DNA of 64,000 nucleotides from Haliotis rufescens (lineage: Eukaryota), in the NCBI RefSeq assembly GCF_023055435.1, contig NW_025963890.1, positions 57,288,001-57,352,000 of the forward strand, given 5' to 3'. A program made the position numbers and the translations under genes. The notes under the pieces were generated by a model. The model saw only the letters and a program-made list of their open reading frames with translations. It had not been told where the DNA came from and ran no database searches. Of this stretch, positions 1 to 64,000 are shown one piece after another; within the stretch, counting starts at the first letter, position 1; the number at the start of each line of letters is the position of its first letter.

Positions 1-525
1 AGGCCCGTATACAGCCTCACATATTTCCAGGCCAACAAACCTGATCTTGTCCTTTTTGATAAATCCAATAAAATCATTATTATCATTGAATTTTCTGTCC
101 CTTTTGACACTAATGTGATTGACAAGATTAAGAAAAAACAAGGTTAATCTGCAGACATCGCTTTCGAAATATCTCGCTTGCATCCCAAGTACCAAGTTGT
201 CCGACTCCCAATTGTTCTCGGTGCCTTAGGTTTGGTACCTCCGAATCTGTAGACTGACATTGGGAGAGTACCAGGAATACAGCCCTTCTGACAATCTAGG
301 TAATGCAGAAGGTTGCAGTGTTGGGGAGTCTTCACATTCTACCAACAGTTCTGGGTGGGTTTGACTAGGCAGCGCTTCCTGGGAGAAGTCCCATTCGCTG
401 TCTGGGCTGCGTGTGGAGGGGGCAAGGGCCCTGAACTGATGATGAGCGTAGCCAGCCTGACTGTGCCAGGATCACCCAAACCCTCTTTGCTGCATTTTTT
501 TTTATCTTAATCTGTACATAATAAT
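1..525 (+). mobile_element. 3' end of a decayed R4/Dong-like non-LTR retrotransposon (restriction-like endonuclease domain plus 3' UTR)
   Basis: Frame 1 reads ANKPDLVLFDK..IIIIEFSVPFDTNV..K..*..EISRL..PIVLGALGLVP. After a frameshift it reads MQKVAVLGSLHIL, the C-terminal pattern of R4-clade REL endonucleases. In-frame stops are present; the element ends in a TAA-rich tail. Confidence 0.8.
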
Positions 526-1028
526 CATTTTAAAAATATAATTACAAATAATGCCGAACATGATGGATTCTACATTAAAATATACTTATATTTAATATAT
601 AAAATAGGTTTAGGATGTTTGACGTTTCAGTGATCAATATTGATACTGATATAATATGACCAGTCTGCTATGTATTGTGTTACATGAGCAAAGGTGGGTA
701 AACAGTGCACAAACACTCTTAAGTATTCTTGTATCGATCAATAAACCTTACAAACTGACTGGATCTTGAATTAAGGCCAGAGTGAAATGAGGCATTTTTT
801 TTATCGAGACATTGATTGTGAATTTTGTTGGTTTAAACCGTTTCTAGTATTATTCATGTCACATCTAAAGCGGATGATACACCTAAGAGATGCACATGCT
901 GGCAATCAAACCCGACTCTCTTGAGGGAACATTCTACCCACGATGCTACTCACAGCCCATGTATAACTGAATTTCCAAGCGTTTCATCGAGGCATTAATG
1001 TTATTACATAATCGTTTTCAACTTTTGC

Positions 1029-1189
1029 GGCTCGCTGACTTGGTTAATTCGTGTCATCGTATCCCAGATCATGCGTAGATCGATGCTCATGTTGTCAATC
1101 ACTGGATTGTCTGGCTCAGACTCGATTATTTACAGACCACCTCATATAGCTGGAATATTGCTGAGTGCGGAGTTAAACAACAAACAAAA
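1029..1189 (+). mobile_element. SINE-like family B, 5'-truncated copy
   Basis: Matches the reverse complement of the copies at 32525-32776, 39372-39643 and 61730-61974; ends in GCTGGAATATTGCTGAGTGCGGAGTTAAAC plus a CAAA tail. Confidence 0.8.
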
Positions 1190-1671
1190 GATATATACTA
1201 AATGAAAAACAACGTTTTCTTGCAAAGTATATAAGGAGCTGCAATTTGATACTAACTCATTGATTAAGAATTACATCTACTGTTTGTCATAAAGTGAAAC
1301 GTGCTAAGACTTGCGTTCGAGTGCACTGTCCGAAATAGGTAGGAGTGAGCAACGTGACTGAAATGAGACCAGATTGATATTTGATACATCGACTATTTTG
1401 CAAAATCCTAGATTGTACATACCTGATGAAAGGATGATTGTCATGTTATCTGAGCGTCTCTATGCTTAAAAAAAGACGTAAAAGTAATCATTTACATCCA
1501 TTCTGTACATTTATTTCTGTATATGCATTTACTTACAAATAACTCTGTGATTGTTTTTTTATAAACTTTTCCAGTTCAAATGACATTCAGCTTTTTAACT
1601 GTTCCGTTTCTTTGTGACTGTATTAAGAGGAGCTCCATTTACTCTCGATATCGGTTAAACCGATTTAACGT

Positions 1672-2010
1672 CATAATCCTGACATAATTCGAATCATAAA
1701 TATGATTATATATCGGTACTGTGCTTGTGTCGAACTGACTTAAAATCCCGATAGAATCCTAATCACAGTATGGTTATATATCGGCACTCCGCTTGTGTCG
1801 AGCTTAATTATATTCCCGACAGAATCCTAAAACACAAGTATGGTTATATACTGGCACTACGCTTGTGTCGAACTGAATTATATTCCCGACAGAATCCTAA
1901 AACACAAGTATTATTGTAATATATTGGGAATACGTTTGTGTCGAACTGACTTAAGATCCCCACAGAACCCTAATCACAACTATGGTTACATATTGGTACA
2001 CCGCTTGTCA
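1672..2010. repeat. ~70-bp minisatellite, about 5 diverged copies
   Basis: A (C/T)TTGTGTCG core recurs at about 1724, 1792, 1862 and 1935, with a partial copy at 2004. Confidence 0.85.
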
Positions 2011-2591
2011 CAAGACTGGATGTTCTCTGATAATGACATGTTATGTTAAGAGTGCTTCAAATTTTAAAATTCACGTAAAATGACGCACAGAAATGTTTAT
2101 TTAAAAAAAGATTGATGCATTGTCCCTTATCTATATGACGGTCTAAAATATGTCTAATATATGTGAAGATACTTATTAGGATTATTCATTTCAACACTAA
2201 CGAATTCAAACAACGTGAGACGTTTGGCTTTAATTCTCAACCTACAAAATGACAATGATTTCTTTTCGTTTTTAATGGCAGGCCTACACAAAATTTAGCA
2301 AGATTAGGGAAATTAGATTAAGTATTAAATTGAGAATACACGTTGTATCTAAATTACAAATTGGGAATAGATTACTCGCCAAAAAAAAGCCATGAAGACA
2401 ACATTATCTTGCATCATCCAGTTTTTGGTTGTGAAACGTTATATATTAAGAGTTTTGTTCAAAGACATTTATCCCAAATCAACTCTAAAAACATACATTC
2501 AATATTTAAAAATCCGATTTACATTAGTCTGGACGTATATAGATATAAATTTATTCTTAAAGACGCGCGGATGTTAGATTAACGTTAACTA

Positions 2592-2825
2592 CACTCCTGG
2601 GCAAAAGAAAGTATACACTCATGTTTGATGGTGTCTTAACGTGAAACAAACAAGATATGATGTATTTGCTGCGGGTATGATAGTTATGTTTTTTACTTTA
2701 AGTTTGCAGTGTTTCGGCGACTGTTTCCAGCCTTGTAGCATTTTGATAAAGTTTGTAACTTTTTGGTAAGTTTTGTACCTTTTCAAATCCAATTTTCAAG
2801 TGTATACTTTTTTTGCCCGGCAGTT
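2592..2825. mobile_element. Tc1/mariner-type MITE
   Basis: ~27-bp imperfect TIRs (CACTCCTGGGCAAAAGAAAGTATACACT ... AGTGTATACTTTTTTTGCCCGGCAGTT), flanked by TA on both sides; no ORF. Confidence 0.75.
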
Positions 2826-3029
2826 TATATATGGAAAACAACTCACTTTTTGCTTTTATTTTCAATTACAAGGAAATTCGGGCAAGATCTCGGTGGAGTG
2901 AGTACACAATTTCCAGACTGAACACTGCGGAAACAGCTGTCACGCTGATTGATAAGACACCGTGACAAAACATGTGTATAAATGTATATAATGCGGGCCG
3001 TGAGTGATGACGGTCATCTGTGTACTGAC

Positions 3030-3227
3030 CATTACGTAATGACAAGCATTATCTTATCACAGAGTCATGATGCTATGTTACTGAGACAATTTACAACGTG
3101 ACCGCCATCTTGGGTAATGAATGCCTGACGGTGGATGACGTCGGTCAACAGGGGGATATAAACGCTCTTGTTCTGGACACTCGACACAAAGACCTTTGCT
3201 TGAATTCTGGTTCAGTAGCAGCACACG
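3030..3227 (+). promoter_or_regulatory. Promoter and non-coding exon 1 of paralog 1
   Basis: TATAAA at 3157-3162; exon-1 sequence homologous to the other paralogs, ending at donor G|GTAAG (3227/3228). Upstream are palindrome CATTACGTAATG (3030-3041), CCGCCATCTT (3102-3111) and TGACGTCG (3136-3143). Confidence 0.75.
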
Positions 3228-4116
3228 GTAAGGAAACTTTTACGTAGACTCAGATGATATGTTCGTGTATCAAAGAGACTGTAATTTATTTGAATCATTA
3301 ATTGTGCATGATTCACTGAAACTGTTATTTATCCTTTAAAACCATGTGATGTGTTGGATGCAAATATAGCTTTTCATGGTCCTCGTCACTACTACCTCAT
3401 CGATATGTTTGTTAGTCACACATGAAACAGTGGAACATTGATTTTGATCGTTAGTGCGATTGTTGGATATACATTTTAACTTTTATTTCCCTTAAAACCA
3501 TTTGATGTATTGGTTGGTAGAAACAGATCTTTTATGGAAATGAAAGTTGACCACTATCTTGACCACGATCGTTAGTCATAGTTGATGTTCAATTTCATAT
3601 GCTTCATAGAGAAATCAGAACTTTATATATTTGATTTATATAGCGTAGGGAGTTGCAAGAGGTAGAATGTGTTGGTCATTCGTATTAATTTATTTATATT
3701 TTCGATCCTAACATGACAACAACCATACTTTTGTTTCAAAAGGTATAATGCAATACTCAACCTTATTATTCTATTTGTACTTTTAAAACCTAAGATTACA
3801 ATTATTTTAAAATACTTTACACATGTATATACATGTTTTTTTTCCTGGTTTCCTTTACGTGAAGAAAAGATTATCGACTGATTCTTATATTATACAAAGA
3901 GTGAATGAGATATATGGGCAAAGCGTTTCAATTATTTGAAATTGTGAATGGTACTTTCTCATTGAATCAGTCTTTTTTTGTATTATCAATAGTCCCTGTT
4001 TAGAAGATACATTTTAACTCACTCACTTCAACTTCAATAATCCATTTTTTCTTTTGAAATTCACTGATTTCAATTAAGTTACTGTATTATAATTATAGGT
4101 CCAACCTGGTCAAATC

Positions 4117-4761
4117 ATGACGACAGCAGTTTGTGTAATTATTGCCTTTTTGGCAGTGACCATACACGGTACGTATATACAAATATACCCAAAAACGTTT
4201 TGGACTTAATTTTAAACTGTGCAATATTGTCAAAAAGATATTTTTCTAAAAAGCTAGCAGCGACTATTCATGTTATATATCATTGATGTTTTCTCATATC
4301 GAATATTGACAGCACAGGGCATGCCTTCATCAGCTCAGAACAGTGTCGGGTACGATATGAAAGCCTCCAACGTCCCCCTCGGTAGCACCGTCAACGGCAT
4401 ACCACTCGCACCTACACAGCATCCGAGCCCGATGCCAGGCGCTCTCTTGTCCCATGCCAGTAATGTCTTCAATAACAACCACCCGACGGCTGCCACCAAC
4501 AATCAACACGCCAACAACGCTGCCCAGTCCCCCATGAACTATCTCCCGTTCATGATGGGGGGTGACAACGGGCGCAGGATGGCCATGTACAGCATGATGA
4601 TGAACCCAAGGCAGTCCAACAATATGATGCTCCCTTTCGCCATGATGAACGGCGTCGACAACATGTGGCCCATGATGGCTCTCATGAACAATCGCAACCA
4701 GAGAGGTGGACAAGGCTTCGACCCCATGACGATGATGTTGCTTGGAGGCGAGATGATGTAA
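4117..4761 (+). CDS. Secreted Met/Asn-rich low-complexity protein, paralog 1 (159 aa, or 166 aa with the upstream acceptor)
   Basis: join(4117..4168, 4334..4761), with an alternative in-frame acceptor at 4313. Exon 2 encodes signal peptide MTTAVCVIIAFLAVTIH; phase-1 GT..AG intron; AATAAA at 4902. Confidence 0.9.
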
Positions 4762-5124
4762 CCACGACCCTACGACTGTAATAATTTATCCATTTCATGT
4801 CACCTATTTATTGAAGAATGGACGTCCCAACTATTTCCGACCTCTGATTCATATATTGTATTTCAATTTAAAAAATGTTGCTGTATGAACATTCTCACTA
4901 AAATAAAGAGATTGCATCAATATGAAATTAATTGTTTTATGTGAATGGACTTTAGACAGATCTATTCAAAGATAGCATTTTATTTTCGACTACGGTACTG
5001 TTTCTACATATTAAGCAAGAAAGATGCATTCATATTATTAAAGGCCCCTTCACTCAAGACGCCATTGCCAGAGAATATTTATGAAGATATTCTCGATTAT
5101 CAGCCAAACAGATTCCATTAGGCG

Positions 5125-5345
5125 TAAACAGACAGGTAGACAGACAGACAGACAGACAGCTTATTCAGTAATTTAGGCATCAAGGCCCATAGTACAATGC
5201 AGATTGGATATTAACATTTGTCACGTGAGGTACATGATAAGATTATTATTATAAAGACACGTTTTAAAATACAGAAACAAAATAGATCATATCAGGATTT
5301 TAGCAGATTTTTAATTAACTGACGGTCTTTAAAAATACATTGCAC
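5125..5345 (-). mobile_element. 3' tail fragment of a LINE ending in (CTGT)n
   Basis: Its reverse complement matches 9450-9548 (…GGGCCTTGATGCCTAAATTAC.GAATAA.CTGTCTGTCTG); duplicated at ~14045-14265. Confidence 0.6.
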
Positions 5346-5663
5346 GTAAAAGGCAAAATAGTGATGAAATGTATATGAATTGATCACTGAAAATCAGTGA
5401 TGACACCAGGTGTATGTGAAGAGGGTATAAGCGTACCATTTTTTTCGTAGACCAAGAGGTATAAAAGAAGGGAAAAGCTCATGGTACCTTTCCCAGCTGC
5501 GGTAAAGTAGCGGTCAGTTTTTAAAATTCAATAAAAAAAACCCTTTATATCCATATGGCATACATAACATTCGCGGATGTTCGAAGTGGTGCACAGCACT
5601 GCTATCCAAATTAATTATTTGCTTTGTTGTTAATAGAGCTATAGTAGGGCTGAGTTGGAAAAA

Positions 5664-5810
5664 GAGTGAGTGATGTGTGTTTTACGCCGTTTTTAGCAAT
5701 ATTCCAGCAATATCACAACAGGGGACTCCAGGATATTTCACAGGTTGCACGCATGTGGGGAATCGAACCCATGTCTTCGGCGTGACAAACGCTTTAACCA
5801 CTACCCCACA
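5664..5810 (-). mobile_element. tRNA-derived SINE family A, diverged copy
   Basis: B box GGTTCGATTCC on the minus strand and the shared GATATTGCTGGAATATTGCTAAAA.CGGCGTAAAAC tail. Confidence 0.85.
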
Positions 5811-6444
5811 TTCCCTGATATAGTAGGAGAACATCCTGACACTATGGTAGTTATTTAGCTCCGATATGATGTATTTGGCAAAAGGCAGAAAATGTTTTAT
5901 TAAACTTTTATCACAAGACTAGGGCCTCTTCTACAAGCGATATTATACCTTAAAATCGACTTTCGACAGTCGTAGCGTTGAGGTAGCTTACTGGAACGTG
6001 ACTCTGGACCTCGTCTGCATAAACAGTATTAGTTCTTGTGCTGCCTGACCTTATGTGTGACGAGATAAAGGACCGACCATTTTTAGTGGGTATGAGTAAC
6101 CAGAACACCTTACCCTACACATCGTTTAAGATCATGTATCAGCACTATTTTCTTATGTTGGAACTCAAGTAGCTTCAAATTACAGGTAGCTCGAATTATG
6201 CTTGATTGTCCCAAAGCTTTGTAACTGTTGATCTTGTGCAAAATGTTAGGCTTATATAGCCAATATAAACAGCCGTATGTTGTGTTGCTAAACCAACACG
6301 AACACAAGGATTATTTCTAGTACAGTGTCATGTGACGGGTACCTCCGTCTATCCTTGTGACGGGCACCTGTCTGGGTACCTCTATGACAGGTATCTCACT
6401 GTAAATCTATGACTTGTGTCTCTGTGTTTCTTTGTTACTTTTTT

Positions 6445-7700
6445 TCTACCTTCTATATCTAGATAGGACAGCCTACATTTCTACCTCCTATTTCTATTTA
6501 GGTCAGCTTATATTTCTACTTTCTATATCTAGTAAGGACACTTACATTTCTACCTCCAATATCTAGTTAGGCCCCCCTACATGTCTATCTTCTACCTCTA
6601 GTTAGGTCCGCCTACATTTCTACCTTCTATATCTAGTTAGGTCCACCTACATTTCTATCTTCTATATCTAGTTAGGTCCACCTACATTTCTACCTCCTAT
6701 ATCTAGTTAGGTCCGCCTACATCTCTACCTCCCATATCTAGTTAGGTCCACCTACATTTCTACCTCCTATATAGAGTTAGGTCCACCTACATTTCTACCC
6801 CCTATATCTAGTTAGGTCCACCTACATTTCTATCTTCTATACCTAGTTAGGTCCACCTACCTTTCTTCCCCCTATATCTAGTTAGGTCCACCTACATTTC
6901 TACCCCCTATATCTAGTTAGGTCCACCTACATTTCTATCTTCTATACCTAGTTAGTTCCACCTACCTTTCTACCCCCTATATCTAGTTAGGTCCACATAC
7001 ATTTCTACCTTCTATATCTAGTTAGGTCCACATACATTTCTACCTCGTATATCTAGTTAGGTCCGCCTACATTTCTATCTCCTATATCTAGTTAGGTCCG
7101 CCGACATTTCTACCCCCTATATCTAGTTAGGTCCGCCTACATTTCTATCTTCTATATCTAGTTAGGTCCGCCTACATTTCTATCTCCTATATCTAGTTAG
7201 GTCTGCCTACATTTCTATCTCCTATATCTAGTTACGTCCCCTGCATTCCTATCTTCTATATCTAGTTATGTCCCCTGCATTTCTACCTCCTATATCTAGT
7301 TAGGTCTGCCCACATTTCTATCTTCTATATCTAGTAAGGTCCGCCTACATTTCTACTTTCTATATCTAGTAAGGACACTTACATTTCTACCTTCTATATC
7401 TAGTTAGGTCCGCCTACATTTCTACCCCCCCCCCCCCATATCTAGTTAGGTCCGCCTACATTTCTATCTTCTATATCTACTTAGGTCCACCTACATTTCT
7501 ACCTCCTATATATAGTTAGGTCCACCTACATTTCCACGTCCTATATCTAGTTAGGTCCGCCTTCATTTCCACCTTCTATATCTAGTTAGGTCCACCTACA
7601 TTTCTACCTCCTATATATAGTTAGGTCCACCTACATTTCTACCTCCTATATCCAGTTAGGTCCATCTACATTTCTACCTCCTATATCTAGTTAGGTCCAA
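6445..7700. repeat. 35-bp minisatellite, about 35 copies
   Basis: Unit TACATTTCTACCTCCTATATCTAGTTAGGTCCACC. Confidence 0.95.
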
Positions 7701-9060
7701 ACAGCAAACTTGGAAGTCACTAAACACATGGTCGTTAGTGTCAAGATGACGCAGCCCTGTCATATCAACTAAATGAGATGTTAAAAAGACCTTGCTCAAC
7801 TACGTGAAATTGGTTTCGTTGTTCATTTGTCATTAACTTGTCTTTTCAAGTGTCCGAAGTACTGTTGATATATACAATACAAGTATTTGACTTGAGTGAG
7901 TTAAATTGATATATATTATCAATTGCTTCAGAGTTTACATGTAATTCTTAGAAGATCATTGGCGCCGACTGTACTTTATTCTGAAATAAATTACACTTTT
8001 TGAGTTACATCATAATTTGTTAACGTCACGACGCTGTTCAAATTACAGTGCACTAACGTATCCTTGGCAACAACATTCTTTCAGTCAAGCAAAACGAAGC
8101 ATCCACATAAATTTTCGGTGAAAAAGTTTCTTCTTTAAACTTATCGAAAATTTGAATATTATTACCTGGGAAGAAACATGGCAAGATGATGTCAACTATC
8201 TCTCATGCCGCAGGCTTATCCTAACCATATTCAAACCACTGTGTACATACCACATAAGTCACAAAATTTCCGAAGGGGCGTTGGTGTTCTATGAATTATG
8301 TCCGTCTCTGGACACAAGCATGAACAATCCATGAAACGTTTCATAACGCAATATACTGCAGTCAATCAAAACGGCCGTGTTGCTCTTACCCTGCCATGTT
8401 AATCCCACGGCGACGCCACATCACGCCCCAGGCCGTCGATTAACGTCGGTTACGGTATCATGCAGCGCAAACAACTCCGAAAGAACGCTATTTCATAGAT
8501 TGCACTTGCTGCAGTCTGCTAACAGTAGTAGCGGAAACAAAGTTGCAACTTGTACGACAGAAAACACCCGAACTCACAATAACCAGCGACACCGAACTTC
8601 GGCTGTGTTTACATGCGTTAGCTCGGTCCAAGAATGAACTTTTGGAATTTTAGTCACGTTATTAAATTGAAGAAACAACAGCAAAGGAGTATGGATAACA
8701 ACACACGAAGCGGATAATGAAATGTGACCTATTTAAAAAATAAACTACCCCTTAATACGTGGACGAGCCCGCCAGTTAGCCTGTTCGAGGATTCTCAATT
8801 TACCTCACAGGGTATTACAGATTTCATTCCTCCCAGCTCCAAGAAAGCACAGTTAGTCTTAATATTCGGCATCTTAGAAAAGTAATAAAGTATGCCCTAC
8901 CCCTTGTGTAGTGTAATGAAGCATTGTGCTCTGCTCTCTTACGCTGTACATGGAGGTAGAGCAAACTTTATTTCTCAAATATAAGCGACAAATCACTTTC
9001 CATAAACCTTAGAAAAATCTGCTAAAAGCAATGTCCATTGTACATTTCTGACTATAACAT

Positions 9061-12032
9061 ATGCATGATTTTTATACATCAGTATCAATATGGTGCTTCA
9101 CATATGTTGGTCACAATGGTACCAGTTTAATGGATTATTTTGTTGCTTCCTTAAACTTTTTCCAAAATATTACCGATATGGCTGTACACAGTAGAACGGA
9201 ATCTGATCATTTACCATTTTTATGCAAGCTTCTTCACGCTTTTACATTTAGTGAGAATACGAAAGATCATAATTGTGATACAAGGAAAAAGTTAATATTC
9301 CAAGATTTATTTGGGCAAGCAATAAAGCTCAAACGTTTATTGACACTATTTTATTTATTTCTACGCCTCAAGCAACAGAGATTATCGAAAGTTTGTTTTT
9401 TTAAGTTTTGTTTATAAGGAACTTATATAAGTAAAAAACTTGACTTAAATCTTATCATGTACATCACGTGACAAATGTTAATATCCAATCTGCATTGCAC
9501 TATGGGCCTTGATGCCTAAATTACCGAATAAACTGTCTGTCTGTCTGCTAATTCCGCAGCAGTAAAGGCATGTAAAGCTTTAGGAATTTCTTCGAAAAGC
9601 GCCCAAATTAGCATGTTCAAAGTCTAAATCACAACTCGAATCGTTTGATCATGAGTGTCAGTTAATAAAATATGACGTACAGGCTTTTACACAAGTTGCG
9701 TGCCCATAAAAGTTGTTTTGGAAAAAAATTTGCAAATTATTTTGGCGAAATATAAAGCCATTACTCAGTAAAAAATGAAAATGACTACACTATCTCCCTG
9801 AACAGTCGGTATTCATATTTTGAGAAGTTATCAAATGTTCAGTGTGTAGTGAATTTGATAAAAAACAAAAGTAGCGGAATTTTTAAGAGACCATGATTTA
9901 GACACTTGTGTTGAGTGCAACAATGAATTATTGTCAGGGGAAATTACAGTAATTGAAGTAGTTGTAAATTCTTTGAATGGTTTGTCTCCCTTACTTGAGA
10001 GTATTAATTCTATTATGGATAAGGGTATATTCCCGGATGATTGAAATGTTAAAGTAATGATACTTTCATTTAAAAAGGAAATAGGAATAGGAGTGATCTA
10101 AACAATTACAGGGGAAAATCTTTACTTCATATGACGGGAAAATATTTTAAATCAATAATTGAGTCGAGACTGCGATATTGGTCAGAATTAAATAAATTGA
10201 TAGTCGAGCCCCAAGTTGGGTTTAGAATGGAATTTTCAACGATATATAATATCTTTGTCTTGCATTCACTTGCTCTGAAATATCTACGTAAGCCTAAACA
10301 TCATTTTTATGCAGCATATATTGACTTCCGTAAAGCCTTTGATAAAGTTGATAGGAATAAGTTGTTATATATGTTATTACTGAAGGGTATTCATGGCAAA
10401 ATGTATAATGTCTTAGAAAGCATGTACATAAATGCGTGTGCTTGTGTTTGTTTAGGAAACAGATATTTTTTCAACGCCATGCGGTGTTAGACAAGGCTGT
10501 GTGCTTAGTCCTGTACTTTTCATATATTGTTTTCATTAACCAGTTGGCTACTGATGTGGTGGAAAGTGAAACGAATGGTGTCTTTGTAAATGACATGATT
10601 GAGGCCATCAAGATATAGTTGTTTGAAGTCAGATTCCGCTGTTGACATATATAATTAAGCCATTAGCATTAGAATGTTCCGGAAGTGGAATATAGAGGTA
10701 AATTAAAAAAAAAAAAACATATGTAAAAAAGGCGGTTATGTTAACCGTGTAGAAAAATAGTTTTATGGCAATGAATGAATGAACATAGTATCTTATTGTG
10801 AATGTCTAGTATTAGTATGATTAGTATGGTCAAAGCTTGTTTGACATAAGCTGTACAGGCGAAGAAAGCATGTTTTCAAATATATAATCTTATCAGGAAT
10901 TGTTTCTACTTTTGATGCAAACTCCTTCCGCATGCTATCGCAGTTAGATCTGGGGATACACTTGTAAGGAAAGTGTTGAAAAAATATACTGATTTTTTCA
11001 AAAGATTCGTTTTACTTTGTAAACGCACATCAACCAATGTTGTTCTTCGGGAAGTGGGGGTATATTCATTGTGTGTTAGGTATTTCTGTCGATGTATAAG
11101 GTATTGGTGTAGGTTGGTGCGTGTCCTCGAACTTGCTATGACATGCTAAAAGTACATGTATATGTGGATAATAGAGAAGTAAACTGGGCGTCACATGTTA
11201 AAATGTTGTTATTCCAAACATAATTCTCATACGTCTGGGTATCCTAGGTATTTGGGGATGAATGTTATTATGAGTAGCAGATGCATTGATATTCAAATTC
11301 AAACTTGGAACCAAAAGATTTATACTTCTGTATTTCTTTAACATTATTGATCGCATTAAACATTACTCGAACCTGAATTATAAATAACATCAAATTTTGA
11401 TAAATATCTTATGATAATACAAGCTAAATTTTGATGTCTATAACATGGTTTGAAAATTTTAAACGTAACGCTACCGAAAAACAGTGTATGATTCAAGACG
11501 CCTAATTTGTGATAAAGGTAACTTGATGGAGATCGAAGAAGAATATCATTTTTTGCTAGTGTGTCCCTACTACAGGTCAAGCAGAAATGTGTAGCTACAG
11601 ATATACTATCATAGTTATCCATCAAGAGAGAAGCTTATAGATTTGATGTCAACTAGAAATAGAAAAGTTTTGAAAGGTTTAGCCATTTTCATTAAAATAT
11701 TTAATGATATAAATGGAAATTTATGTACTTTCATTATATAGATACAGTATCGTAGATTTTCACCAGAGCAGAATCATACGGATTTGTAGCTTGATGTTCA
11801 CTTATGATATACTCCAAGCGATACTCATCAGTGTCAACAAGAGTTTTTAAAAGTCGATTGCAAAATTGATTGATTAATGTTAAGTGACTTCAAGGAATTT
11901 CTTGATTGATGTACAATGCTTGATGTAAATTTCTATATCACACACCATTGGCAATTTGTACACTGGGCCACTGGGACTCCAACACTGAAATAAATAGACT
12001 GTCTGTCTGTCTGTCTGCCTGTCTGTCTGTCT
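9061..12032 (+). mobile_element. Decayed APE-RT LINE (RTE-X-like), copy in unit A1
   Basis: APE C-terminal motifs (FTYVGHNGTSLMDYF..ESDHLP), RT motifs (NNYRG, Q.GFR, IDFRKAFDKV, GVRQGCVLSP) and a C-terminal EEYHF..VCP-like motif. Many frameshifts and stops; ends in AATAAA plus a (CTGT)n tail. Confidence 0.85.
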
Positions 12033-12534
12033 GCGTGTCGGTCAGTGTGATACCTGATGTTAGCGAAATGGTGAGGTTATCTTGCCTCGCCGGTGGCACC
12101 CGTAACAAACACATGCAAATACAAACAGTCTTGACTACGCATGCCAAGTCGTCACATGAACAAACACGGAATCATACCAAGACAAAATTAAATCCTTTCT
12201 TTTGTGAAAAAAACAAAACAATTTCATAAACAAATACTAACGTTGGCGCTATGTAGGATAGTTGAGACGAATATATGCACCATTTCTAATGCAACAGTTT
12301 ACTCACTTAATTGTCTATTTCGACGATAACTTAACAGTGTTGATTCAAGTATTCATAACAAATTACAAGAACTGGCAGCCCGGACGTGGAACGACTTAAT
12401 GTTACTCCACAGGAAGTTATTATTTAGAACTGCTGTGTAGATTTAGACTGATGCATGCAACATATCATTAGGGTATACGACTGGACATATGTGATACAAT
12501 GTAGCTATAGACATGGTCACTTTACGGGCATAAA

Positions 12535-12728
12535 ACAAGAATTATGTGATAACCAAGTCATGAAGACATGGTCACTTGACAACTTACAACATGTACATCA
12601 TGTAGACGGGTAATGTATTGCTGACAGGAAACCACGACCCACTGCAACACCAGCGGATATAAAAGGCCAAGTGCTGGACATTCAGCACATCATCCCTGGC
12701 TTGAGTTCTTGTTCAGAAGCAGCACAAG
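12535..12728 (+). promoter_or_regulatory. Promoter and non-coding exon 1 of paralog 2
   Basis: Conserved ~125-bp upstream block, TATAAAA at 12658-12664, donor AAG|GTAAG at 12728/12729. Confidence 0.8.
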
Positions 12729-13032
12729 GTAAGGAAACATCAACTATTTGTATCTTATATAGCTTCAGAATAAAGTAATACTAACCAAATATAATCTTTA
12801 AGTGTTTGAGTTGCTATCGCAATAATAATAGTAACAAATTCATACAGTGAGTTAATTTGTTTTACACCAATGTGAACAGTATTTTAGTTTTCGCGTCCTC
12901 TTATTGTAGGAGGAAAGCCCTTCACGTTACCCGTCTTTTGTAACGGTAATGGCAGTGAAGTAACCAAACTATTACTGATCTGGTTACAATTTCCTATTTA
13001 TATCATTTTTTCTCCCACAGAAAAGACGAATT

Positions 13033-13677
13033 ATGAAAGCAGTAGTTTGTGTCCTTTGTGCCTTCGTGGCAGTCACAATCCATGGTAAGTAATGAATATT
13101 TATTAGATTATAATATACTCCTTATATTTATATTTATAAATAGATGACACTTATATCAAATTGTTTGCATGTCTAAAGATATTCCAAGCATATTTCATAG
13201 AATTCAATGTTTCCTTTTGAAGAATAACTGGAAATATGTTCTTTTTCAGCTCAGAACAGTGTCGCCCCCGGAATGACGGCATCTGGCGTCCCCCTCGGTA
13301 ACTCGGTCAACGGTGTTCCTTTCGCATCTGCACAGCATCCGAGCCCGATGCCAGGCGCTCTCTTGTCCCATGCCAGTAATGTCTTCAATAACAACCACCC
13401 GACGGCTGCCACCAACAATCACCACGCCAACAACGCTGCCCAGTCCCCCATGAACTATCTCCCGTTCATGATGGGGGGTGACAACGGGCGCAGGATGGCC
13501 ATGTACAGCATGATGATGAACCCAAGGCAGTCCAACAATATGATGCTCCCTTTCGCCATGATGAACGGCGTCGACAACATGTGGCCCATGATGGCTCTCA
13601 TGAACAATCGCAACCAGAGAGGTGGACAAGGCTTCGACCCCATGACGATGATGTTGCTTGGAGGCGAGATGATGTAA
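13033..13677 (+). CDS. Secreted Met/Asn-rich protein, paralog 2 (159 aa)
   Basis: join(13033..13084, 13250..13677); signal MKAVVCVLCAFVAVTIHA then QNSVAPG...; canonical splice sites; AATAAA at 13818. Confidence 0.92.
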
Positions 13678-14579
13678 ACACGACCCTACGACTGTAATAA
13701 TTTATCCATTTCATGTCACCTATTTATTGAAGAATGGACGTCCCAACTATTTCCGACCCCTGATTCATATATTGTATTTCAATTTCAAAAATGTTGCTGT
13801 ATGAACATTCTCACTAAAATAAAGAGATTGCATCAATATGAAATTAATTGTTTTATGTGAATGGACTTTGAGACAGATCTATTCAAAGATAGCATTTTAT
13901 CTTCGAGTACGGCACTGTTTCTACATATTAAGCAATAAAGATGCATTCATATTATTAAAGGCCCCTTCACTCAAAACGCCATCGCCAGAGAATATTTATG
14001 AAGATATTCTCGATTATCAGCCAAACAGATTCCATTAGGCGTAAACAGGCAGGTAGACAGACAGACAGACAGACAGCTTATTCAGTAATTTAGGCATCAA
14101 GGCCCATAGTACAATGCAGATTGGATATTAACATTTGTCACGTGAGGTACATGATAAGATTATTATTATAAAGACACGTTTTAAAATACAGAAACAAAAT
14201 AGATCATATCAGGATTTTAGCAGATTTTTAATTAACTGACGGTCTTTAAAAATACATTAGACGTAAAAGGGAAAATAGTAATGAAATGTATATGAATTGA
14301 TCACTGAAAATCAGTGATGACACCAGGTGTATGTGAAGAGGGTATAAGCGTACCATTTTTTTCGTAGACCAAGAGGTATAAAAGAAGGGAAAAGCTCATG
14401 GTACCTTTCCCAGCTGCGGTAAAGTAGCGGTCAGTTTTTAAAAAATCAATAAAAAACAACCTTTATATCCATATGGCATACATAACATTCGCGGATGTTC
14501 AAAGTGGTGCACAGCACTGCTATCCAAATTAATTATTTGCTTTGTTGTTAATAGAGCTATAGTAGGGCTGAGTTAGAAA

Positions 14580-14728
14580 GTGAGTGAGTGATGTGTGTTT
14601 TACGCCGTTTTTAGCAATATTCCAGCAATATCATAACAGGGGACTCCAGGATATTTCACAGGTTGCACGCATGTGGGGAATCGAACCAATGTCTTCGGCG
14701 TGACAAACGCTTTAACCACTACCCCACA
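14580..14728 (-). mobile_element. SINE family A (duplicate of the 5664 copy)
   Basis: Same sequence and flanks as 5664-5810. Confidence 0.85.
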
Positions 14729-15362
14729 TTCCCTGATATAGTAGGAGAACATCCTGACACTATGGTAGTTATTTAGCTCCGGTATGATGTATTTGGCAAA
14801 AGGCAGAAAATGTTTTATTAAACTTTTATCACAAGACTAGGGCCTCTTCTACCAAGCGATATTATACCTTAAAATCGACTTTCGACAGTCTTAGCGTTGA
14901 AGTAACTTACTGGAACGTGACTCTGGAGCTCGTCTGCAAAAACAATATTAGCTCTTGTGCAGCCTGACCTTATGTGTGACGAGATAAAGGACCGACCTTT
15001 TTTAGTGGGTATGAGTAACCAGAACACCTTACCCTACACATCGTTTAAGATCATGTATCAGCACTATTTTCTTATGTTTGCGCTCCAGTAGCTTCAAATT
15101 TCAGGTAGCTCGAAACATGCTTGATTGTCCCAATGCTTTGTAACTGTTGATCTTGTGCAAAATTTTAGGCTTATATAGCCAATATAAACAGCCGTATGTT
15201 GTGTTGGTAAACCAACACGAACACAAGGATTATTTCTAGTACAGTGTCATGTGACAGGTACCTCCGTCTATCCTTGTGACGGGCACCTGTCTGGGTACCT
15301 CTATGACGGGTATATCACTGTAAATCTATGACTTGTGTCTCTGTGTTTCTTTGTTACTTTTT

Positions 15363-16540
15363 TCTACCTTCTATATCTAGATAGGACAGCCTACATATCT
15401 ACCTCCTATTTCTATTTAGGTCAGCTTATATTTCTACTTTCTATATCTAGCAAGGACACTTACATTTCTACCTCCAAAATCTAGTTAGGCCCCCCTACAT
15501 GTCTATCTTCTACCTCTAGTTAGGTCCGCCTACATTTCTACCTTCTATATCTAGTTAGGTCCACCTACATTTCTATCTTCTATATCTAGTTAGGTCCACC
15601 TACATTTCTACCTCCTATATCTAGTTAGGTCCGCCTACATTTCTACCTCCCATATCTAGTTAGGTCGACCTACATTTCTACCTCCTATATAGAGTTAGGT
15701 CCACCTACATTTCTACCCCCTATATCTAGTTAGGTCCACCTACATTTCTATCTTCTATACCTAGTTAGGCCCACCTACCTTTCTACCCCCTATATCTAGT
15801 TACGTCCCCTGCATTTCTACCTCCTATATCTAGTTAGGTCTGTCTACATTTCTATCTTCTATATCTAGTAAGGTCCGCCTACATTTCTACTTTCTATATC
15901 TAGGAAGGAGACTTACATTTCTACCTCCAATATCTAGTTAGGCCCCCCTACATGTCTATCTTCTACCTCTAGTTAGGTCCGCCTACATTTCTACCTTCTA
16001 TATCTAGTTAGGTCCGCCTACATTTCTACCTCCCATATCTAGTTAGGTCTACCTTCATTTCTACCTCCTATATCTAGTTAGGTCCGCCGACATTTCTACC
16101 CCCTATATCTAGTTAGGTCAACCTACATTTCTACTTCCTATATATAGTTAGGTCTACCTTCATTTCTACCTCCTATATCTAGTTAGGTCCGCCTACATTT
16201 CTATCTTCTATATCTACTTAGGTCAACCTACATTTCTACTTCCTATATATAGTTAGGTCCACCTTCATTTCTACCGCCTATATGTAGTTAGGTCCACCTA
16301 CATTTCTATCTTCTATATCTACTTAGGTCAACCTACATTTCTACTTCCTATATATAGTTAGGTCCACCTTCATTTCTACCGCCTATATGTAGTTAGGTCC
16401 ACCTACATTTCTACCTCCTATATCTAGTTAGGTCAACCTACATTTCTACCCCCTATATATAGTTAGGTCCACCTTCATTTCTACCGCCTATATGTAGTTA
16501 GGTCCACCTACATTTCTACCTCCTATATCTAGTTAGGTCC
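15363..16540. repeat. 35-bp minisatellite, unit A2 copy
   Basis: Same unit as 6445-7700 with a different order of variants. Confidence 0.95.
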
Positions 16541-17944
16541 AAACAGCAAACTTGGCGGTCACTAAACACATGGTCGTTAGTGCCAAGATGACGCAGCCCT
16601 GTCATATCAACTAAATGCGATGTCAAAAAGACCTTGCTCAACTACGTGAAATTGGTTTCGTTGTTCATTTGTCATTAACTTGTCTTTTCAAGTGTCCGAA
16701 GTACTGTTGATATATACAATACAAGTATTTGACTTGAGTGGGTTAAATTGATATATATTATCAATTGCTTCAGAGTTTACATGTTATTCTTAGAAGATCA
16801 TTGGCGCCGACTGTACTTTATTCTGAAATAAATTACACTTTTTGAGTTACATCATAATTTGTTAACGTCACGACGCTGTTCAAATTACAGTGCACTAACG
16901 TATCCTTGGCAACAACATTCTTTCAGTCAAGCAAAACGAAGCATCCACATAAATTTTCGGTGAAATAGTTTCTTCTTTAAACTTGTCGAAAATTTGAATA
17001 TTATTACCTGGGAAGAAACATGGCAAGATGATGTCAACTATCTCTCATGCCGCAGGCTTATCCTAACCATTTTTAAACCACTGTGTACATACCACATAAG
17101 TCACAAAATTTCCGAAGGGGCGTTGGTGTTCTATGAATTATGTCCGTCTCTGGACACAAGCATGAACAATCCATGAAACGTTTCATAACGACATGTACAA
17201 CTGCTGCTCAGCGAACGGCATTTAGCATTATACTGCAGTCAATCAAAACGGCCGTGTTGCTCTTACCCTGCCATGTTAATCCCACGGCGATGCCACATCA
17301 CGCCCCAGGCCGTCGATTAACGTCGGTTACGGTATCATGCAGCGCAAACAACTCCGAAAGAACGTTATTTCATAGATTGCACTTGCTGCAGTCTGCTAAC
17401 AGTAGTAGTAGAAACAAAGTTGCAACTTGTACGACAGAAAACACCCGAACTCACAATAACTAGCGACACCGAACTTCGGCTATGTTTCCATGCGTTAGAA
17501 TGAACTTGTGGAATGTTTTAGTCACGTTATTGAATTGAAATAAATTTATATAAACCAACTTACTTTTATATCCTACATATCTTTGCATGGGAGTATGGAT
17601 AACAACACACGAAGCTGATAATAAAATGTGACCTATTTAAAAAATAAACTACCCATCAATACGTGGACGAGCCCGCCAGTTAGCCTGTTCGAGGATTCTC
17701 AATTTACCTCACAGGGTATTACAGATTTCATTCCACCCAGCTCCAAAAAAGCACAGTTAGTCTTAATATTCGGCATCTTAGAAAAGTAATAAAGTATGCC
17801 CTACCTCCTTGTTCTCTGCTTTCTTACGCTGTACATGAAGGTAGAGCAAACTTTATTTCTCAAATATCATCGACAAATCACTTTCCACAAACCTTAGAAA
17901 AATCTGCTAAAAACTATGTCCATTGTACATTTCTGACTCTATCA

Positions 17945-20910
17945 TATGCATGATTTTTATACATCAGTTTCAATATGGTGCTTTACATATGTTGGTCACA
18001 ATGGTACCAGTATAATTGACTATTTTAATTTGTTGCTTCCTTTAACGTTTTCCAAAATATTACCGATATGACTGTACACAGTAGAACGGAATCTGATCAT
18101 TTACCAATGTTATGCAAGCTTCTTCACGCTTTTACATTTAGTGAGAATAAGATAGAACATACTTGTGATACAAGGAAAAAAGTTAATATCCCAAGATTTA
18201 TTTGGGCAAGCAATTAAGCTCAAACTTTTATTGACAACTTTTCTACGCCTCAAGCAACAGGGATTATCGAAAGTTTGTTTTTTTAAGTTGTGTTTATAAG
18301 GAACTTATATAATTAAAAAACCTTTGACTTAAATCAAATCATGTACATCACGTGACAAATGTTAATATCCAATCTGCATTGTACTATGGGCCTTGATGCC
18401 TAAATTACTGAATAAACTGTCTGTTTGTCTGTTAATTCCGCAGCAGTAAAGGCATGTAAAGCTTTAGGAATTTACAGGTGCACATCTTCGAAAAGCGCCC
18501 AAACTACCATGTTCAAAGTCTAAATCACAACTCGAATTGTTTGATCATGATTGTCAAGTAAAAAAAGATGACGTACAGGCGTGCCCATAAAAGTTGTTTT
18601 TGAAAAAAATTGCAAATTATTTTAGCGAAATATTAAAGCCATCACTCAGTAAAAATGAAAATGACTTTTCTATGTCCCTTAACAGCTGGTATTCATATTT
18701 TGAGAAGTTATCAAATACTCAGTGTTTAGTATGTAGTGAATTTGATAAAAACAAAAGTAGCGGAATTTTTAAGAGACCATGATTTAGACACTTGTGTTGA
18801 GTGCAACAATGAATTATTGTCAGGGGAAATTACATTAATTGAAGTAGTTGTAAATTCTTTAAATGGTTTGTCTCCCTTACATGAGAATATAATGCTATTA
18901 TGGATAAGGGTATATTCCCGGATGATTGAAATGTTGAAGTAATGATACTTTCATTTAAAAAGGAAATAGGAGTGATCTAAACAATTACAGGGGAAAATCT
19001 TTACTTCATATGACGGGAAAATATTTTAAATCAATAATTGAGTCGAGACTGCGATATTGGTCAGAATTAAATAAATTGATAGTCGAGCCCCAAGTTGGGT
19101 TTAGAATGGAATTTTCAACGATATATAATATCTTTGTCTTGCATTCACTTGCTCTGAAATATCTACGTAAGCCTAAACATCATTTTTATGCAGCATATAT
19201 TGACTTCCGTAAAGCCTTTGATAAAGTTGATAGGAATAAGTTGTTATATATGTTATTACTGAAGGGTATTCATGGCAAAATGTATAATGTCTTAGAAAGC
19301 ATGTACATAAATGCGTGTGCTTGTGTTTGTTTAGGAAACAGATATTTTTTCAACGCCATGCGGTGTTAGACAAGGCTGTGTGCTTAGTCCTGTACTTTTC
19401 ATATATTGTTTTCATTAACCAGTTGGCTACTGATGTGGTGGAAAGTGAAACGAATGGTGTCTTTGTAAATGACATGATTGAGGCCATCAAGATATAGTTG
19501 TTTGAAGTCAGATTCCGCTGTTGACATATATAATTAAGCCATTAGCATTAGAATGTTCCAGAAGTGGAATATAGAGGTAAATTAAAAAAAAAAAACATAT
19601 GTAAAAAAGGCGGTTATGTTAACCGTGTAGAAAAATAGTTTTATGGCAATGAATGAATGAACATAGTATCTTATTGTGAATGTCTAGTATTAGTATGATT
19701 AGTATGGTCAAAGCTTGTTTGACATAAGCTGTACAGGCGAAGAAAGCATGTTTTCAAATATATAATCTTATCAGGAATTGTTTCTACTTTTGATGCAAAC
19801 TCCTTCCGCATGCTATCGCAGTTAGATCTGGGGATACACTTGTAAGGAAAGTGTTGAAAAAATATACTGATTTTTTCAAAAGATTCGTTTTACTTTGTAA
19901 ACGCACATCAACCAATGTTGTTCTTCGGGAAGTGGGGGTATATTCATTGTGTGTTAGGTATTTCTGTCGATGTATAAAGTATTGGTGAGGTTGGTGCGTG
20001 TCCTCGAACTTGCTATGACATGCTAAAAGTACATGTATATGTGGATAATAGAGAAGTAAACTGGGCGTCACATGTTAAAATGTTGTTATTCCAAACATAA
20101 TTCTCATACGTCTGGGTATCCTAGGTATTTGGGGATGAATGTTATTATGAGTAGCAGATGCATTGATATTCAAATTCAAACTTGGAACCAAAAGATTTAT
20201 ACTTCTGTATTTCTTTAACATTATTGATCGCATTAAACATTACTCGAACCTGAATTATAAATAACATCAAATTTTGATAAATATCTTATGATAATACAAG
20301 CTAAATTTTGATGTCTGTAACATGGTTTGAAAGTTTTAAACGTAACGCTACCGAAAAACAGTGTATGATTCAAGACGCCTAATTTGTGATAAAGGTAACT
20401 TGATGGAGATCGAAGAAGAATATCATTTTTTGCTAGTGTGTCCCTACTACAGGTCAAGCAGAAATGTGTAGCTACAGATATACTATCATAGTTATCCATC
20501 AAGAGAGAAGCTTATAGATTTGATGTCAACTAGAAATAGAAAAGTTTTGAAAGGTTTAGCCATTTTCATTAAAATATTTAATGATATAAATGGAAATTTA
20601 TGTACTTTCATTATATAGATACAGTATCGTAGATTTTCACCAGAGCAGAATCATACGGATTTGTAGCTTGATGTTCACTTATGATATACTCCAAGCGATA
20701 CTCATCAGTGTCAACAAGAGTTTTTAAAAGTCGATTGCAAAATTGATTGATTAATGTTAAGTGACTTCAAGGAATTTCTTGATTGATGTACAATGCTTGA
20801 TGTAAATTTCTATATCACACACCATTGGCAATTTGTACACTGGGCCACTGGGACTCCAACACTGAAATAAATAGACTGTCTGTCTGTCTGTCTGCCTGTC
20901 TGTCTGTCTG
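17945..20910 (+). mobile_element. Decayed APE-RT LINE (RTE-X-like), copy in unit A2
   Basis: RT fragment ORF 19010-19369 gives the same protein as 10131-10490; same (CTGT)n tail. Confidence 0.85.
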
Positions 20911-21411
20911 CGTGTCGGTCAGTGTGATACCTGATGTTAGCGAAATGGTGAGGTTATCTTGCCTCGCCGGTGGCACCCGTAACAAACACATGCAAATACA
21001 AACAGTCTTGACTACGCATGCCAAGTCGTCACATGAACAAACACGGAATCATACCAAGACAAAATTAAATCCTTTCTTTTGTGAAAAAAACAAAACAATT
21101 TCATAAACAAATACTAACGTTGGCGCTATGTAGGATAGTTGAGACGAATATATGCACCATTTCTAATGCAACAGTTTACTCACTTAATTGTCTATTTCGA
21201 CGATAACTTAACAGTGTTGATTCAAGTATTCATAACAAATTACAAGAACTGGCAGCCCGGACGTGGAACGACTTAATGTTACTCCACAGGAAGTTATTAT
21301 TTAGAACTGCTGTGTAGATTTAGACTGATGCATGCAACATATCATTAGGGTATACGACTGGACATATGTGATACAATGTAGCTATAGACATGGTCACTTT
21401 ACGGGCATAAA

Positions 21412-21605
21412 ACAAGAATTATGTGATAACCAAGTCATGAAGACATGGTCACTTGACAACTTACAACATGTACATCATGTAGACGGGTAATGTATTGCTG
21501 ACAGGAAACCACGACCCACTGCAACACCAGCGGATATAAAAGGCCAAGTGCTGGACATTCAGCACATCATCCCTGGCTTGAGTTCTTGTTCAGAAGCAGC
21601 ACAAG
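21412..21605 (+). promoter_or_regulatory. Promoter and non-coding exon 1 of paralog 3
   Basis: TATAAAA at 21535-21541; donor at 21605/21606. Confidence 0.8.
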
Positions 21606-21909
21606 GTAAGGAAACGTCAACTATTTGTATCTTATATAGCTTCAGAATAAAGTAATCCTAACCAAATATAATCTTTAAGTGTTTGAGTTGCTATCGCAAT
21701 AATAATAGTAACAAATTCATACAGTGAGTTAATTTGTTTTACACCAATGTGAACAGTATTTTAGTTTTCGCGTCCTCTTATTGTAGGAGGAAAGCCCTTC
21801 ACGTTACCCGTCTTTTGTAACGGTAATGGCAGTGAAGTAACCAAACTATTACTGATCTGGTTACAATTTCCTATTTATATCATTTTTTCTCCCACAGAAA
21901 AGACGAATT

Positions 21910-22554
21910 ATGAAAGCAGTAGTTTGTGTCCTTTGTGCCTTCGTGGCAGTCACAATCCATGGTAAGTAATGAATATTTATTAGATTATAATATACTCCTT
22001 ATATTTATATTTATAAATAGATGACACTTATATCAAATTGTTTGCATGTCTAAAGATATTCCAAGCATATTTCATAGAATTCAATGTTTCCTTTTGAAGA
22101 ATAACTGGAAATATGTTCTTTTTCAGCTCAGAACAGTGTCGCCCCCGGAATGACGGCATCTGGCGTCCCCCTCGATAACTCGGTCAACGGTGTTCCTTTC
22201 GCATCTGCACAGCATCCGAGCCCGATGCCAGGCGCTCTCTTGTCCCATGCCAGTAATGTCTTCAATAACAACCACCCGACGGCTGCCACCAACAATCACC
22301 ACGCCAACAACGCTGCCCAGTCCCCCATGAACTTTCTCCCGTTCATGATGGGGGGTGACAACGGGCGCAGGATGGCCATGTACAGCATGATGATGAACCC
22401 AAGGCAGTCCAACAATATGATGCTCCCTTTCGCCATGATGAACGGCGTCGACAACATGTGGCCCATGATGGCTCTCATGAACAATCGCAACCAGAGAGGT
22501 GGACAAGGCTTCGACCCCATGACGATGATGTTTCTTGGAGGCGAGATGATGTAA
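21910..22554 (+). CDS. Secreted Met/Asn-rich protein, paralog 3 (159 aa)
   Basis: join(21910..21961, 22127..22554); signal exon identical to paralog 2; AATAAA at 22671. Confidence 0.92.
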
Positions 22555-22922
22555 ACACGACCCTACGACTGTAATAATTTATCCATTCATGTGACCTGAT
22601 GATGTATTTATTGAACTCACAACCCAACAATTACCGACCCCTGATGATATGGATTTTTTATAGATTGATCAATAAAAGTGCATTGATAAAGTAAATAATG
22701 TTCTCCTTTTTCAATTGAAACACATTTATTCACAAGAAGTGAACGAGATTTGGGGGGGGGGGGGAGACAAAATGGAGAGAGAGAGAGAGAGTTTGAAGGG
22801 GAGAGATGCATTGTTGAATGAACAGTTCTTTTCACTTATCGTTTAGTTGTACATATATAATGTTGTATTGCCTTAAAATATCTATTTGTACCATTTTATT
22901 TTATAGAAAGAAGTTGTTATAT

Positions 22923-23092
22923 TTGGAAGCGTGATGATGTAAACACGACCTATGACCGTATCAAAATATCACTTAAACGTCACTTATTACTGATTCTTCA
23001 ACCGGTTTGCCATAGCTTACCGACAACTGAAAACGTTCTCCTTCGATCAACGAAGTAATAAAATGCCTTGAAATAATAAAAACCTCTTTGTA
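22923..23092 (+). pseudogene. Relic of the last codons and 3' UTR of a further paralog
   Basis: TTGGAAGCGTGATGATGTAAACACGACC resembles the ...GSEMM* gene end; it is followed by a diverged UTR with AATAAA resembling those of paralogs 5 and 6. Confidence 0.7.
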
Positions 23093-23097
23093 CAACG

Positions 23098-23686
23098 TGT
23101 GTACCTCCATGGCGGATTTATCTGTGTACCTCTATCACGGGTACCCCTGTGTACCTCTATGACGGTTACCTCTGTATACCTCTATGACGGATTTATCTGT
23201 GTAACTCTATGACGGGTACCTCTGTGTACCTCTATGGCGGGTACCTCTGTGTACCTCTATGAGAGTTACCTCTGTGTATCTCTATGACGGGTACCTCTGT
23301 GTACCTCTATGGCGGGTACCTCCGTGTACCTCTATGACGGGTACCTCTGTGTACCTCTATGACGGGTACCTCTGTGTACCTCTATGGCGGGTACCTCTGT
23401 GTACCTCTATGAGGGTTACCTCTGTGTATCTCTATGACGGGTACCTCTGTGTACCTCTATGACGGTTACGTCTGTGTACCTCTATGACGGGTTCCTGTGT
23501 GTACCTCTATGACGGGTACCTCTGTGTATCTCTATGACGGTTGACTGTGTATCTCTATGACGGTTGACTCTGTGTACCTCTATGACGGTTACCTCTGTGT
23601 ATCTCTTTGACAGGTACCTGTGTGTACCTCTATGACGGGTACCTGTGTGTACCTCTAGACGGTTACCTCTGTGTACCTCTATGACG
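23098..23686. repeat. 25-bp minisatellite, about 23 copies
   Basis: Unit TCTGTGTACCTCTATGACGGGTACC. Confidence 0.95.
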
Positions 23687-23959
23687 TTTCCACATTAAAC
23701 GTGTTAACCTAGTAGTGTAAATACATAATAAAACACCATGGCTTATGCCCTTTGCAATGTGACGTCTTAGGAACTCTTGGGTTAGTTCCTTTGTGATAAT
23801 ACTACTCATAAACATGGGTCACTAAAATAATCATACAAAAGAAAGAACAAAAATGACACAATCGAATTTACAATTCCCAAATATAACAAACATGCACAAA
23901 TGAACCCCATCTCCACACTGAATATGGGTTACGTATTCTTCTTAGTCATTTCTAACGAT

Positions 23960-24540
23960 TGCTTTGATCTAGCCTACATTACTATTTACAAATGCTAGCA
24001 TATGCTAGCATTAATCCTCCGGCTCTACAGATGTATCGCCTATTCTGAGAGAAGCATACAGTTATACTATCTACATCTTGTGAGAGAAGCTTACATTACT
24101 ACATTCTATATATGGATAGGTCAGTTTACAATTCTACTTCGTTATATCTTGTTAAGGCAACTTACATTTCTACTTTCCATATCTAGTTTGGTCAGCCTAC
24201 ATTTTAACTTTTTTTAAATATCTCGTTAGGTTAGCTTTATTTCTACCTTCTATACCTAGTTAAGATAGCCTACGTTGCTATATCTCATATCTAGTTAGGA
24301 CAGCCTATGTTTGTTCCTTCTATATCTAGTATAGACAGCCGACATTGTTACCTTTCATATCACGTTAAGGCAGTCCACAGTGATATCTAATCAGGACAGT
24401 CTACATTTCTACCTTGTATATCTAGTTAGAGCAGCCTATGTTTCTACCTTCTAAATCTAGTTAGGACAGCCTACAACTCTAGCATCTGTATCACAGCTCA
24501 CAGTTCTACCTTCTATATCAGTCTTGGCAGTTTATATTTT
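23960..24540. repeat. Old, degenerate array of the 35-bp minisatellite
   Basis: Recurring CTACATTTCTACCTTCTATATCTAGTTAGGACAGC-like units. Confidence 0.75.
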
Positions 24541-24830
24541 TTTGGAATATATTGATTTTGAAAAATACTTTAGTGACAGTAAATCAGGATAAGTTTACGT
24601 TAAATAAAATAACAACAAAAGAAATGTTAAATGTACAACAATATTGAAATGTCGGTGACATTTTGACCCTGAAGGGAATTCCTATTTCATATTGAAATTA
24701 TATATATAAAGTATTTTTCAAAATCAATATATTCCAAACAGTCGACACTGATTACACTAACAAGATATAGGAGGAAGAAGTATAAACTGCCTAGACTGAT
24801 ATAGAAGGTAGAACTGTGAGCTGTGATACA
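24487..24830. repeat. Fold-back inverted duplication
   Basis: 24487-24539 is a near-perfect reverse complement of 24778-24830, and 24541-24572 is the reverse complement of 24707-24738. Confidence 0.9.
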
Positions 24831-25877
24831 TATTGTTTTATATAAAATGGCAAAGCTGTTTTACTAGCTAATATTACAAATTTGTCCTAGCTTGTTATAT
24901 GTTGAAGAGAAAGAGTTCCGTACCAGCACTGAATGGAAAACGTTAAAAACTTGAAAAAACAACCATAAAGTCAATATACTTTTGATAACATTAAAGGATC
25001 TTAATGTAAGCATGACATGTAATCTCTGTTGACATTTCTTAAAGATGTTATCAGTATTGACATATTAATTTAGCGTATTGTTTGCCGATGGCGTATTACT
25101 GTGCGGCGTTAGGCAACAAACACTTACCTTTGTTAGGAAATTGTGTGGGGCTACCAGTAGAGAAGGACATGCTTACCCTTTTCGTGAACACCTGGTGTCA
25201 TCACCGATTTTCAGTAATCCTTTCATATGATTTTTAGCACTACTTTGCCTTTTACGCCAAAAGGAATCAAATTCGGGAGATATTCAAGACGCATTGGTCT
25301 CTGGCGTTGACGTTTTAAATTTACAAATGTATCTTTAAGCTTATATTCTGAAACAACATCCACCGGCTTGATATTATGTCCCAATCTATGTCTAAAATCA
25401 AGTTTTTGAAGTCACTTATTTCTTCTCTGTGATGAAATCCATTGTCTCGTATGAGACGAATTAATCAATGCTGCGTCGACAGCAAACTTGGCAGTCACGA
25501 AATACGACTGATGGCTTACACAGTCATAATGTAGAAATGACGCAACCCTGCCATATTAACTGAATATGATGTCAAAACGCCCTTACTCAACTACGTGGAA
25601 TGGGTTTCGATCTTCATATGTAACCTTCTTACCTGCTGAAGTGTCCGAAGTACTGTTGATATATACAAGACACATATTTGACTTTTAATGAGTGAGCGTG
25701 TTAAATTAATATACATTATCAGTTGTTTTAGTGTTTATTATATTAGATATATACATATGATAAGTAAAAGCGACAAACCACTTTCCATAAACATAAAAAA
25801 AATATTTGCTGAAAGCATTGTCCATTGTACCGTTGTGACTATATATGATAAGCATAATATTTATGGATCACTATCAA

Positions 25878-27012
25878 TCAGTGATGATACCAGGTGTTCG
25901 CGAAATGGTGTTGCCCCACCAGTAGCACCCGTCACAAACACATGCAAAGGCAACCCAATTATTCACCTGAAAAAAACCCCACGGGAACATATTGTTACGT
26001 GTCGATTCCCAAATTGAAACAATATGTTAACCCAGAAATCTGTCCTAAAAGAATGTAGTGTGAAACCAAAAAGCAACTAACATATAGTATACAATCAACA
26101 CTTGTATTACACAATTAACTAGGTTAACAAATCAATACAAGTTACTGCACAGCAATTACAATGACAATACACAATATATAGGTAGTACACTATTCAATGG
26201 CAGTATAAAATGTGAGTGAGTGTGTATGGTTTTATGCCGCTTTTAGCAATATTCCAGCAAAATCACGGCGGGAGACACCAGGAATGGGCTTCACACATTG
26301 TACCCATGTGGGGAATCGAGTCCGGGTCTTCGGCGTGACGAGCAAACGCTTTAACAACTAGGCTACCCGACCACCCCCAGTATAAAATGTGAGAGCAGCA
26401 GAAATGACAATGACAAGAATAATAATTACCACGCGGCAACAGTGGTCAAGCTTCAAAGATAGGCCTTGGCTGAACACTAGGGTGAAAAGTGATCTTAACA
26501 CGAAAGCTAGTAATGTCAGATGAAATGTGAGATGAGACAGGCAGGCATCCGCTCCAACTACCTTCCAGCACTTTCCACACAGTGCTAGACCAGTCCAGTG
26601 TCCCTAAAAATCACAGATTGTTCCATATCTTTCTATACCGCTTGACATCCATCCACGCCATTCCGGAAGTTTACAGGTAGTTCGAGCATCTATATATGAC
26701 AACTTCCTCATCACTGTTTACATTAAATGGTACTAAATTCCTGCATCAGACATACGTTTAATCACTGATGCGTCAAATTTGGAAATGTCCTCCACATATC
26801 TACCATAAACTTTTTAAAAGCTTTACTGGGGTCTTTAATGTTTTAACCTTGATCAAACTGAGTAAGAGTTGTATAACGCTCTTTGAATCTTGGTATAAAG
26901 ATCATGCTCGATTGTACCTCAAAAGTTGTGAAATGTAGACACCAAGGACTGGAGCTGCAAGGACTATTGCATGACATGAAGGGAAAATTGAAGTCATCCA
27001 TCTTGTCAAAGG
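25878..27012 (-). mobile_element. Penelope-like (Naiad-type) RT C-terminal and 3' fragment, split by an insertion
   Basis: Minus strand of 26745-27012 encodes FDKMDDFNFPFMSCNSP and a QG..KFD.S-like segment; the 3' terminal motif is at 25878-26015. Confidence 0.65.
26213..26377 (-). mobile_element. SINE family A, full length with 16-bp TSD
   Basis: TSD CAGTATAAAATGTGAG at 26201-26216 and 26378-26393; A and B boxes; tRNA-Asp(GTC)-like head. Confidence 0.92.
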
Positions 27013-27099
27013 GAAAAAGGCATGTCAAGTGTTCATCTGAACAAGAGAGGGAACTTATGGTACAAAAAGTCAAACTAGAGAAATTTAAGCACATTAAAC

Positions 27100-27283
27100 C
27101 CTTTCGTTTGTGAAAACGACATCAAGTTCAATGAAACCAATGTTATATTTGGGATTACACTTTCCTGCTACAAATTCTAATACTGTGTTGGTTGAGTCCA
27201 ATCAGGGAATCGAACCCACACTCTCAGAGTAAGGCACCTAATCGCCAACAAAGTTAGCGATCTAACCAACTCAGCCACCGAGG
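27100..27283 (-). mobile_element. tRNA-derived SINE head (family E)
   Basis: Minus strand GCCTCGGTGGCTGAGTTGGTTAGATCGCT...GTGGGTTCGATTCCCTG carries A and B boxes but no clean cloverleaf; the 3' boundary is uncertain. Confidence 0.55.
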
Positions 27284-27687
27284 CTGGAAGTCCGACTACT
27301 GGAAGTCTAGACCACGTACTCTGTGTACCCCTCTGACAAGGTGTTGGACATCAGGTTCCTAAACCAAATTTTAACGTTGGCGCATCGTAGACAGATTAAG
27401 ACGAATAAATGTACAACTGATGCAACACAACAATTAACTATTTGTAAGTAGTTGCTCTCGAGTGAACTCTTACGCAAATACAACTTAACATGATTATTAA
27501 TATTCAATCATTGATAGCGATGTTAAAAGATATGGCAGCCCGGACGTGGAACGATCTAGCGTTATTCCATAGGAAGTTATTATTCAAAACTGCTGTGTAG
27601 ATTTAAACTGATGCATGCAACATATCATCAGGGTATACGACAAGACATATGTAATAACCACGGACAAGGTCACTTGACGGACATAAA

Positions 27688-27881
27688 ACAAGAATTATGT
27701 GATAACCAAGTCATGAAGACATGGTCACTTGACAACTTACATCATGTACATCATGTAGAAGGGTAACGTATTGCTGACGGGATACCACGACCCACTGCCA
27801 CACCAGGGGATATAAAATGCCCAGTGCTGGATATTCAGCACATCATCCCTGGCTTGAGTTCTGGTTCAGAAGCAGCACAAG
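27688..27881 (+). promoter_or_regulatory. Promoter and non-coding exon 1 of paralog 4
   Basis: TATAAAA at 27811-27817; donor at 27881/27882. Confidence 0.8.
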
Positions 27882-28201
27882 GTAAGGAAACGTCAACTAT
27901 TTGTGTCATATATAGCTTCAGAATAAAGTTATCCTGACCAAATATAATACGTCTTAAAATGTTTGTACTACTATCTCCAGAGGAAGGAAAAGTAAAAATT
28001 GTATATATAGTGAGTTAATTTGTTTTACGCCAATGTGAACAGTATTTTAGTTATCGCGTCCTCTTATTGTAGGAGGAAAGCCTTTCACGGTTACCTGCCT
28101 TTGTAACGGTAATGGTAGTGAAGTACACATTTCAAGTCATTATTGTTATGTTTATAACTTTCTATTCATATTATTTTTTTATTTTCCAGGAAAGACGAAT
28201 A

Positions 28202-28316
28202 ATGAAAGCAGTAGTTTGTGTCATTTTCGCCTTTGTGGCAGTCACCATTCATGGTAAGTAGTTTAGTGAGTGAGTGAGTTAATATTTAACGTCACATCGG
28301 CAGTACTTTAGTAGAA

Positions 28317-28359
<43 letters not shown>

Positions 28360-29110
28360 CAGCAGTAGTAGTAGTAGCAGCAGTAGTAGTAGTAGCATAA
28401 TTCTTATTATTGTTGCTATTATGTACAGATTAAAATAATAAAATGCAGCAAAGAGGGTTTGCGTGATTCTGGCACAGTCAGGCTGGTTAGGGTCATTATC
28501 AGCTCAGGGTCCTTGCCCCCTCAGCGAATAATAATAAAATAATTATTATTTTTACTCTGTAGATGAAGATTGTATCAATTATATGCATGCCCAAGCATGT
28601 CTCAAACTTATTTTTACAGTATTCAATGTTTTCTTTTGAAGTATTCTAAATAAAATATGATCTGAAATATGTTCTTTTTCAGCTCAGAATAGTGTCGCCC
28701 CCGGAATGACAGCATCTAGCATTCCACTCGGCAACACTGTCAACGGCATACCCCTCGCACCTGCACAGCATCCGAGCCCGATGCCAGGCGCTTTCTTGTC
28801 CCATGCCAGTAATGTCTTCAATAACAACCACCCGACGGCTGCCACCAACAATCACCACGCCAACAACGCTGCCCAGTCCCCCATGAACTATCTCCCTTTC
28901 ATGATGGGGGGTGACAACGGGCGCAGGATGGCCATGTACAGCATGATGATGAACCCAAGGCAGTCCAACAATATGATGCTCCCTTTCGCCATGATGAACG
29001 GCGTCGACAACATGTGGCCCATGATGGCTCTCATGAACAATCGCAACCAGAGAGGTGGACAAGGCTTCGACCCCATGACGATGATGTTTCTTGGAGGCGA
29101 GATGATGTAA
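28202..29110 (+). CDS. Secreted Met/Asn-rich protein, paralog 4 (159 aa)
   Basis: join(28202..28253, 28683..29110); signal MKAVVCVIFAFVAVTIHA; AATAAA at 29251. Confidence 0.92.
28309..28397. repeat. (TAG/CAG)n microsatellite in intron 2
   Basis: Seen directly; the equivalent positions in paralogs 5 and 6 are N-gaps. Confidence 0.95.
28420..28522 (-). mobile_element. 3'-terminal ~100 bp of the R4/Dong-like element, in intron 2
   Basis: Its reverse complement matches 417-521; flanked by TAA/TTA-rich tracts; also present at ~35483-35578 and ~42597-42697. Confidence 0.85.
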
Positions 29111-29286
29111 CCACGACCCTACGACTGTAATAATTTATCCATTTCATGTCACCTATTTATTGAAGAATGGACGTCCCAACTATTTCCGACCCCTGATTCA
29201 TATATTGTATTTCAATTTCAAAAATGTTGCTGTATGAACATTCTCACTAAAATAAAGAGATTGCATCAATATGAAATTAATTGTTT

Positions 29287-29530
29287 TTCGACCCAATGAC
29301 GATGGTTTCTTGGAGGCGAGATGATGTAAACACGACTCTCTTATATTGATTTATCCATTTCATTATATTTCACCTATTTATTGATGTATGAACTAACTAC
29401 CCAACTATGACCGACCGTGAAATTAACGTCACCTTTTTATTGATATATGAACGACAACTGGCAATGTTTTCCTTCTAGAAATGATGTAATAAACATGCTT
29501 TGGAATAATGAAAACCTTTTGTACCACTTC
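29287..29530 (+). pseudogene. Duplicated terminal coding fragment plus a second 3' UTR
   Basis: TTCGACCCAATGACGATGGTTTCTTGGAGGCGAGATGATGTAA is the FDPMTM..LGGEMM* end with a 2-nt deletion; it is followed by the paralog-5/6-type UTR. Confidence 0.85.
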
Positions 29531-30022
29531 ATTAATATAATGAAATATAAAATGTCAATGCAATAGAATAACTAGTCTTGATTATTCGTCGAAACAGATT
29601 CTATTGGACGTAAAACACAAAATGGTGGTGAAAATTATATGAATGGACCACTGAAATTCACTGATGAGGTTTTGCGAAAAGGGTAAGCATGTCCTGTCCT
29701 ACCGGTAGCAACCGCCACTCACACAATTTAAATAAATAATTGTTTATTTCCTGACACCGCACAACACCGCACAACAGTTCCCCTGCCATGTGACGGCGGC
29801 CTGTAAACAAACCAGACAATCAAGTGATCGATGAACCAGAAAATCTAGTGACACGATAGTGCATTTACCGAACTCCGTTGAAACTAATAAACACGATATT
29901 TTAATTTTGCATTACGTCTGTTGCATGTGTACAAGTGCAGAGATTCAGAAAGTCAGCTTTACTTCATCGTCCAGTTGACGATACAACAAAAAGTTCTGTG
30001 TCATGCATGATGAAAAATATTA

Positions 30023-30190
30023 TGAGTGAGTGAATGAGTATGGTTTTACGCCGCTCTTAGCAATATTCCAGCAATATCACGGCGGGGGACACCAGAAATG
30101 GGCTTCACACATTGTACCCATGTTGGGAATCGAGCCCAGGTCTTCGGCGTGACGAGCGAACGCTTTAACCACTAGGCTACCCGACTGCCC
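30023..30190 (-). mobile_element. SINE family A, shared by B1, B2 and B3
   Basis: Full length; equivalent copies at 36853-37023 and 43978-44143 show TSD GAATATTATGAG. Confidence 0.9.
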
Positions 30191-30599
30191 AAGAATACTT
30201 TGAGGTATTACATGTGATGTTTAGTTCATGGATCCGCCGACTTTAAAAATCGAAAATTCTGAAACAAATATCCATGTAATCAGTATGATAAAGGTTTCTA
30301 CCGACTTAGATTCAAATCGCTTTGCCATTAATGACAATTAAATGCCGCTGTCGTATTTTAGATTAACACTGTCTGTAAGGTCCCAAACCAGGCCAAGATT
30401 ATTATTTTTGTACCTACCGATCAAAATCAAACTTTAACATGAATTTTAAAAGAAAATCCAATACTATGCATTTTATTTGTTTATTATGTGCCGACCTATC
30501 GACCAAGTATTTCACAATCAACATCCGTAAAAAAGGAGTCTGACCTACCAATAAAGTAGTGTCGTTCTCGAGGTCAGTGCACCGAACCATGTATTGTAC

Positions 30600-30848
30600 A
30601 AAAGTTCAAAGGTGCCTGATATACCATTGATATGGAACTCCCTTCCCTTCAGCCTTAAAAGTGCACCTTGCATCACTGTGTTTAAGTCTGGACTTCAAAC
30701 ATACCTTTTTGAACGCTACAACTGAATGTGTATAATATTACTATCTTACTGTCCCCACTCTGTTGTTTATATGTACATATGCTGACTTTGCACAGTGAGC
30801 ATGTCCCTCAGTGGTTTGCGTTATACAAATAGCCTTATTATTATTATA
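30600..30848 (+). mobile_element. 3' end of an L2/CR1-type LINE
   Basis: Encodes WNSLPFSLKSAPCITVFKSGLQTYLF, a typical L2 ORF2 C-terminus, and ends GCGTTATACAAATAGCC(TTA)n. Also at ~37420-37850 and ~44545-44790. Confidence 0.75.
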
Positions 30849-31189
30849 TGAACCTCGTAATGCCAACGTCCTTAACTGTTCAAATTGTTTACGTTTTTTT
30901 TTGTCTTCAAATCAAGATGTTCCCATTATATCTGTTAAACACAGAATAATGTGCCTTCAAAAATGGCCGTCACGTTATAACAATATTCGAAGTTTATGCG
31001 GCGGATTCTGAGGTTACACGGTTTCAGCGACTTCATGCAACATCACTACTCCATTGCTGCACGTTGTATTAAATAGTTAGCGAAATAAGCCTAGTGTACA
31101 TGAGTGAGGACTGACGTAGTGCTGTGGTCGCTTTGGGGAACTTGAACTTGCTTTTATTGTAGAACTAGTCCTGAGATTGTGATAGTGAG

Positions 31190-31500
31190 TATAACTTTCC
31201 AATAGCCAACTTTCCCTTCATGTCGAGCAATATTCCGGCAGCTCCAGCCTTTGGTGTTTACATTTCGCAATTTTTGAGATACAATCGAACATGCTATTTC
31301 TACCAACATTTCGAAGAGCGTCCTACAACTCTTGCTCAGAAGTTCTTTGATCAAGGTTACAACATTCAAGGCCTCAGGAAAGCTTTCGTAAAGTTTTATG
31401 GTAGACATGTGGAGGACATTTCCAAATTTGACGCATCAGTGACAAAAATGATGCCCGATGCACTTCCCAATTTTGACTTGTACCATGCTTGTTCCCATGC
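31190..31500 (+). mobile_element. Penelope-like (Naiad-type) RT C-terminal fragment
   Basis: NFPFMSSNIPAAPAFGVYISQFLRYNRTC..F..R...LAQKFFDQGY...L.K.F.KFYGRH. Confidence 0.75.
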
Positions 31501-31734
31501 GCATGATATAGTCGGAATTGTACAATCGACTCTGCTTTAAGAAGAGATTTCTATTGGACATGGAAAGGGTTTTGTCGCTTTATTTATATATAATCATGTC
31601 ATTTCACACCTAAGCCGATCTTGTGTTGAAATACCACCAGTCTCATGCTATCGGAGCAGCATGCAAACTGCTTCTCATTCATGAAGTGACAGCCGCTGAC
31701 ATAACTTTTCTCTGCATATCGAGAGAATAAGATT

Positions 31735-31970
31735 TCGTGTTTTGCCTACGAAGATTTCTACAGCACATGCAACTCTTGCTTAGAAGTTCTTTGATCAGGG
31801 TTACAACCTTCAAGGCCTCAGTAAAGCCTTCAAAGGGTTTTCTGGTAGACATGTGAAGGACATGTACCATATCTTCACGGTTGTTTTTTCAGGTGCACAT
31901 TTGGCTTGCCTTTGCATGTGTTGTCACCGGTGGGGCAGGACATGAAATGGCGAACACTTTACCACTAGGT
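31735..31970 (+). mobile_element. Second, shorter Naiad-type 3' fragment
   Basis: KFFDQGYNLQGLSKAFK-like segment plus the 3' motif; also at ~38385-38630 and ~45780-46020. Confidence 0.65.
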
Positions 31971-32524
31971 TTCCTCAATGCTATATTCGTAATAATAGTT
32001 ATTTTCCTAAAGATAGGTATGAATAAAAGACTCATGGCCTTGGTGCTATTGATATCCACGTTTCTCTCATAGTAAGGGTACACTGTCCATTGATACAAAA
32101 TGTAAGGGGCACATTCATGAACCTTAAGTCACGAATCACTGTTAAGTCGCGGTGATGACACAACGTTCTATGGAAACGGGAATGTATTTCCTGACATGAG
32201 CAAAATTGTATGTTTATAGAAAAAAGTGATACCAATTAGTGCTAATGATAAATTGTCACAATAATTACAGAGGGTGTGGTACTTAGATATCAGATTATTT
32301 TGCAGTGATTTTTTTTTAAATGCCCACTAGTATAATATATTATAAATATTGAAAAAGGGACAGAAACTGTAATCTCAAAATATGTATTTCTGTTGCAACA
32401 AATATGCAGAGTAGCGGATACATTGAGAAGAGGTGTCTAGATCAAAACCTTATCTGAAGCTGTAGTACTATGAGTGGTTACGCTGGAACCGTCGAATAGC
32501 TATAGCCATCCTTGATTATCAGAG

Positions 32525-32776
32525 TTTTTTTGTTTTTGTTTTGTTGTTGTTTAACGCTGCACTCAGCAATATTCCAGCCATATGGCGGCGGTCTGTAAAT
32601 AATCGAGTCTGGACCAGACTATCCAGTGATTGACATCATGAGCATCGATCCACGCAATTCGGACAGATGACATGCATCAACCAAGTCAGCGAGCCTGACC
32701 ACCCGATCCCGTTAGTCGCTTCTTACGGCAAGCGTGGGTTGCTGAAGACCTATTCAACCCCGGGTCTTCACGGGTC
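32525..32776 (-). mobile_element. SINE-like family B, full length with TSD
   Basis: TSD GATTATCAGA at 32514-32523 and 32777-32786; no tRNA A/B boxes in the head. Confidence 0.85.
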
Positions 32777-33246
32777 GATTATCAGATTCGTATAGCTCTT
32801 CTTGGAGTACAAAGTAAGGATAAGCTATATGGATGAACAACTTCTTTATGACAATTGGGGGCGACGTTAGGGTGTAGTTTCTATCATCGTTATCAAGTAA
32901 GTGATGGACTCAAGCAAGTAACATCAGATGCTTGATACCCATTCTATATTGATTAATGCATTGTACCCCTTCACCACCATATCCTCCTTCCAGAAGTGCC
33001 GTTAAAATCTTCTCGCCCATTGTTGATCAAGGCAGAAAGAAGACCATGTGTTTAAATCCAAAGTCTACTCAAAGATTAAAGTAGCTGCATACAACTTATT
33101 AATAACTGAAAATCAGTAATAATAATAGCGATATGCCCAATATTGTTTATTGATCCAACTTCTAACTTGAACACAACAAACTATTTTTGAGGTCAAACCA
33201 GGCAGCTTAAAGCCGTTTAAATGCATAATAGATCAAAGGACATAAT

Positions 33247-33394
33247 TGTGAGTGAGTATGGTTTTACGCCGCTTTTAGCAATATTCCAGGAATACCAGAA
33301 ATGGGCTTCACACATTGTACCCATGTCGGGAATCGAACCCGGGTTTTCGGCGTGACGATCGAACGCTTTAACCACTAGGCTACCCGACCGCCCC
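33247..33394 (-). mobile_element. SINE family A, specific to unit B1
   Basis: TSD TCAAAGGACATAA; empty sites at ~40207 and ~47801. Confidence 0.9.
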
Positions 33395-33426
33395 TCAAAG
33401 GACATAAACATTTCGCAATAATTTGT

Positions 33427-33513
33427 TCACACATTGTACCCATGTCGGGAATCGAACCCGGGTCTTCGGCATGACGAGCGAACGCTTTACCCACTAGGCT
33501 ACCCGACCGCCCC
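33427..33513 (-). mobile_element. SINE family A, 5' half left after a deletion
   Basis: Full-length equivalents at 40485-40649 and 48010-48238. Confidence 0.85.
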
Positions 33514-33663
33514 TATTTGTGACTTAGTAACTCACTCCATAAGCGGGTATACAAAGAAACCTGGGATTCGCGGAGCCTGTCCAAGTACAATGGGAATGTG
33601 CTCCATGCCTAGGTGTCTACTTTCTGTAAGTGTCCTGCGTTGTGATAAGTATCTCGTTTGAAA

Positions 33664-33829
33664 CGGGGCGGAGGGGAAGCTTTGTGGTTAAAGCGGTTGT
33701 TGGTCAAGCCGAAGACACGGGTTCGAATCTCCAAATGGGTAAAATGTCTGAAGCCCATTTCTGGTGTCCCCCGCCGTGATATTGCTGAAATATTGCTAAA
33801 AGCAGCGTAAAACCAAACTCATTCACTCA
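33664..33829 (+). mobile_element. SINE family A, shared by B1, B2 and B3
   Basis: Equivalents at 40800-40965 and 48380-48545. Confidence 0.88.
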
Positions 33830-34504
33830 TTTTGGTGTATGAAACTGAGAAATTGGTCCAGTTTAATCATTAATTTTTTTGTTGATATATGTAACAAAAC
33901 TTGTCCAGACAAACAAAATGATATTTGAAAGGCTTGAATCATGCTGGGAATGTCAATTTGCAGGAGCCGAATCCCCATTGAGAGATTCAATTCTGAATCA
34001 TTATTTAATATAAAAACAATTTTAGAAATATATCATCATATTTATCTAACTTGACAAGAACAATACCAGGCACACACAGAGACTGTCAATGTTATGTACC
34101 TTGTCCAGCCCGAGGAGATTTTTGTGTATACAAAATATGTAATGCATATTCATAAATTCGAGGAAACTCAGACAAATAAACATTAGCTCATATTCATATT
34201 CAAACATTGGTGTTTAGAAATTAACGATAAAAAATTCGTTGAGATTTTATTTTGTAAGACGCATTTGAGTCATCCTTAAAGAAACTATATGAGATAATAT
34301 GTCAAATATGATGAGAGTTGGGTATTCTGGACTTATACGAACATGGAGTACATGGCACAATGACACTTCAATTCATTAGCCTGTCCACAATTACAGGAAA
34401 ACTCTGTTGTCAACTGGCCTAGTTAATCAAGAGAAGACTGTTATTCAATATGAACTTCGTGGAAGTTTAAAATTATCGTTGCGACATGTTTAAACCGACA
34501 TACA

Positions 34505-34698
34505 ACAAGAATTATGTGATAACCAAGTCATGAAGACATGGTCACTTGACAACTTACATCATGCACATTATGTAGACGGGTAATGTATTGCTGACGGGAG
34601 ACCACGACCCACTGCCACACCAGGGGATATAAAAGGCCCAGTGATGGACATTCAACACATCATCCCTGGCTTGAGTTCTGGTTCAGAAGCAGCACAAG
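34505..34698 (+). promoter_or_regulatory. Promoter and non-coding exon 1 of paralog 5
   Basis: TATAAAA at 34628-34634; donor at 34698/34699. Confidence 0.8.
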
Positions 34699-34727
34699 GT
34701 AAGGAAACGTCAACTATTTGTGTCATA

Positions 34728-34905
34728 GTGAGTGAGTGAGTGAGTGAGTTAGTTTGGTTTTACGCCGCTTTTAGCAATATTCCAGCAATATCACGGCGGG
34801 GGACACCAGAAATGGGCTTCACACATTGTACCCATGTCGGGATTCGAACCCGGGTCTTCGGCGTGACGAGCGAACGCTTTAACCAGTAGGCTACCCGACC
34901 GCCCC
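34728..34905 (-). mobile_element. SINE family A in intron 1 of paralog 5
   Basis: TSD TTGT(G/A)TCATA; also in paralog 6, with empty sites in paralogs 2, 3, 4 and 7. Confidence 0.92.
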
Positions 34906-35207
34906 TTGTATCATATAAAGCTTCAGAATAAAGTAATCCTAACCAAATATAATACGTCTTTAAATGTTTGAACTACTATCTCCAGAGGAAATAATAGTAA
35001 AAATTGTATATATAGTGAGTTAATTTGTTTTACGCCAATGTGAACAGTATTTTAGTTATCGCGTCCTCTTATTGTAGGAGGCAAGCCCTTTGTAACGGTT
35101 ACCTGCCTTTGTAACGGTAATGGTAGTGAAGTACACAATTTTAAGTCATTATTGTTATGTTTATTACTTTCTATTCATATTTTTTTTTTCTCCAGGAAAG
35201 ACGAATT

Positions 35208-36149
35208 ATGAAAGCAGTAGCTTGTGTCATTTTCGCCTTTGTGGCAGTCACCATTCATGGTAAGTAGTTTAGTGAGTGAGTGAGTTAATATTTAACGTCA
35301 CATCGGCAGTACTTTAGTAGTANNNNNNNNNNNNNNNNNNNNNNNNNNNNNNNNNNNNNNNNNNNNNNNNNNNNNNNNNNNNNNNNNNNNNNNNNNNNNN
35401 NNNNNNNNNNNNNNNNNNNNNNNNNNNNNNNNNNNNNNNNNNNNNNNNNNNNNNNNNGCATAATTATTAATATTGTTGTTATTATGTACAGATTAAAATA
35501 ATAAAATGCAGCAAAGAGGGTTTGGGTGATTCTGACACAGTCAGGCTGGTTAGGGTCATCATCAGCTCGGGGTCCTTGTTATTTATTATTATTATTCTGA
35601 AGACGAAAATTTTAACTATTATATGCATGTCCAAGCATGTTTCAAACTATTTCTTACAGTATTCAATGTTTTCTTTTGAAGTATTCTAAATAAAATATGA
35701 TTGGAAATATGTCCTTTTCAGCTCAGAATAGTGTCGCCCCCGGAATGACGGCATCTAGCATTCCACTCGGCAACACCGTCAACGGCATACCCCTCGCACC
35801 TGCACAGCATCCGAGCCCGATGCCAGGCGCTCTCTTGTCCCATGCCAGTAATGTCTTCAATAACAACCACCCGACGGCTGCCACCAACAATCACCACGCC
35901 AACAACGCTGCCCAGTCCCCCATGAACTTTCTCCCTTTCATGATGGGGGGTGACAACGGGCGCAGGATGGCCATGTACAGCATGATGATGAACCCAAGGC
36001 AGTCCAACAATATGATGCTCCCTTTCGCCATGATGAACGGCGTCGACAACATGTGGCCCATGATGGCTCTCATGAACAATCGCAACCAGAGAGGTGGACG
36101 AGGCTTCGACCCTATGACAATGATGTTTCTTGGAGGCGAGATGATGTAA
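35208..36149 (+). CDS. Secreted Met/Asn-rich protein, paralog 5 (159 aa)
   Basis: join(35208..35259, 35722..36149); signal MKAVACVIFAFVAVTIHA; N-gap inside intron 2; AATAAA at 36307. Confidence 0.9.
35323..35457. other. N-gap over the intron-2 microsatellite
   Basis: Run of N. Confidence 0.99.
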
Positions 36150-36852
36150 ACACGACTCTCTTATATTGATTTATCCATTTCATTTTATTTCACCTATTTA
36201 TTGATGTATGAACTAACTACCTAACTATGACCGACCGTGGATTAACGTCACCTTTTTATTGATATATGAACGACAACTGGCAATGTTTTCCTTCTAGAAA
36301 TGATGTAATAAACATGCTTTGGAATAATGAAAACCCTTTGTACCACTTTATAAATATAATGAAATATAAAATGTCAATGCAATAGAATAACTTGTCTTGA
36401 TTATTCGTCGAAACAGATTCTATTGGACGTAAAACACAAAATGGTGGTGAAAATTATATGAATGGACCACTGAAACTCACTGATGAGGTTTTGCGAAAAG
36501 GGTAAGCATGTCCTGTCCTACCGGTAGCAACCGCCACTCACACAATTTAAATAAATAATTGTTTATTTCCTGACACCGCACAACACCGCACAACACCGCA
36601 CAACAGTTCCCCTGCGATGTGACGGCGACCTGTTAACAAACCAGACAATCAAGTGATCGATGAACCAGAAAATCTAGTGACACGATAGTGCATTTACCGA
36701 ACTCCGTTGAAACTAATAAACACGATATTTTAATTTTGCATTACGTCTGTTGCATGTGTACAAGTGCAGAGATTAAGAAAGTTAGCTTTACTTCATCGTC
36801 CAGTTGACGATACAATAAAAAGTTCTAAGTCATGCCTGATAAAGAATATTAT

Positions 36853-37023
36853 GAGTGAGTGAATGAGTATGGTTTTACGCCGCTCTTAGCAATATTCCAG
36901 CAATATTATCACGGCGGGGGACACCAGAAACGGGCTTCACATATTGTAGACATGTTGGGAATCGAACGGGGGTCTTCGGCGTGACGAGCGAACGCTTTAA
37001 CCACTAGGCTACCCGACTGCCCC
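36853..37023 (-). mobile_element. SINE family A
   Basis: Equivalent of the 30023 copy; TSD GAATATTATGAG. Confidence 0.9.
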
Positions 37024-37600
37024 GGAATATTATGAGGTATTACATGTTCTGTTTAGTTCATGGATCCGCCGACTTTAAACATCGAAAATTCTGAAACAAA
37101 TATACATGTAATCAGTATGATTAAGGTTTCTACCGCCGACGGTTAAAATTGCTTTGCCATTAATGACAATTAAATGCGGCTGTCATATTTTAGATTTATA
37201 AGTCTGTAAGGTCCCAAACCAGGCCAAGATTTTGTTTTTGTAGCTACCGATCCAAATCAAACTTCAACATGATTTTTTTTTAAAAATCCAATACTATGCA
37301 TTTTATTTGTTCATTTTTTGCCGACCAAGTATTTCACAATCAACATCCGTAAAAAAGGAGTCTGACCTACCAATAAAGTAGTGTTGTTCTCGAGGTAAGT
37401 GCACCGAACCATGTATTGTACCAAAGTTCAAAGATGCCTGATATACCATTGATATGGAACTCCCTTCCCTTCAGCCGTAAAAGTGCACCTGGCATCAGTG
37501 TGTTTAAGTCTGGACTTCAAACATACCTTTTTGAACGCTACAACTGAATGTGTATATTTTTACTATCTTACTGTCCCCACTCTGTTGTATATGTGTACAA

Positions 37601-37769
37601 GGGGCGGTCGGGTAGCCTAGTGGTTAAAGCGTTCGCTCGTCACGCCTAAGACCCGGGTTCGATTCCCGACATGGGTACAATGTATGGAGCCCATTTCTGG
37701 TGTCACCCGCCGTGATATTGCTGGAATATTGCTCTAGAGGCGGCGTAAAACCATACTCACTCACTCACT
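37601..37769 (+). mobile_element. SINE family A, specific to unit B2, inside the L2 3' UTR
   Basis: A box TAGCCTAGTGG, B box GGTTCGATTCC and (ACTC)n tail; empty sites at ~30775 and ~44715. Confidence 0.92.
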
Positions 37770-38052
37770 ATATATGTATATATGCTGACTTTGCGCAGTG
37801 AGCATGTCCCTCAGTGGTTTGCGTTATACAAATAGCCTTATTATTATTATATGAACCTCGTAATGCCAAAGTCCTTAACTGTTCAAATTGTTTACGTTTG
37901 TTTTTGTCTTCAAATCAAGATGTATCCATAATATCTGTTAAGCACAGAATAACGTGCCTTCAAAAATGGCCGTCACGTTATAACAATATTCGAAGTTTAT
38001 GCGGCGGATTCTGGTGTCACACGGTTTCAGCGACTTCATACTCATACGAAAT

Positions 38053-38314
38053 GGGTCGGCCGGGTAGCCTAGTGGTTAAAGACCCGGGTTCGATTTCCGA
38101 CATGGGTACAATGTGTGAAGCCCATTTCTGGTGCACCCCAGTGATTGACACCATGAGCATCGATCCACGCATTTCGGACAGATGACATGCATCAAACAAG
38201 TCAGCGAGCCTGCTCAACCCGATCCCGTTACTCGACTTTTACGACACTCATAGTCGCCTTTTATGACAAGCATGGGTTGCTGAAGACCTATTCTACCCAT
38301 GAAATCTTCACGGG
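38053..38314. mobile_element. SINE A head (+) fused to a family-B 5' half (-)
   Basis: Two opposed partial elements stand in place of ~640 bp present in B1 and B3. Confidence 0.75.
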
Positions 38315-38803
38315 TTTTCTCATTCATGAAGTGACAGCCGCTGACATAACTTTTCTAAGCATATCGTGAGAATAATTATAAGGTTTCGTGTTTTGCCTAC
38401 GAAGATTTCATACAGCACATACAACTCTTGCTCAGAAGTTCTTTGATCAGGGTTACAACCTTCAAGGCCTCAGTAAAGCCTTCAAAAGGTTTCATGGTAG
38501 ACAGGTGAAGGACATTTTCCATATGTTCACGGGTTTTTCTTCAGGTGCACATTTTACTTGCCTTTGCATGTGTTTGTGGCTGTTGTCACCGGTGGGGAAG
38601 GACATGAAAGGGCGAACACTTTCCACTAGGTTTCTTCAACGCTATTTTCGTAATAATAGTTATTTTCCTAAAGATAAGAATGAATAAAAGACTCATGAGC
38701 TTGGTGCTATTGATATCCCCGTATCTCTCATAGTAAGGGTACACTGTCCAGGATACAAAATGTAAGAGAAACATTCATGAACCTTAAGTCACGAATCACT
38801 GTC

Positions 38804-38973
38804 AGTGAGTGAGTGAGTGAGTGTGGTTTTATCGCCGCTTTTAGCAATATTCCATCAATATGAAGGCCGGGAAACCAGAAATGGGCTTCACGTATTGTAC
38901 CCATGTCGGGAATCGAACCCGGGTCTTCGGCGTGACGAGCGTGCGCTTTAACCTCTCGGCTACCCGACCGCCC
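38804..38973 (-). mobile_element. SINE family A, shared by B2 and B3
   Basis: TSD CACGAATCACTGT; empty site at ~32130. Confidence 0.92.
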
Positions 38974-39371
38974 CACGAATCACTGTTAAGTCGCGGTGAT
39001 GACACAACGTTTTATGGAAACGGGAGTGTATTTCCTGACATGAGCAAATGTTTTAAGAAAAAAGGGATACCAATTACTGCTAATGATAAATTGTCACAAA
39101 AATTACAGAGGGTTTGGTACTTAGATATTAGATTATTTTGCACTTATTTATATATATATTTTTTTTAAATGCCAAGTAGTCAAATATATCATAAATATTG
39201 AAAAAGGGACAGATACTGTAATCTCAAAATATGTATTTCTGTTGCAACAAATAAGCAGAGCAGCGGATACATTGAGAAGAGGTGTCTAGATGTAAGCTTA
39301 TCTGAAGCTGTAGTACTATGAGTGGTTACGCTGGAACCGTCGAGTAGCTATAGCCATCCTTGATTATCAAA

Positions 39372-39643
39372 GTTTTTTATGTTTTTTGTTGTTGTTTAAC
39401 GCTGCACTCAGCAATATTCCAGCCATATGACGGCGGTCTGTAAATAATCGAGTCTGGACCAGACTATCCAGTGATTGACATCATGAGCATCGATCCACGC
39501 AATTCGGACAGATGACATGCATCAACTAAGTTAGCGAGTCTGACCACCCGATCCCGTTAGTCGCCTCTTACGACAAGCATAGTCGCCTTTTACGGCAAGC
39601 ATGGGTTGCTGAAGACCTATTCTACCCCTGGTCTTCACGGGTC
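39372..39643 (-). mobile_element. SINE-like family B
   Basis: Equivalent of the 32525 copy, with the internal hairpin module tandemly duplicated. Confidence 0.85.
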
Positions 39644-39851
39644 GATTATAAGATTCTCATAGCTCTTCTTGGAGAGGCATTTAGAAGTTTGAGTACAAAG
39701 TAAGGATAAGCTATATGGATGAACAACTTCAACAAAGTCTACTCAAAGATGAAAGTAGTTGCATACAACATATTAATAACTGAAAATCAGTAATAATAAT
39801 AGCGATATGGCAAATATTGTTTCACAGATTGATCCAACTTCTAACTTGAAC

Positions 39852-40135
39852 GGGGGCACGGGTGGCCCAGTCGGCAAAGGCGCTGCGATTCGCTGTGCAG
39901 AGTTGCGTCCCTTAGGCACGCCAGAAACGTATGATTGTGGGTTCGAATCCCGGTTCGCCCCTATTATGTTTCTAGGTTTGTCAGCACCATACTCAGGCTC
40001 GTGGGTTTCACCGAAGTGGTAAACGTCTGAGACCTGCATCACTTCGGGCTTTCCTCCCACATTAAGCTGACACGCCGTGATATGACTGGAATACTGTTAA
40101 AAGCGGCGTTAAACCAGACTCACTCAATCACTTAC
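39852..40135 (+). mobile_element. tRNA-derived SINE family C (widely spaced A/B boxes, V-domain-like core)
   Basis: A box TGGCCCAGTCGG and B box GGTTCGAATCC; core GTGGGTTTCACCGAAG...CTTCGGGCTTTCCTCCCAC; TSD TCTAACTTGAAC; empty site at ~33161. Confidence 0.88.
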
Positions 40136-40484
40136 TCTAACTTGAACACAACAAACCATTTATGAGGTCAAACCAGGTAACTTAAAGCCGTTTTATGCAT
40201 AATAGATCAAAGGACATAAACATTTCGCAATAATTTGTTTTGATGTATAATGTTTATAATCATTATTTATATGAAGTAGTTTATTTTTAGTTACTTTTTA
40301 TTACAATTGATATAATAAACAAGAACAGTTACGGCTAATTAATTAATATCCAAGCGACTAGGGTAAATATTGCATTGCCAGTAAAAGTATTTAACAATAG
40401 ATATTCTGATATTCCTGATCATGACTAGCAATTTAACAGGATCAAAGGACCAATGTGTGTGACTCACATATGTGTGTGACTAAG

Positions 40485-40649
40485 AGAGTGAGTGAGTATG
40501 GTTTTACGCCGCTTTTAACAATATTCCAGCAATATCACGGCGGGGGACACCAGAAATGGGCTTCACACATTGCACCCATGTCGGGAATCGAACCCGGGTC
40601 TTCGGCATGACGAGCGAACGTTTTACCCAGTAGGCTATCCGACCGCCCC
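40485..40649 (-). mobile_element. SINE family A
   Basis: Full-length match to the family. Confidence 0.9.
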
Positions 40650-40799
40650 TATTTGTGACTTAGTAACTTACTCCATAAGCGGGTAAACATAGAAACCTGG
40701 GATTCGCGGAGCCTGTCCAAGTACAATGGGAATGTGCTCCACGCCTAGGTGTCTACTTCCTGTAAGTGTCATGCGTTGTAATAAGTATCTCGTTTGAAA

Positions 40800-40965
40800 C
40801 GGGGCGGAGGGGAAGCTTTGTGGTTAAAGCGGTTGTTGGTCAAGCCGAAGACACGGGTTCGAATCTCCAAATGGGTAAAATGTCTGAAGCCCATTTCTGG
40901 TGTCCCCCGCCGTGATATTGCTGAAATATTGCTAAAAGCAGCGTAAAACCAAACTCATTCACTCG
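40800..40965 (+). mobile_element. SINE family A
   Basis: Equivalent of the 33664 copy. Confidence 0.88.
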
Positions 40966-41647
40966 CTTTGGTGTATGAAACTAAGAAATTGGCCAAGTTT
41001 AATCATTAAATTTTCTTTTGATTTTCGTAACAAAACTTGTCCAGACAAACAAAATGATATTTGAAAGGCTTGAATTATGCTGGGAATGTCAATTTGCAGG
41101 AGCCGAATCCCCATTGAGAGATTCAATTCTGAATCATTATTTAATATAAAAACAATTTTAGACATATGTCATCATATTTATCTAACTTGACAAGAACAAT
41201 ACCAGGCACACACAGATACTGTCAATGTTATGTACCTTGTCCAGTCCGAGGAGGTTTTTGTGTATACAAAATATGTAATGCATATTCATATATTCGAGGA
41301 AACTCAGACAAATAAACATTAGCTCATATTCATATTCAAACATTGGTGTTTAGAAATTACCGATAAAAAATTCGTTGAGATTATATTTTGTAAGACGCAT
41401 TTGAGTCATCCTTAAAGAAATAATAATAAATGAGATAATATGTCAAATATGATTAGAGTTGGGTATTCTGGACTTATACGAACATGGAGTACATGGCACA
41501 ATGGCACTTCAATTCATTAGCATGTCCACAACTACAGGAATACTTTGATGTCAACTGGCCTCGTGTTAATCAAGAGAAGACTGTTATTCAATATGAACTT
41601 CGTGTAAGTTTAAGATGATCGTTGCGACATGTTTATACCGACATACA

Positions 41648-41841
41648 ACAAGAATTATGTGATAACCAAGTCATGCAGACATGGTCACTTGACAACTTAC
41701 ATCATGCACATTATGTAGACGGGTAATGTATTGCTGACGGGAGACCACGACCCACTGCAATACCAGGGGATATAAAATGCCCAGTGATGGACATTCAACA
41801 CATCATCCCTGGCTTCAGCTCTGGTTCAGAAGCAGCACAAG
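41648..41841 (+). promoter_or_regulatory. Promoter and non-coding exon 1 of paralog 6
   Basis: TATAAAA at 41771-41777; donor at 41841/41842. Confidence 0.8.
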
Positions 41842-41870
41842 GTAAGGAAACGTCAACTATTTGTATCATA

Positions 41871-42040
41871 GTGAGTGAGTGAGTTAGTTTGATTTTACGC
41901 CGCTTTTAGCAATATTCCAGCAATATCACGGCGGGGGACACCAGAAATGGGCTTCACACATTGTACCCATGTCGGGATTCGAACCCGGGTTTTCGGCGTG
42001 ACGAGCGAATGCTTTAACCAGTAGGCTACCCGACCGCCCC
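41871..42040 (-). mobile_element. SINE family A in intron 1 of paralog 6
   Basis: Same insertion site as 34728-34905. Confidence 0.92.
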
Positions 42041-42340
42041 TTGTTTCATATAAAGCTTCAGAATAAAGTAATCCTAACCAAATATATACGTCTTTAAATG
42101 TTTGAACTACTATCTCCAGAGGAAATAATAGTAAAAATTGTATATATATTGAGTTAATTTGTTTTACGTCCATGTGAACAGTATTTTAGTTATCGCGTCC
42201 TCTTATTGTAGGAGGAAAGCCTTTCACGGTTACCTACCTTTGTAACGGTAATGGTAGTAAAGTACACAATTTCAAGTCATTATTGTTATGTTTATAACTT
42301 TCTATTCATATTCATTTTTATTCTCCAGGAAAGACGAATT

Positions 42341-43284
42341 ATGAAAGCAGTAGTTTGTGTCATTTTCGCCTTCGTGGCAGTCACCATTCATGGTAAGTAG
42401 TTTAGTGAGTGAGTGAGTGAGTAAATATTTAACGTCANNNNNNNNNNNNNNNNNNNNNNNNNNNNNNNNNNNNNNNNNNNNNNNNNNNNNNNNNNNNNNN
42501 NNNNNNNNNNNNNNNNNNNNNNNNNNNNNNNNNNNNNNNNNNNNNNNNNNNNNNNNNNNNNNNNNNNNNNNNNNNATTCTTCTTATTGTTGTTATTGTGT
42601 ACAGATTAAAATAATAAATACAGCAAAGAGAGTTTGGGTGATTCTGGTACAGTCAGGCTGGTTAGGGTCATCATCAGCTCAGGGTCCTTGCCCCCTCAGC
42701 GAAAAATAATAAAATAATTATTATTATTACTCTGTAGACGAAGATTTTATCAATTATATGCATGTCCAAGCATGTTTCAAACTAATTTTTACAGTATTCA
42801 ATGTTTTCTTTTGAAGTATTCTAAATAAAATATGATTGGAAATATGTCCTTTTCAGCTCAGAATAGTGTCGCCCCCGGAATGACGGCATCTAGCATTCCA
42901 CTCGGCAACAACGTCAACGGCATACCCCTCGCACCTGCACAGCATCCGAGCCCGATGCCAGGCGCTCTCTTGTCCCATGCCAGTAATGTCTTCAATAACA
43001 ACCACCCGACGGCTGCCACCAACAATCAACACGCCAACAACGCTGCCCAGTCCCCCATGAACTATCTCCCTTTCATGATGGGGGGTGACAACGGTCGCAG
43101 GATGGCCATGTACAGCATGATGATGAACCCAAGGCAGTCCAACAATATGATGCTCCCTTTCGCCATGATGAACGGCGTCGACAACATGTGGCCCATGATG
43201 GCTCTCATGAACAATCGTAACCAGAGAGGTGGAAAAGGGTTCGACCCCATGACGATGATGTTGCTTGGAGGCGAGATGATGTAA
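42341..43284 (+). CDS. Secreted Met/Asn-rich protein, paralog 6 (159 aa)
   Basis: join(42341..42392, 42857..43284); signal MKAVVCVIFAFVAVTIHA; AATAAA at 43443. Confidence 0.9.
42438..42575. other. N-gap over the intron-2 microsatellite
   Basis: Run of N. Confidence 0.99.
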
Positions 43285-43977
43285 ACACGACTCTCTTATA
43301 TTGATTTATCCATTTCATTTCATGTCACCTATTTATTGATGTATGAACTAACTTCCCAACTATGACCGACCGTGAATTTAACGTCACCTTTTTATTGATA
43401 TATGAACGACAACTGGCAATGTTTTCCTTCTAGAAATGATGTAATAAACATGCTTTGGAATAATGAAAACCTTTTGTACCACTTTATTAAAATAATGAAA
43501 TATAAAATGTCAATGCAATAGAATAACTAGTCTTGATTATTCGTCGAAACAGATTCTATTGGATATAAAACACAAAATGGTGGTGAAAATTATATGAATG
43601 GACCACTGAAACTCACTGATGAGGTTTTGCGAAAAGGGTAAGCATGTCCTGTCCTACCGGTAGCAACCGCCACTCACACAATTTAAATAAATAATTGTTT
43701 ATTTCCTGACACCGCACAACACCGCACAACAGTTCCCCTGCCATGTGACGGCGACCTGTAAACAAACCAGACAATCAAGTGATCGATGAACCAGAAAATA
43801 TAGTGACTTGATAGTGCATTTACCGAACTCCGTTGAAACTAATAAACACGATATTTTAATTTTGTATTACGTCTGTTACATGTGTACAAGTGCAGAGATT
43901 AAGAAAGTTAGCTATACTTCATCGTCCAGTTGACGATACAACAAAAAGTTCTAAGTCATGCGTGATGAAGAATATTA

Positions 43978-44143
43978 TGAGTGAATGAGTGAATATGGTT
44001 TTACGCCGCTCTTAGCAATATTCCAGCAATATCACGGCGGGGGACACCAGAAACGGGCTTCACACATTGTAGACGTGGGGAATCGAGCCCGGGTCTTCGG
44101 CGTGACGAGCGAACACTTTAACCCCTAGGCTACCCGACCGCCC
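43978..44143 (-). mobile_element. SINE family A
   Basis: TSD AGAATATTATGAG. Confidence 0.9.
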
Positions 44144-45131
44144 CAGAATATTATGAGGTATTACATGTTCTGTTTAGTTTACGGATCCGCCGACTTTAAA
44201 AATCGAAAATTCTGAAACAAATATACATGTAATCAGTATGACAAAGGTTTCTACCGCCGACGGTTAAAAATCGCTTTACCATTAATGACAATAACATGCG
44301 GCTGTCATATTTTAGATTTACACTGTCTGTAAGGTCCCAATCAAGGCCAAGATTTTGTTTTTGTACCTGCCGATCCAAATCAAACTTTAACATTTTTTTT
44401 TGTATAATCCAATACTATGCATTTTATTTTTCGCCGACCTACCGACCGAGTATATCACAATCAACATCCGTAAAAAAGGAGTCTGACCTACCAATAAAGT
44501 AGTGTCGTTCTCGAGGTCAGTGCACCGAACCATGTATTGTACAAAAGTTCAAAGATGCCTGGTATACCATTGATATGGAACTCCCTTCCCTTCAGCCTTA
44601 AAAGTGCACCTTGCATCACTGTGTTTAAGAATGGACTTAAAACATACCTTTTTGAACGCTACAACTGAATGTGTATATTTTTACTATCTTACTGTCCCAC
44701 TCTGTTGTTTATATGTACATATGCTGACTTTGCGCAGGGAGCATGTCCCTCAGTGGTTTGCGTTATACAAATAGCCTTGTTATTATTATATGAACCTCGT
44801 AATGCCAACGTCCTTAACTGTTCAAATTGTTTACGTTTGTTTTTGTCTTCAAATCAAGATGTACCCATTATATCTGTTAAACACAGAATAATGTGCCTTC
44901 AAAAATGGCCGTCACGTTATAACAATATTCGAAGTTTATGCGGCGGATTCTGAGGTTACACGGTTTCAGCGACTTCATGCAACATCACTACTCCATTGCT
45001 GCACGTTGTATTAAATAGTTAGCGAAATAAGCCTAGTGTTCATGAGTGAAGACTGACGTAGTGCTGTGGTCGCTTTGGGGAACTTGAACTTGCTTTTATT
45101 GAAGAACTAGTCCTGAGATTGTGATAGTGAG

Positions 45132-45548
45132 TATAACTTTCCAATAGCCAACTTTCCCTTCATGTCGAGCAATATTCCGGCAGCTCCAGCCTTTGGTGTT
45201 TACATTTCGCAATTTTTGAGATACAATCGAACATGCTATTTCTACCAACATTTCGAAGAACGTCCTACACCTCTTGCTCAGAAGTTGTTTGATCAAGGTT
45301 ACAACATTCAAGGCCTCAGGAAAGTTTTCATAAAATTTTATGGTAGACATGTGGAGGACATTTCCAAATTTGACGCATCAGTGACAAAAATGATGCCCGA
45401 TGCAATTCCAAATTTAGACTTGTACAATATGTTCCCACGTCTTTTGGTGAACAACTTGGTGACTTGCCTTTGCATGTGTTTGTGACAGGTGCCTCGGTGG
45501 GGCAGGGTACGCTCACCTTTTCGCGAACACCTGGAATCATCACTATTC
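45132..45548 (+). mobile_element. Penelope-like (Naiad-type) RT C-terminal fragment with 3' motif
   Basis: ORF 45162-45485 reads SSNIPAAPAFGVYISQFLRY...; followed by the conserved 3' motif. Confidence 0.75.
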
Positions 45549-46192
45549 ACATGCGCATGATATAGTCGGAATTGTACAATCGACTCTGCTTTAAGAAGAG
45601 ATTTCTATTGGACATGGAAAGGGTTTTGTCGCTTTATTTATTGTCATTTCACAGCTAAGCCGATTTTGTGTTGAAATACCACCAGTCTCATGCTATCGGA
45701 GCAGCATGCAAACTGCTTCTCATTCATGAAGTGACAGCCGCTGACATAACTTTTCTCTGCATATCGTGAGAATAAGGTTTCGTGTTTTGCCTACGAAGAT
45801 TTTATACAGCACATACAACTCTTGCTTAGAAGTTCTTTGATCAGGGTTACAACCTTCAAGGCCTCAGTAAAGCCTTCAAAAGGTTTTATGGTAGACAGGT
45901 GAAGGACATGTACCATATCTTCACGTTTGTTTTTTCAGGTGCACATATGACTTGCCTTTGCATGTGTTTGTGGCTGTTGTCACCGGTGGGGCAGGACATG
46001 AAATGGCGAACACTTTACAACTAGGTTTCCTCAACGCTTTATTCGTAATAATAGTTATTTTCCTAAAGATAGGAATGGATAAAAGACTCATGGCCTTTGC
46101 TTGGTGCCGTTTTTTCATTGTAAGGGTACACTGTCAATGGATACAATATGTAAGGGACACATTCATGAACCTTAAGACACGAATCACTGTTA

Positions 46193-46358
46193 GTGAGTGA
46201 GTGAGTGTGGTTTTATCGCCGCTTTTAGCAATATTCCCCTAATATCAAGGCGGGGGACACAAGAAATGGGCTTCACACATTATACCCATGTCGGGAATCG
46301 AACCCGGGTCTTCGGCGTGACGAGCAAATGCTTTAACATCTAGGCTACCCGACCGCCC
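46193..46358 (-). mobile_element. SINE family A
   Basis: Equivalent of the 38804 copy; TSD CACGAATCACTGTTA. Confidence 0.9.
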
Positions 46359-46751
46359 CACGAATCACTGTTAAGTCGCGGTGATGACATTACGTTTGAT
46401 GGAAACGGGAGTGTATTTCCTGATATGAGCAAATGTTTATAGATAAAAGGGATACCCATTACAGCTTATGATAAATTACATAATTACAAAGGGTTTGGTA
46501 CTTAGATATAAGATTATTTTGCAGTTATTTTTATTTATTTTTTAATGCCCAGTAGTCCAATATATTATAAATATTGAAAAGAAAGGGAAAGAAACTGTAA
46601 TCTCAAAATATGTATTTCTGTTGCAATAAATATGCAGAGCAGCGGATACATTGAGAAGAGGTGTCTAGATCAAAACCTTATCTGAAGCTGTAGTACTATG
46701 AGTGGTTACGCTGGAACCGTCGAATAGCTATAGCCATCCTTGATTATCAGA

Positions 46752-47025
46752 GTTTTTTTGTTTTTGTTTTTTGTTGTTTAACGCTGCACTCAGCAATATT
46801 CCAGCCATATGGCGGCGGTCTGTTAATAATCGAGTCTGGACCAGACTATCCAATGATTGACATCATGACCATCGATCCACGCATTTCGGATAGATGACAT
46901 GCATCAACTAAGTCAGCGAGCCTGACCACTCGATCCCGTTAGTCGCCTCTTACGACAAGCATAGTCGCCTTTTACGGCAAGCATGGGTTCCTGAAGACCT
47001 ATTCTACCCCGGGTCTTCACAGGTC
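46752..47025 (-). mobile_element. SINE-like family B
   Basis: Equivalent of the 32525 copy; TSD GATTATCAGA. Confidence 0.85.
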
Positions 47026-47443
47026 GATTATCAGATTCTTATAGCTCTTCTTGGAGAGGCATTTAGAAGTTGGAGTACAAGGTAAGGATAAGCTATATGG
47101 ATGAACAACTTCTTTATTACAATTAGGAGCGACGTTACGGTGTAGTTTCTATCACCGTTATCACGTTAGTGATGGACTCAAGCAAGAAACATCACATGCT
47201 TCATACCCATTCTATATTGATAATGCATTGTACCCCTTCACAACCATATTCTCGTTCCAGAAGTGCCGTTAAAATCTTCTCGCCCATTGTTAATCAAGGC
47301 AGAAAGGAGACCATGTGTTTAAATCCAAAGTCTACTCAAAGATGAAAGTAGCTGCAGACAACATATTAATAAGTGAAAATCAGTAATAATAATAGCGACA
47401 TGGCAAATATTGTTCAACAGATTGATCCAACTTCTAACTTGAA

Positions 47444-47727
47444 CGGGGGCACGGGTGGCCCAGTCGTCAAAGGCGCCGCGATTCGCTGTGCAGAGTTGCG
47501 TCCCTTAGGCACGCCAGAAACCTATGATTGTGGGTTCGAATCCCGGTTCGCCCCTATTATGTTTCTAGGTTTGTCGGCACCAAAACCGTGCTTCTGGGTT
47601 TCACCGAAGTGGTAAACGTCTGAGACCTGCATCACTTCGGGCTTCCCTCCCACATTAAGCTGACACGCCGTGATATGACTGGAATACTGTTAAAAGCGGC
47701 GTTAAACAAGACTCACTCATTCACTCA
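47444..47727 (+). mobile_element. SINE family C
   Basis: Equivalent of the 39852 copy. Confidence 0.88.
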
Positions 47728-48009
47728 CTCTCACTTGAACACAACAAACCATTTATGAGGTCAAACCAGGTAGCTGACAGCCGTTTAAATGAATAATAGA
47801 TCAAAGGACATAAACATTTCGCAATAATTTGTTTTGATGTATAATGTTTATAATCATTATTTATACTTAGTAGTTTATTTTTAGTTACTTTTTATTACAA
47901 TTAATATAATAAACAAGAACAGTTACGGCTAATTAATTAATATCCAAGCGACTAGGGTAAATATTGCATTGCCAGTAAAAGTATTTAACAATAGAGATTC
48001 TGATATTTC

Positions 48010-48238
48010 TGAGTGAGTGAGTGAGTGAGTGAGTGAGTGAGTGAGTGAGTGAGTGAGTGAGTGAGTGAGTGAGTGAGTGAGTGAGTATGGTTTTACGCCG
48101 CTTTTAGCAATATTCCAGCAATATCACGGCGGGGGACACCAGAAATGGGCTTTACGCATTGTACCCATGTAGGGAATCGAACCCGGGTCTTCGGCATGAC
48201 GAGCGAACGCTTTACCCAGTAGGCTACCCGACCGCCCC
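48010..48238 (-). mobile_element. SINE family A with an expanded (GAGT)n tail
   Basis: About 19 GAGT units at 48010-48087. Confidence 0.9.
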
Positions 48239-48379
48239 AATTTGTGACTTAGTAACCTACTCCATAAGCGGGTAAACATAGAAACCTGGGATTCGCGGAG
48301 CCTGTCCAAGTACAATGGGAATGTCTAGGTGTCTACTTCCTGTAAGTGTCATGCGTTGTGATAAGTATCTCGTTTGAAA

Positions 48380-48545
48380 CGGGGCGGAGGGGAAGCTTTG
48401 TGGTTAAAGCGGTTGTTGGTCAAGCCGAAGACACGGGTTCGAATCTCCAAATGGGTAAAATGTCTGAAGCCCATTTCTGGTGTCCCCCGCCGTGATATTG
48501 CTGAAATATTGCTAAAAGCAGCGTAAAACCAAACTCATTCACTCA
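48380..48545 (+). mobile_element. SINE family A
   Basis: Equivalent of the 33664 copy. Confidence 0.88.
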
Positions 48546-49185
48546 TTTTGGTGTATGAAACTGAGAATTTGGCCCAGTTTAATCATTCAATTTTCTTTTG
48601 ATATATGTAACATAACTTGTCCAGACAAACAAAATGATATTTGGAAGGCTTGAATTATGCCAGGAATGTCAATTTGCAAGAGCCGAATCCGCTTTGAGAG
48701 ATGCAATTCTGAATCATTATTTAATATAAAAACAATACCAGGTACACACAGATATTGTCAATGTTATGTACCTTGTCCAGTCCGAGGAGGTTCTTTGAGT
48801 ATACAAAATATGTAATGCATATTCATTTAGACGAGGATACCCAGACAAATAAACATTAGCTCATATTCATATTCAAACATTGGTGTTTACAAATTACCGA
48901 TTAAAGAATCGTTCAGATTTTATTTTGTAAGACGCATTTGAGTCATCCTTAAAGAAACTACATGAGATAATATGTCAAATATGATTAGAGTTGGGTATTC
49001 TGGACTTATACATGTACGAACATAGAGTACATGGCACAATGGCACTTCAATTCATTAGCCTATCCACAACTACAGGAATACTTTGATGTCAACTGGCCTC
49101 GTGTTAATCAAGAGAAGACTGTTATTCAATACGAACTTCGTGTAAGTTTAAGATGATCGTTGCGACATGTTTATACCGACATACA

Positions 49186-49379
49186 ACAAGAATTATGTGA
49201 TAACCAAGTCATGCAGACATGGTCACTTGACAACTTACATCATGCACATTATGTAGACGGGTAATGTATTGCTGACGGGAGACCACGACCCACCGCCACA
49301 CCAGGGGATATAAAAGGCTCAGTGCTTGACATTCAACACATCATCCCTGGCTTCAGCTCTGGTTCAGAAGCAGCACAAG
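49186..49379 (+). promoter_or_regulatory. Promoter and non-coding exon 1 of paralog 7
   Basis: TATAAAA at 49309-49315; donor at 49379/49380. Confidence 0.8.
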
Positions 49380-49479
49380 GTAAGGAAACGTCAACTATTT
49401 GTATCATATATAGCTTCGGATATGTATAGGCTAAGTATACGTTGAGAGTGTGTGGTGTGTATTGCCCCGTTAACACCGT

Positions 49480-50332
49480 GTTTAATACCAGGAGGTCGTA
49501 CAAAGGTTAGCGCATCCTCTCCCACACCCATCACAAACACATACAAAGGCAAGTGAATTGTTCATCTAAAGCATACCGGGAACAAATAGTACAAATCAAA
49601 ATGGGGATGTACATTGGGCATCATTTTAGTCTCCGATGCGTCAAATTTGGTAATGTGCTCAAATGTTTCGTGATTCTTTATGCATAGATCTACATATCAA
49701 ATAGGTGAGATTGATTCTTATATGTCAGGTTGGTAAATCAGTGGAAGGGAATAAGCTTTTTTACGTTATTGAGAGATGTCAGATTATCGATATAACTAAG
49801 GCTTAAGTTAAACGTCTTGACCAAACTCGACCGCCTCCGTGGTCTAGTGGTAGAGCGTCCGCCCGGAGAGCGGCAGGTCCGGGATCGATCCCCTGCCGCG
49901 TCGTACCAAAAGACGTTAAAAGATGGTATTTGTTGTTACCCTATCTGGCGCTCGGCATTAAGGGGCTAAAACAAGGACTGGTCGGCTCGGAGTCAGTATA
50001 CTGTGTTAAACTGCGGCATGATATCTCAGTGGACTAGCACTTTTAATGGGCATCAGTCCGGACTAGTACAAGCAGCCACACACCCACACCCACGTGCATG
50101 CACGTCGCTATTTTAGTGCAATAACGACGTTAAACCCCAGTTCTCCTCAACTCACCATGACCAAATTCCCTTGTTTTAATTTTGTCTAACCGCGAAGACG
50201 TTCTCATTCGTATACACAAAGAAACAGATCAGTAAGGAGAGGAGCACAGTCGGTGCCCATGGTGATGCCTGCATCGTCTGAATGTCCCATCCCAAATTCC
50301 CAAAGATGTTATCTATGAGGAAGTCCAGCATT
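49480..50332 (-). mobile_element. Decayed Penelope-like (Naiad-type) RT core in intron 1 of paralog 7
   Basis: Minus strand reads MLDFLIDNIF.., GITMGTDCAPLLTDLFLCVYE (the GIPMGTNCAP motif) and FNLSLSYIDNLTSLNN (mutated YIDD); interrupted by a SINE. Confidence 0.75.
49829..50156 (+). mobile_element. tRNA-derived SINE family D (Meta-domain-like core)
   Basis: A box TGGTCTAGTGG and B-box-like GGATCGATCCC; core GTCGTACCAAAAGACGTTAAAAGATGGTA...TGGCGCTCGGCATTAAGG; TSD about TGACCAAA(C/T)TC. Confidence 0.8.
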
Positions 50333-50438
50333 TAGCAATATTCCAGCAATAACACGGTGGGGGACTTCAGAAATGGGCTTCATTCGTGTATTTTCTTTTA
50401 TTAATGTTGTTGTTTATCTCTTGCAGGAAAGACGAATC

Positions 50439-51307
50439 ATGAAGACAGCAATTTGTGCTCTTTTCGCCTTCGTGGCAGTCACTATTCATGGTAGGTGATG
50501 GCAGCTTCAAAAATAAATGTTCGTAATGCTTTCGTGTCCCCTGAAAACAAACGACTGCACATTGCATAAAATGTGGCCGAGTTAGTACGACGAATTCCTG
50601 TATTTCCTAATGCTGTTTTCGGGCCATATTTCCGCAATATTTCCCTTGATTACGTTCTATTTAGATATGAGAATAACAGTTCTTTTTTCAAAACAACTGC
50701 TTCAGCTCAGAATAGTGTCGTCCCCGGGAATACAGCGTCCAACGTGCCCCTCGGAAACGGTGTTCCTTTCTCACCTGCACAGCATCCGAGCCCGATGCAT
50801 GTCTAAAGATATTCCAAACATATTTCATAGAATACAATGTTTTCCTTTGAAGAATGACTGGAAATATGTTCTTTTTCAGCTCAGAACAGTGTTGCCCCCG
50901 GAATGACGGCATCTAGCGTTCCCCTCGGCAACAACGTCAACGGCATACCCCTCGCACCTGCACAGCATCCGAGCCCGATGCCAGGCGCTCTCTTGTCCCA
51001 TGCCAGTAATGTCTTCAATAACAACCACCCGACGGCTGCCACCAACAATCACCACGCCAACAACGCTGCCCAGTCCCCCATGAACTATCTCCCTTTCATG
51101 ATGGGGGGTGACAACGGGCGCAGGATGGCCATGTACAGCATGATGATGAACCCAAGGCAGTCCAACAATATGATGCTCCCTTTCGCCATGATGAACGGCG
51201 TCGACAACATGTGGCCCATGATGGCTCTCATGAGCAATCGCAACCAGAGAGGCGGACGAGGCTTCGACCCTATGACGATGATGTTTCTTGGAAGCGAGAT
51301 GATGTAA
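50439..51307 (+). CDS. Secreted Met/Asn-rich protein, paralog 7 (159 aa)
   Basis: join(50439..50490, 50880..51307); signal MKTAICALFAFVAVTIHA; a competing upstream acceptor lies at 50706; AATAAA at 51424. Confidence 0.85.
50706..50806 (+). pseudogene. Truncated duplicate of the 5' part of exon 3, within intron 2 of paralog 7
   Basis: TTCAG|CTCAGAATAGTGTC... encodes AQNSVVPGNTASNVPLGNGVPFSPAQHPSPMHV*. Confidence 0.85.
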
Positions 51308-51874
51308 CCACAACCCTCTGATTGTCTTAATTTATCCATTTCATGTCACCTATTTATAGATGTACGAACTAACTGCCCAGCTATTACCGACCCCTGACAG
51401 TTTAGTGTTTCTGAGGACTAAGCAATAAAGATGCATTGACATGTTACAATATCTCTTTGTACCATTCTCTTTTATAGAAAGCAGTTTTACTCGTTGGCCA
51501 ATGACACTTGACAATGGTCGCCTTCACGTAAAACCTTGAAATACACTGATATTTTATGATTTTTTACAAACATCATCAGCAACTTCAATCATCGACAAGG
51601 CTTTTCAAATGTACAACTGAATCAATATTAGTTCATTAGTTCATCGTTTAGTTACTAGTATTAACCCCTTCACGTGATGTGATTGTCACTTAACTGTTCT
51701 TCTCACAGAAGGTACTTATATTTCAAGCAGTTGGTATTGCAAATGGAATGAATATTCTGAGTGAACCGTGAAATAAAATCTAACAATTAAATATCGCATA
51801 TTTTTCTCAACTTCTTTCAGTGAGTTAGTGAGTCAGTAAGGAGGGTTTTACTAAGTCCAACTAGGATCTACATA

Positions 51875-52452
51875 CACATAGCTACACAAAAACAAATGTC
51901 TTTAGCGGGAATTACTAGCCAATATCATCCACAAACACTATATTTGTGTGTTATACATACAGCTATACAAATACATATAGCTTTAGCGGGAATTACTAGC
52001 CAACATCATCCACATACACTTTAGTCGTGTGTTATACATACAGCTATACGAATACATATAGCTTTAGCGGGAATTACTAGTCTATACCATCCACATACAC
52101 TAGATTCGTGTGTTGTACATACAGCTATACGAATACATATAGCTTTAGCGGGAATTACTAGTCTATACCATCCACATACACTAGATTCGTGTGTTGTACA
52201 TACAGCTAAACAAATACATATAGCTTTAGCGGGAATTACTAGTCTATACCATCCACATACACTATATTTGTGTGTTGTACATACAGCTATACAAATACAT
52301 ATAGTTTTAGCGGGAATTACTAGTCTATACCATCCACATACACTAGATTCGTGTGTTGTACATACAGCTATACGAATACATATAGTTTTAGCGTGAATTA
52401 CTAGTCCATACCATCCACATACACTAGATTCGTGTTATACATATAGCTATAT
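51875..52452. repeat. 81-bp minisatellite, about 7 copies
   Basis: GCGGGAATTACTAG recurs at 51986, 52067, 52148 and onward. Confidence 0.92.
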
Positions 52453-53061
52453 GAATTATGGGTCAGCACCATATATAGCCATGAAAAAACTACACCGCCG
52501 TTTAGTATCCTTTCAAGCGTTTCAATTAATCTGATACTGGCATGACACACATATGGCATAAATACATACACCACACAATGAGACTGATATGTGGTCACCA
52601 ACCACGATAGGTTATATATATTACGATAATAGTAATCCAAAACAAACTTGTGTAAGTCAATATGAAAGCTGCGAAGAGCACATTTTCATGTGAATTTAGT
52701 TTCAGAAAATGCAAAACGAAAACTACAACAAATTCGAATTCGTTTATTTTTTATATGAGATATCAATATGTACAGCCTCTTTAAGGAGGTTGATCAAATG
52801 ACCAAGCTTTAAACATTTTTACCCAAATTATAATAATGATGACTCCCTGAATAGAATACGACCTCGGCAATGTCGGACGATTCCATTTTACGAACAGGTG
52901 GGTTAGGTTTGGTATTTCCCGCATATTCTCACAATCCTCACGTCGATTATCTGTACTTTTTCTATTAAAAAAAATATCTTTATTTCTGTATAAATTACCA
53001 CCAAAGACAATAAATAGATCTTAATTGTGCACCCCCCTTTTCCAAAAATCTGTATCCGCCC

Positions 53062-53395
53062 ATGCCAGCCCTTGGTGTCTACATTTCACAACTTTTGAGG
53101 TATAATCAAGCATGCTCTTTCTACCCAGATTTCAAAGAGCGTCATACACCTCATGCTCAGGAGTTGTTTGATCAAGGTTACAACATACAAGGCCTCAGTA
53201 AAGCTTTCCCAAAAAATTATGGTTGACATTTCCAAATTTGACGCATCAGTGACACAAATGATGCCCGATGCAATTCCCTATTTTGACTTGTACCATATGT
53301 TCCCGTGTTTCTTTTACAGATGAACAAGTGACTTGCCTTTGCATGTGTTTGTGACGGGTGCTCACCTTTTTGCGAACACCTGGTATCATTACTAT
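53062..53395 (+). mobile_element. Naiad-type PLE 3' fragment
   Basis: PALGVYISQLLRYNQACSFYPDFKERHTPHAQELFDQGY...; homologous to 31240-31500. Confidence 0.75.
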
Positions 53396-53769
53396 TTGGT
53401 AGTGATTCATAAACACATGCTCATGATATAGTCGGAATCGTACTATAGACTCTGCTTTATGCAGAGATTTCTATTGGATATGGAAAGGGTTTTGCAGCTT
53501 TATTCACATGGGTATTGTCAGCCCGCTGACATTGAGTCACACATATTCCTACTTTGTGCATCAATTGTATTGTGGAAAGTTTTACATTCTTTCGTCCAAA
53601 CGGTTTCATCTTAACCTGTTTACTATTGGAATAACGAAACCTACATCAGACAATATCTGTAACCGCGGTGCTTCCTTGGTGTAAGGTATAAGAAACTATG
53701 ATATAAATTTGGGTAATGTCAGATTCCAGCCTTGCGACCATTACTTGGGCGTTCATCCACTGCATACAA

Positions 53770-53950
53770 TACCCGTGGGTTAGTTAAGGTCACGTGAACC
53801 TGTGGTGGTCGTAAAAGAGGACTAAACGGATCAGGTGGTGGGACTCGGTGACTTCGATTTTTGTGTTTTACCGAACCCGTAAGGTGTGGATCGTTACACA
53901 TAAATATTAATCACTGGGTTCCCTGGTCTTGATTCGACCACTTACAGGTA
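53770..53950 (+). mobile_element. Old, diverged copy of family B
   Basis: GGTCGTAAAAGAGGACTAAACGGATCAGGTGGT...AATCACTGG..CTGGTC aligns loosely to family B. Confidence 0.5.
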
Positions 53951-55504
53951 GCAACAAAATACTTCCTTTTATATACAAGTTGTGTTAATAGCTGGGCTAT
54001 CGGTAGGGCAGGATAATAACATGCGTCCCTCTTTCGCGGACACCTGATTTTCATTGATAAATTCAAGTCAAATGAAATCTGTTTCGGCGGATAATCGAGA
54101 CTGGTTATTCTCTGGCGTGGACGTTTTATATTTACAGCTGCAATGCTGATGAGTGTGGCGTTGAACAACAATGTATAAATGAAATAGGTGGTAATTGTCC
54201 TAGGGGACAATTGTCCTTTTTGCAATTGTCCTTCTCCATCAACATAATACATATACATAGAGACGTACATCTACGGTACCATATATTTGTATTGAAATGA
54301 TATTGAAATAAGGGCAGAAAGCAGAAACAAAACTTGTGTGAGGATTTCCGGGATGTGACTGGTTTATTTGCTGCTTCATCAAATTCAAAAAGTGACGTTT
54401 ACAAAGTATATCTTCACCTTTTGACGTTTATACGATTTTTGACCGGAACTACTTTTCACGATGAATCCCCGAGTTGAAGATTTCTCTTTGATCCACTGCT
54501 TACCACGATCTTGAAGATCGGCAATATTGGACAATATAATAACAATATAATAACAATAATAATAATCCTATTTTAACAACGTTTCATTAAAACACTTAAT
54601 TACATATTCGCATTAAGCAATGGATGCCAGAGGGACATATGTGTCCCTCTTCTTCAACTCTCAAGTTGAAGTTTTGTTTGTTTGTTGTTAACGCCGCACT
54701 CAGCAATATTCCAGCTATATGACGGCGGTCACGTTGAAGTAGAAAATAATTAAATTAATAAATATACATAAGGCACACAAGATTTCAATTCTGTGGGAAA
54801 TTCACTGTTCAGTGATATCATCCACTGTCATTTTAGGCAAACCAAAATTATTTAAAATGACCTTGAAAATTTGGAACTTCGTAAATCTCGCCAATACTGT
54901 CGCAAGCTGCGCCGTTTACACTGTTCAAAGCGTTCATACTCCAGTAAACCAACACAATACGACAATCATTTCTTACTTGAAAACAATTATATGTGTTCAA
55001 ACATCACTCTTAATATACTATGGTGATTTCATAATAGATCATAATCGTATATTAAAACTTTAAACAAAATGGGAATTAAATAAAGAAATAAGCCAGACAA
55101 TGCAAGTGAGATCAGTAATTCATAGTTAAGATCACACGAATCATATCTAAAGCAAAGATGTCAAACTAATTTAAGTTACAGCCCTCAATGGCAAAGGTAT
55201 ATTGTATTCCGGACAGGTGCTTGTATCTTCCTGTGGTCATTAGCCATGACCTAATCTCTAAATGATGCTCTAAATGTACACTTATGTCATGAACATACTC
55301 CCTGGTGACACGCAAGATGCATGTGTACATCCCTCGTTATTGTTACAGCTTACCCCACTGTGTCCATACGCCTGCAGGGACAGTCGCGGTGCAGGACATA
55401 GTGTAATATGTACCACGATTAGTTCATGTGTTATGTAATTGTGACATGTTTGATGAAGATGTATCAACTCGTTTGACGTGTCTTAATGCCATTCACATCC
55501 AGTG

Positions 55505-55583
55505 TACAGTATATATTGGGAACCGTCTCTGTTGTCGCTCACCAGACACATCTCCTCTTGCTTGTTAACTGACGTAGGCCCAG
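55505..55583 (+). promoter_or_regulatory. Candidate TATA box and non-coding exon 1 of paralog 8
   Basis: TATATAT at 55510-55516 and a strong donor CAG|GTGAGT at 55583/55584, with the same ~70-nt spacing as in the other paralogs. Confidence 0.55.
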
Positions 55584-55790
55584 GTGAGTTGAGGTCTTCC
55601 TATCAATGGTATTTTCAATGCAACTGGATCAATTGCTTTTTGCAATGTTCTGGTTTTTAGCATGCATTGTTATACTGATGTTAAATTATTTGAGGATTTT
55701 CTTCAGGAAAATGTTTTATTTTATAGTTGGTAATATACTGATGCTTTTTTCACCATCACCTTATATAACATATACACTCTACTCACAAAC

Positions 55791-56032
55791 GGGGCGGTGG
55801 GGGTGCGGTAACAATATTCAAAGTTTATGCGGCGGATTCTGGTGTTACACGGTTTCAGCGACTTCAGGGCGGTCGGGTGGCCTAGTGGTTAAAGCGTTCG
55901 GTCGTCACGCCGAAGACCCGGGTTCGATTTCCGACATGGGTACAATGGGTGAAGGCCATTTCTGGTGTCCCCCGCCGTGATATTGCTGGAATATTGCTAA
56001 AAGCGGCGTAAAACCATACTCACTCACTCACT
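55791..56032 (+). mobile_element. SINE family A with extra sequence in its 5' end
   Basis: Duplicated GGGCGGT start around a ~57-nt insert; flanked by ACT(C/T)ACAAAC. Confidence 0.85.
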
Positions 56033-56059
56033 TACAAACTAGTTTCAAATATATAATAT

Positions 56060-56262
56060 TGTTCCTGGGGCGTGCCAGAAACCTATGATCCTGAGTTCAA
56101 ATCCCAGCTTCAGCTTGTCAACTGCGTACTAATCTTTTGGATTTCACCAAAGTGGTAAATGCCAAAGGTCTGCATCTGTTCGGGCTTACTTCCAACATGA
56201 CGCTGCCACGACGTGATGTAACGGAAATACTGTTCAAATCGGTGTAAAACTAAACCCAGTCC
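56060..56262 (+). mobile_element. Diverged partial SINE family C
   Basis: GCCAGAAACCTATGA..GAGTTCAAATCCC..GGATTTCACCAAAGTGGTAAA. Confidence 0.7.
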
Positions 56263-56328
56263 GCTAATATTGTATTGAATATATGATGAATATTCACAAT
56301 TTCTCTTTACAGAAAATAACATACAGAC

Positions 56329-56681
56329 ATGAAAGTATTTTGCATCTGTATAGCTCTGTTTGGCGTTGCAGTTTACGGTAAGTAAACATATCATGGATTT
56401 CTTATAAAGATAATGTTCTACCGCTCCTCAAATATGTATACGTACCTATACCTCTCACCCCACAACACTTCTTTAAGACGTGAGATATATATTGTACTCT
56501 GCGAATCATGTCTATTAGTATGTAAGACGCATAGAAAATGCTATAATTGCGTGTATTTAATGTCGAAATCACATGGTCGATAGGCTTGATAAAATGAAAA
56601 TTACCAAAAACGAACAAATGGTTAAAACGATCTCTTATGATTATGGTCGGTAGTAGTAGTAGAAGAAGAAGTAGTAGTAGT

Positions 56682-56760
<79 letters not shown>

Positions 56761-57210
56761 AACCTTAATTCACATGAAACATTTTTGCTACCAGCTCAAG
56801 CCCCTCCATCAAGTCATCCTACCTTGAACATCCAAGCCTACCCCACGGCGAATACCTACTCTTACCCAATGTCAAACAACTACGCCTACCGAGGGAACAA
56901 CGGCAACATCATGTCGTCTTACAGTGGTTACCATAGCAACGCCGCGTCAACTCAAAATGGTTACCAGAGCAACAACAACATCAACTCTTTCCTGCTTCCA
57001 ATGATGATGGGTATGGATCAAGGAAATCACATGGCAACTCTCGGAATGATGATGAACTCCAAACAGGGCAACAGCATGCTCCCCTTCTACATGATGAACC
57101 AAGGGTATGAGAACATGCTACCCATGATGGCCTTCATGAACCGCGGCAACCAGAGAGGCCAGAGGATGAACCCCTTCATGATGATGACTCTTAGTGAAGC
57201 GATGAACTGA
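56329..57210 (+). CDS. Divergent secreted Met/Asn/Tyr-rich paralog 8 (154 aa)
   Basis: join(56329..56377, 56795..57210); signal MKVFCICIALFGVAVYA then QAPP...; same phase-1 intron. The C-terminal domain aligns with paralogs 1-7 (LPMMMG..MMMN..Q.N.MLPF.MMN...NM.PMMA.MN..NQRG...P..MM). AATAAA at 57359. Confidence 0.9.
56650..56760. repeat. (TAG/CAG/AAG)n microsatellite in intron 2 of paralog 8
   Basis: Seen directly. Confidence 0.95.
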
Positions 57211-57574
57211 GGAACATTGTCTTAACTGTGTCATTTATATTTATGAAGGGAATACAAGGGGTTGGTTATTTAAGCATTTTCCGGATGAACATCCTCGATG
57301 CAGTCATTACTTACATCATTATTTATTAATCAGCTGCATATTTCATATATAGTCATTGAATAAAATCTTTCGAATTATATGGTATTGATGTTTTGTATGT
57401 CTACATTTAGATGTAATGCCACTGAACTGATTATACAGTTTGTTTAAGTGGTTCTTAGTTAATAAAAGCGACAAAGCCCTTTCAGAATTCATAAGGAATC
57501 TTTGCCCAAAACTGAGTCGATTGTACGATTCCGACAATATAATGAGCACGTGCTTGTGAATCACTATCAAATAG

Positions 57575-57930
57575 TGATAATATCAGGTGTTCGCGAAAAA
57601 GGTGAGCGTATCCTGACCCACCGGTGGCACCTGTCACAAACACATGCAAAGGCAAGTCAACTGTTCACCTGAAAAAAAACACGGGAACATATGGTACAAG
57701 TCAATTGGGAATTGCAGAAGTTTTGTCACTGAAGCGTCAAATTTGGAAATGCCCTCTACAATAAAACGTTTTGAAAGCTTCACTGAGGCCTTTAAATGTT
57801 CTAACCTTGATCAAACAACTTCTGATCAAGTGGTGTATGACGCTCTTTTAAATCTTGATAGAGAAAGCATACTCGATTGTACCTCAAAAGTTGTGAAAAG
57901 TAGACACTAAGGGCTGAAGCTGCAGGAATA
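57575..57930 (-). mobile_element. Naiad-type PLE 3' fragment
   Basis: Reverse complement is homologous to 53062-53395 and includes an intact 3' motif. Confidence 0.75.
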
Positions 57931-58679
57931 TGTAAGTAAGTAAATGTGTTATATGGGTCTGTTGGTCTAAAGGACAAACCAAGATTGTCATTGTCATTGT
58001 CGCTGTCATATTAGGCTTTGAGATCAATCTTGCTATGGAAGTATGTATGTAAATATTCACAGTTCATTTGAAATTCTTTCTCGTACAGATTCCTTTACGT
58101 TATAATACAGGAACGTTTCACGACAACTGGTATGTTACTTTATTGTCCAAACAACATTGTGTCATCAACGGGTATGTTTCTGTGACCAACGCGATCGGTC
58201 ACCTCAATCTATCAATGTGTGATTTTCACGGCTTCATTTTAATTAGCGGAAGCACAAAACAGAAAATGTTATGCATAACATGTTTGCATCATATGTTTAG
58301 CGTGTGTCATCAGTTCGATTGTCAACCATGGGTATTAGTATTACATTAAACTGTCTTCTGAGATAATTTTAGTATGTTTGCGATAGTACAATGATTGCTA
58401 TGGCCATATAAATACATGCCGTATACAGCAAACGTAAATTATAGACACTTTTTTTCAAAATTACTTATTGGCTTCAGTTTCAATAGGTTGCCCGGTCCCT
58501 GGTCCTTAGATGGATGATATAATTACTATAATTACCATTTGAGTTCAACTAAATATGGGATGATATCGAAAGTTAAAGAAAGGCTAATCGCGGCATGGTT
58601 GTTCGGTGAAAATGTATAATAATTATATATATCAACATTCATCAGTACATCGGTAAAAAAAGTATGAGGTATGAGGTTG

Positions 58680-58804
58680 GATGGTTGGTTGGTTGGTTAT
58701 TTAACGCGCAATATTCAAGCTCTGTGACGGCGGTCTGTAAATAATCGAGTCTTGACCAGACTATCCAGTGATTGTCATCATGAGCATCGGTCCACGCAAT
58801 TGGG
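58680..58804 (-). mobile_element. Family B 3' half
   Basis: GGCGGTCTGTAAATAATCGAGTC..GACCAGAC matches family B; cut off at the minisatellite. Confidence 0.75.
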
Positions 58805-59730
58805 AGACGGGTCTATGAGAAATAACCAATGATCCAATATATATATATAGACAGACGGGTCTATGAGAAATAACCAATGATCCAATATATTTATATAGAC
58901 AGACGGGTCTATGAGAAATAACCAATGATCCAATATATATATATATAAACAGACGGGTCTATGAGAAATAACCAATGATCCAATATTTATATATAGACAG
59001 ACGGGTCTATGAGAAATAACCAATGATCCAATATATATATATAGACAGACGGGTCTATGAGAAATAACCAATAATCCAATATATATATATAGACAGACGG
59101 GTCTATGAGAAATAACCAATGATCCAATATATATATATAGACAGACGGGTCTATGAGAAATAACCAATGATCCAATATATATATATAGACAGACGGGTCT
59201 ATGAGAAATAACCAATGATCCAATATATATATATAGACAGACGGGTCTATGAGAAATAACCAATGATCCAATATATATATATATAGACAGACGGGTCTAT
59301 GAGAAATAACCAATGATCCAATATATATATATATAGACAGACGGGTCTATGAGAAATAACCAATGATCCAATATATATATATAGACAGACGGGTCTATGA
59401 GAAATAACCAATGATCCAATATATATATATAGACAGACGGGTCTATGAGAAATAACCAATGATCCAATATATATATATAGACAGACGGGTCTATGAGAAA
59501 TAACCAATGATCCAATATATATATATAGACAGACGGGTCTATGAGAAATAACCAATGATCCAATATATATATATATATAGACAGACGGGTCTATGAGAAA
59601 TAACCAATGATCCAATATATATATATATAGACAGACGGGTCTATGAGAAATAACCAATGATCCAATATATATATATAGACAGACGGGTCTATGAGAAATA
59701 ACCAATGATCCAATATATATATATAGACAG
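58805..59730. repeat. ~48-bp minisatellite with an embedded variable (TA)n, about 19 copies
   Basis: Unit AGACGGGTCTATGAGAAATAACCAATGATCCAA(TA)nGAC. Confidence 0.97.
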
Positions 59731-60485
59731 CGCTAATTTGAATAACAGGATACGGATAACAATTGCATGTTGGAAAAGATCACAGATATCGTATACAACT
59801 TCCGCTTGGAAGGAAAACTAACATTATATAAGCATACGCATTTGTTCAAGATTACCTTCAATCCAATCACTGCTGTGTTGCTTGGCAATGCAAGACCCGA
59901 ATAGAATATAGAGATAACTACACGAGTGTCTGTCAGATACCATTTATCTTACCCAAGTGGCTTCAAAACCTATCTAACGGGGGAAAGCGACAGGCATGAG
60001 TTCAGTCATATGTTTCTTACACACCCTTAAGTGGCACCAGAGAATAAAAGCATCGAATCTGTTCGTTTTTTGTCAATTTTCACGATCACTCTGGCGCAAA
60101 TATATATAACACATCGATTATGAGTGACGTCACATGAGTGTAAGAAATAACATTTACCATAGATATAGTTTGCTGATATGTTTGTCACGATTTGAGAAAA
60201 AAACCAGCCTTTAATATAATGTACAACCACTTCCAGAAATTAGAAGTAATACTTCTACATTATCGGTAGCTATACTAATATTTTTAGGAACGCAGACAAT
60301 GCAAAAATCGTCTTGTACGCGTACAACTGCGTTACTATATCTACATCAATGCTGCATTTACCGTGAGTACGACCATGCACCTGATTCCGTTGGCTTGACT
60401 GTATCCTCCATGGCCACCACTTATCATTAAAGGTTCCAATGGGACGTTCCAAAATTAGAAAATGCTCAATTTGTAATCTCTATTT

Positions 60486-60730
60486 ATTTGTTTGTTTGTT
60501 TATTTGTTTTTAACGCCGCACCTATTTGACGGCGGTCTTTAAATAATCGAGTCTGGACCAGACAATCCAGTGATTGACATCATGAGCATCGATCCACGCA
60601 ATTGGGATACGATGACATGCATCATTCAAGTCAGCGAGCCTGACCACCCGATCCAATTAGTCGCCTCTTACTACTCTTTACGACAAGCATGGGTTGCTGA
60701 AGACCTATTCTATCCCAATTCCCCGGGTCT
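60486..60730 (-). mobile_element. SINE-like family B with TSD
   Basis: TSD TTGTAATCTCTA. Confidence 0.85.
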
Positions 60731-61087
60731 TGTAATCTCTAATAGTTTCTGCATTGAAACATTTTGGGGAAATTCAAGGACAGAACATGTACTTGGCTGA
60801 TTGTGTGCCATCGTTCCGACAAGGCAAGAATAAATGCTCCTGTTATCAACTATTGGTTGAAAGTGAAATATTTACAGAGTTGCATTAACTTTCTCTTTAT
60901 TGAAACCCCAAACGCCATACAGATGAAGAGAGTTGCTCTTATGGCTCATCGCTTAACACGTTAACGTGAATGTTATCCTTGCTTTGGGAGTTACTAGGAG
61001 ATAAACTGCAATTTCAACGGCGCTTCTATTGTGTCGAGCGTGCAGCAATAGGGCTCAACTGTCACTATTGGGACAACAATGTAAAAC

Positions 61088-61368
61088 GGGGGCACGGGTG
61101 GCCCAGTCGTCTTATGCGCCGCGATTCGCTGTGCAGAGTTGCGTCCCTTGGGCACGCCAGAAACCTATGATTGTGGGTTCGAATCCCGGTTCGCCCAAAT
61201 TATGTTTCTAGGTTTGTCAGCACCATACCCGTGCTCGTGGGTTTCACCGAAGTGATAAACCTCTTAGACCTGCATCACTTCGGCTTTCCTCCCACATTAA
61301 GCTGACACGCCGCGATATAACTGCAATAGTGTTAAAAGCGGCGTTAAACCCAACTCACTCACTCACTC
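61088..61368 (+). mobile_element. SINE family C, independent insertion
   Basis: TSD ACAATGTAAAAC; matches 39852-40135. Confidence 0.9.
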
Positions 61369-61443
61369 ACAATGTAAAACAGAGTGTTGTGCACTCACCT
61401 TACAACAATACAGTTAAAACGACACTGTTAATATAGTAGCTAT

Positions 61444-61614
61444 GGGGGGCGGTCGGGTAGCCAAGCGGTTAAAGAGATCGTTCGTCACGCCGATGACCTG
61501 GGTTCGATTCCCGACATGGGTCAATGTGAGAAGCCCATTTCTGGTGTCCCCCGCCGTGATATTGCTGCAATATTTCTAAAAGCGGCGTAAAATCTGACTC
61601 ACTCACTCACTCAC
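61444..61614 (+). mobile_element. SINE family A
   Basis: TSD TAGTAGCTAT at 61434-61443 and 61615-61624. Confidence 0.9.
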
Positions 61615-61729
61615 TAGTAGCTATAGTGTGAAATAAACAAACGCAATAACATTACATTAAAAGAGAGATGTTATTCAATAAACACTCATTATATAAAGGT
61701 ATTGGTTAATCATTCATAGATAAGTGTAT

Positions 61730-61974
61730 CTGTTTGTTTGTTTTCTGTTTAACGCCGCTCAGCAATATTCCAGCTATATGACGGCGGTCTGTAAATAATC
61801 GAGTCTAGACCAGACAATCTAGTGATTGACATCATGAACATCGATCCATGGCAATTTGGATACGATGACATCCATCAACCAGGTCAGCGAGCCTGACCAC
61901 CCGATCCCGTTAGTCGCACCATACGGCAAGCATGGGTTTCTGAAGACCTATTCTATCCCTGATCTTCACGGGTA
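61730..61974 (-). mobile_element. SINE-like family B, full length
   Basis: Complete head and tail; flanked by AGATAAGT. Confidence 0.85.
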
Positions 61975-62019
61975 CGCAGATAAGTACTCCTCTGACATTC
62001 ATAGCTGTGATGGTTTTGT

Positions 62020-62192
62020 CAATGTTCCTTATTCAACACTTCATGACGTTGTTGGTGTTGCTCTGGTAACCATTTCTGGTGGATGCGGCGTTGCTTTGGT
62101 AACCAATGTCAGACAACAAGATATTGCTGTTGTTAGACTGGTAGACGAAGCATGGGTATTTGTCGTGGGGTAAGCTGGTGCAGAGGCTTGGC
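62020..62192 (-). pseudogene. Inverted, frameshifted, internally deleted copy of paralog-8 exon 3 (paralog 9)
   Basis: Minus strand has the same acceptor as paralog 8 (ACATTTTTGCTACCAG|). It reads QASAPAYPTTNTH, then in a shifted frame VYQSNNSNILLSDIGYQSNAASTRNGYQSNTNNVMKC*, followed by the AGGAACATTG UTR start. Confidence 0.85.
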
Positions 62193-62254
62193 CTGGTAGC
62201 AAAAATGTATCACGTGCGTCATCGTTAACTTTACTGCTACAACTTCTTTTACCA

Positions 62255-62631
62255 CCACACCATTACTACTACTACTGCTGCCGCTGCTACTACTACTGTT
62301 ACTACTGCTACCTACTACTGTGTATTGCTGTTGCTTCTACTACTACTTCTTCTTCTACTTCTACTTCTGCTACCACCATTACTACTAATACTGCTGCCGC
62401 TTCTGGTAGCAAAAATGTATCACGTGCGTCATCGTTAACTTTACTGCTACAACTTCTTTTACCACCACCACCATTACGTCTACTACTGCTGCCGCTGCTA
62501 ATAGTACTGTTACTACTGCTACCTACTACTATTGCTGTTGTTGCTACTACGACGACGACTACTACTACTACCACCACCACCATTACTACTACTACTGCTG
62601 CCGCTGCTTCCTACGACTATTGCTTTTGTTG

Positions 62632-62663
<32 letters not shown>

Positions 62664-62762
62664 GCTACTTCTACTACCACCACCACCTTTGCTACTAATT
62701 ACTACTAGTGCTGCTGCTACTGTTATCTACTATTATTGCTGTTGTTGCTACTACTATTACTT

Positions 62763-62795
<33 letters not shown>

Positions 62796-62963
62796 TTACT
62801 ACTTCTACTACCACCGCCACCACCATTCCTACTACTGTTACTACTGCTACTTACTACTACTACTACTACTACTACTTCTACTACTACTACTACTACTACT
62901 GTCTACTACTATTGCTGTTGTTGCTACTACTACTACTACAACTACTACTACTACTACTACTAC
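62255..62963. repeat. Compound (CTA/CTG/CCA)n microsatellite
   Basis: Seen directly; the 62193-62300 block is repeated at 62403-62530. Confidence 0.95.
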
Positions 62964-63190
62964 CCCAGTGGGTATTCCGGTTTAGAATTATAGGTACCCA
63001 GCTGACTGTGCTGGTCGTAATAGATCGGGTGATCACTCTCGTTAACTTGATTATTGCTCAGCGTAATCAGACGGCGGGGATCGTTCCACACAATATCGAT
63101 CACTGTAGATTGTCTGGTCCAGACTCGATTATTTGAAGGGCGCCGTCGCATGGCTTGAAAATTTATAAATGGTGCCTGTAACAAAAAAAC
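62964..63190 (+). mobile_element. Old, diverged full-length copy of family B
   Basis: GATTGTCTGGTCCAGACTCGATTATTT core plus a recognisable head and tail. Confidence 0.7.
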
Positions 63191-63356
63191 ATTACCACTA
63201 CCACTGTGGGAATTTCAGTTTAAAATATCCCGGTGCGGGGGCTTTAATGTTACGTGGTAAGGCTTGTTGGTTGATAGAGTGCGCCCTTGATTCTTATGGC
63301 TGAACTGGTGAACGTTGTTTGCGCATTTGTAGGGCCTTGAGCTGGAACAAAATTAT

Positions 63357-64000
63357 ACAAACATTGCAATCTATACGCATTCACAAACATTGCAATCTAT
63401 ACGCATTCACAAACATTGCAATATATACGCATTCACAAACATTGCAATCTATACGCATTCACAAACATTGCAATCTATACGCATTCACAAACATTGCAAT
63501 ATATACGCATTCACAAACATTGCAACCTATACGCATTCACAAACATTGCAATCTATACGCATTCACAAACATTGCAATCTATACGCATTCACAAACATTG
63601 CAATATGTACGCATTCACAAACATTGCAATCTATACGCATTCACAAACATTGCCAGCGAAACGCATTCACAAACATTGCAATCTATACGCATTCACAAAC
63701 ATTGCAATCTGTACGCATTCACAAACATTGCAATCCGTACGCATTCACAAACATTGCAATATATACGCATTCACAAACATTGCAATCTAAACGCATTCAC
63801 ACACATTGCAATCTATACGCATTCACAAACATTGCAATCTACACGCATTCACAAACATTGCAATCTATACGCATTCACAAACATTGCCAGCAAAACGCAT
63901 TCACAAACATTGCAATCTATACGCATTCACAAACATTGCAATCTGTACGCATTCACAAACATTGCAATCCGTACGCATTCACAAACATTGCAATATATAC
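63357..64000. repeat. 26-bp minisatellite, about 24 copies, running off the window
   Basis: Unit ACAAACATTGCAATCTATACGCATTC. Confidence 0.97.

What the first reader, a model, noticed from the sequence alone, without database searches (positions are those of the whole stretch)
3157..62192. Tandem family of at least 8 intact genes for small secreted Met/Asn-rich proteins I cannot assign to a named family
Seen: eight three-exon genes with TATA, non-coding exon 1, a 16-17-codon hydrophobic exon 2, a phase-1 intron and exon 3, plus relics. The signal-peptide exons are absent from the ORF track and appear only after splicing. The mature protein has no Cys and has three parts: Pro/Gly/Ser-rich, then Asn/His/Ala-rich, then a 75-aa C-terminal domain with 21 Met by hand count in paralog 2. 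Known: secreted low-complexity proteins in tandem arrays are typical of molluscan shell-matrix, mucus and adhesive secretomes; Met-rich shell proteins exist, e.g. Pinctada MRNP34, but I see no homology. Inferred: a dosage-amplified, lineage-specific extracellular material or defence protein family.
Basis: partly seen in the sequence, partly recalled or inferred. Interest (0 to 1): 0.9.

Follow-up and report, generated by a model that had tools for sequence, protein, structure and literature searches.

The report
Abalone secreted methionine-rich gene array
Eight intact, transcribed genes in this red-abalone window, part of an array of at least 16, encode small secreted cysteine-free proteins with a conserved, roughly 28% methionine tail found only in abalones so far and never studied.

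Summary
The window is Haliotis rufescens DNA. It holds eight same-strand three-exon genes: TATA, non-coding exon 1, a 16-17-codon signal-peptide exon, a phase-1 intron and exon 3. Exon by exon, they reproduce eight RefSeq "uncharacterized protein" models exactly. Spliced contigs in transcriptome-sized runs show both introns removed. Both assembly gaps lie inside intron 2 (genes 5 and 6) and touch no exon.

The family is larger than reported: 16 genes on this contig within about 133 kb, plus 3 on another contig. There are four subtypes. Their low-complexity N-terminal parts are unrelated (8-24% identity), but they share a 77-residue C-terminal domain (38-53% identity; 21 Met in the last 75 residues).

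Pfam, PDB sequences, two very large protein libraries and the ESM Atlas give no relatives outside Haliotis (rufescens, cracherodii, asinina) apart from two unlabelled contigs. AlphaFold2 predicts disorder with four weak helices in the C-domain. dN/dS is 0.17-0.27.

Function is untested and the expressing tissue is unknown. My best guess (0.4) is a self-associating extracellular material protein. The rivals are a Cu(I) sponge, a distant relative of the nacre protein ML6A10 (similarity suggestive, not significant), an oxidant sink or methionine store, and a peptide precursor. The scan's first readers also noted the neighbouring part of the array.

The parts
3157..4934 (+). Gene 1 (RefSeq LOC124143634, 166 aa, type A with a 7-residue insert after the signal peptide). 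TATA near 3157; exon 1 ends 3227; signal-peptide exon ATG 4117 to 4168; intron 2 4169-4312; exon 3 4313-4761; 3' UTR to about 4934.
   Evidence: Exons match P0008 exactly. A transcript with this gene's junction (VTIHAQGMPS) is the deep contig in run X2, and the same form appears in a related species (X5).
12658..13813 (+). Gene 2 (LOC124143645, 159 aa). TATA 12658; exon 1 to 12728; intron 1 12729-13020; exon 2 13021-13084 (ATG 13033); intron 2 13085-13249; exon 3 13250-13677; 3' UTR at least to 13813.
   Evidence: matches P0015; spliced contigs skip both introns at GT..AG.
21535..22645 (+). Gene 3 (LOC124143160, 159 aa). TATA 21535; exon 1 to 21605; exon 2 21898-21961 (ATG 21910); exon 3 22127-22554.
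   Evidence: matches P0005. Unit 3 aligns with unit 2 over its whole 8.9 kb.
27811..29283 (+). Gene 4 (LOC125382107, 159 aa). TATA 27811; exon 1 to 27881; exon 2 28190-28253 (ATG 28202); intron 2 28254-28682; exon 3 28683-29110.
   Evidence: matches P0013.
34628..36213 (+). Gene 5 (LOC124143165, 159 aa). TATA 34628; exon 1 to 34698; exon 2 about 35196-35259 (ATG 35208); intron 2 35260-35721, which contains the assembly gap 35323-35457; exon 3 35722-36149.
   Evidence: matches P0006. The gap flanks are collinear with intron 2 of gene 4.
41771..43371 (+). Gene 6 (LOC124143656). TATA 41771; exon 1 to 41841; exon 2 42329-42392 (ATG 42341); intron 2 42393-42856, which contains the assembly gap 42438-42575; exon 3 42857-43284.
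   Evidence: The exons match residues 45-203 of P0014. The 44-residue N-terminal extension of that RefSeq model is absent from all paralogs. The gap flanks are collinear with gene 4.
49309..51397 (+). Gene 7 (LOC124143666, 159 aa). TATA 49309; exon 1 to 49379; exon 2 50427-50490 (ATG 50439); intron 2 50491-50879; exon 3 50880-51307.
   Evidence: matches P0010.
56313..57400 (+). Gene 8 (LOC124143673, 154 aa, type B: Tyr/Asn/Gln-rich N-part). Exon 2 56313-56377 (ATG 56329, 16 codons plus 1 base); intron 2 56378-56794 with a (GTA)n run; exon 3 56795-57210. Exon 1 was not located.
   Evidence: (matches P0023).
13444..13674 (+). Conserved Met-rich C-terminal domain of 77 aa, shown here in gene 2. 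The same domain lies at the end of exon 3 of all eight genes (gene 8: 56980-57207).
   Evidence: Alignments A1 and A2. Identity is 38-53% across subtypes against 8-24% in the N-part. Weak helices are predicted at residues 66-73, 77-88, 107-120 and 130-136 of exon 3.
29287..29329 (+). Relic: a 45-nt copy of the end of exon 3, just downstream of gene 4.
   Evidence: 91% identity to nt 384-428 of gene 2's exon 3.
50706..50798 (+). Relic inside intron 2 of gene 7: a diverged copy (77%) of the first 102 nt of exon 3.
   Evidence: The RefSeq model uses the downstream acceptor at 50880.
62041..62202 (-). Inverted, frameshifted relic of a type-B exon 3. It keeps the N-part (LLPGQASAPAYPTTNT..., then GYQSNAASTRNGYQSNTNN in another frame) and lacks the Met-rich domain.
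   Evidence: (85% over 85 nt to gene 8's exon 3, minus strand).

Best explanation
These genes encode a Haliotis-restricted family of small secreted, intrinsically disordered proteins made in bulk from a tandem array. Each protein has three parts: a cleaved signal peptide (mature N-terminus probably Gln), a fast-changing low-complexity spacer, and a conserved 77-residue Met-rich C-terminal module. The spacer is Pro/Gly/Ser then Asn/His/Ala in type A, Tyr/Asn/Gln in type B, poly-Asn in type C and Gly/Met/Pro repeats in type D. The C-terminal module is built from LP[FY]xMM..G.DNM-like units. My reading is that they form an extracellular material such as mucus or gel, an adhesive, jaw, radula or cuticle, periostracum or an egg coat. 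In that reading the C-terminal module folds into short Met-lined amphipathic helices that hold molecules together through Met-Met and Met-aromatic contacts. The prion-like, sequon-free Asn/Tyr/Gly spacer then sets the physical properties, and gene dosage supplies the quantity. Shown here: gene structure, splicing, transcription, amplification, domain conservation, purifying selection and predicted disorder. Inferred only: secretion, self-association, and the material and tissue.
For: Eight intact genes match RefSeq models exactly and spliced contigs exist at word depths of about 540-620. The N-terminal exon reads M-K/T, then 13-14 hydrophobic residues, then TIHA|Q or AVYA|Q, which fits the -3/-1 rule by direct reading. 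The genome holds 19 copies, 16 of them in one same-strand array, and whole 7-9 kb units were duplicated. The C-domain is conserved across four subtypes while the N-parts cannot be aligned. This modular layout recalls structural proteins with conserved terminal domains and variable cores; that comparison is from general knowledge. Pooled dN/dS is 0.17 for the C-domain and 0.27 for the N-part. AlphaFold2 gives mean pLDDT 52, a coil N-part and four short helices in the C-domain. There is no Cys and almost no Lys. Seven of the eight family proteins counted have no N-x-S/T sequon and one has a single sequon, despite 17-31 Asn each and an expected 1.5-4 sequons per protein. That fits Asn being needed unglycosylated, as in polar-zipper or prion-like assemblies. 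The dibasic site of type A is not conserved in the other types, which argues against processing into peptides.
Against: No tissue, proteome or localisation evidence was obtained. The dimer test of the C-domain gave no answer. No family peptide occurs in the held H. laevigata shell-proteome supplements, so a shell-matrix role at least is unsupported. Composition-based reasoning is weak, and Met-rich secreted segments elsewhere often bind Cu(I) rather than build materials. The alignment behind the structure model is shallow (11 rows), so the helices are uncertain.
Confidence: 0.4

Rival explanations
1. Extracellular Cu(I)/Ag(I) buffer or chaperone. On this reading the protein is a disordered 'metal sponge' whose thioether-rich C-domain wraps Cu(I) through MxM, MxxM and MM motifs, helped in type A by the His-rich segment. 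It would work like bacterial periplasmic SilE/PcoE, the Met-rich insert of CueO and the Mets motifs of the Ctr1 ectodomain. Such a protein could be useful to an animal that makes hemocyanin and is sensitive to copper.
For: The last 75 residues hold 21 Met. Each protein has 2-4 MxM, 3-4 MxxM and 3-9 MM motifs, no Cys in the mature part of seven of the eight proteins counted (one in P0020), and type A has 5-6 His. The protein is disordered with helical propensity and has about 140 mature residues, similar to SilE (the SilE comparison is from general knowledge). Papers found (PMC11494321, PMC12041951) describe Met-rich domains as Cu(I) recruiters in oxidising compartments.
Against: There is no sequence relation to any metal-binding family. 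His is not conserved: H. asinina type D P0020 has none and gene 8's type B has 3. The invariant residues are mostly P, G, N and R rather than only Met. Nineteen gene copies and variable bulky spacers are not needed for a chaperone. No metal data exist.
Confidence: 0.15
2. Shell-matrix or periostracal proteins distantly related to the Met-rich nacre protein ML6A10 of H. asinina.
For: ML6A10 (sequence in the supplement of PMC2989941) is a small secreted protein of 130 aa. It has ...NNPYLMMMGDK......DPSSQ... and ...NRLRGAQG..., and it ends in ...AMM. These lie in the same order as LPFMMGGD, NPRQS, NRNQRGGQG and ...EMM in this family. Its H. rufescens ortholog (G000:C2:34819185-34819442) aligns in that register with the family profile. 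The HMM score is 7.1 bits, reached by 19 of 3000 composition-preserving shuffles.
Against: hhalign gives E 0.076 and probability under 1%. BLASTP gives E 0.37. I picked the comparison by eye among 14 shell proteins, so the shuffle p-value is post hoc. The family profile did not find the ML6A10 locus in the genome. No family peptide occurs in the held H. laevigata shell-proteome supplements, and the family is not among the 14 H. asinina shell proteins.
Confidence: 0.12
3. Sacrificial oxidant sink or methionine/nitrogen store. In this reading a secreted protein's many exposed Met residues scavenge ROS or hypohalous acids, for example from algal food or at epithelia. Alternatively it stores the limiting amino acid Met for eggs or larvae, like the Met-rich delta-zeins of maize.
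For: Composition is extreme: 16% Met and 15% Asn overall, and 28% Met in the tail. The protein is predicted disordered, so the Met residues would be exposed. Gene dosage is high. Contigs in some runs are deep.
Against: A sink or a store needs composition only. Here the order of residues is conserved across subtypes, including invariant P, G, N and R, and dN/dS is 0.17. That points to a specific structure or interaction.
Confidence: 0.1
4. Precursors of secreted bioactive peptides (neuropeptide, pheromone or antimicrobial peptide) released by cleavage at basic sites.
For: The precursors are small, carry a signal peptide, probably have pyroGlu at the mature N-terminus and lack Cys. Type A has G-R-R at the start of the Met-rich part.
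Against: The RR site is not conserved: type B has GNH, GRH or GSH, type C has RVNQ and type D has GRN. No repeated identical peptide copies are flanked by KR/RR sites. Neuropeptide genes are rarely amplified 19-fold. Net charge is low for a cationic antimicrobial peptide (pI 7.2-10.6 with only 5-6 Arg).
Confidence: 0.05

Closest known systems
ML6A10, 'Gln- and Met-rich' nacre protein of Haliotis asinina (Marie et al. 2010, PMC2989941)
   Same: Same genus. It is a small secreted protein, it is Met-rich (11%), it has no relatives outside abalone, and a few motifs occur in the same order, including a C-terminal ...MM end.
   Different: The similarity is not statistically secure (hhalign E 0.076, BLASTP E 0.37). 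ML6A10 is single-copy in H. rufescens and lies on another contig. It has Lys and fewer Met and Asn. It was found in the shell by MS, whereas no peptide of this family was found in the shell data I could search.
MRNP34, methionine-rich nacre protein of Pinctada
   Same: It is a secreted, Met-rich, low-complexity molluscan protein. The Gly/Met repeats of the type-D relatives on contig C2 recall it in composition. This comparison is from general knowledge and was not tested on the MRNP34 sequence.
   Different: No Pinctada protein appeared in any search: phmmer without a length limit, word-indexed searches with type A, type D and the family profile. The MRNP34 sequence was not on hand by reference, so I ran no direct alignment.
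Met-rich Cu(I)-binding segments: SilE/PcoE, the CueO Met-rich insert, Ctr1 Mets motifs
   Same: They sit in an extracellular or periplasmic location, are Cys-free and thioether-rich, carry MxM/MxxM motifs, and are disordered with helical propensity (literature).
   Different: There is no sequence homology. The conserved positions here include many non-ligand residues. His is not conserved across subtypes. Metal binding is untested.
Methionine-rich prion-like low-complexity domains (yeast Pbp1/ataxin-2 type; census in PMC9312190)
   Same: Composition is Asn/Gln/Tyr/Gly/Met-rich. The domains are predicted disordered. They offer a plausible self-association that could be tuned by Met oxidation.
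   Different: Those are intracellular proteins, whereas these carry a signal peptide. There is no homology, and phase separation is untested here.
RefSeq models 'uncharacterized protein' LOC124143634, LOC124143645, LOC124143160, LOC125382107, LOC124143165, LOC124143656, LOC124143666 and LOC124143673 (H. rufescens), with their H. cracherodii and H. asinina counterparts
   Same: These are the same genes, with exon-by-exon identity.
   Different: The models carry no name, family or function. No paper in the searched library mentions the locus or protein accessions or the peptide motifs.

Membership tests
Haliotis Met-rich C-terminal-domain family (unnamed; RefSeq 'uncharacterized protein') | The 77-residue C-terminal domain with LP[FM]..G.D, MMN, NM.P, RG and P invariants | tested here: met
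   All eight window genes align over the whole domain. The profile gives E 1e-29 to 1e-33 against the 19 genomic copies.
Haliotis Met-rich C-terminal-domain family (unnamed; RefSeq 'uncharacterized protein') | Short signal-peptide exon followed by a phase-1 intron one codon before the predicted cleavage site | tested here: met
   One search shows it for all eight genes, and spliced contigs confirm it. Signal-peptide prediction software was not available; the judgement rests on reading the sequence.
ML6A10-type Met-rich shell-matrix proteins (H. asinina) | Significant sequence similarity to ML6A10 or its ortholog | tested here: inconclusive
   hhalign E 0.076. BLASTP E 0.37. The HMM score is reached by 19 of 3000 shuffles, but the comparison was chosen post hoc.
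ML6A10-type Met-rich shell-matrix proteins (H. asinina) | Peptides detected in shell matrix by MS | tested here: not met
   Eleven diagnostic motifs of types A-D are absent from the 28 held supplements of the H. laevigata shell proteome. Some files were cut when stored, and long Met-rich tryptic peptides are hard to detect.
MRNP34 (Pinctada Met-rich nacre protein) | Sequence homology | tested here: not met
   No bivalve protein appeared.
Neuropeptide or prohormone precursors | Conserved mono- or dibasic cleavage sites flanking conserved peptides | tested here: not met
   GRR occurs in type A only. The same column reads GNH, GRH, GSH, VN or GRN in the other types.
Mets-motif Cu(I)-binding proteins | Clusters of MxM or MxxM in an extracellular, Cys-free segment | tested here: met
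   The eight proteins counted have 2-4 MxM, 3-4 MxxM and 3-9 MM motifs each. The mature part has no Cys in seven of the eight and one Cys in P0020.
Mets-motif Cu(I)-binding proteins | Measured Cu(I) or Ag(I) binding | not testable with these tools
   This needs recombinant protein and competition or ITC assays.
Any Pfam family or solved structure | Profile match | tested here: not met
   Pfam gave 0 families at E<=10 for types A and B. The best PDB sequence hit had E = 1. The ESM Atlas gave no usable hit.

The most novel reading that the evidence does not exclude
The conserved Met-rich module is a new kind of animal extracellular domain whose function depends on thioether chemistry. One form of this reading is a Cys-free secreted Cu(I)/Ag(I) sponge, an animal counterpart of bacterial SilE/PcoE. 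The other is a redox switch in which reversible Met oxidation turns assembly of an extracellular material on and off, an extracellular version of the Pbp1-type Met-rich low-complexity switch.
Probability: 0.12. Interest if true: 0.75.

Novelty: new variant of a known kind. Interest (0 to 1): 0.5.

Why it matters
Molluscs build shells, glues, mucus and jaws from lineage-specific secreted low-complexity proteins, and most of these proteins have never been studied. This family stands out in three ways: its tail is about 28% methionine, that tail is a conserved ordered domain shared by four otherwise unrelated protein types, and the genes are heavily amplified and transcribed in a farmed and endangered group of animals. 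Finding where it is made would add a new module to the catalogue of biomaterial or metal-handling proteins. The family could also matter for abalone biology, for example in adhesion, feeding, copper sensitivity or early development. The result also shows that the eight genes are already modelled in RefSeq but lack any name, family or literature.

Tried and rejected
- Pfam scan of types A and B: nothing.
- PDB sequence profile search: nothing.
- ESM Atlas, whole protein and C-domain: no usable hit.
- AlphaFold2 on an 11-row alignment: mean pLDDT 52. I therefore ran no fold search, since matches to a low-confidence model are meaningless.
- Complex prediction on two copies of the C-domain: 'no answer', which counts neither for nor against self-association.
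- The H. laevigata nacre protein idb_54497/CLC_12027 (Gly/Met/Pro repeats) looked like the type-D relatives by its description. Its printed sequence has a Cys-containing C-terminus and no family domain, so I rejected it.
- Literature searches for the LOC and XP accessions and for six peptide motifs: no paper. Searches on Met-rich, Asn-rich and mucus proteomes gave no lead.
- Internal duplication of the C-domain (two LPF...MMN...R.Q halves): reached by 32 of 5000 shuffles in type B but by 762 of 5000 in type A, so plausible and not established.
- Tissue of expression: run, sample and study names are coded, so it could not be read.
I resent it shorter, within the stated limit.
- I did not search the joined (spliced) protein as typed letters. 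Exons were searched by reference, and the full-length proteins used were those returned by the databases.

Full report
WHAT IS THERE

The window is G000:C112:57288001-57352000 of Haliotis rufescens. Eight + strand open frames end at 4761, 13677, 22554, 29110, 36149, 43284, 51307 and 57210. They encode closely related Met/Asn-rich sequences.

In gene 2 the sequence reads as follows:
- TATA at 12658
- a non-coding exon 1 ending CAAG|GTAAGG at 12728
- exon 2 at 13021-13084, reading ATG then KAVVCVLCAFVAVTIH plus one base
- a 165-nt intron
- exon 3 at 13250-13677

A script located the same parts in all eight genes. It compared them exon by exon, without joining them, with database proteins. The signal-peptide exon, the split Ala codon (phase 1) and exon 3 agree residue for residue with H. 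rufescens RefSeq models LOC124143634, LOC124143645, LOC124143160, LOC125382107, LOC124143165, LOC124143656, LOC124143666 and LOC124143673. All of these are named 'uncharacterized protein'.

Genes 1-7 share the promoter, TATA box and exon-1 donor. I did not find exon 1 of gene 8.

Paralog 2 has 21 Met in its last 75 residues, no Cys, and 16% Met and 15% Asn overall. The mature part is about 15 kDa.

ASSEMBLY GAPS

The run of N at 35323-35457 lies in intron 2 of gene 5. The run at 42438-42575 lies in intron 2 of gene 6. No exon or reading frame crosses a gap.

The flanks of both gaps align in order and orientation with the ungapped 429-nt intron 2 of gene 4. Continuity is therefore likely but not shown. 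No letters were filled in.

TRANSCRIPTION AND SPLICING

The one run search returned runs with coded names. I laid two small, transcriptome-sized contig sets of the same species label (X1, X2), one of a relative (X5) and one DNA-sized set (X15) on 12300-14000.

- X2 has a contig joining 13084 to 13250 (GT..AG) with 62 and 95 letters on the two sides.
- X1 has the same junction in a paralog variant, and a weaker join 12728>13021 with 21 letters on the shorter side.
- A loose end in X2 reads the last 19 bases of exon 1.
- X15 covers the introns, as DNA should.
- Exon-3 contigs have word depths of about 540-620 in X1 and X2.
- The deep X2 contig carries the gene-1-type junction (VTIHAQGMPS). X5 shows the same form in a related species.

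So the genes are transcribed and spliced as modelled. The tissue is unknown.

THE FAMILY IS LARGER THAN THE FINDING

A six-frame search of the whole genome with the C-terminal 85 residues, and then with a family profile, finds 16 copies on this contig between 57,279,049 and 57,412,071. All are on the + strand. Three more lie on contig C2 at 9.15-9.19 Mb.

Reading the loci gives four types:
- Type A: the seven window genes.
- Type B: gene 8 plus seven downstream genes, with Tyr/Asn/Gln-rich N-parts of varying length. At least one of them (P0024) carries extra N-terminal low-complexity sequence.
- Type C: one gene upstream of the window, with poly-Asn and NNGLNNM repeats.
- Type D: the three genes on C2, with GGMTNPMGGM-type repeats.

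In alignment A1 the C-terminal 77 residues keep 38-53% identity across types. The N-parts keep 8-24%, that is, they do not align. Invariant or nearly invariant positions include L, P, G, D, G, M, MM, G, N, M, R, G and P, so the domain is an ordered sequence and not mere composition.

Whole 7-9 kb units were duplicated. Unit 2 and unit 3 align end to end, and units 5-7 align over 85-90% of their length at about 91-92% identity. Pooled Nei-Gojobori dN/dS among genes 2-7 is 0.27 for the N-part and 0.17 for the C-domain (the pairs are not independent).

RELATIVES ELSEWHERE

Three word-indexed searches of 5.8 billion proteins (type A, type D, family profile) and one exhaustive phmmer search of 1.84 billion representatives were run. 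They returned only H. rufescens, H. cracherodii and H. asinina proteins, all 'uncharacterized'. Two unlabelled short contigs (P0018, P0026) and one low-complexity hit also came back.

Pfam, PDB sequences and the ESM Atlas give nothing. No paper in the searchable library names the loci, the accessions or the peptide motifs.

STRUCTURE AND SEQUENCE FEATURES

AlphaFold2 with alignment A2 gives mean pLDDT 52 and pTM 0.18. The N-part is coil, and four short helices lie in the C-domain. I treat this only as 'disordered with helical propensity' and ran no fold search.

Seven of the eight family proteins counted have no N-x-S/T sequon, and one has a single sequon. They carry 17-31 Asn each, and 1.5-4 sequons per protein would be expected. 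The G-R-R of type A is not conserved in the other types. The dimer test of the C-domain returned no answer.

LINKS TO SHELL PROTEINS

The H. asinina shell proteome paper describes three 'Gln- and Met-rich' proteins (PMC2989941). Its supplement prints ML6A10. ML6A10 shares several motifs, in the same order, with the C-domain of this family.

I located its H. rufescens ortholog with a short degenerate pattern. It is single-copy.
- hhalign of the family profile against it gives E 0.076.
- BLASTP gives E 0.37.
- An HMM score of 7.1 bits is reached by 19 of 3000 composition-preserving shuffles.

Because I picked the pair by eye, this is suggestive only.

The Gly/Met/Pro-repeat nacre protein idb_54497 of H. 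laevigata is unrelated; it has a Cys-containing C-terminus. Eleven family motifs are absent from that study's held supplements.

INTERPRETATION

Shown:
- a transcribed, spliced, selectively constrained and strongly amplified gene family
- restriction to Haliotis, so far as the searches can see
- a new conserved Met-rich domain attached to interchangeable low-complexity regions

Inferred:
- secretion, from the form of the N-terminal exon
- bulk production
- self-association into an extracellular material (my best reading, 0.4)

The main rivals are a thioether-based Cu(I) sponge (0.15), a distant ML6A10-like shell or periostracal protein (0.12), an oxidant sink or Met store (0.10) and a peptide precursor (0.05). 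The decisive missing datum is the tissue and stage of expression. The public 12-tissue and developmental RNA-seq set of this species described in PMC6373831 would supply it.

NOVELTY

The gene models are already in RefSeq, so the loci are not new. The family, its domain and its extent are undescribed in the literature I could search. Tandem arrays of lineage-specific secreted low-complexity proteins are a known kind in molluscs. This is a new variant, with an unusually Met-rich conserved module.

LIMITS

- SignalP was not available.
Exons were searched by reference, and the full-length proteins used were those the databases returned.
- Run and sample names were coded.

Noticed in passing
window 10131-10490 and 19010-19369: Two identical 119-aa open frames inside repeat units 2 and 3 match reverse transcriptase (Pfam RVT_1, E 9e-8). 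They are fragments of a non-LTR retroelement that was duplicated along with the gene unit.
   Followed up: partly
window 6373-7826 and 15321 onward; 58691-59866; 63227-63994: Long minisatellite arrays with periods of 35, 48 and 26 nt. The 35-nt array recurs in units 2 and 3 and accounts for the strong negative GC skew at 6-8 kb and 16-18 kb.
   Followed up: no
window 41771-43284 (gene 6) and protein P0014: The RefSeq model LOC124143656 has 203 aa. Its 44-residue N-terminal extension would bury the signal peptide, and no paralog or ortholog has such an extension. This is probably a mis-called start.
   Followed up: partly
window 56650-56762 and 62308-62700: A (GTA)n/(GTT)n-type trinucleotide run lies in intron 2 of gene 8, ending about 30 nt upstream of the exon-3 acceptor. 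A similar run accompanies the inverted type-B relic, so the relic was copied together with its intron.
   Followed up: no
window 50706-50798: A diverged copy of the first 102 nt of exon 3 lies inside intron 2 of gene 7. RefSeq uses the downstream acceptor.
   Followed up: partly
L040/L041 = G000:C2:34817685-34820942: This is the H. rufescens ortholog of the H. asinina nacre protein ML6A10. Its last exon is at L040:1399-1716 and it is single-copy. Its signal-peptide exon (MNSLIFLAVLCTTAYVASAQ) lies about 3.8 kb upstream (L043, near position 2399).
   Followed up: partly
L009 (G000:C112:57277549-57280791) and L017-L019 (G000:C2, 9.15-9.19 Mb): The type C and type D relatives carry one or two extra LP[FLW]-type units after the shared domain (for example ...NNMLPLMFLNQGRGQG... 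and ...ALPFWLLGGQF). The module number therefore varies between subtypes.
   Followed up: partly
proteins P0015, P0008, P0010, P0023, P0024, P0003, P0020: These proteins have no N-glycosylation sequon despite 17-30 Asn each, where 1.5-4 would be expected. P0025 has one.
   Followed up: partly

What the first reader, a model, noticed from the sequence alone, without database searches (positions are those of the whole stretch)
13450..13677. Met-rich C-terminal domain is an internal repeat conserved in the distant paralog: candidate redox, metal-binding or self-assembly module
Seen: about five hydrophobic blocks (NYLPFMM, RMAMYSMMM, NMMLPFAMM, NMWPMMALM, FDPMTMMLL) separated by G/N/Q/R spacers. 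Paralog 8 keeps this register (SFLLPMMM, HMATLGMMM, SMLPFYMM, NMLPMMAFM, MNPFMMMTL) while its N-terminal half is unalignable. Known: Met-rich low-complexity domains drive oxidation-sensitive assembly in yeast Pbp1/ataxin-2, and Met/His clusters bind Cu(I) and Ag(I) in Ctr1 Mets motifs. Inferred: a sticker-and-spacer domain for extracellular coacervation, ROS scavenging or metal binding.
Basis: partly seen in the sequence, partly recalled or inferred. Interest (0 to 1): 0.75.

Follow-up and report, generated by a model that had tools for sequence, protein, structure and literature searches.

The report
Abalone secreted methionine-rich tail domain
This stretch encodes a conserved tail, about 28% methionine, shared by a family of small secreted abalone proteins with very different front halves; it probably makes them stick together outside the cell, but its tissue and function are untested.

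Summary
Window 13450-13674 is real coding sequence. It is the last 75 codons of a transcribed, spliced three-exon abalone gene, and 21 of the 75 residues are Met. The window holds seven near-identical copies plus divergent paralog 8.

- **Homology:** The tail of paralog 8 aligns with it in the same register (z = 16 against shuffles). The N-terminal halves do not align (z = -0.9).
- **Family size:** The genome holds 19 complete copies of the module. They are fused to unrelated low-complexity front ends.
- **Distribution:** A profile search of 1.84 billion proteins found five cluster representatives. Three carry Haliotis names and two carry no name. There was no match in Pfam or among solved structures, and no confident fold.
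- **Selection:** The module is the most conserved part of the gene. It is 97.9% identical in DNA among copies, against 66-71% for introns and 3'UTR, with dN/dS about 0.2-0.4.
- **Internal repeat:** The claim is weak. Only blocks 3 and 4 resemble each other (profile z = 2.0).
- **Met positions:** They often swap with Leu or Phe and show no MxxM-type periodicity. This favours a hydrophobic block-and-spacer association tail over a metal site.
- **Shell link:** One family member has the G/M/P composition reported for a major greenlip abalone nacre protein. The sequences could not be compared.

Function and tissue remain unproven. The scan noted this family before on the adjacent window (s1-818176).

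The parts
12711..12728 (+). 3' end of non-coding exon 1 (5'UTR) of gene 2; GT donor at 12729-12730; the start of the exon was not determined
   Evidence: Joint 12728->13021 with GT..AG ends in one X2 contig, and a loose end of one X1 contig. The 19-nt loose-end motif occurs once upstream of each of the 7 genes: 7 matches, 0 expected by chance. Sequence checked.
13021..13084 (+). Exon 2 of gene 2: ATG at 13033, 17 codons of hydrophobic signal peptide, phase-1 donor
   Evidence: Contigs of X1 and X2 cover 13022/13024-13083/13084. Translation and GT donor. All 7 genes carry this exon end.
13085..13249 (+). Intron 2 (GT..AG), removed in RNA-like contigs
   Evidence: Joint skipping 165 bases in X1 (1 contig, depth 61.7) and a near-identical joint in X2. 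No X1, X2 or X5 contig lies in the intron, whereas the DNA-like run X15 covers all 30 bins.
13250..13833 (+). Exon 3 of gene 2: mature protein of 141 aa, stop at 13675-13677, 3'UTR with AATAAA at 13818-13823
   Evidence: ORF. Contigs reach 13813 (X2) and 13833 (X5). Poly(A) signal.
13450..13674 (+). Met-rich C-terminal module of gene 2 (the finding): 75 aa, 21 Met
4534..4758 (+). Module of gene 1. This gene uses an upstream exon-3 acceptor that adds QGMPSS.
   Evidence: Loose ends of X1 and X5 contigs read the gene-1-type junction.
22327..22551 (+). Module of gene 3
28883..29107 (+). Module of gene 4
35922..36146 (+). Module of gene 5
43057..43281 (+). Module of gene 6
51080..51304 (+). Module of gene 7
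56329..56377 (+). Signal-peptide exon of paralog 8 (type B)
   Evidence: matches the N-terminus of P0010 and is followed by GTAAGT.
56795..57210 (+). Exon 3 of paralog 8. Its N-terminal half is rich in Tyr, Asn and Ser. The module lies at 56983-57207.
   Evidence: Identical in 138 of 138 residues to a Haliotis rufescens uncharacterized protein.

Best explanation
The segment encodes the conserved C-terminal module, about 75 aa, of an apparently abalone-restricted family of small secreted proteins. These proteins lack Cys and are largely disordered.

Each gene joins three parts:
- a signal peptide;
- a fast-evolving low-complexity front end, which is Asn-rich, Tyr/Asn/Gln-rich, or made of Gly/Met repeats;
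- this module.

The module consists of four or five short blocks of Met, Leu, Phe, Tyr or Trp, each at most 8 residues long. Conserved Gly/Asn/Gln/Arg/Pro spacers separate the blocks.

Inferred mechanism: the blocks act as soft hydrophobic stickers (Met-Met and Met-aromatic contacts, with some helical propensity). They would give weak, multivalent self-association and co-association of family members once the proteins are secreted at high concentration. On this reading the module is a shared assembly tag, and the variable front end sets the material property. The most likely site is the mantle secretome and shell organic matrix. The seven-copy tandem array would serve high output.

Shown: gene structure, transcription, module homology, restricted distribution in the libraries searched, purifying selection, and the absence of a predicted fold. 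Inferred: secretion, assembly, and the shell location.
For: - **Gene model and transcription:** Contigs lie on exons only, with GT..AG joints, in runs X1 and X2, and exon-only cover in X5 from a related species.
- **Signal peptide:** A signal-peptide exon is present in all 7 genes.
- **Homology beyond composition:** z = 14-17 and 0 of 1000 shuffles for type A against B, L016 and L018. Non-Met columns are invariant across 22 sequences: L70, P71, G75, G106, N109, R123, P130.
- **Family size:** 19 full modules and 1 fragment in the genome. Sixteen full modules lie at C112 57.279-57.412 Mb and three on C2. The front ends are unrelated.
- **Distribution:** 5 hits at E <= 0.001 among 1.84e9 representatives. 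Three are Haliotis-named and two are unnamed.
- **Selection:**
  - DNA identity among the 7 copies is 97.9% for the module, 93.4% for the N-half, 83.6% for exon 2, 66-69% for introns and 71% for the 3'UTR.
  - pN/pS is 0.18 for the module and 0.35 for the N-half.
  - Type A against type B gives omega 0.23-0.39.
  - Against H. asinina, the module keeps 60 of 75 residues and the N-half 43 of 66.
- **Hydrophobicity is what is conserved:** Of 21 Met positions, 16-18 stay hydrophobic but only 10-15 stay Met.
- **Block and spacer pattern:**
- **No stable fold:** AlphaFold2 gave pLDDT 51 and pTM 0.15, with three short helices. The Atlas model of P0008 has pLDDT 0.40.
- **Shell link:** Mature P0008 is G 30.5%, M 12.3% and P 11.5%, with no other residue above 10%. 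This matches the only row of Table 1 in PMC6003135 whose residues above 10% include M. That row is CLC_12027/idb_54497, listed as 'G/M/P; repeats', at 5.3-11.7% of acid-soluble nacre protein.
- **Precedents:** Met-rich regions are common to insoluble shell scaffold proteins of Pinctada, and NU-5 knockdown disturbs nacre (PMC7591529). Limpet larval shell-field cells express Gly- and Met-rich proteins (bioRxiv 10.1101/2024.05.16.592602).
Against: - No tissue information was available. The runs are coded and carry no library description.
- No row with M and N above 10% is among the major shell proteins of H. laevigata in Table 1. Types A and B are therefore not shown to be in shell. A tryptic digest of type A gives only an 80-aa peptide and three peptides with 5-8 Met each, so it could be missed.
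- The match of P0008/L038 to CLC_12027 rests on composition and a quoted motif only. The sequence is in a supplement that I could not see.
- Self-association is pure inference. No tool here tests it.
- In the Pinctada work, the authors ascribed aggregation of the recombinant region mainly to its Glu-rich part, not to Met.
- Low synonymous divergence in exon 3 (pS 0.07-0.12) against about 0.3 in introns may partly reflect gene conversion rather than selection.
- The dN/dS values come from few synonymous sites (about 36). The 21 pairs among 7 genes are not independent, and dS between types is saturated.
Confidence: 0.45

Rival explanations
1. The module folds on binding a specific partner, such as chitin, another matrix protein or a mineral face. 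It would be a docking domain rather than a self-associating sticker tail.
For: Position-specific conservation of non-hydrophobic residues (LP, G-x-D-x-G, D/E-N-M, R-G, N/D-P) across all 22 aligned sequences. Helical propensity in three segments.
Against: No confident fold (pLDDT 51). No similarity to any Pfam family (0 families for 4 of 4 proteins) or to any solved structure (0 hits at E <= 10). No partner is known.
Confidence: 0.15
2. The module is a redox element. Its Met residues are oxidised by extracellular H2O2 or peroxidase, either as sacrificial scavengers or as a switch that dissolves or hardens the assembly. This would be a secreted analogue of the Pbp1 low-complexity domain.
For: The module is 28% Met. 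All 21 Met positions are unchanged in all 7 window copies and in P0001 and P0002. Peroxidase-like, tyrosinase-like and amine-oxidase-like proteins are listed in the H. laevigata shell proteome (PMC6003135 Table 1). Reversible Met oxidation controls Pbp1 condensates (review PMC8394241, passages).
Against: Met is replaced by Leu, Phe or Ile at 6-11 of 21 positions in distant members. No extracellular Met sulfoxide reductase system is known to me (recalled). Scavenging alone does not explain the conserved spacers.
Confidence: 0.1
3. The module binds Cu(I) or Ag(I) through Met thioethers, as in Ctr1 Mets motifs or bacterial Met-rich copper proteins.
For: High Met density with many MxM and MM pairs. 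His residues occur in the type A N-half.
Against: The module has no His or Cys. Met spacing is not enriched at distances 2-4 in any of 4 modules (z -1.5 to +0.5). Only 10-15 of 21 Met positions are kept in distant members. The Ctr1 motif definition is recalled, not tested against a model.
Confidence: 0.07
4. The same assembly tail operates in a non-shell secretion such as mucus, periostracum, egg coat or radular matrix. Types A and B would then not be shell proteins at all.
For: No M/N-rich entry among the major H. laevigata shell proteins. The Tyr-rich front ends of type B and the Pro/Gly/Tyr repeats of L013 recall tanned or adhesive materials (recalled resemblance).
Against: A G/M/P-rich relative fits a major nacre protein by composition. 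Types A and B would be hard to detect by tryptic proteomics.
Confidence: 0.2

Closest known systems
H. laevigata nacre protein CLC_12027/idb_54497 (Mann et al. 2018, PMC6003135; Table 1 and passages read)
   Same: It is secreted, its residues above 10% are G, M and P, and it has G/M-rich repeats after the signal peptide. Family members P0008 (H. asinina) and L038 have this composition and repeat type and carry the module.
   Different: The window's own genes (types A and B) are M/N-rich, not G/M/P-rich, and are absent from that table.
Met-rich regions of Pinctada insoluble shell scaffold proteins (NU-5, P,NU-5, LMP; PMC7591529, abstract and sections 6 and 11 read) and MRNP34 (seen only as a cited reference)
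   Same: They are secreted molluscan matrix proteins with a Met-rich region proposed to drive scaffold self-assembly.
   Different: There is no sequence homology: the profile search returned no protein named as bivalve. The bivalve proteins are large (45-180 kDa) with acidic regions. The abalone module is a discrete 75-aa conserved domain in small basic proteins. Type A has no Lys, so a Met-Lys sulfilimine cross-link is not possible within it.
Abductin (scallop hinge elastomer; Chem Rev review PMC9999432, passages read)
   Same: It is a small secreted molluscan protein with unusually high Met and a random-coil character. Its [GGFGGMGGGX] repeats recall the Gly/Met repeats of L018, L019 and L038.
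   Different: Abductin is 58 mol% Gly, while type A is 10% Gly. It has no counterpart of the module, and homology was not found.
Yeast Pbp1/ataxin-2 Met-rich low-complexity domain (review PMC8394241, passages read)
   Same: It is a Met-rich, disordered region whose self-association depends on Met.
   Different: It is an intracellular RNA-binding protein with no signal peptide and is unrelated in sequence. Its redox control depends on cytosolic reductases. No Pfam domain of any kind was found in the abalone proteins.
H. asinina Met-rich shell proteins ML6A10, ML5A7 and ML8B1 (Marie et al. 2010, PMC2989941; passages read)
   Same: They are abalone shell proteins noted for 7-11% Met and no homologues.
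   Different: The reported composition of ML6A10 (Ala 13%, Pro 13%, Met 11%, 12 kDa) does not fit the H. asinina type A proteins (Asn 15-16%, Met 12.5%, 15.7 kDa). The sequences are in a figure and supplement that I could not see.

Membership tests
Abalone Met-rich C-terminal module family (unnamed; NCBI 'uncharacterized protein') | Significant match to the 76-position module profile | tested here: met
   E = 3e-33 for the window copies and 19 full modules in the genome. The profile finds named homologues in H. cracherodii (P0002, P0005) and H. asinina (P0008); an H. rufescens protein (P0010) is a member of the P0005 cluster.
Abalone Met-rich C-terminal module family (unnamed; NCBI 'uncharacterized protein') | Signal-peptide exon followed by one large exon encoding a variable front end plus the module | tested here: met
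   Spliced contigs. The signal exon end is present in 7 of 7 type A genes and in paralog 8. The signal peptide was judged by eye; no predictor was run.
Nacre protein CLC_12027/idb_54497 of H. laevigata | Sequence identity or orthology | not testable with these tools
   The sequence is only in Additional file 27 of PMC6003135, and supplements are closed. Only the composition (G/M/P) and the repeat motif agree, and only for P0008 and L038, not for the window's genes.
Ctr1-type or bacterial Met-motif Cu(I) sites | Regularly spaced Met (MxM, MxxM, MxxxM), often with His | tested here: not met
   No enrichment of Met-Met distances 2-4 over shuffles in 4 of 4 modules. The module has no His. The motif definition is recalled.
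Pbp1/ataxin-2 | Lsm and LsmAD domains and intracellular location | tested here: not met
   Pfam: 0 families for 4 of 4 proteins at E <= 10. The product has a signal peptide.
Abductin | Gly about 58% with [GGFGGMGGGX] repeats | tested here: not met
   Type A has 14 Gly in 141 residues and no such repeat. L018 is 29% Gly with GGMTNPM repeats.
True internal tandem repeat domain | Units similar to each other beyond what composition gives | tested here: inconclusive
   Type A z = -0.34, type B z = 3.8, L016 z = 0.9, L018 z = 0.7. Profile comparison of blocks 3 and 4 gives z = 2.0 (9 of 200).

The most novel reading that the evidence does not exclude
The module is a family-wide, redox-tunable co-assembly tag. 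Nineteen differently 'loaded' secreted proteins would use the same Met/aromatic sticker tail to condense together into one extracellular phase in the extrapallial space. Matrix oxidases would then convert Met to the sulfoxide and set or release the material. This would be an extracellular counterpart both of the Pbp1 Met-rich domain and of the conserved terminal domains of silks.
Probability: 0.15. Interest if true: 0.7.

Novelty: new variant of a known kind. Interest (0 to 1): 0.45.

Why it matters
Met-rich regions keep turning up in molluscan shell and ligament proteins, yet they have been treated as a compositional bias. Here the bias is a discrete domain. It is position-conserved, under purifying selection, and attached to many unrelated low-complexity front ends in one lineage. 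That makes it a clean unit for experiments: a single 75-aa piece that can be expressed, mutated (Met to Leu or Gln) and tested for assembly, oxidation response and metal binding. If one member really is a top nacre protein, the family offers a handle on how abalone nacre matrix is put together.

Tried and rejected
- **Pfam:** 0 families for 4 of 4 proteins at E <= 10.
- **Solved structures:** a profile search found 0 hits at E <= 10.
- **ESM Atlas:** no usable hit by features for type A or for P0008. The structural rows for P0008 had TM <= 0.25, which is noise.
- **AlphaFold2:** mean pLDDT was 51, so no fold search was run on the model.
- **Second word-index protein search:** the G/M-rich L018 protein found only P0008 and an unrelated aquaporin-domain protein, P0011.
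- **Papers:** short peptide motifs and the NCBI accessions or LOC id were found in 0 papers. I therefore found no printed description of these proteins in the library searched. Subscription papers and supplements were not covered.
- **Neuropeptide precursor:** considered because of the G-R-R in type A. Rejected because the site is absent in type B, L016 and L018.
- **GPI signal:** rejected because the last hydrophobic stretch is only about 9 residues (reading).
- **His-rich antisense ORF at 13246-13629:** rejected as the mirror image of ATG codons. The GT..AG joints put the gene on the + strand.
- **ML6A10 of Marie 2010:** rejected on composition.
- **Tissue of expression:** could not be obtained. 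The run records are coded and have no library text.
- **Spliced model:** I searched exon 3 alone. I sent no joined exon 2 + exon 3 protein of my own to any tool. Full-length database models P0001-P0005 were used as returned.
- **Supplements that may bear on the shell claim:** PMC6003135 (Additional files 4, 5 and 27) and PMC2989941 (Additional files 1 and 2). They are closed and I did not ask for them.
- **N runs:** 35323-35457 and 42438-42575 were left as they are.

Full report
**What is in the sequence**

The window is eukaryotic DNA with 38.7% G+C and two N runs. Positions 13273-13677 form a 134-codon open frame. It lies inside a larger exon that starts at an AG acceptor at 13250.

The last 75 codons (13450-13674) hold 21 Met, 10 Asn and 9 Gly, and no Cys, His, Lys or Ile. 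The 141-aa exon-3 product has a pI of 8.6.

tblastn of this product against the window finds seven copies at 93-100% identity, spaced 6.6-8.9 kb apart, and an eighth at 48% identity over the C-terminal part.

**Gene model and transcription**

One sequencing-run run and one read-laying run (37; 5201 letters, four runs) were used.
- In X1, X2 and X5, contigs lie only on the predicted exons and on two dispersed repeats: 8, 10 and 8 of 30 bins have depth. The DNA-like run X15 covers 30 of 30 bins.
- X1 and X2 each hold a contig that joins 13084 to 13250 across a GT..AG intron.
- X2 also joins 12728 to 13021, which reveals a non-coding first exon. Its 3' motif recurs upstream of all seven genes.
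- Contigs end at 13813-13833, next to AATAAA at 13818-13823.

The gene therefore has three exons, is spliced on the + strand, and is present in RNA-like assemblies of two species labels. The run kinds are the tool's guess. The exon-only cover and the joints are the evidence. Contigs cannot give expression level, and no tissue information was available.

Exon 2 encodes 17 hydrophobic residues that look like a signal peptide. I judged this by eye. The end of this exon is present in 7 of 7 genes and in paralog 8.

I searched exon 3 alone and made no joined model of my own.

**Whose genome**

- The best database relatives are 'uncharacterized protein' entries of Haliotis cracherodii (92% and 91% identity) and H. 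asinina (72% and 70%). These were the 4 hits among 5 candidates.
- The exon-3 product of paralog 8 is identical in 138 of 138 residues to an H. rufescens reference protein.

**The module is a real domain, not only a composition**

- Type A against type B aligns at E = 7e-18 with compositional adjustment.
- Against 1000 composition-preserving shuffles, the type A module scores z = 16.4, 17.1 and 14.2 with the modules of paralog 8, L016 and L018. None of the 1000 shuffles reaches the observed score in any comparison.
- The N-terminal halves of A and B score below the shuffle mean (823 of 1000 reach it).
- In a 22-sequence alignment, the invariant columns include non-Met residues: Leu-Pro, Gly, Gly, Asn, Arg and Pro.

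**Family and distribution**

- Searching the whole genome with the protein and with the profile gives 19 complete modules and one fragment.
- Sixteen complete modules lie in a single 133-kb region of contig C112. They comprise seven of type A, nine with Tyr/Asn/Gln-rich or repeat-bearing front ends, and one long Asn/Met-rich gene upstream. Three more lie on contig C2, with Gly/Met(/Pro) repeat front ends and a C-terminal extension.
- A profile search of 1.84 billion cluster representatives returned 5 proteins at E <= 0.001. Three are Haliotis-named. Two are unnamed single contigs, one from Logan and one from ENA.
- Pfam gave 0 families for 4 of 4 proteins, and solved structures gave 0 hits. 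The ESM Atlas gave nothing usable.
- An earlier follow-up on the adjacent window (s1-818176) described the same family and also left function and tissue open. My results agree with it.

**Selection**

- Among the seven type A genes, mean pairwise DNA identity is:

| Segment | Identity |
|---|---|
| Module | 97.9% |
| Exon-3 N-half | 93.4% |
| Signal exon | 83.6% |
| Introns | 66-69% |
| 3'UTR | 71% |

- Pooled pN/pS is 0.18 in the module and 0.35 in the N-half. The 21 pairs are not independent, and there are only about 36 synonymous sites.
- Type A against type B modules gives omega 0.23-0.39, with dS near or beyond saturation. The comparisons with L016 and L018 have dS beyond saturation and give no omega. 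Within type B, omega is 0.36. L018 against L019 gives 0.06.
- Against H. asinina, the module keeps 60 of 75 residues and the N-half 43 of 66.
- One caveat applies. Synonymous divergence in exon 3 (0.07-0.12) is far below intron divergence, so exon-limited gene conversion may contribute.

**Internal repeat**

- Off-diagonal self-alignment against 300 shuffles gives z = -0.34 for type A, 3.84 for type B, 0.91 for L016 and 0.71 for L018.
- A column-profile self-comparison of seven non-redundant members finds block 3 against block 4 as the best pair, at an offset of 13 columns. Support is marginal: z = 2.0, and 9 of 200 column shuffles reach it.
- A two-unit duplication of an N-M-x-P-x-x-x-M-N unit is possible. 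A five-unit repeat is not supported.
- What is supported is the block-and-spacer layout. Hydrophobic residues are depleted at distance 8 in 4 of 4 modules (z -2.1 to -3.2), and at distance 7 in 3 of 4 (z -2.4 to -3.1; type A -1.4).

**What the Met residues are doing**

- All 21 Met are unchanged in the seven window copies.
- In distant members, 10-15 of the 21 positions stay Met, while 16-18 stay hydrophobic.
- Met-Met distances 1-8 show no enrichment over shuffles (|z| below 2).
- The predicted helices have low hydrophobic moments (0.01-0.28).
- AlphaFold2 with 22 sequences gives pLDDT 51 and pTM 0.15, with helices only at residues 78-89, 107-120 and 130-137.
- Together these results favour generic, malleable hydrophobic contact blocks in a mostly disordered chain. 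They argue against a defined thioether metal site and against a stable globular fold.

**Link to shell**

I read all of Table 1 of Mann et al. 2018 (PMC6003135).
- Exactly one row lists M among the residues above 10%. It is CLC_12027/idb_54497: 'SSP, TM; IDR, G/M/P; repeats', at 5.3-11.7% of the acid-soluble nacre fractions. The text gives its repeat motif as [GMPG/MXn].
- Family member P0008 (H. asinina) has G 30.5%, M 12.3% and P 11.5%, with no other residue above 10%, and carries GGPMSGPMGG-type repeats. L038 is its counterpart in this genome.
- This is a match of composition and motif, not of sequence. The sequence is in a closed supplement.
- No row fits the M/N-rich types A or B. A tryptic digest of type A yields one 80-aa peptide and three peptides with 5-8 Met each, so these proteins are poor targets for standard proteomics.

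Other literature:
- Marie et al. 2010 (PMC2989941, passages) reported Met-rich H. asinina shell proteins, but the composition given for ML6A10 does not fit type A.
- Kintsu et al. 2020 (PMC7591529; abstract, sections 6 and 11, passages) found Met-rich regions in most insoluble scaffold proteins of Pinctada. NU-5 knockdown disturbs nacre. The authors attribute the Ca-dependent aggregation of their recombinant piece mainly to its Glu-rich part.
- A limpet preprint reports Gly- and Met-rich proteins in larval shell-field cells.
- Abductin (PMC9999432, passages) and Pbp1 (PMC8394241, passages) are compositional and mechanistic analogues only.

**Verdict**

The best reading is a lineage-restricted assembly tail on secreted matrix-type proteins, probably of the mantle and shell system (confidence 0.45). 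Rivals are a partner-docking domain (0.15), a non-shell secretion using the same tail (0.2), a redox element (0.1) and a Cu(I)/Ag(I) site (0.07).

The kind of thing, Met-rich secreted molluscan low-complexity proteins, is known. A discrete conserved Met-rich module shuffled onto many front ends did not turn up in my paper searches.

Noticed in passing
window 35323-35457 and 42438-42575: The two N runs (135 and 138 bases) both fall inside intron 2 of type A genes 5 and 6, at equivalent places. They were left untouched.
   Followed up: no
window 9447-9547 and 12083-12124: These are short dispersed repeats. Contig depth in the DNA-like run X15 jumps to about 470 and 4600, against 4-20 elsewhere. 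They are also the only non-exon places covered in the RNA-like runs.
   Followed up: no
window 56640-56760: A long (GTA)n/(GTAGCA)n microsatellite lies in the intron directly upstream of exon 3 of paralog 8. It reads as a poly-Val/poly-Ser open frame continuous with the exon.
   Followed up: no
window 50708-50803 (L017): A second, 78% identical copy of the first 35 codons of exon 3 lies about 100 bases upstream of the exon 3 of gene 7.
   Followed up: partly
window 4300-4360 (gene 1): Gene 1 uses an acceptor 21 bases further upstream, which adds QGMPSS after the signal peptide. The same junction is read in loose ends of X1 and X5 contigs and in the H. cracherodii protein P0001.
   Followed up: partly
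window 13246-13629, minus strand: A 127-codon His-rich antisense open frame mirrors the Met codons (ATG read backwards is CAT). No evidence supports its use.
   Followed up: partly
window exon 3 against the introns of the seven type A genes: Synonymous divergence in exon 3 (0.07-0.12) is far lower than intron and UTR divergence (about 0.3). This suggests exon-limited gene conversion or constraint at the nucleotide level.
   Followed up: partly
L039:1462-1593 (G000 C112 57412138-57412230): A 44-codon fragment holding only the last third of the module lies about 70 bases after the stop of the last type B-like gene. It is probably a remnant of a partial duplication.
   Followed up: no
L018, L019, L038 (G000 C2 9.149-9.194 Mb): Three Gly/Met(/Pro)-repeat genes carry the module internally. 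After it come a second NNMLP-type block, (QGGM)n repeats and a conserved ALPFWLLGG end. L018 and L019 are an inverted pair with omega 0.06.
   Followed up: partly
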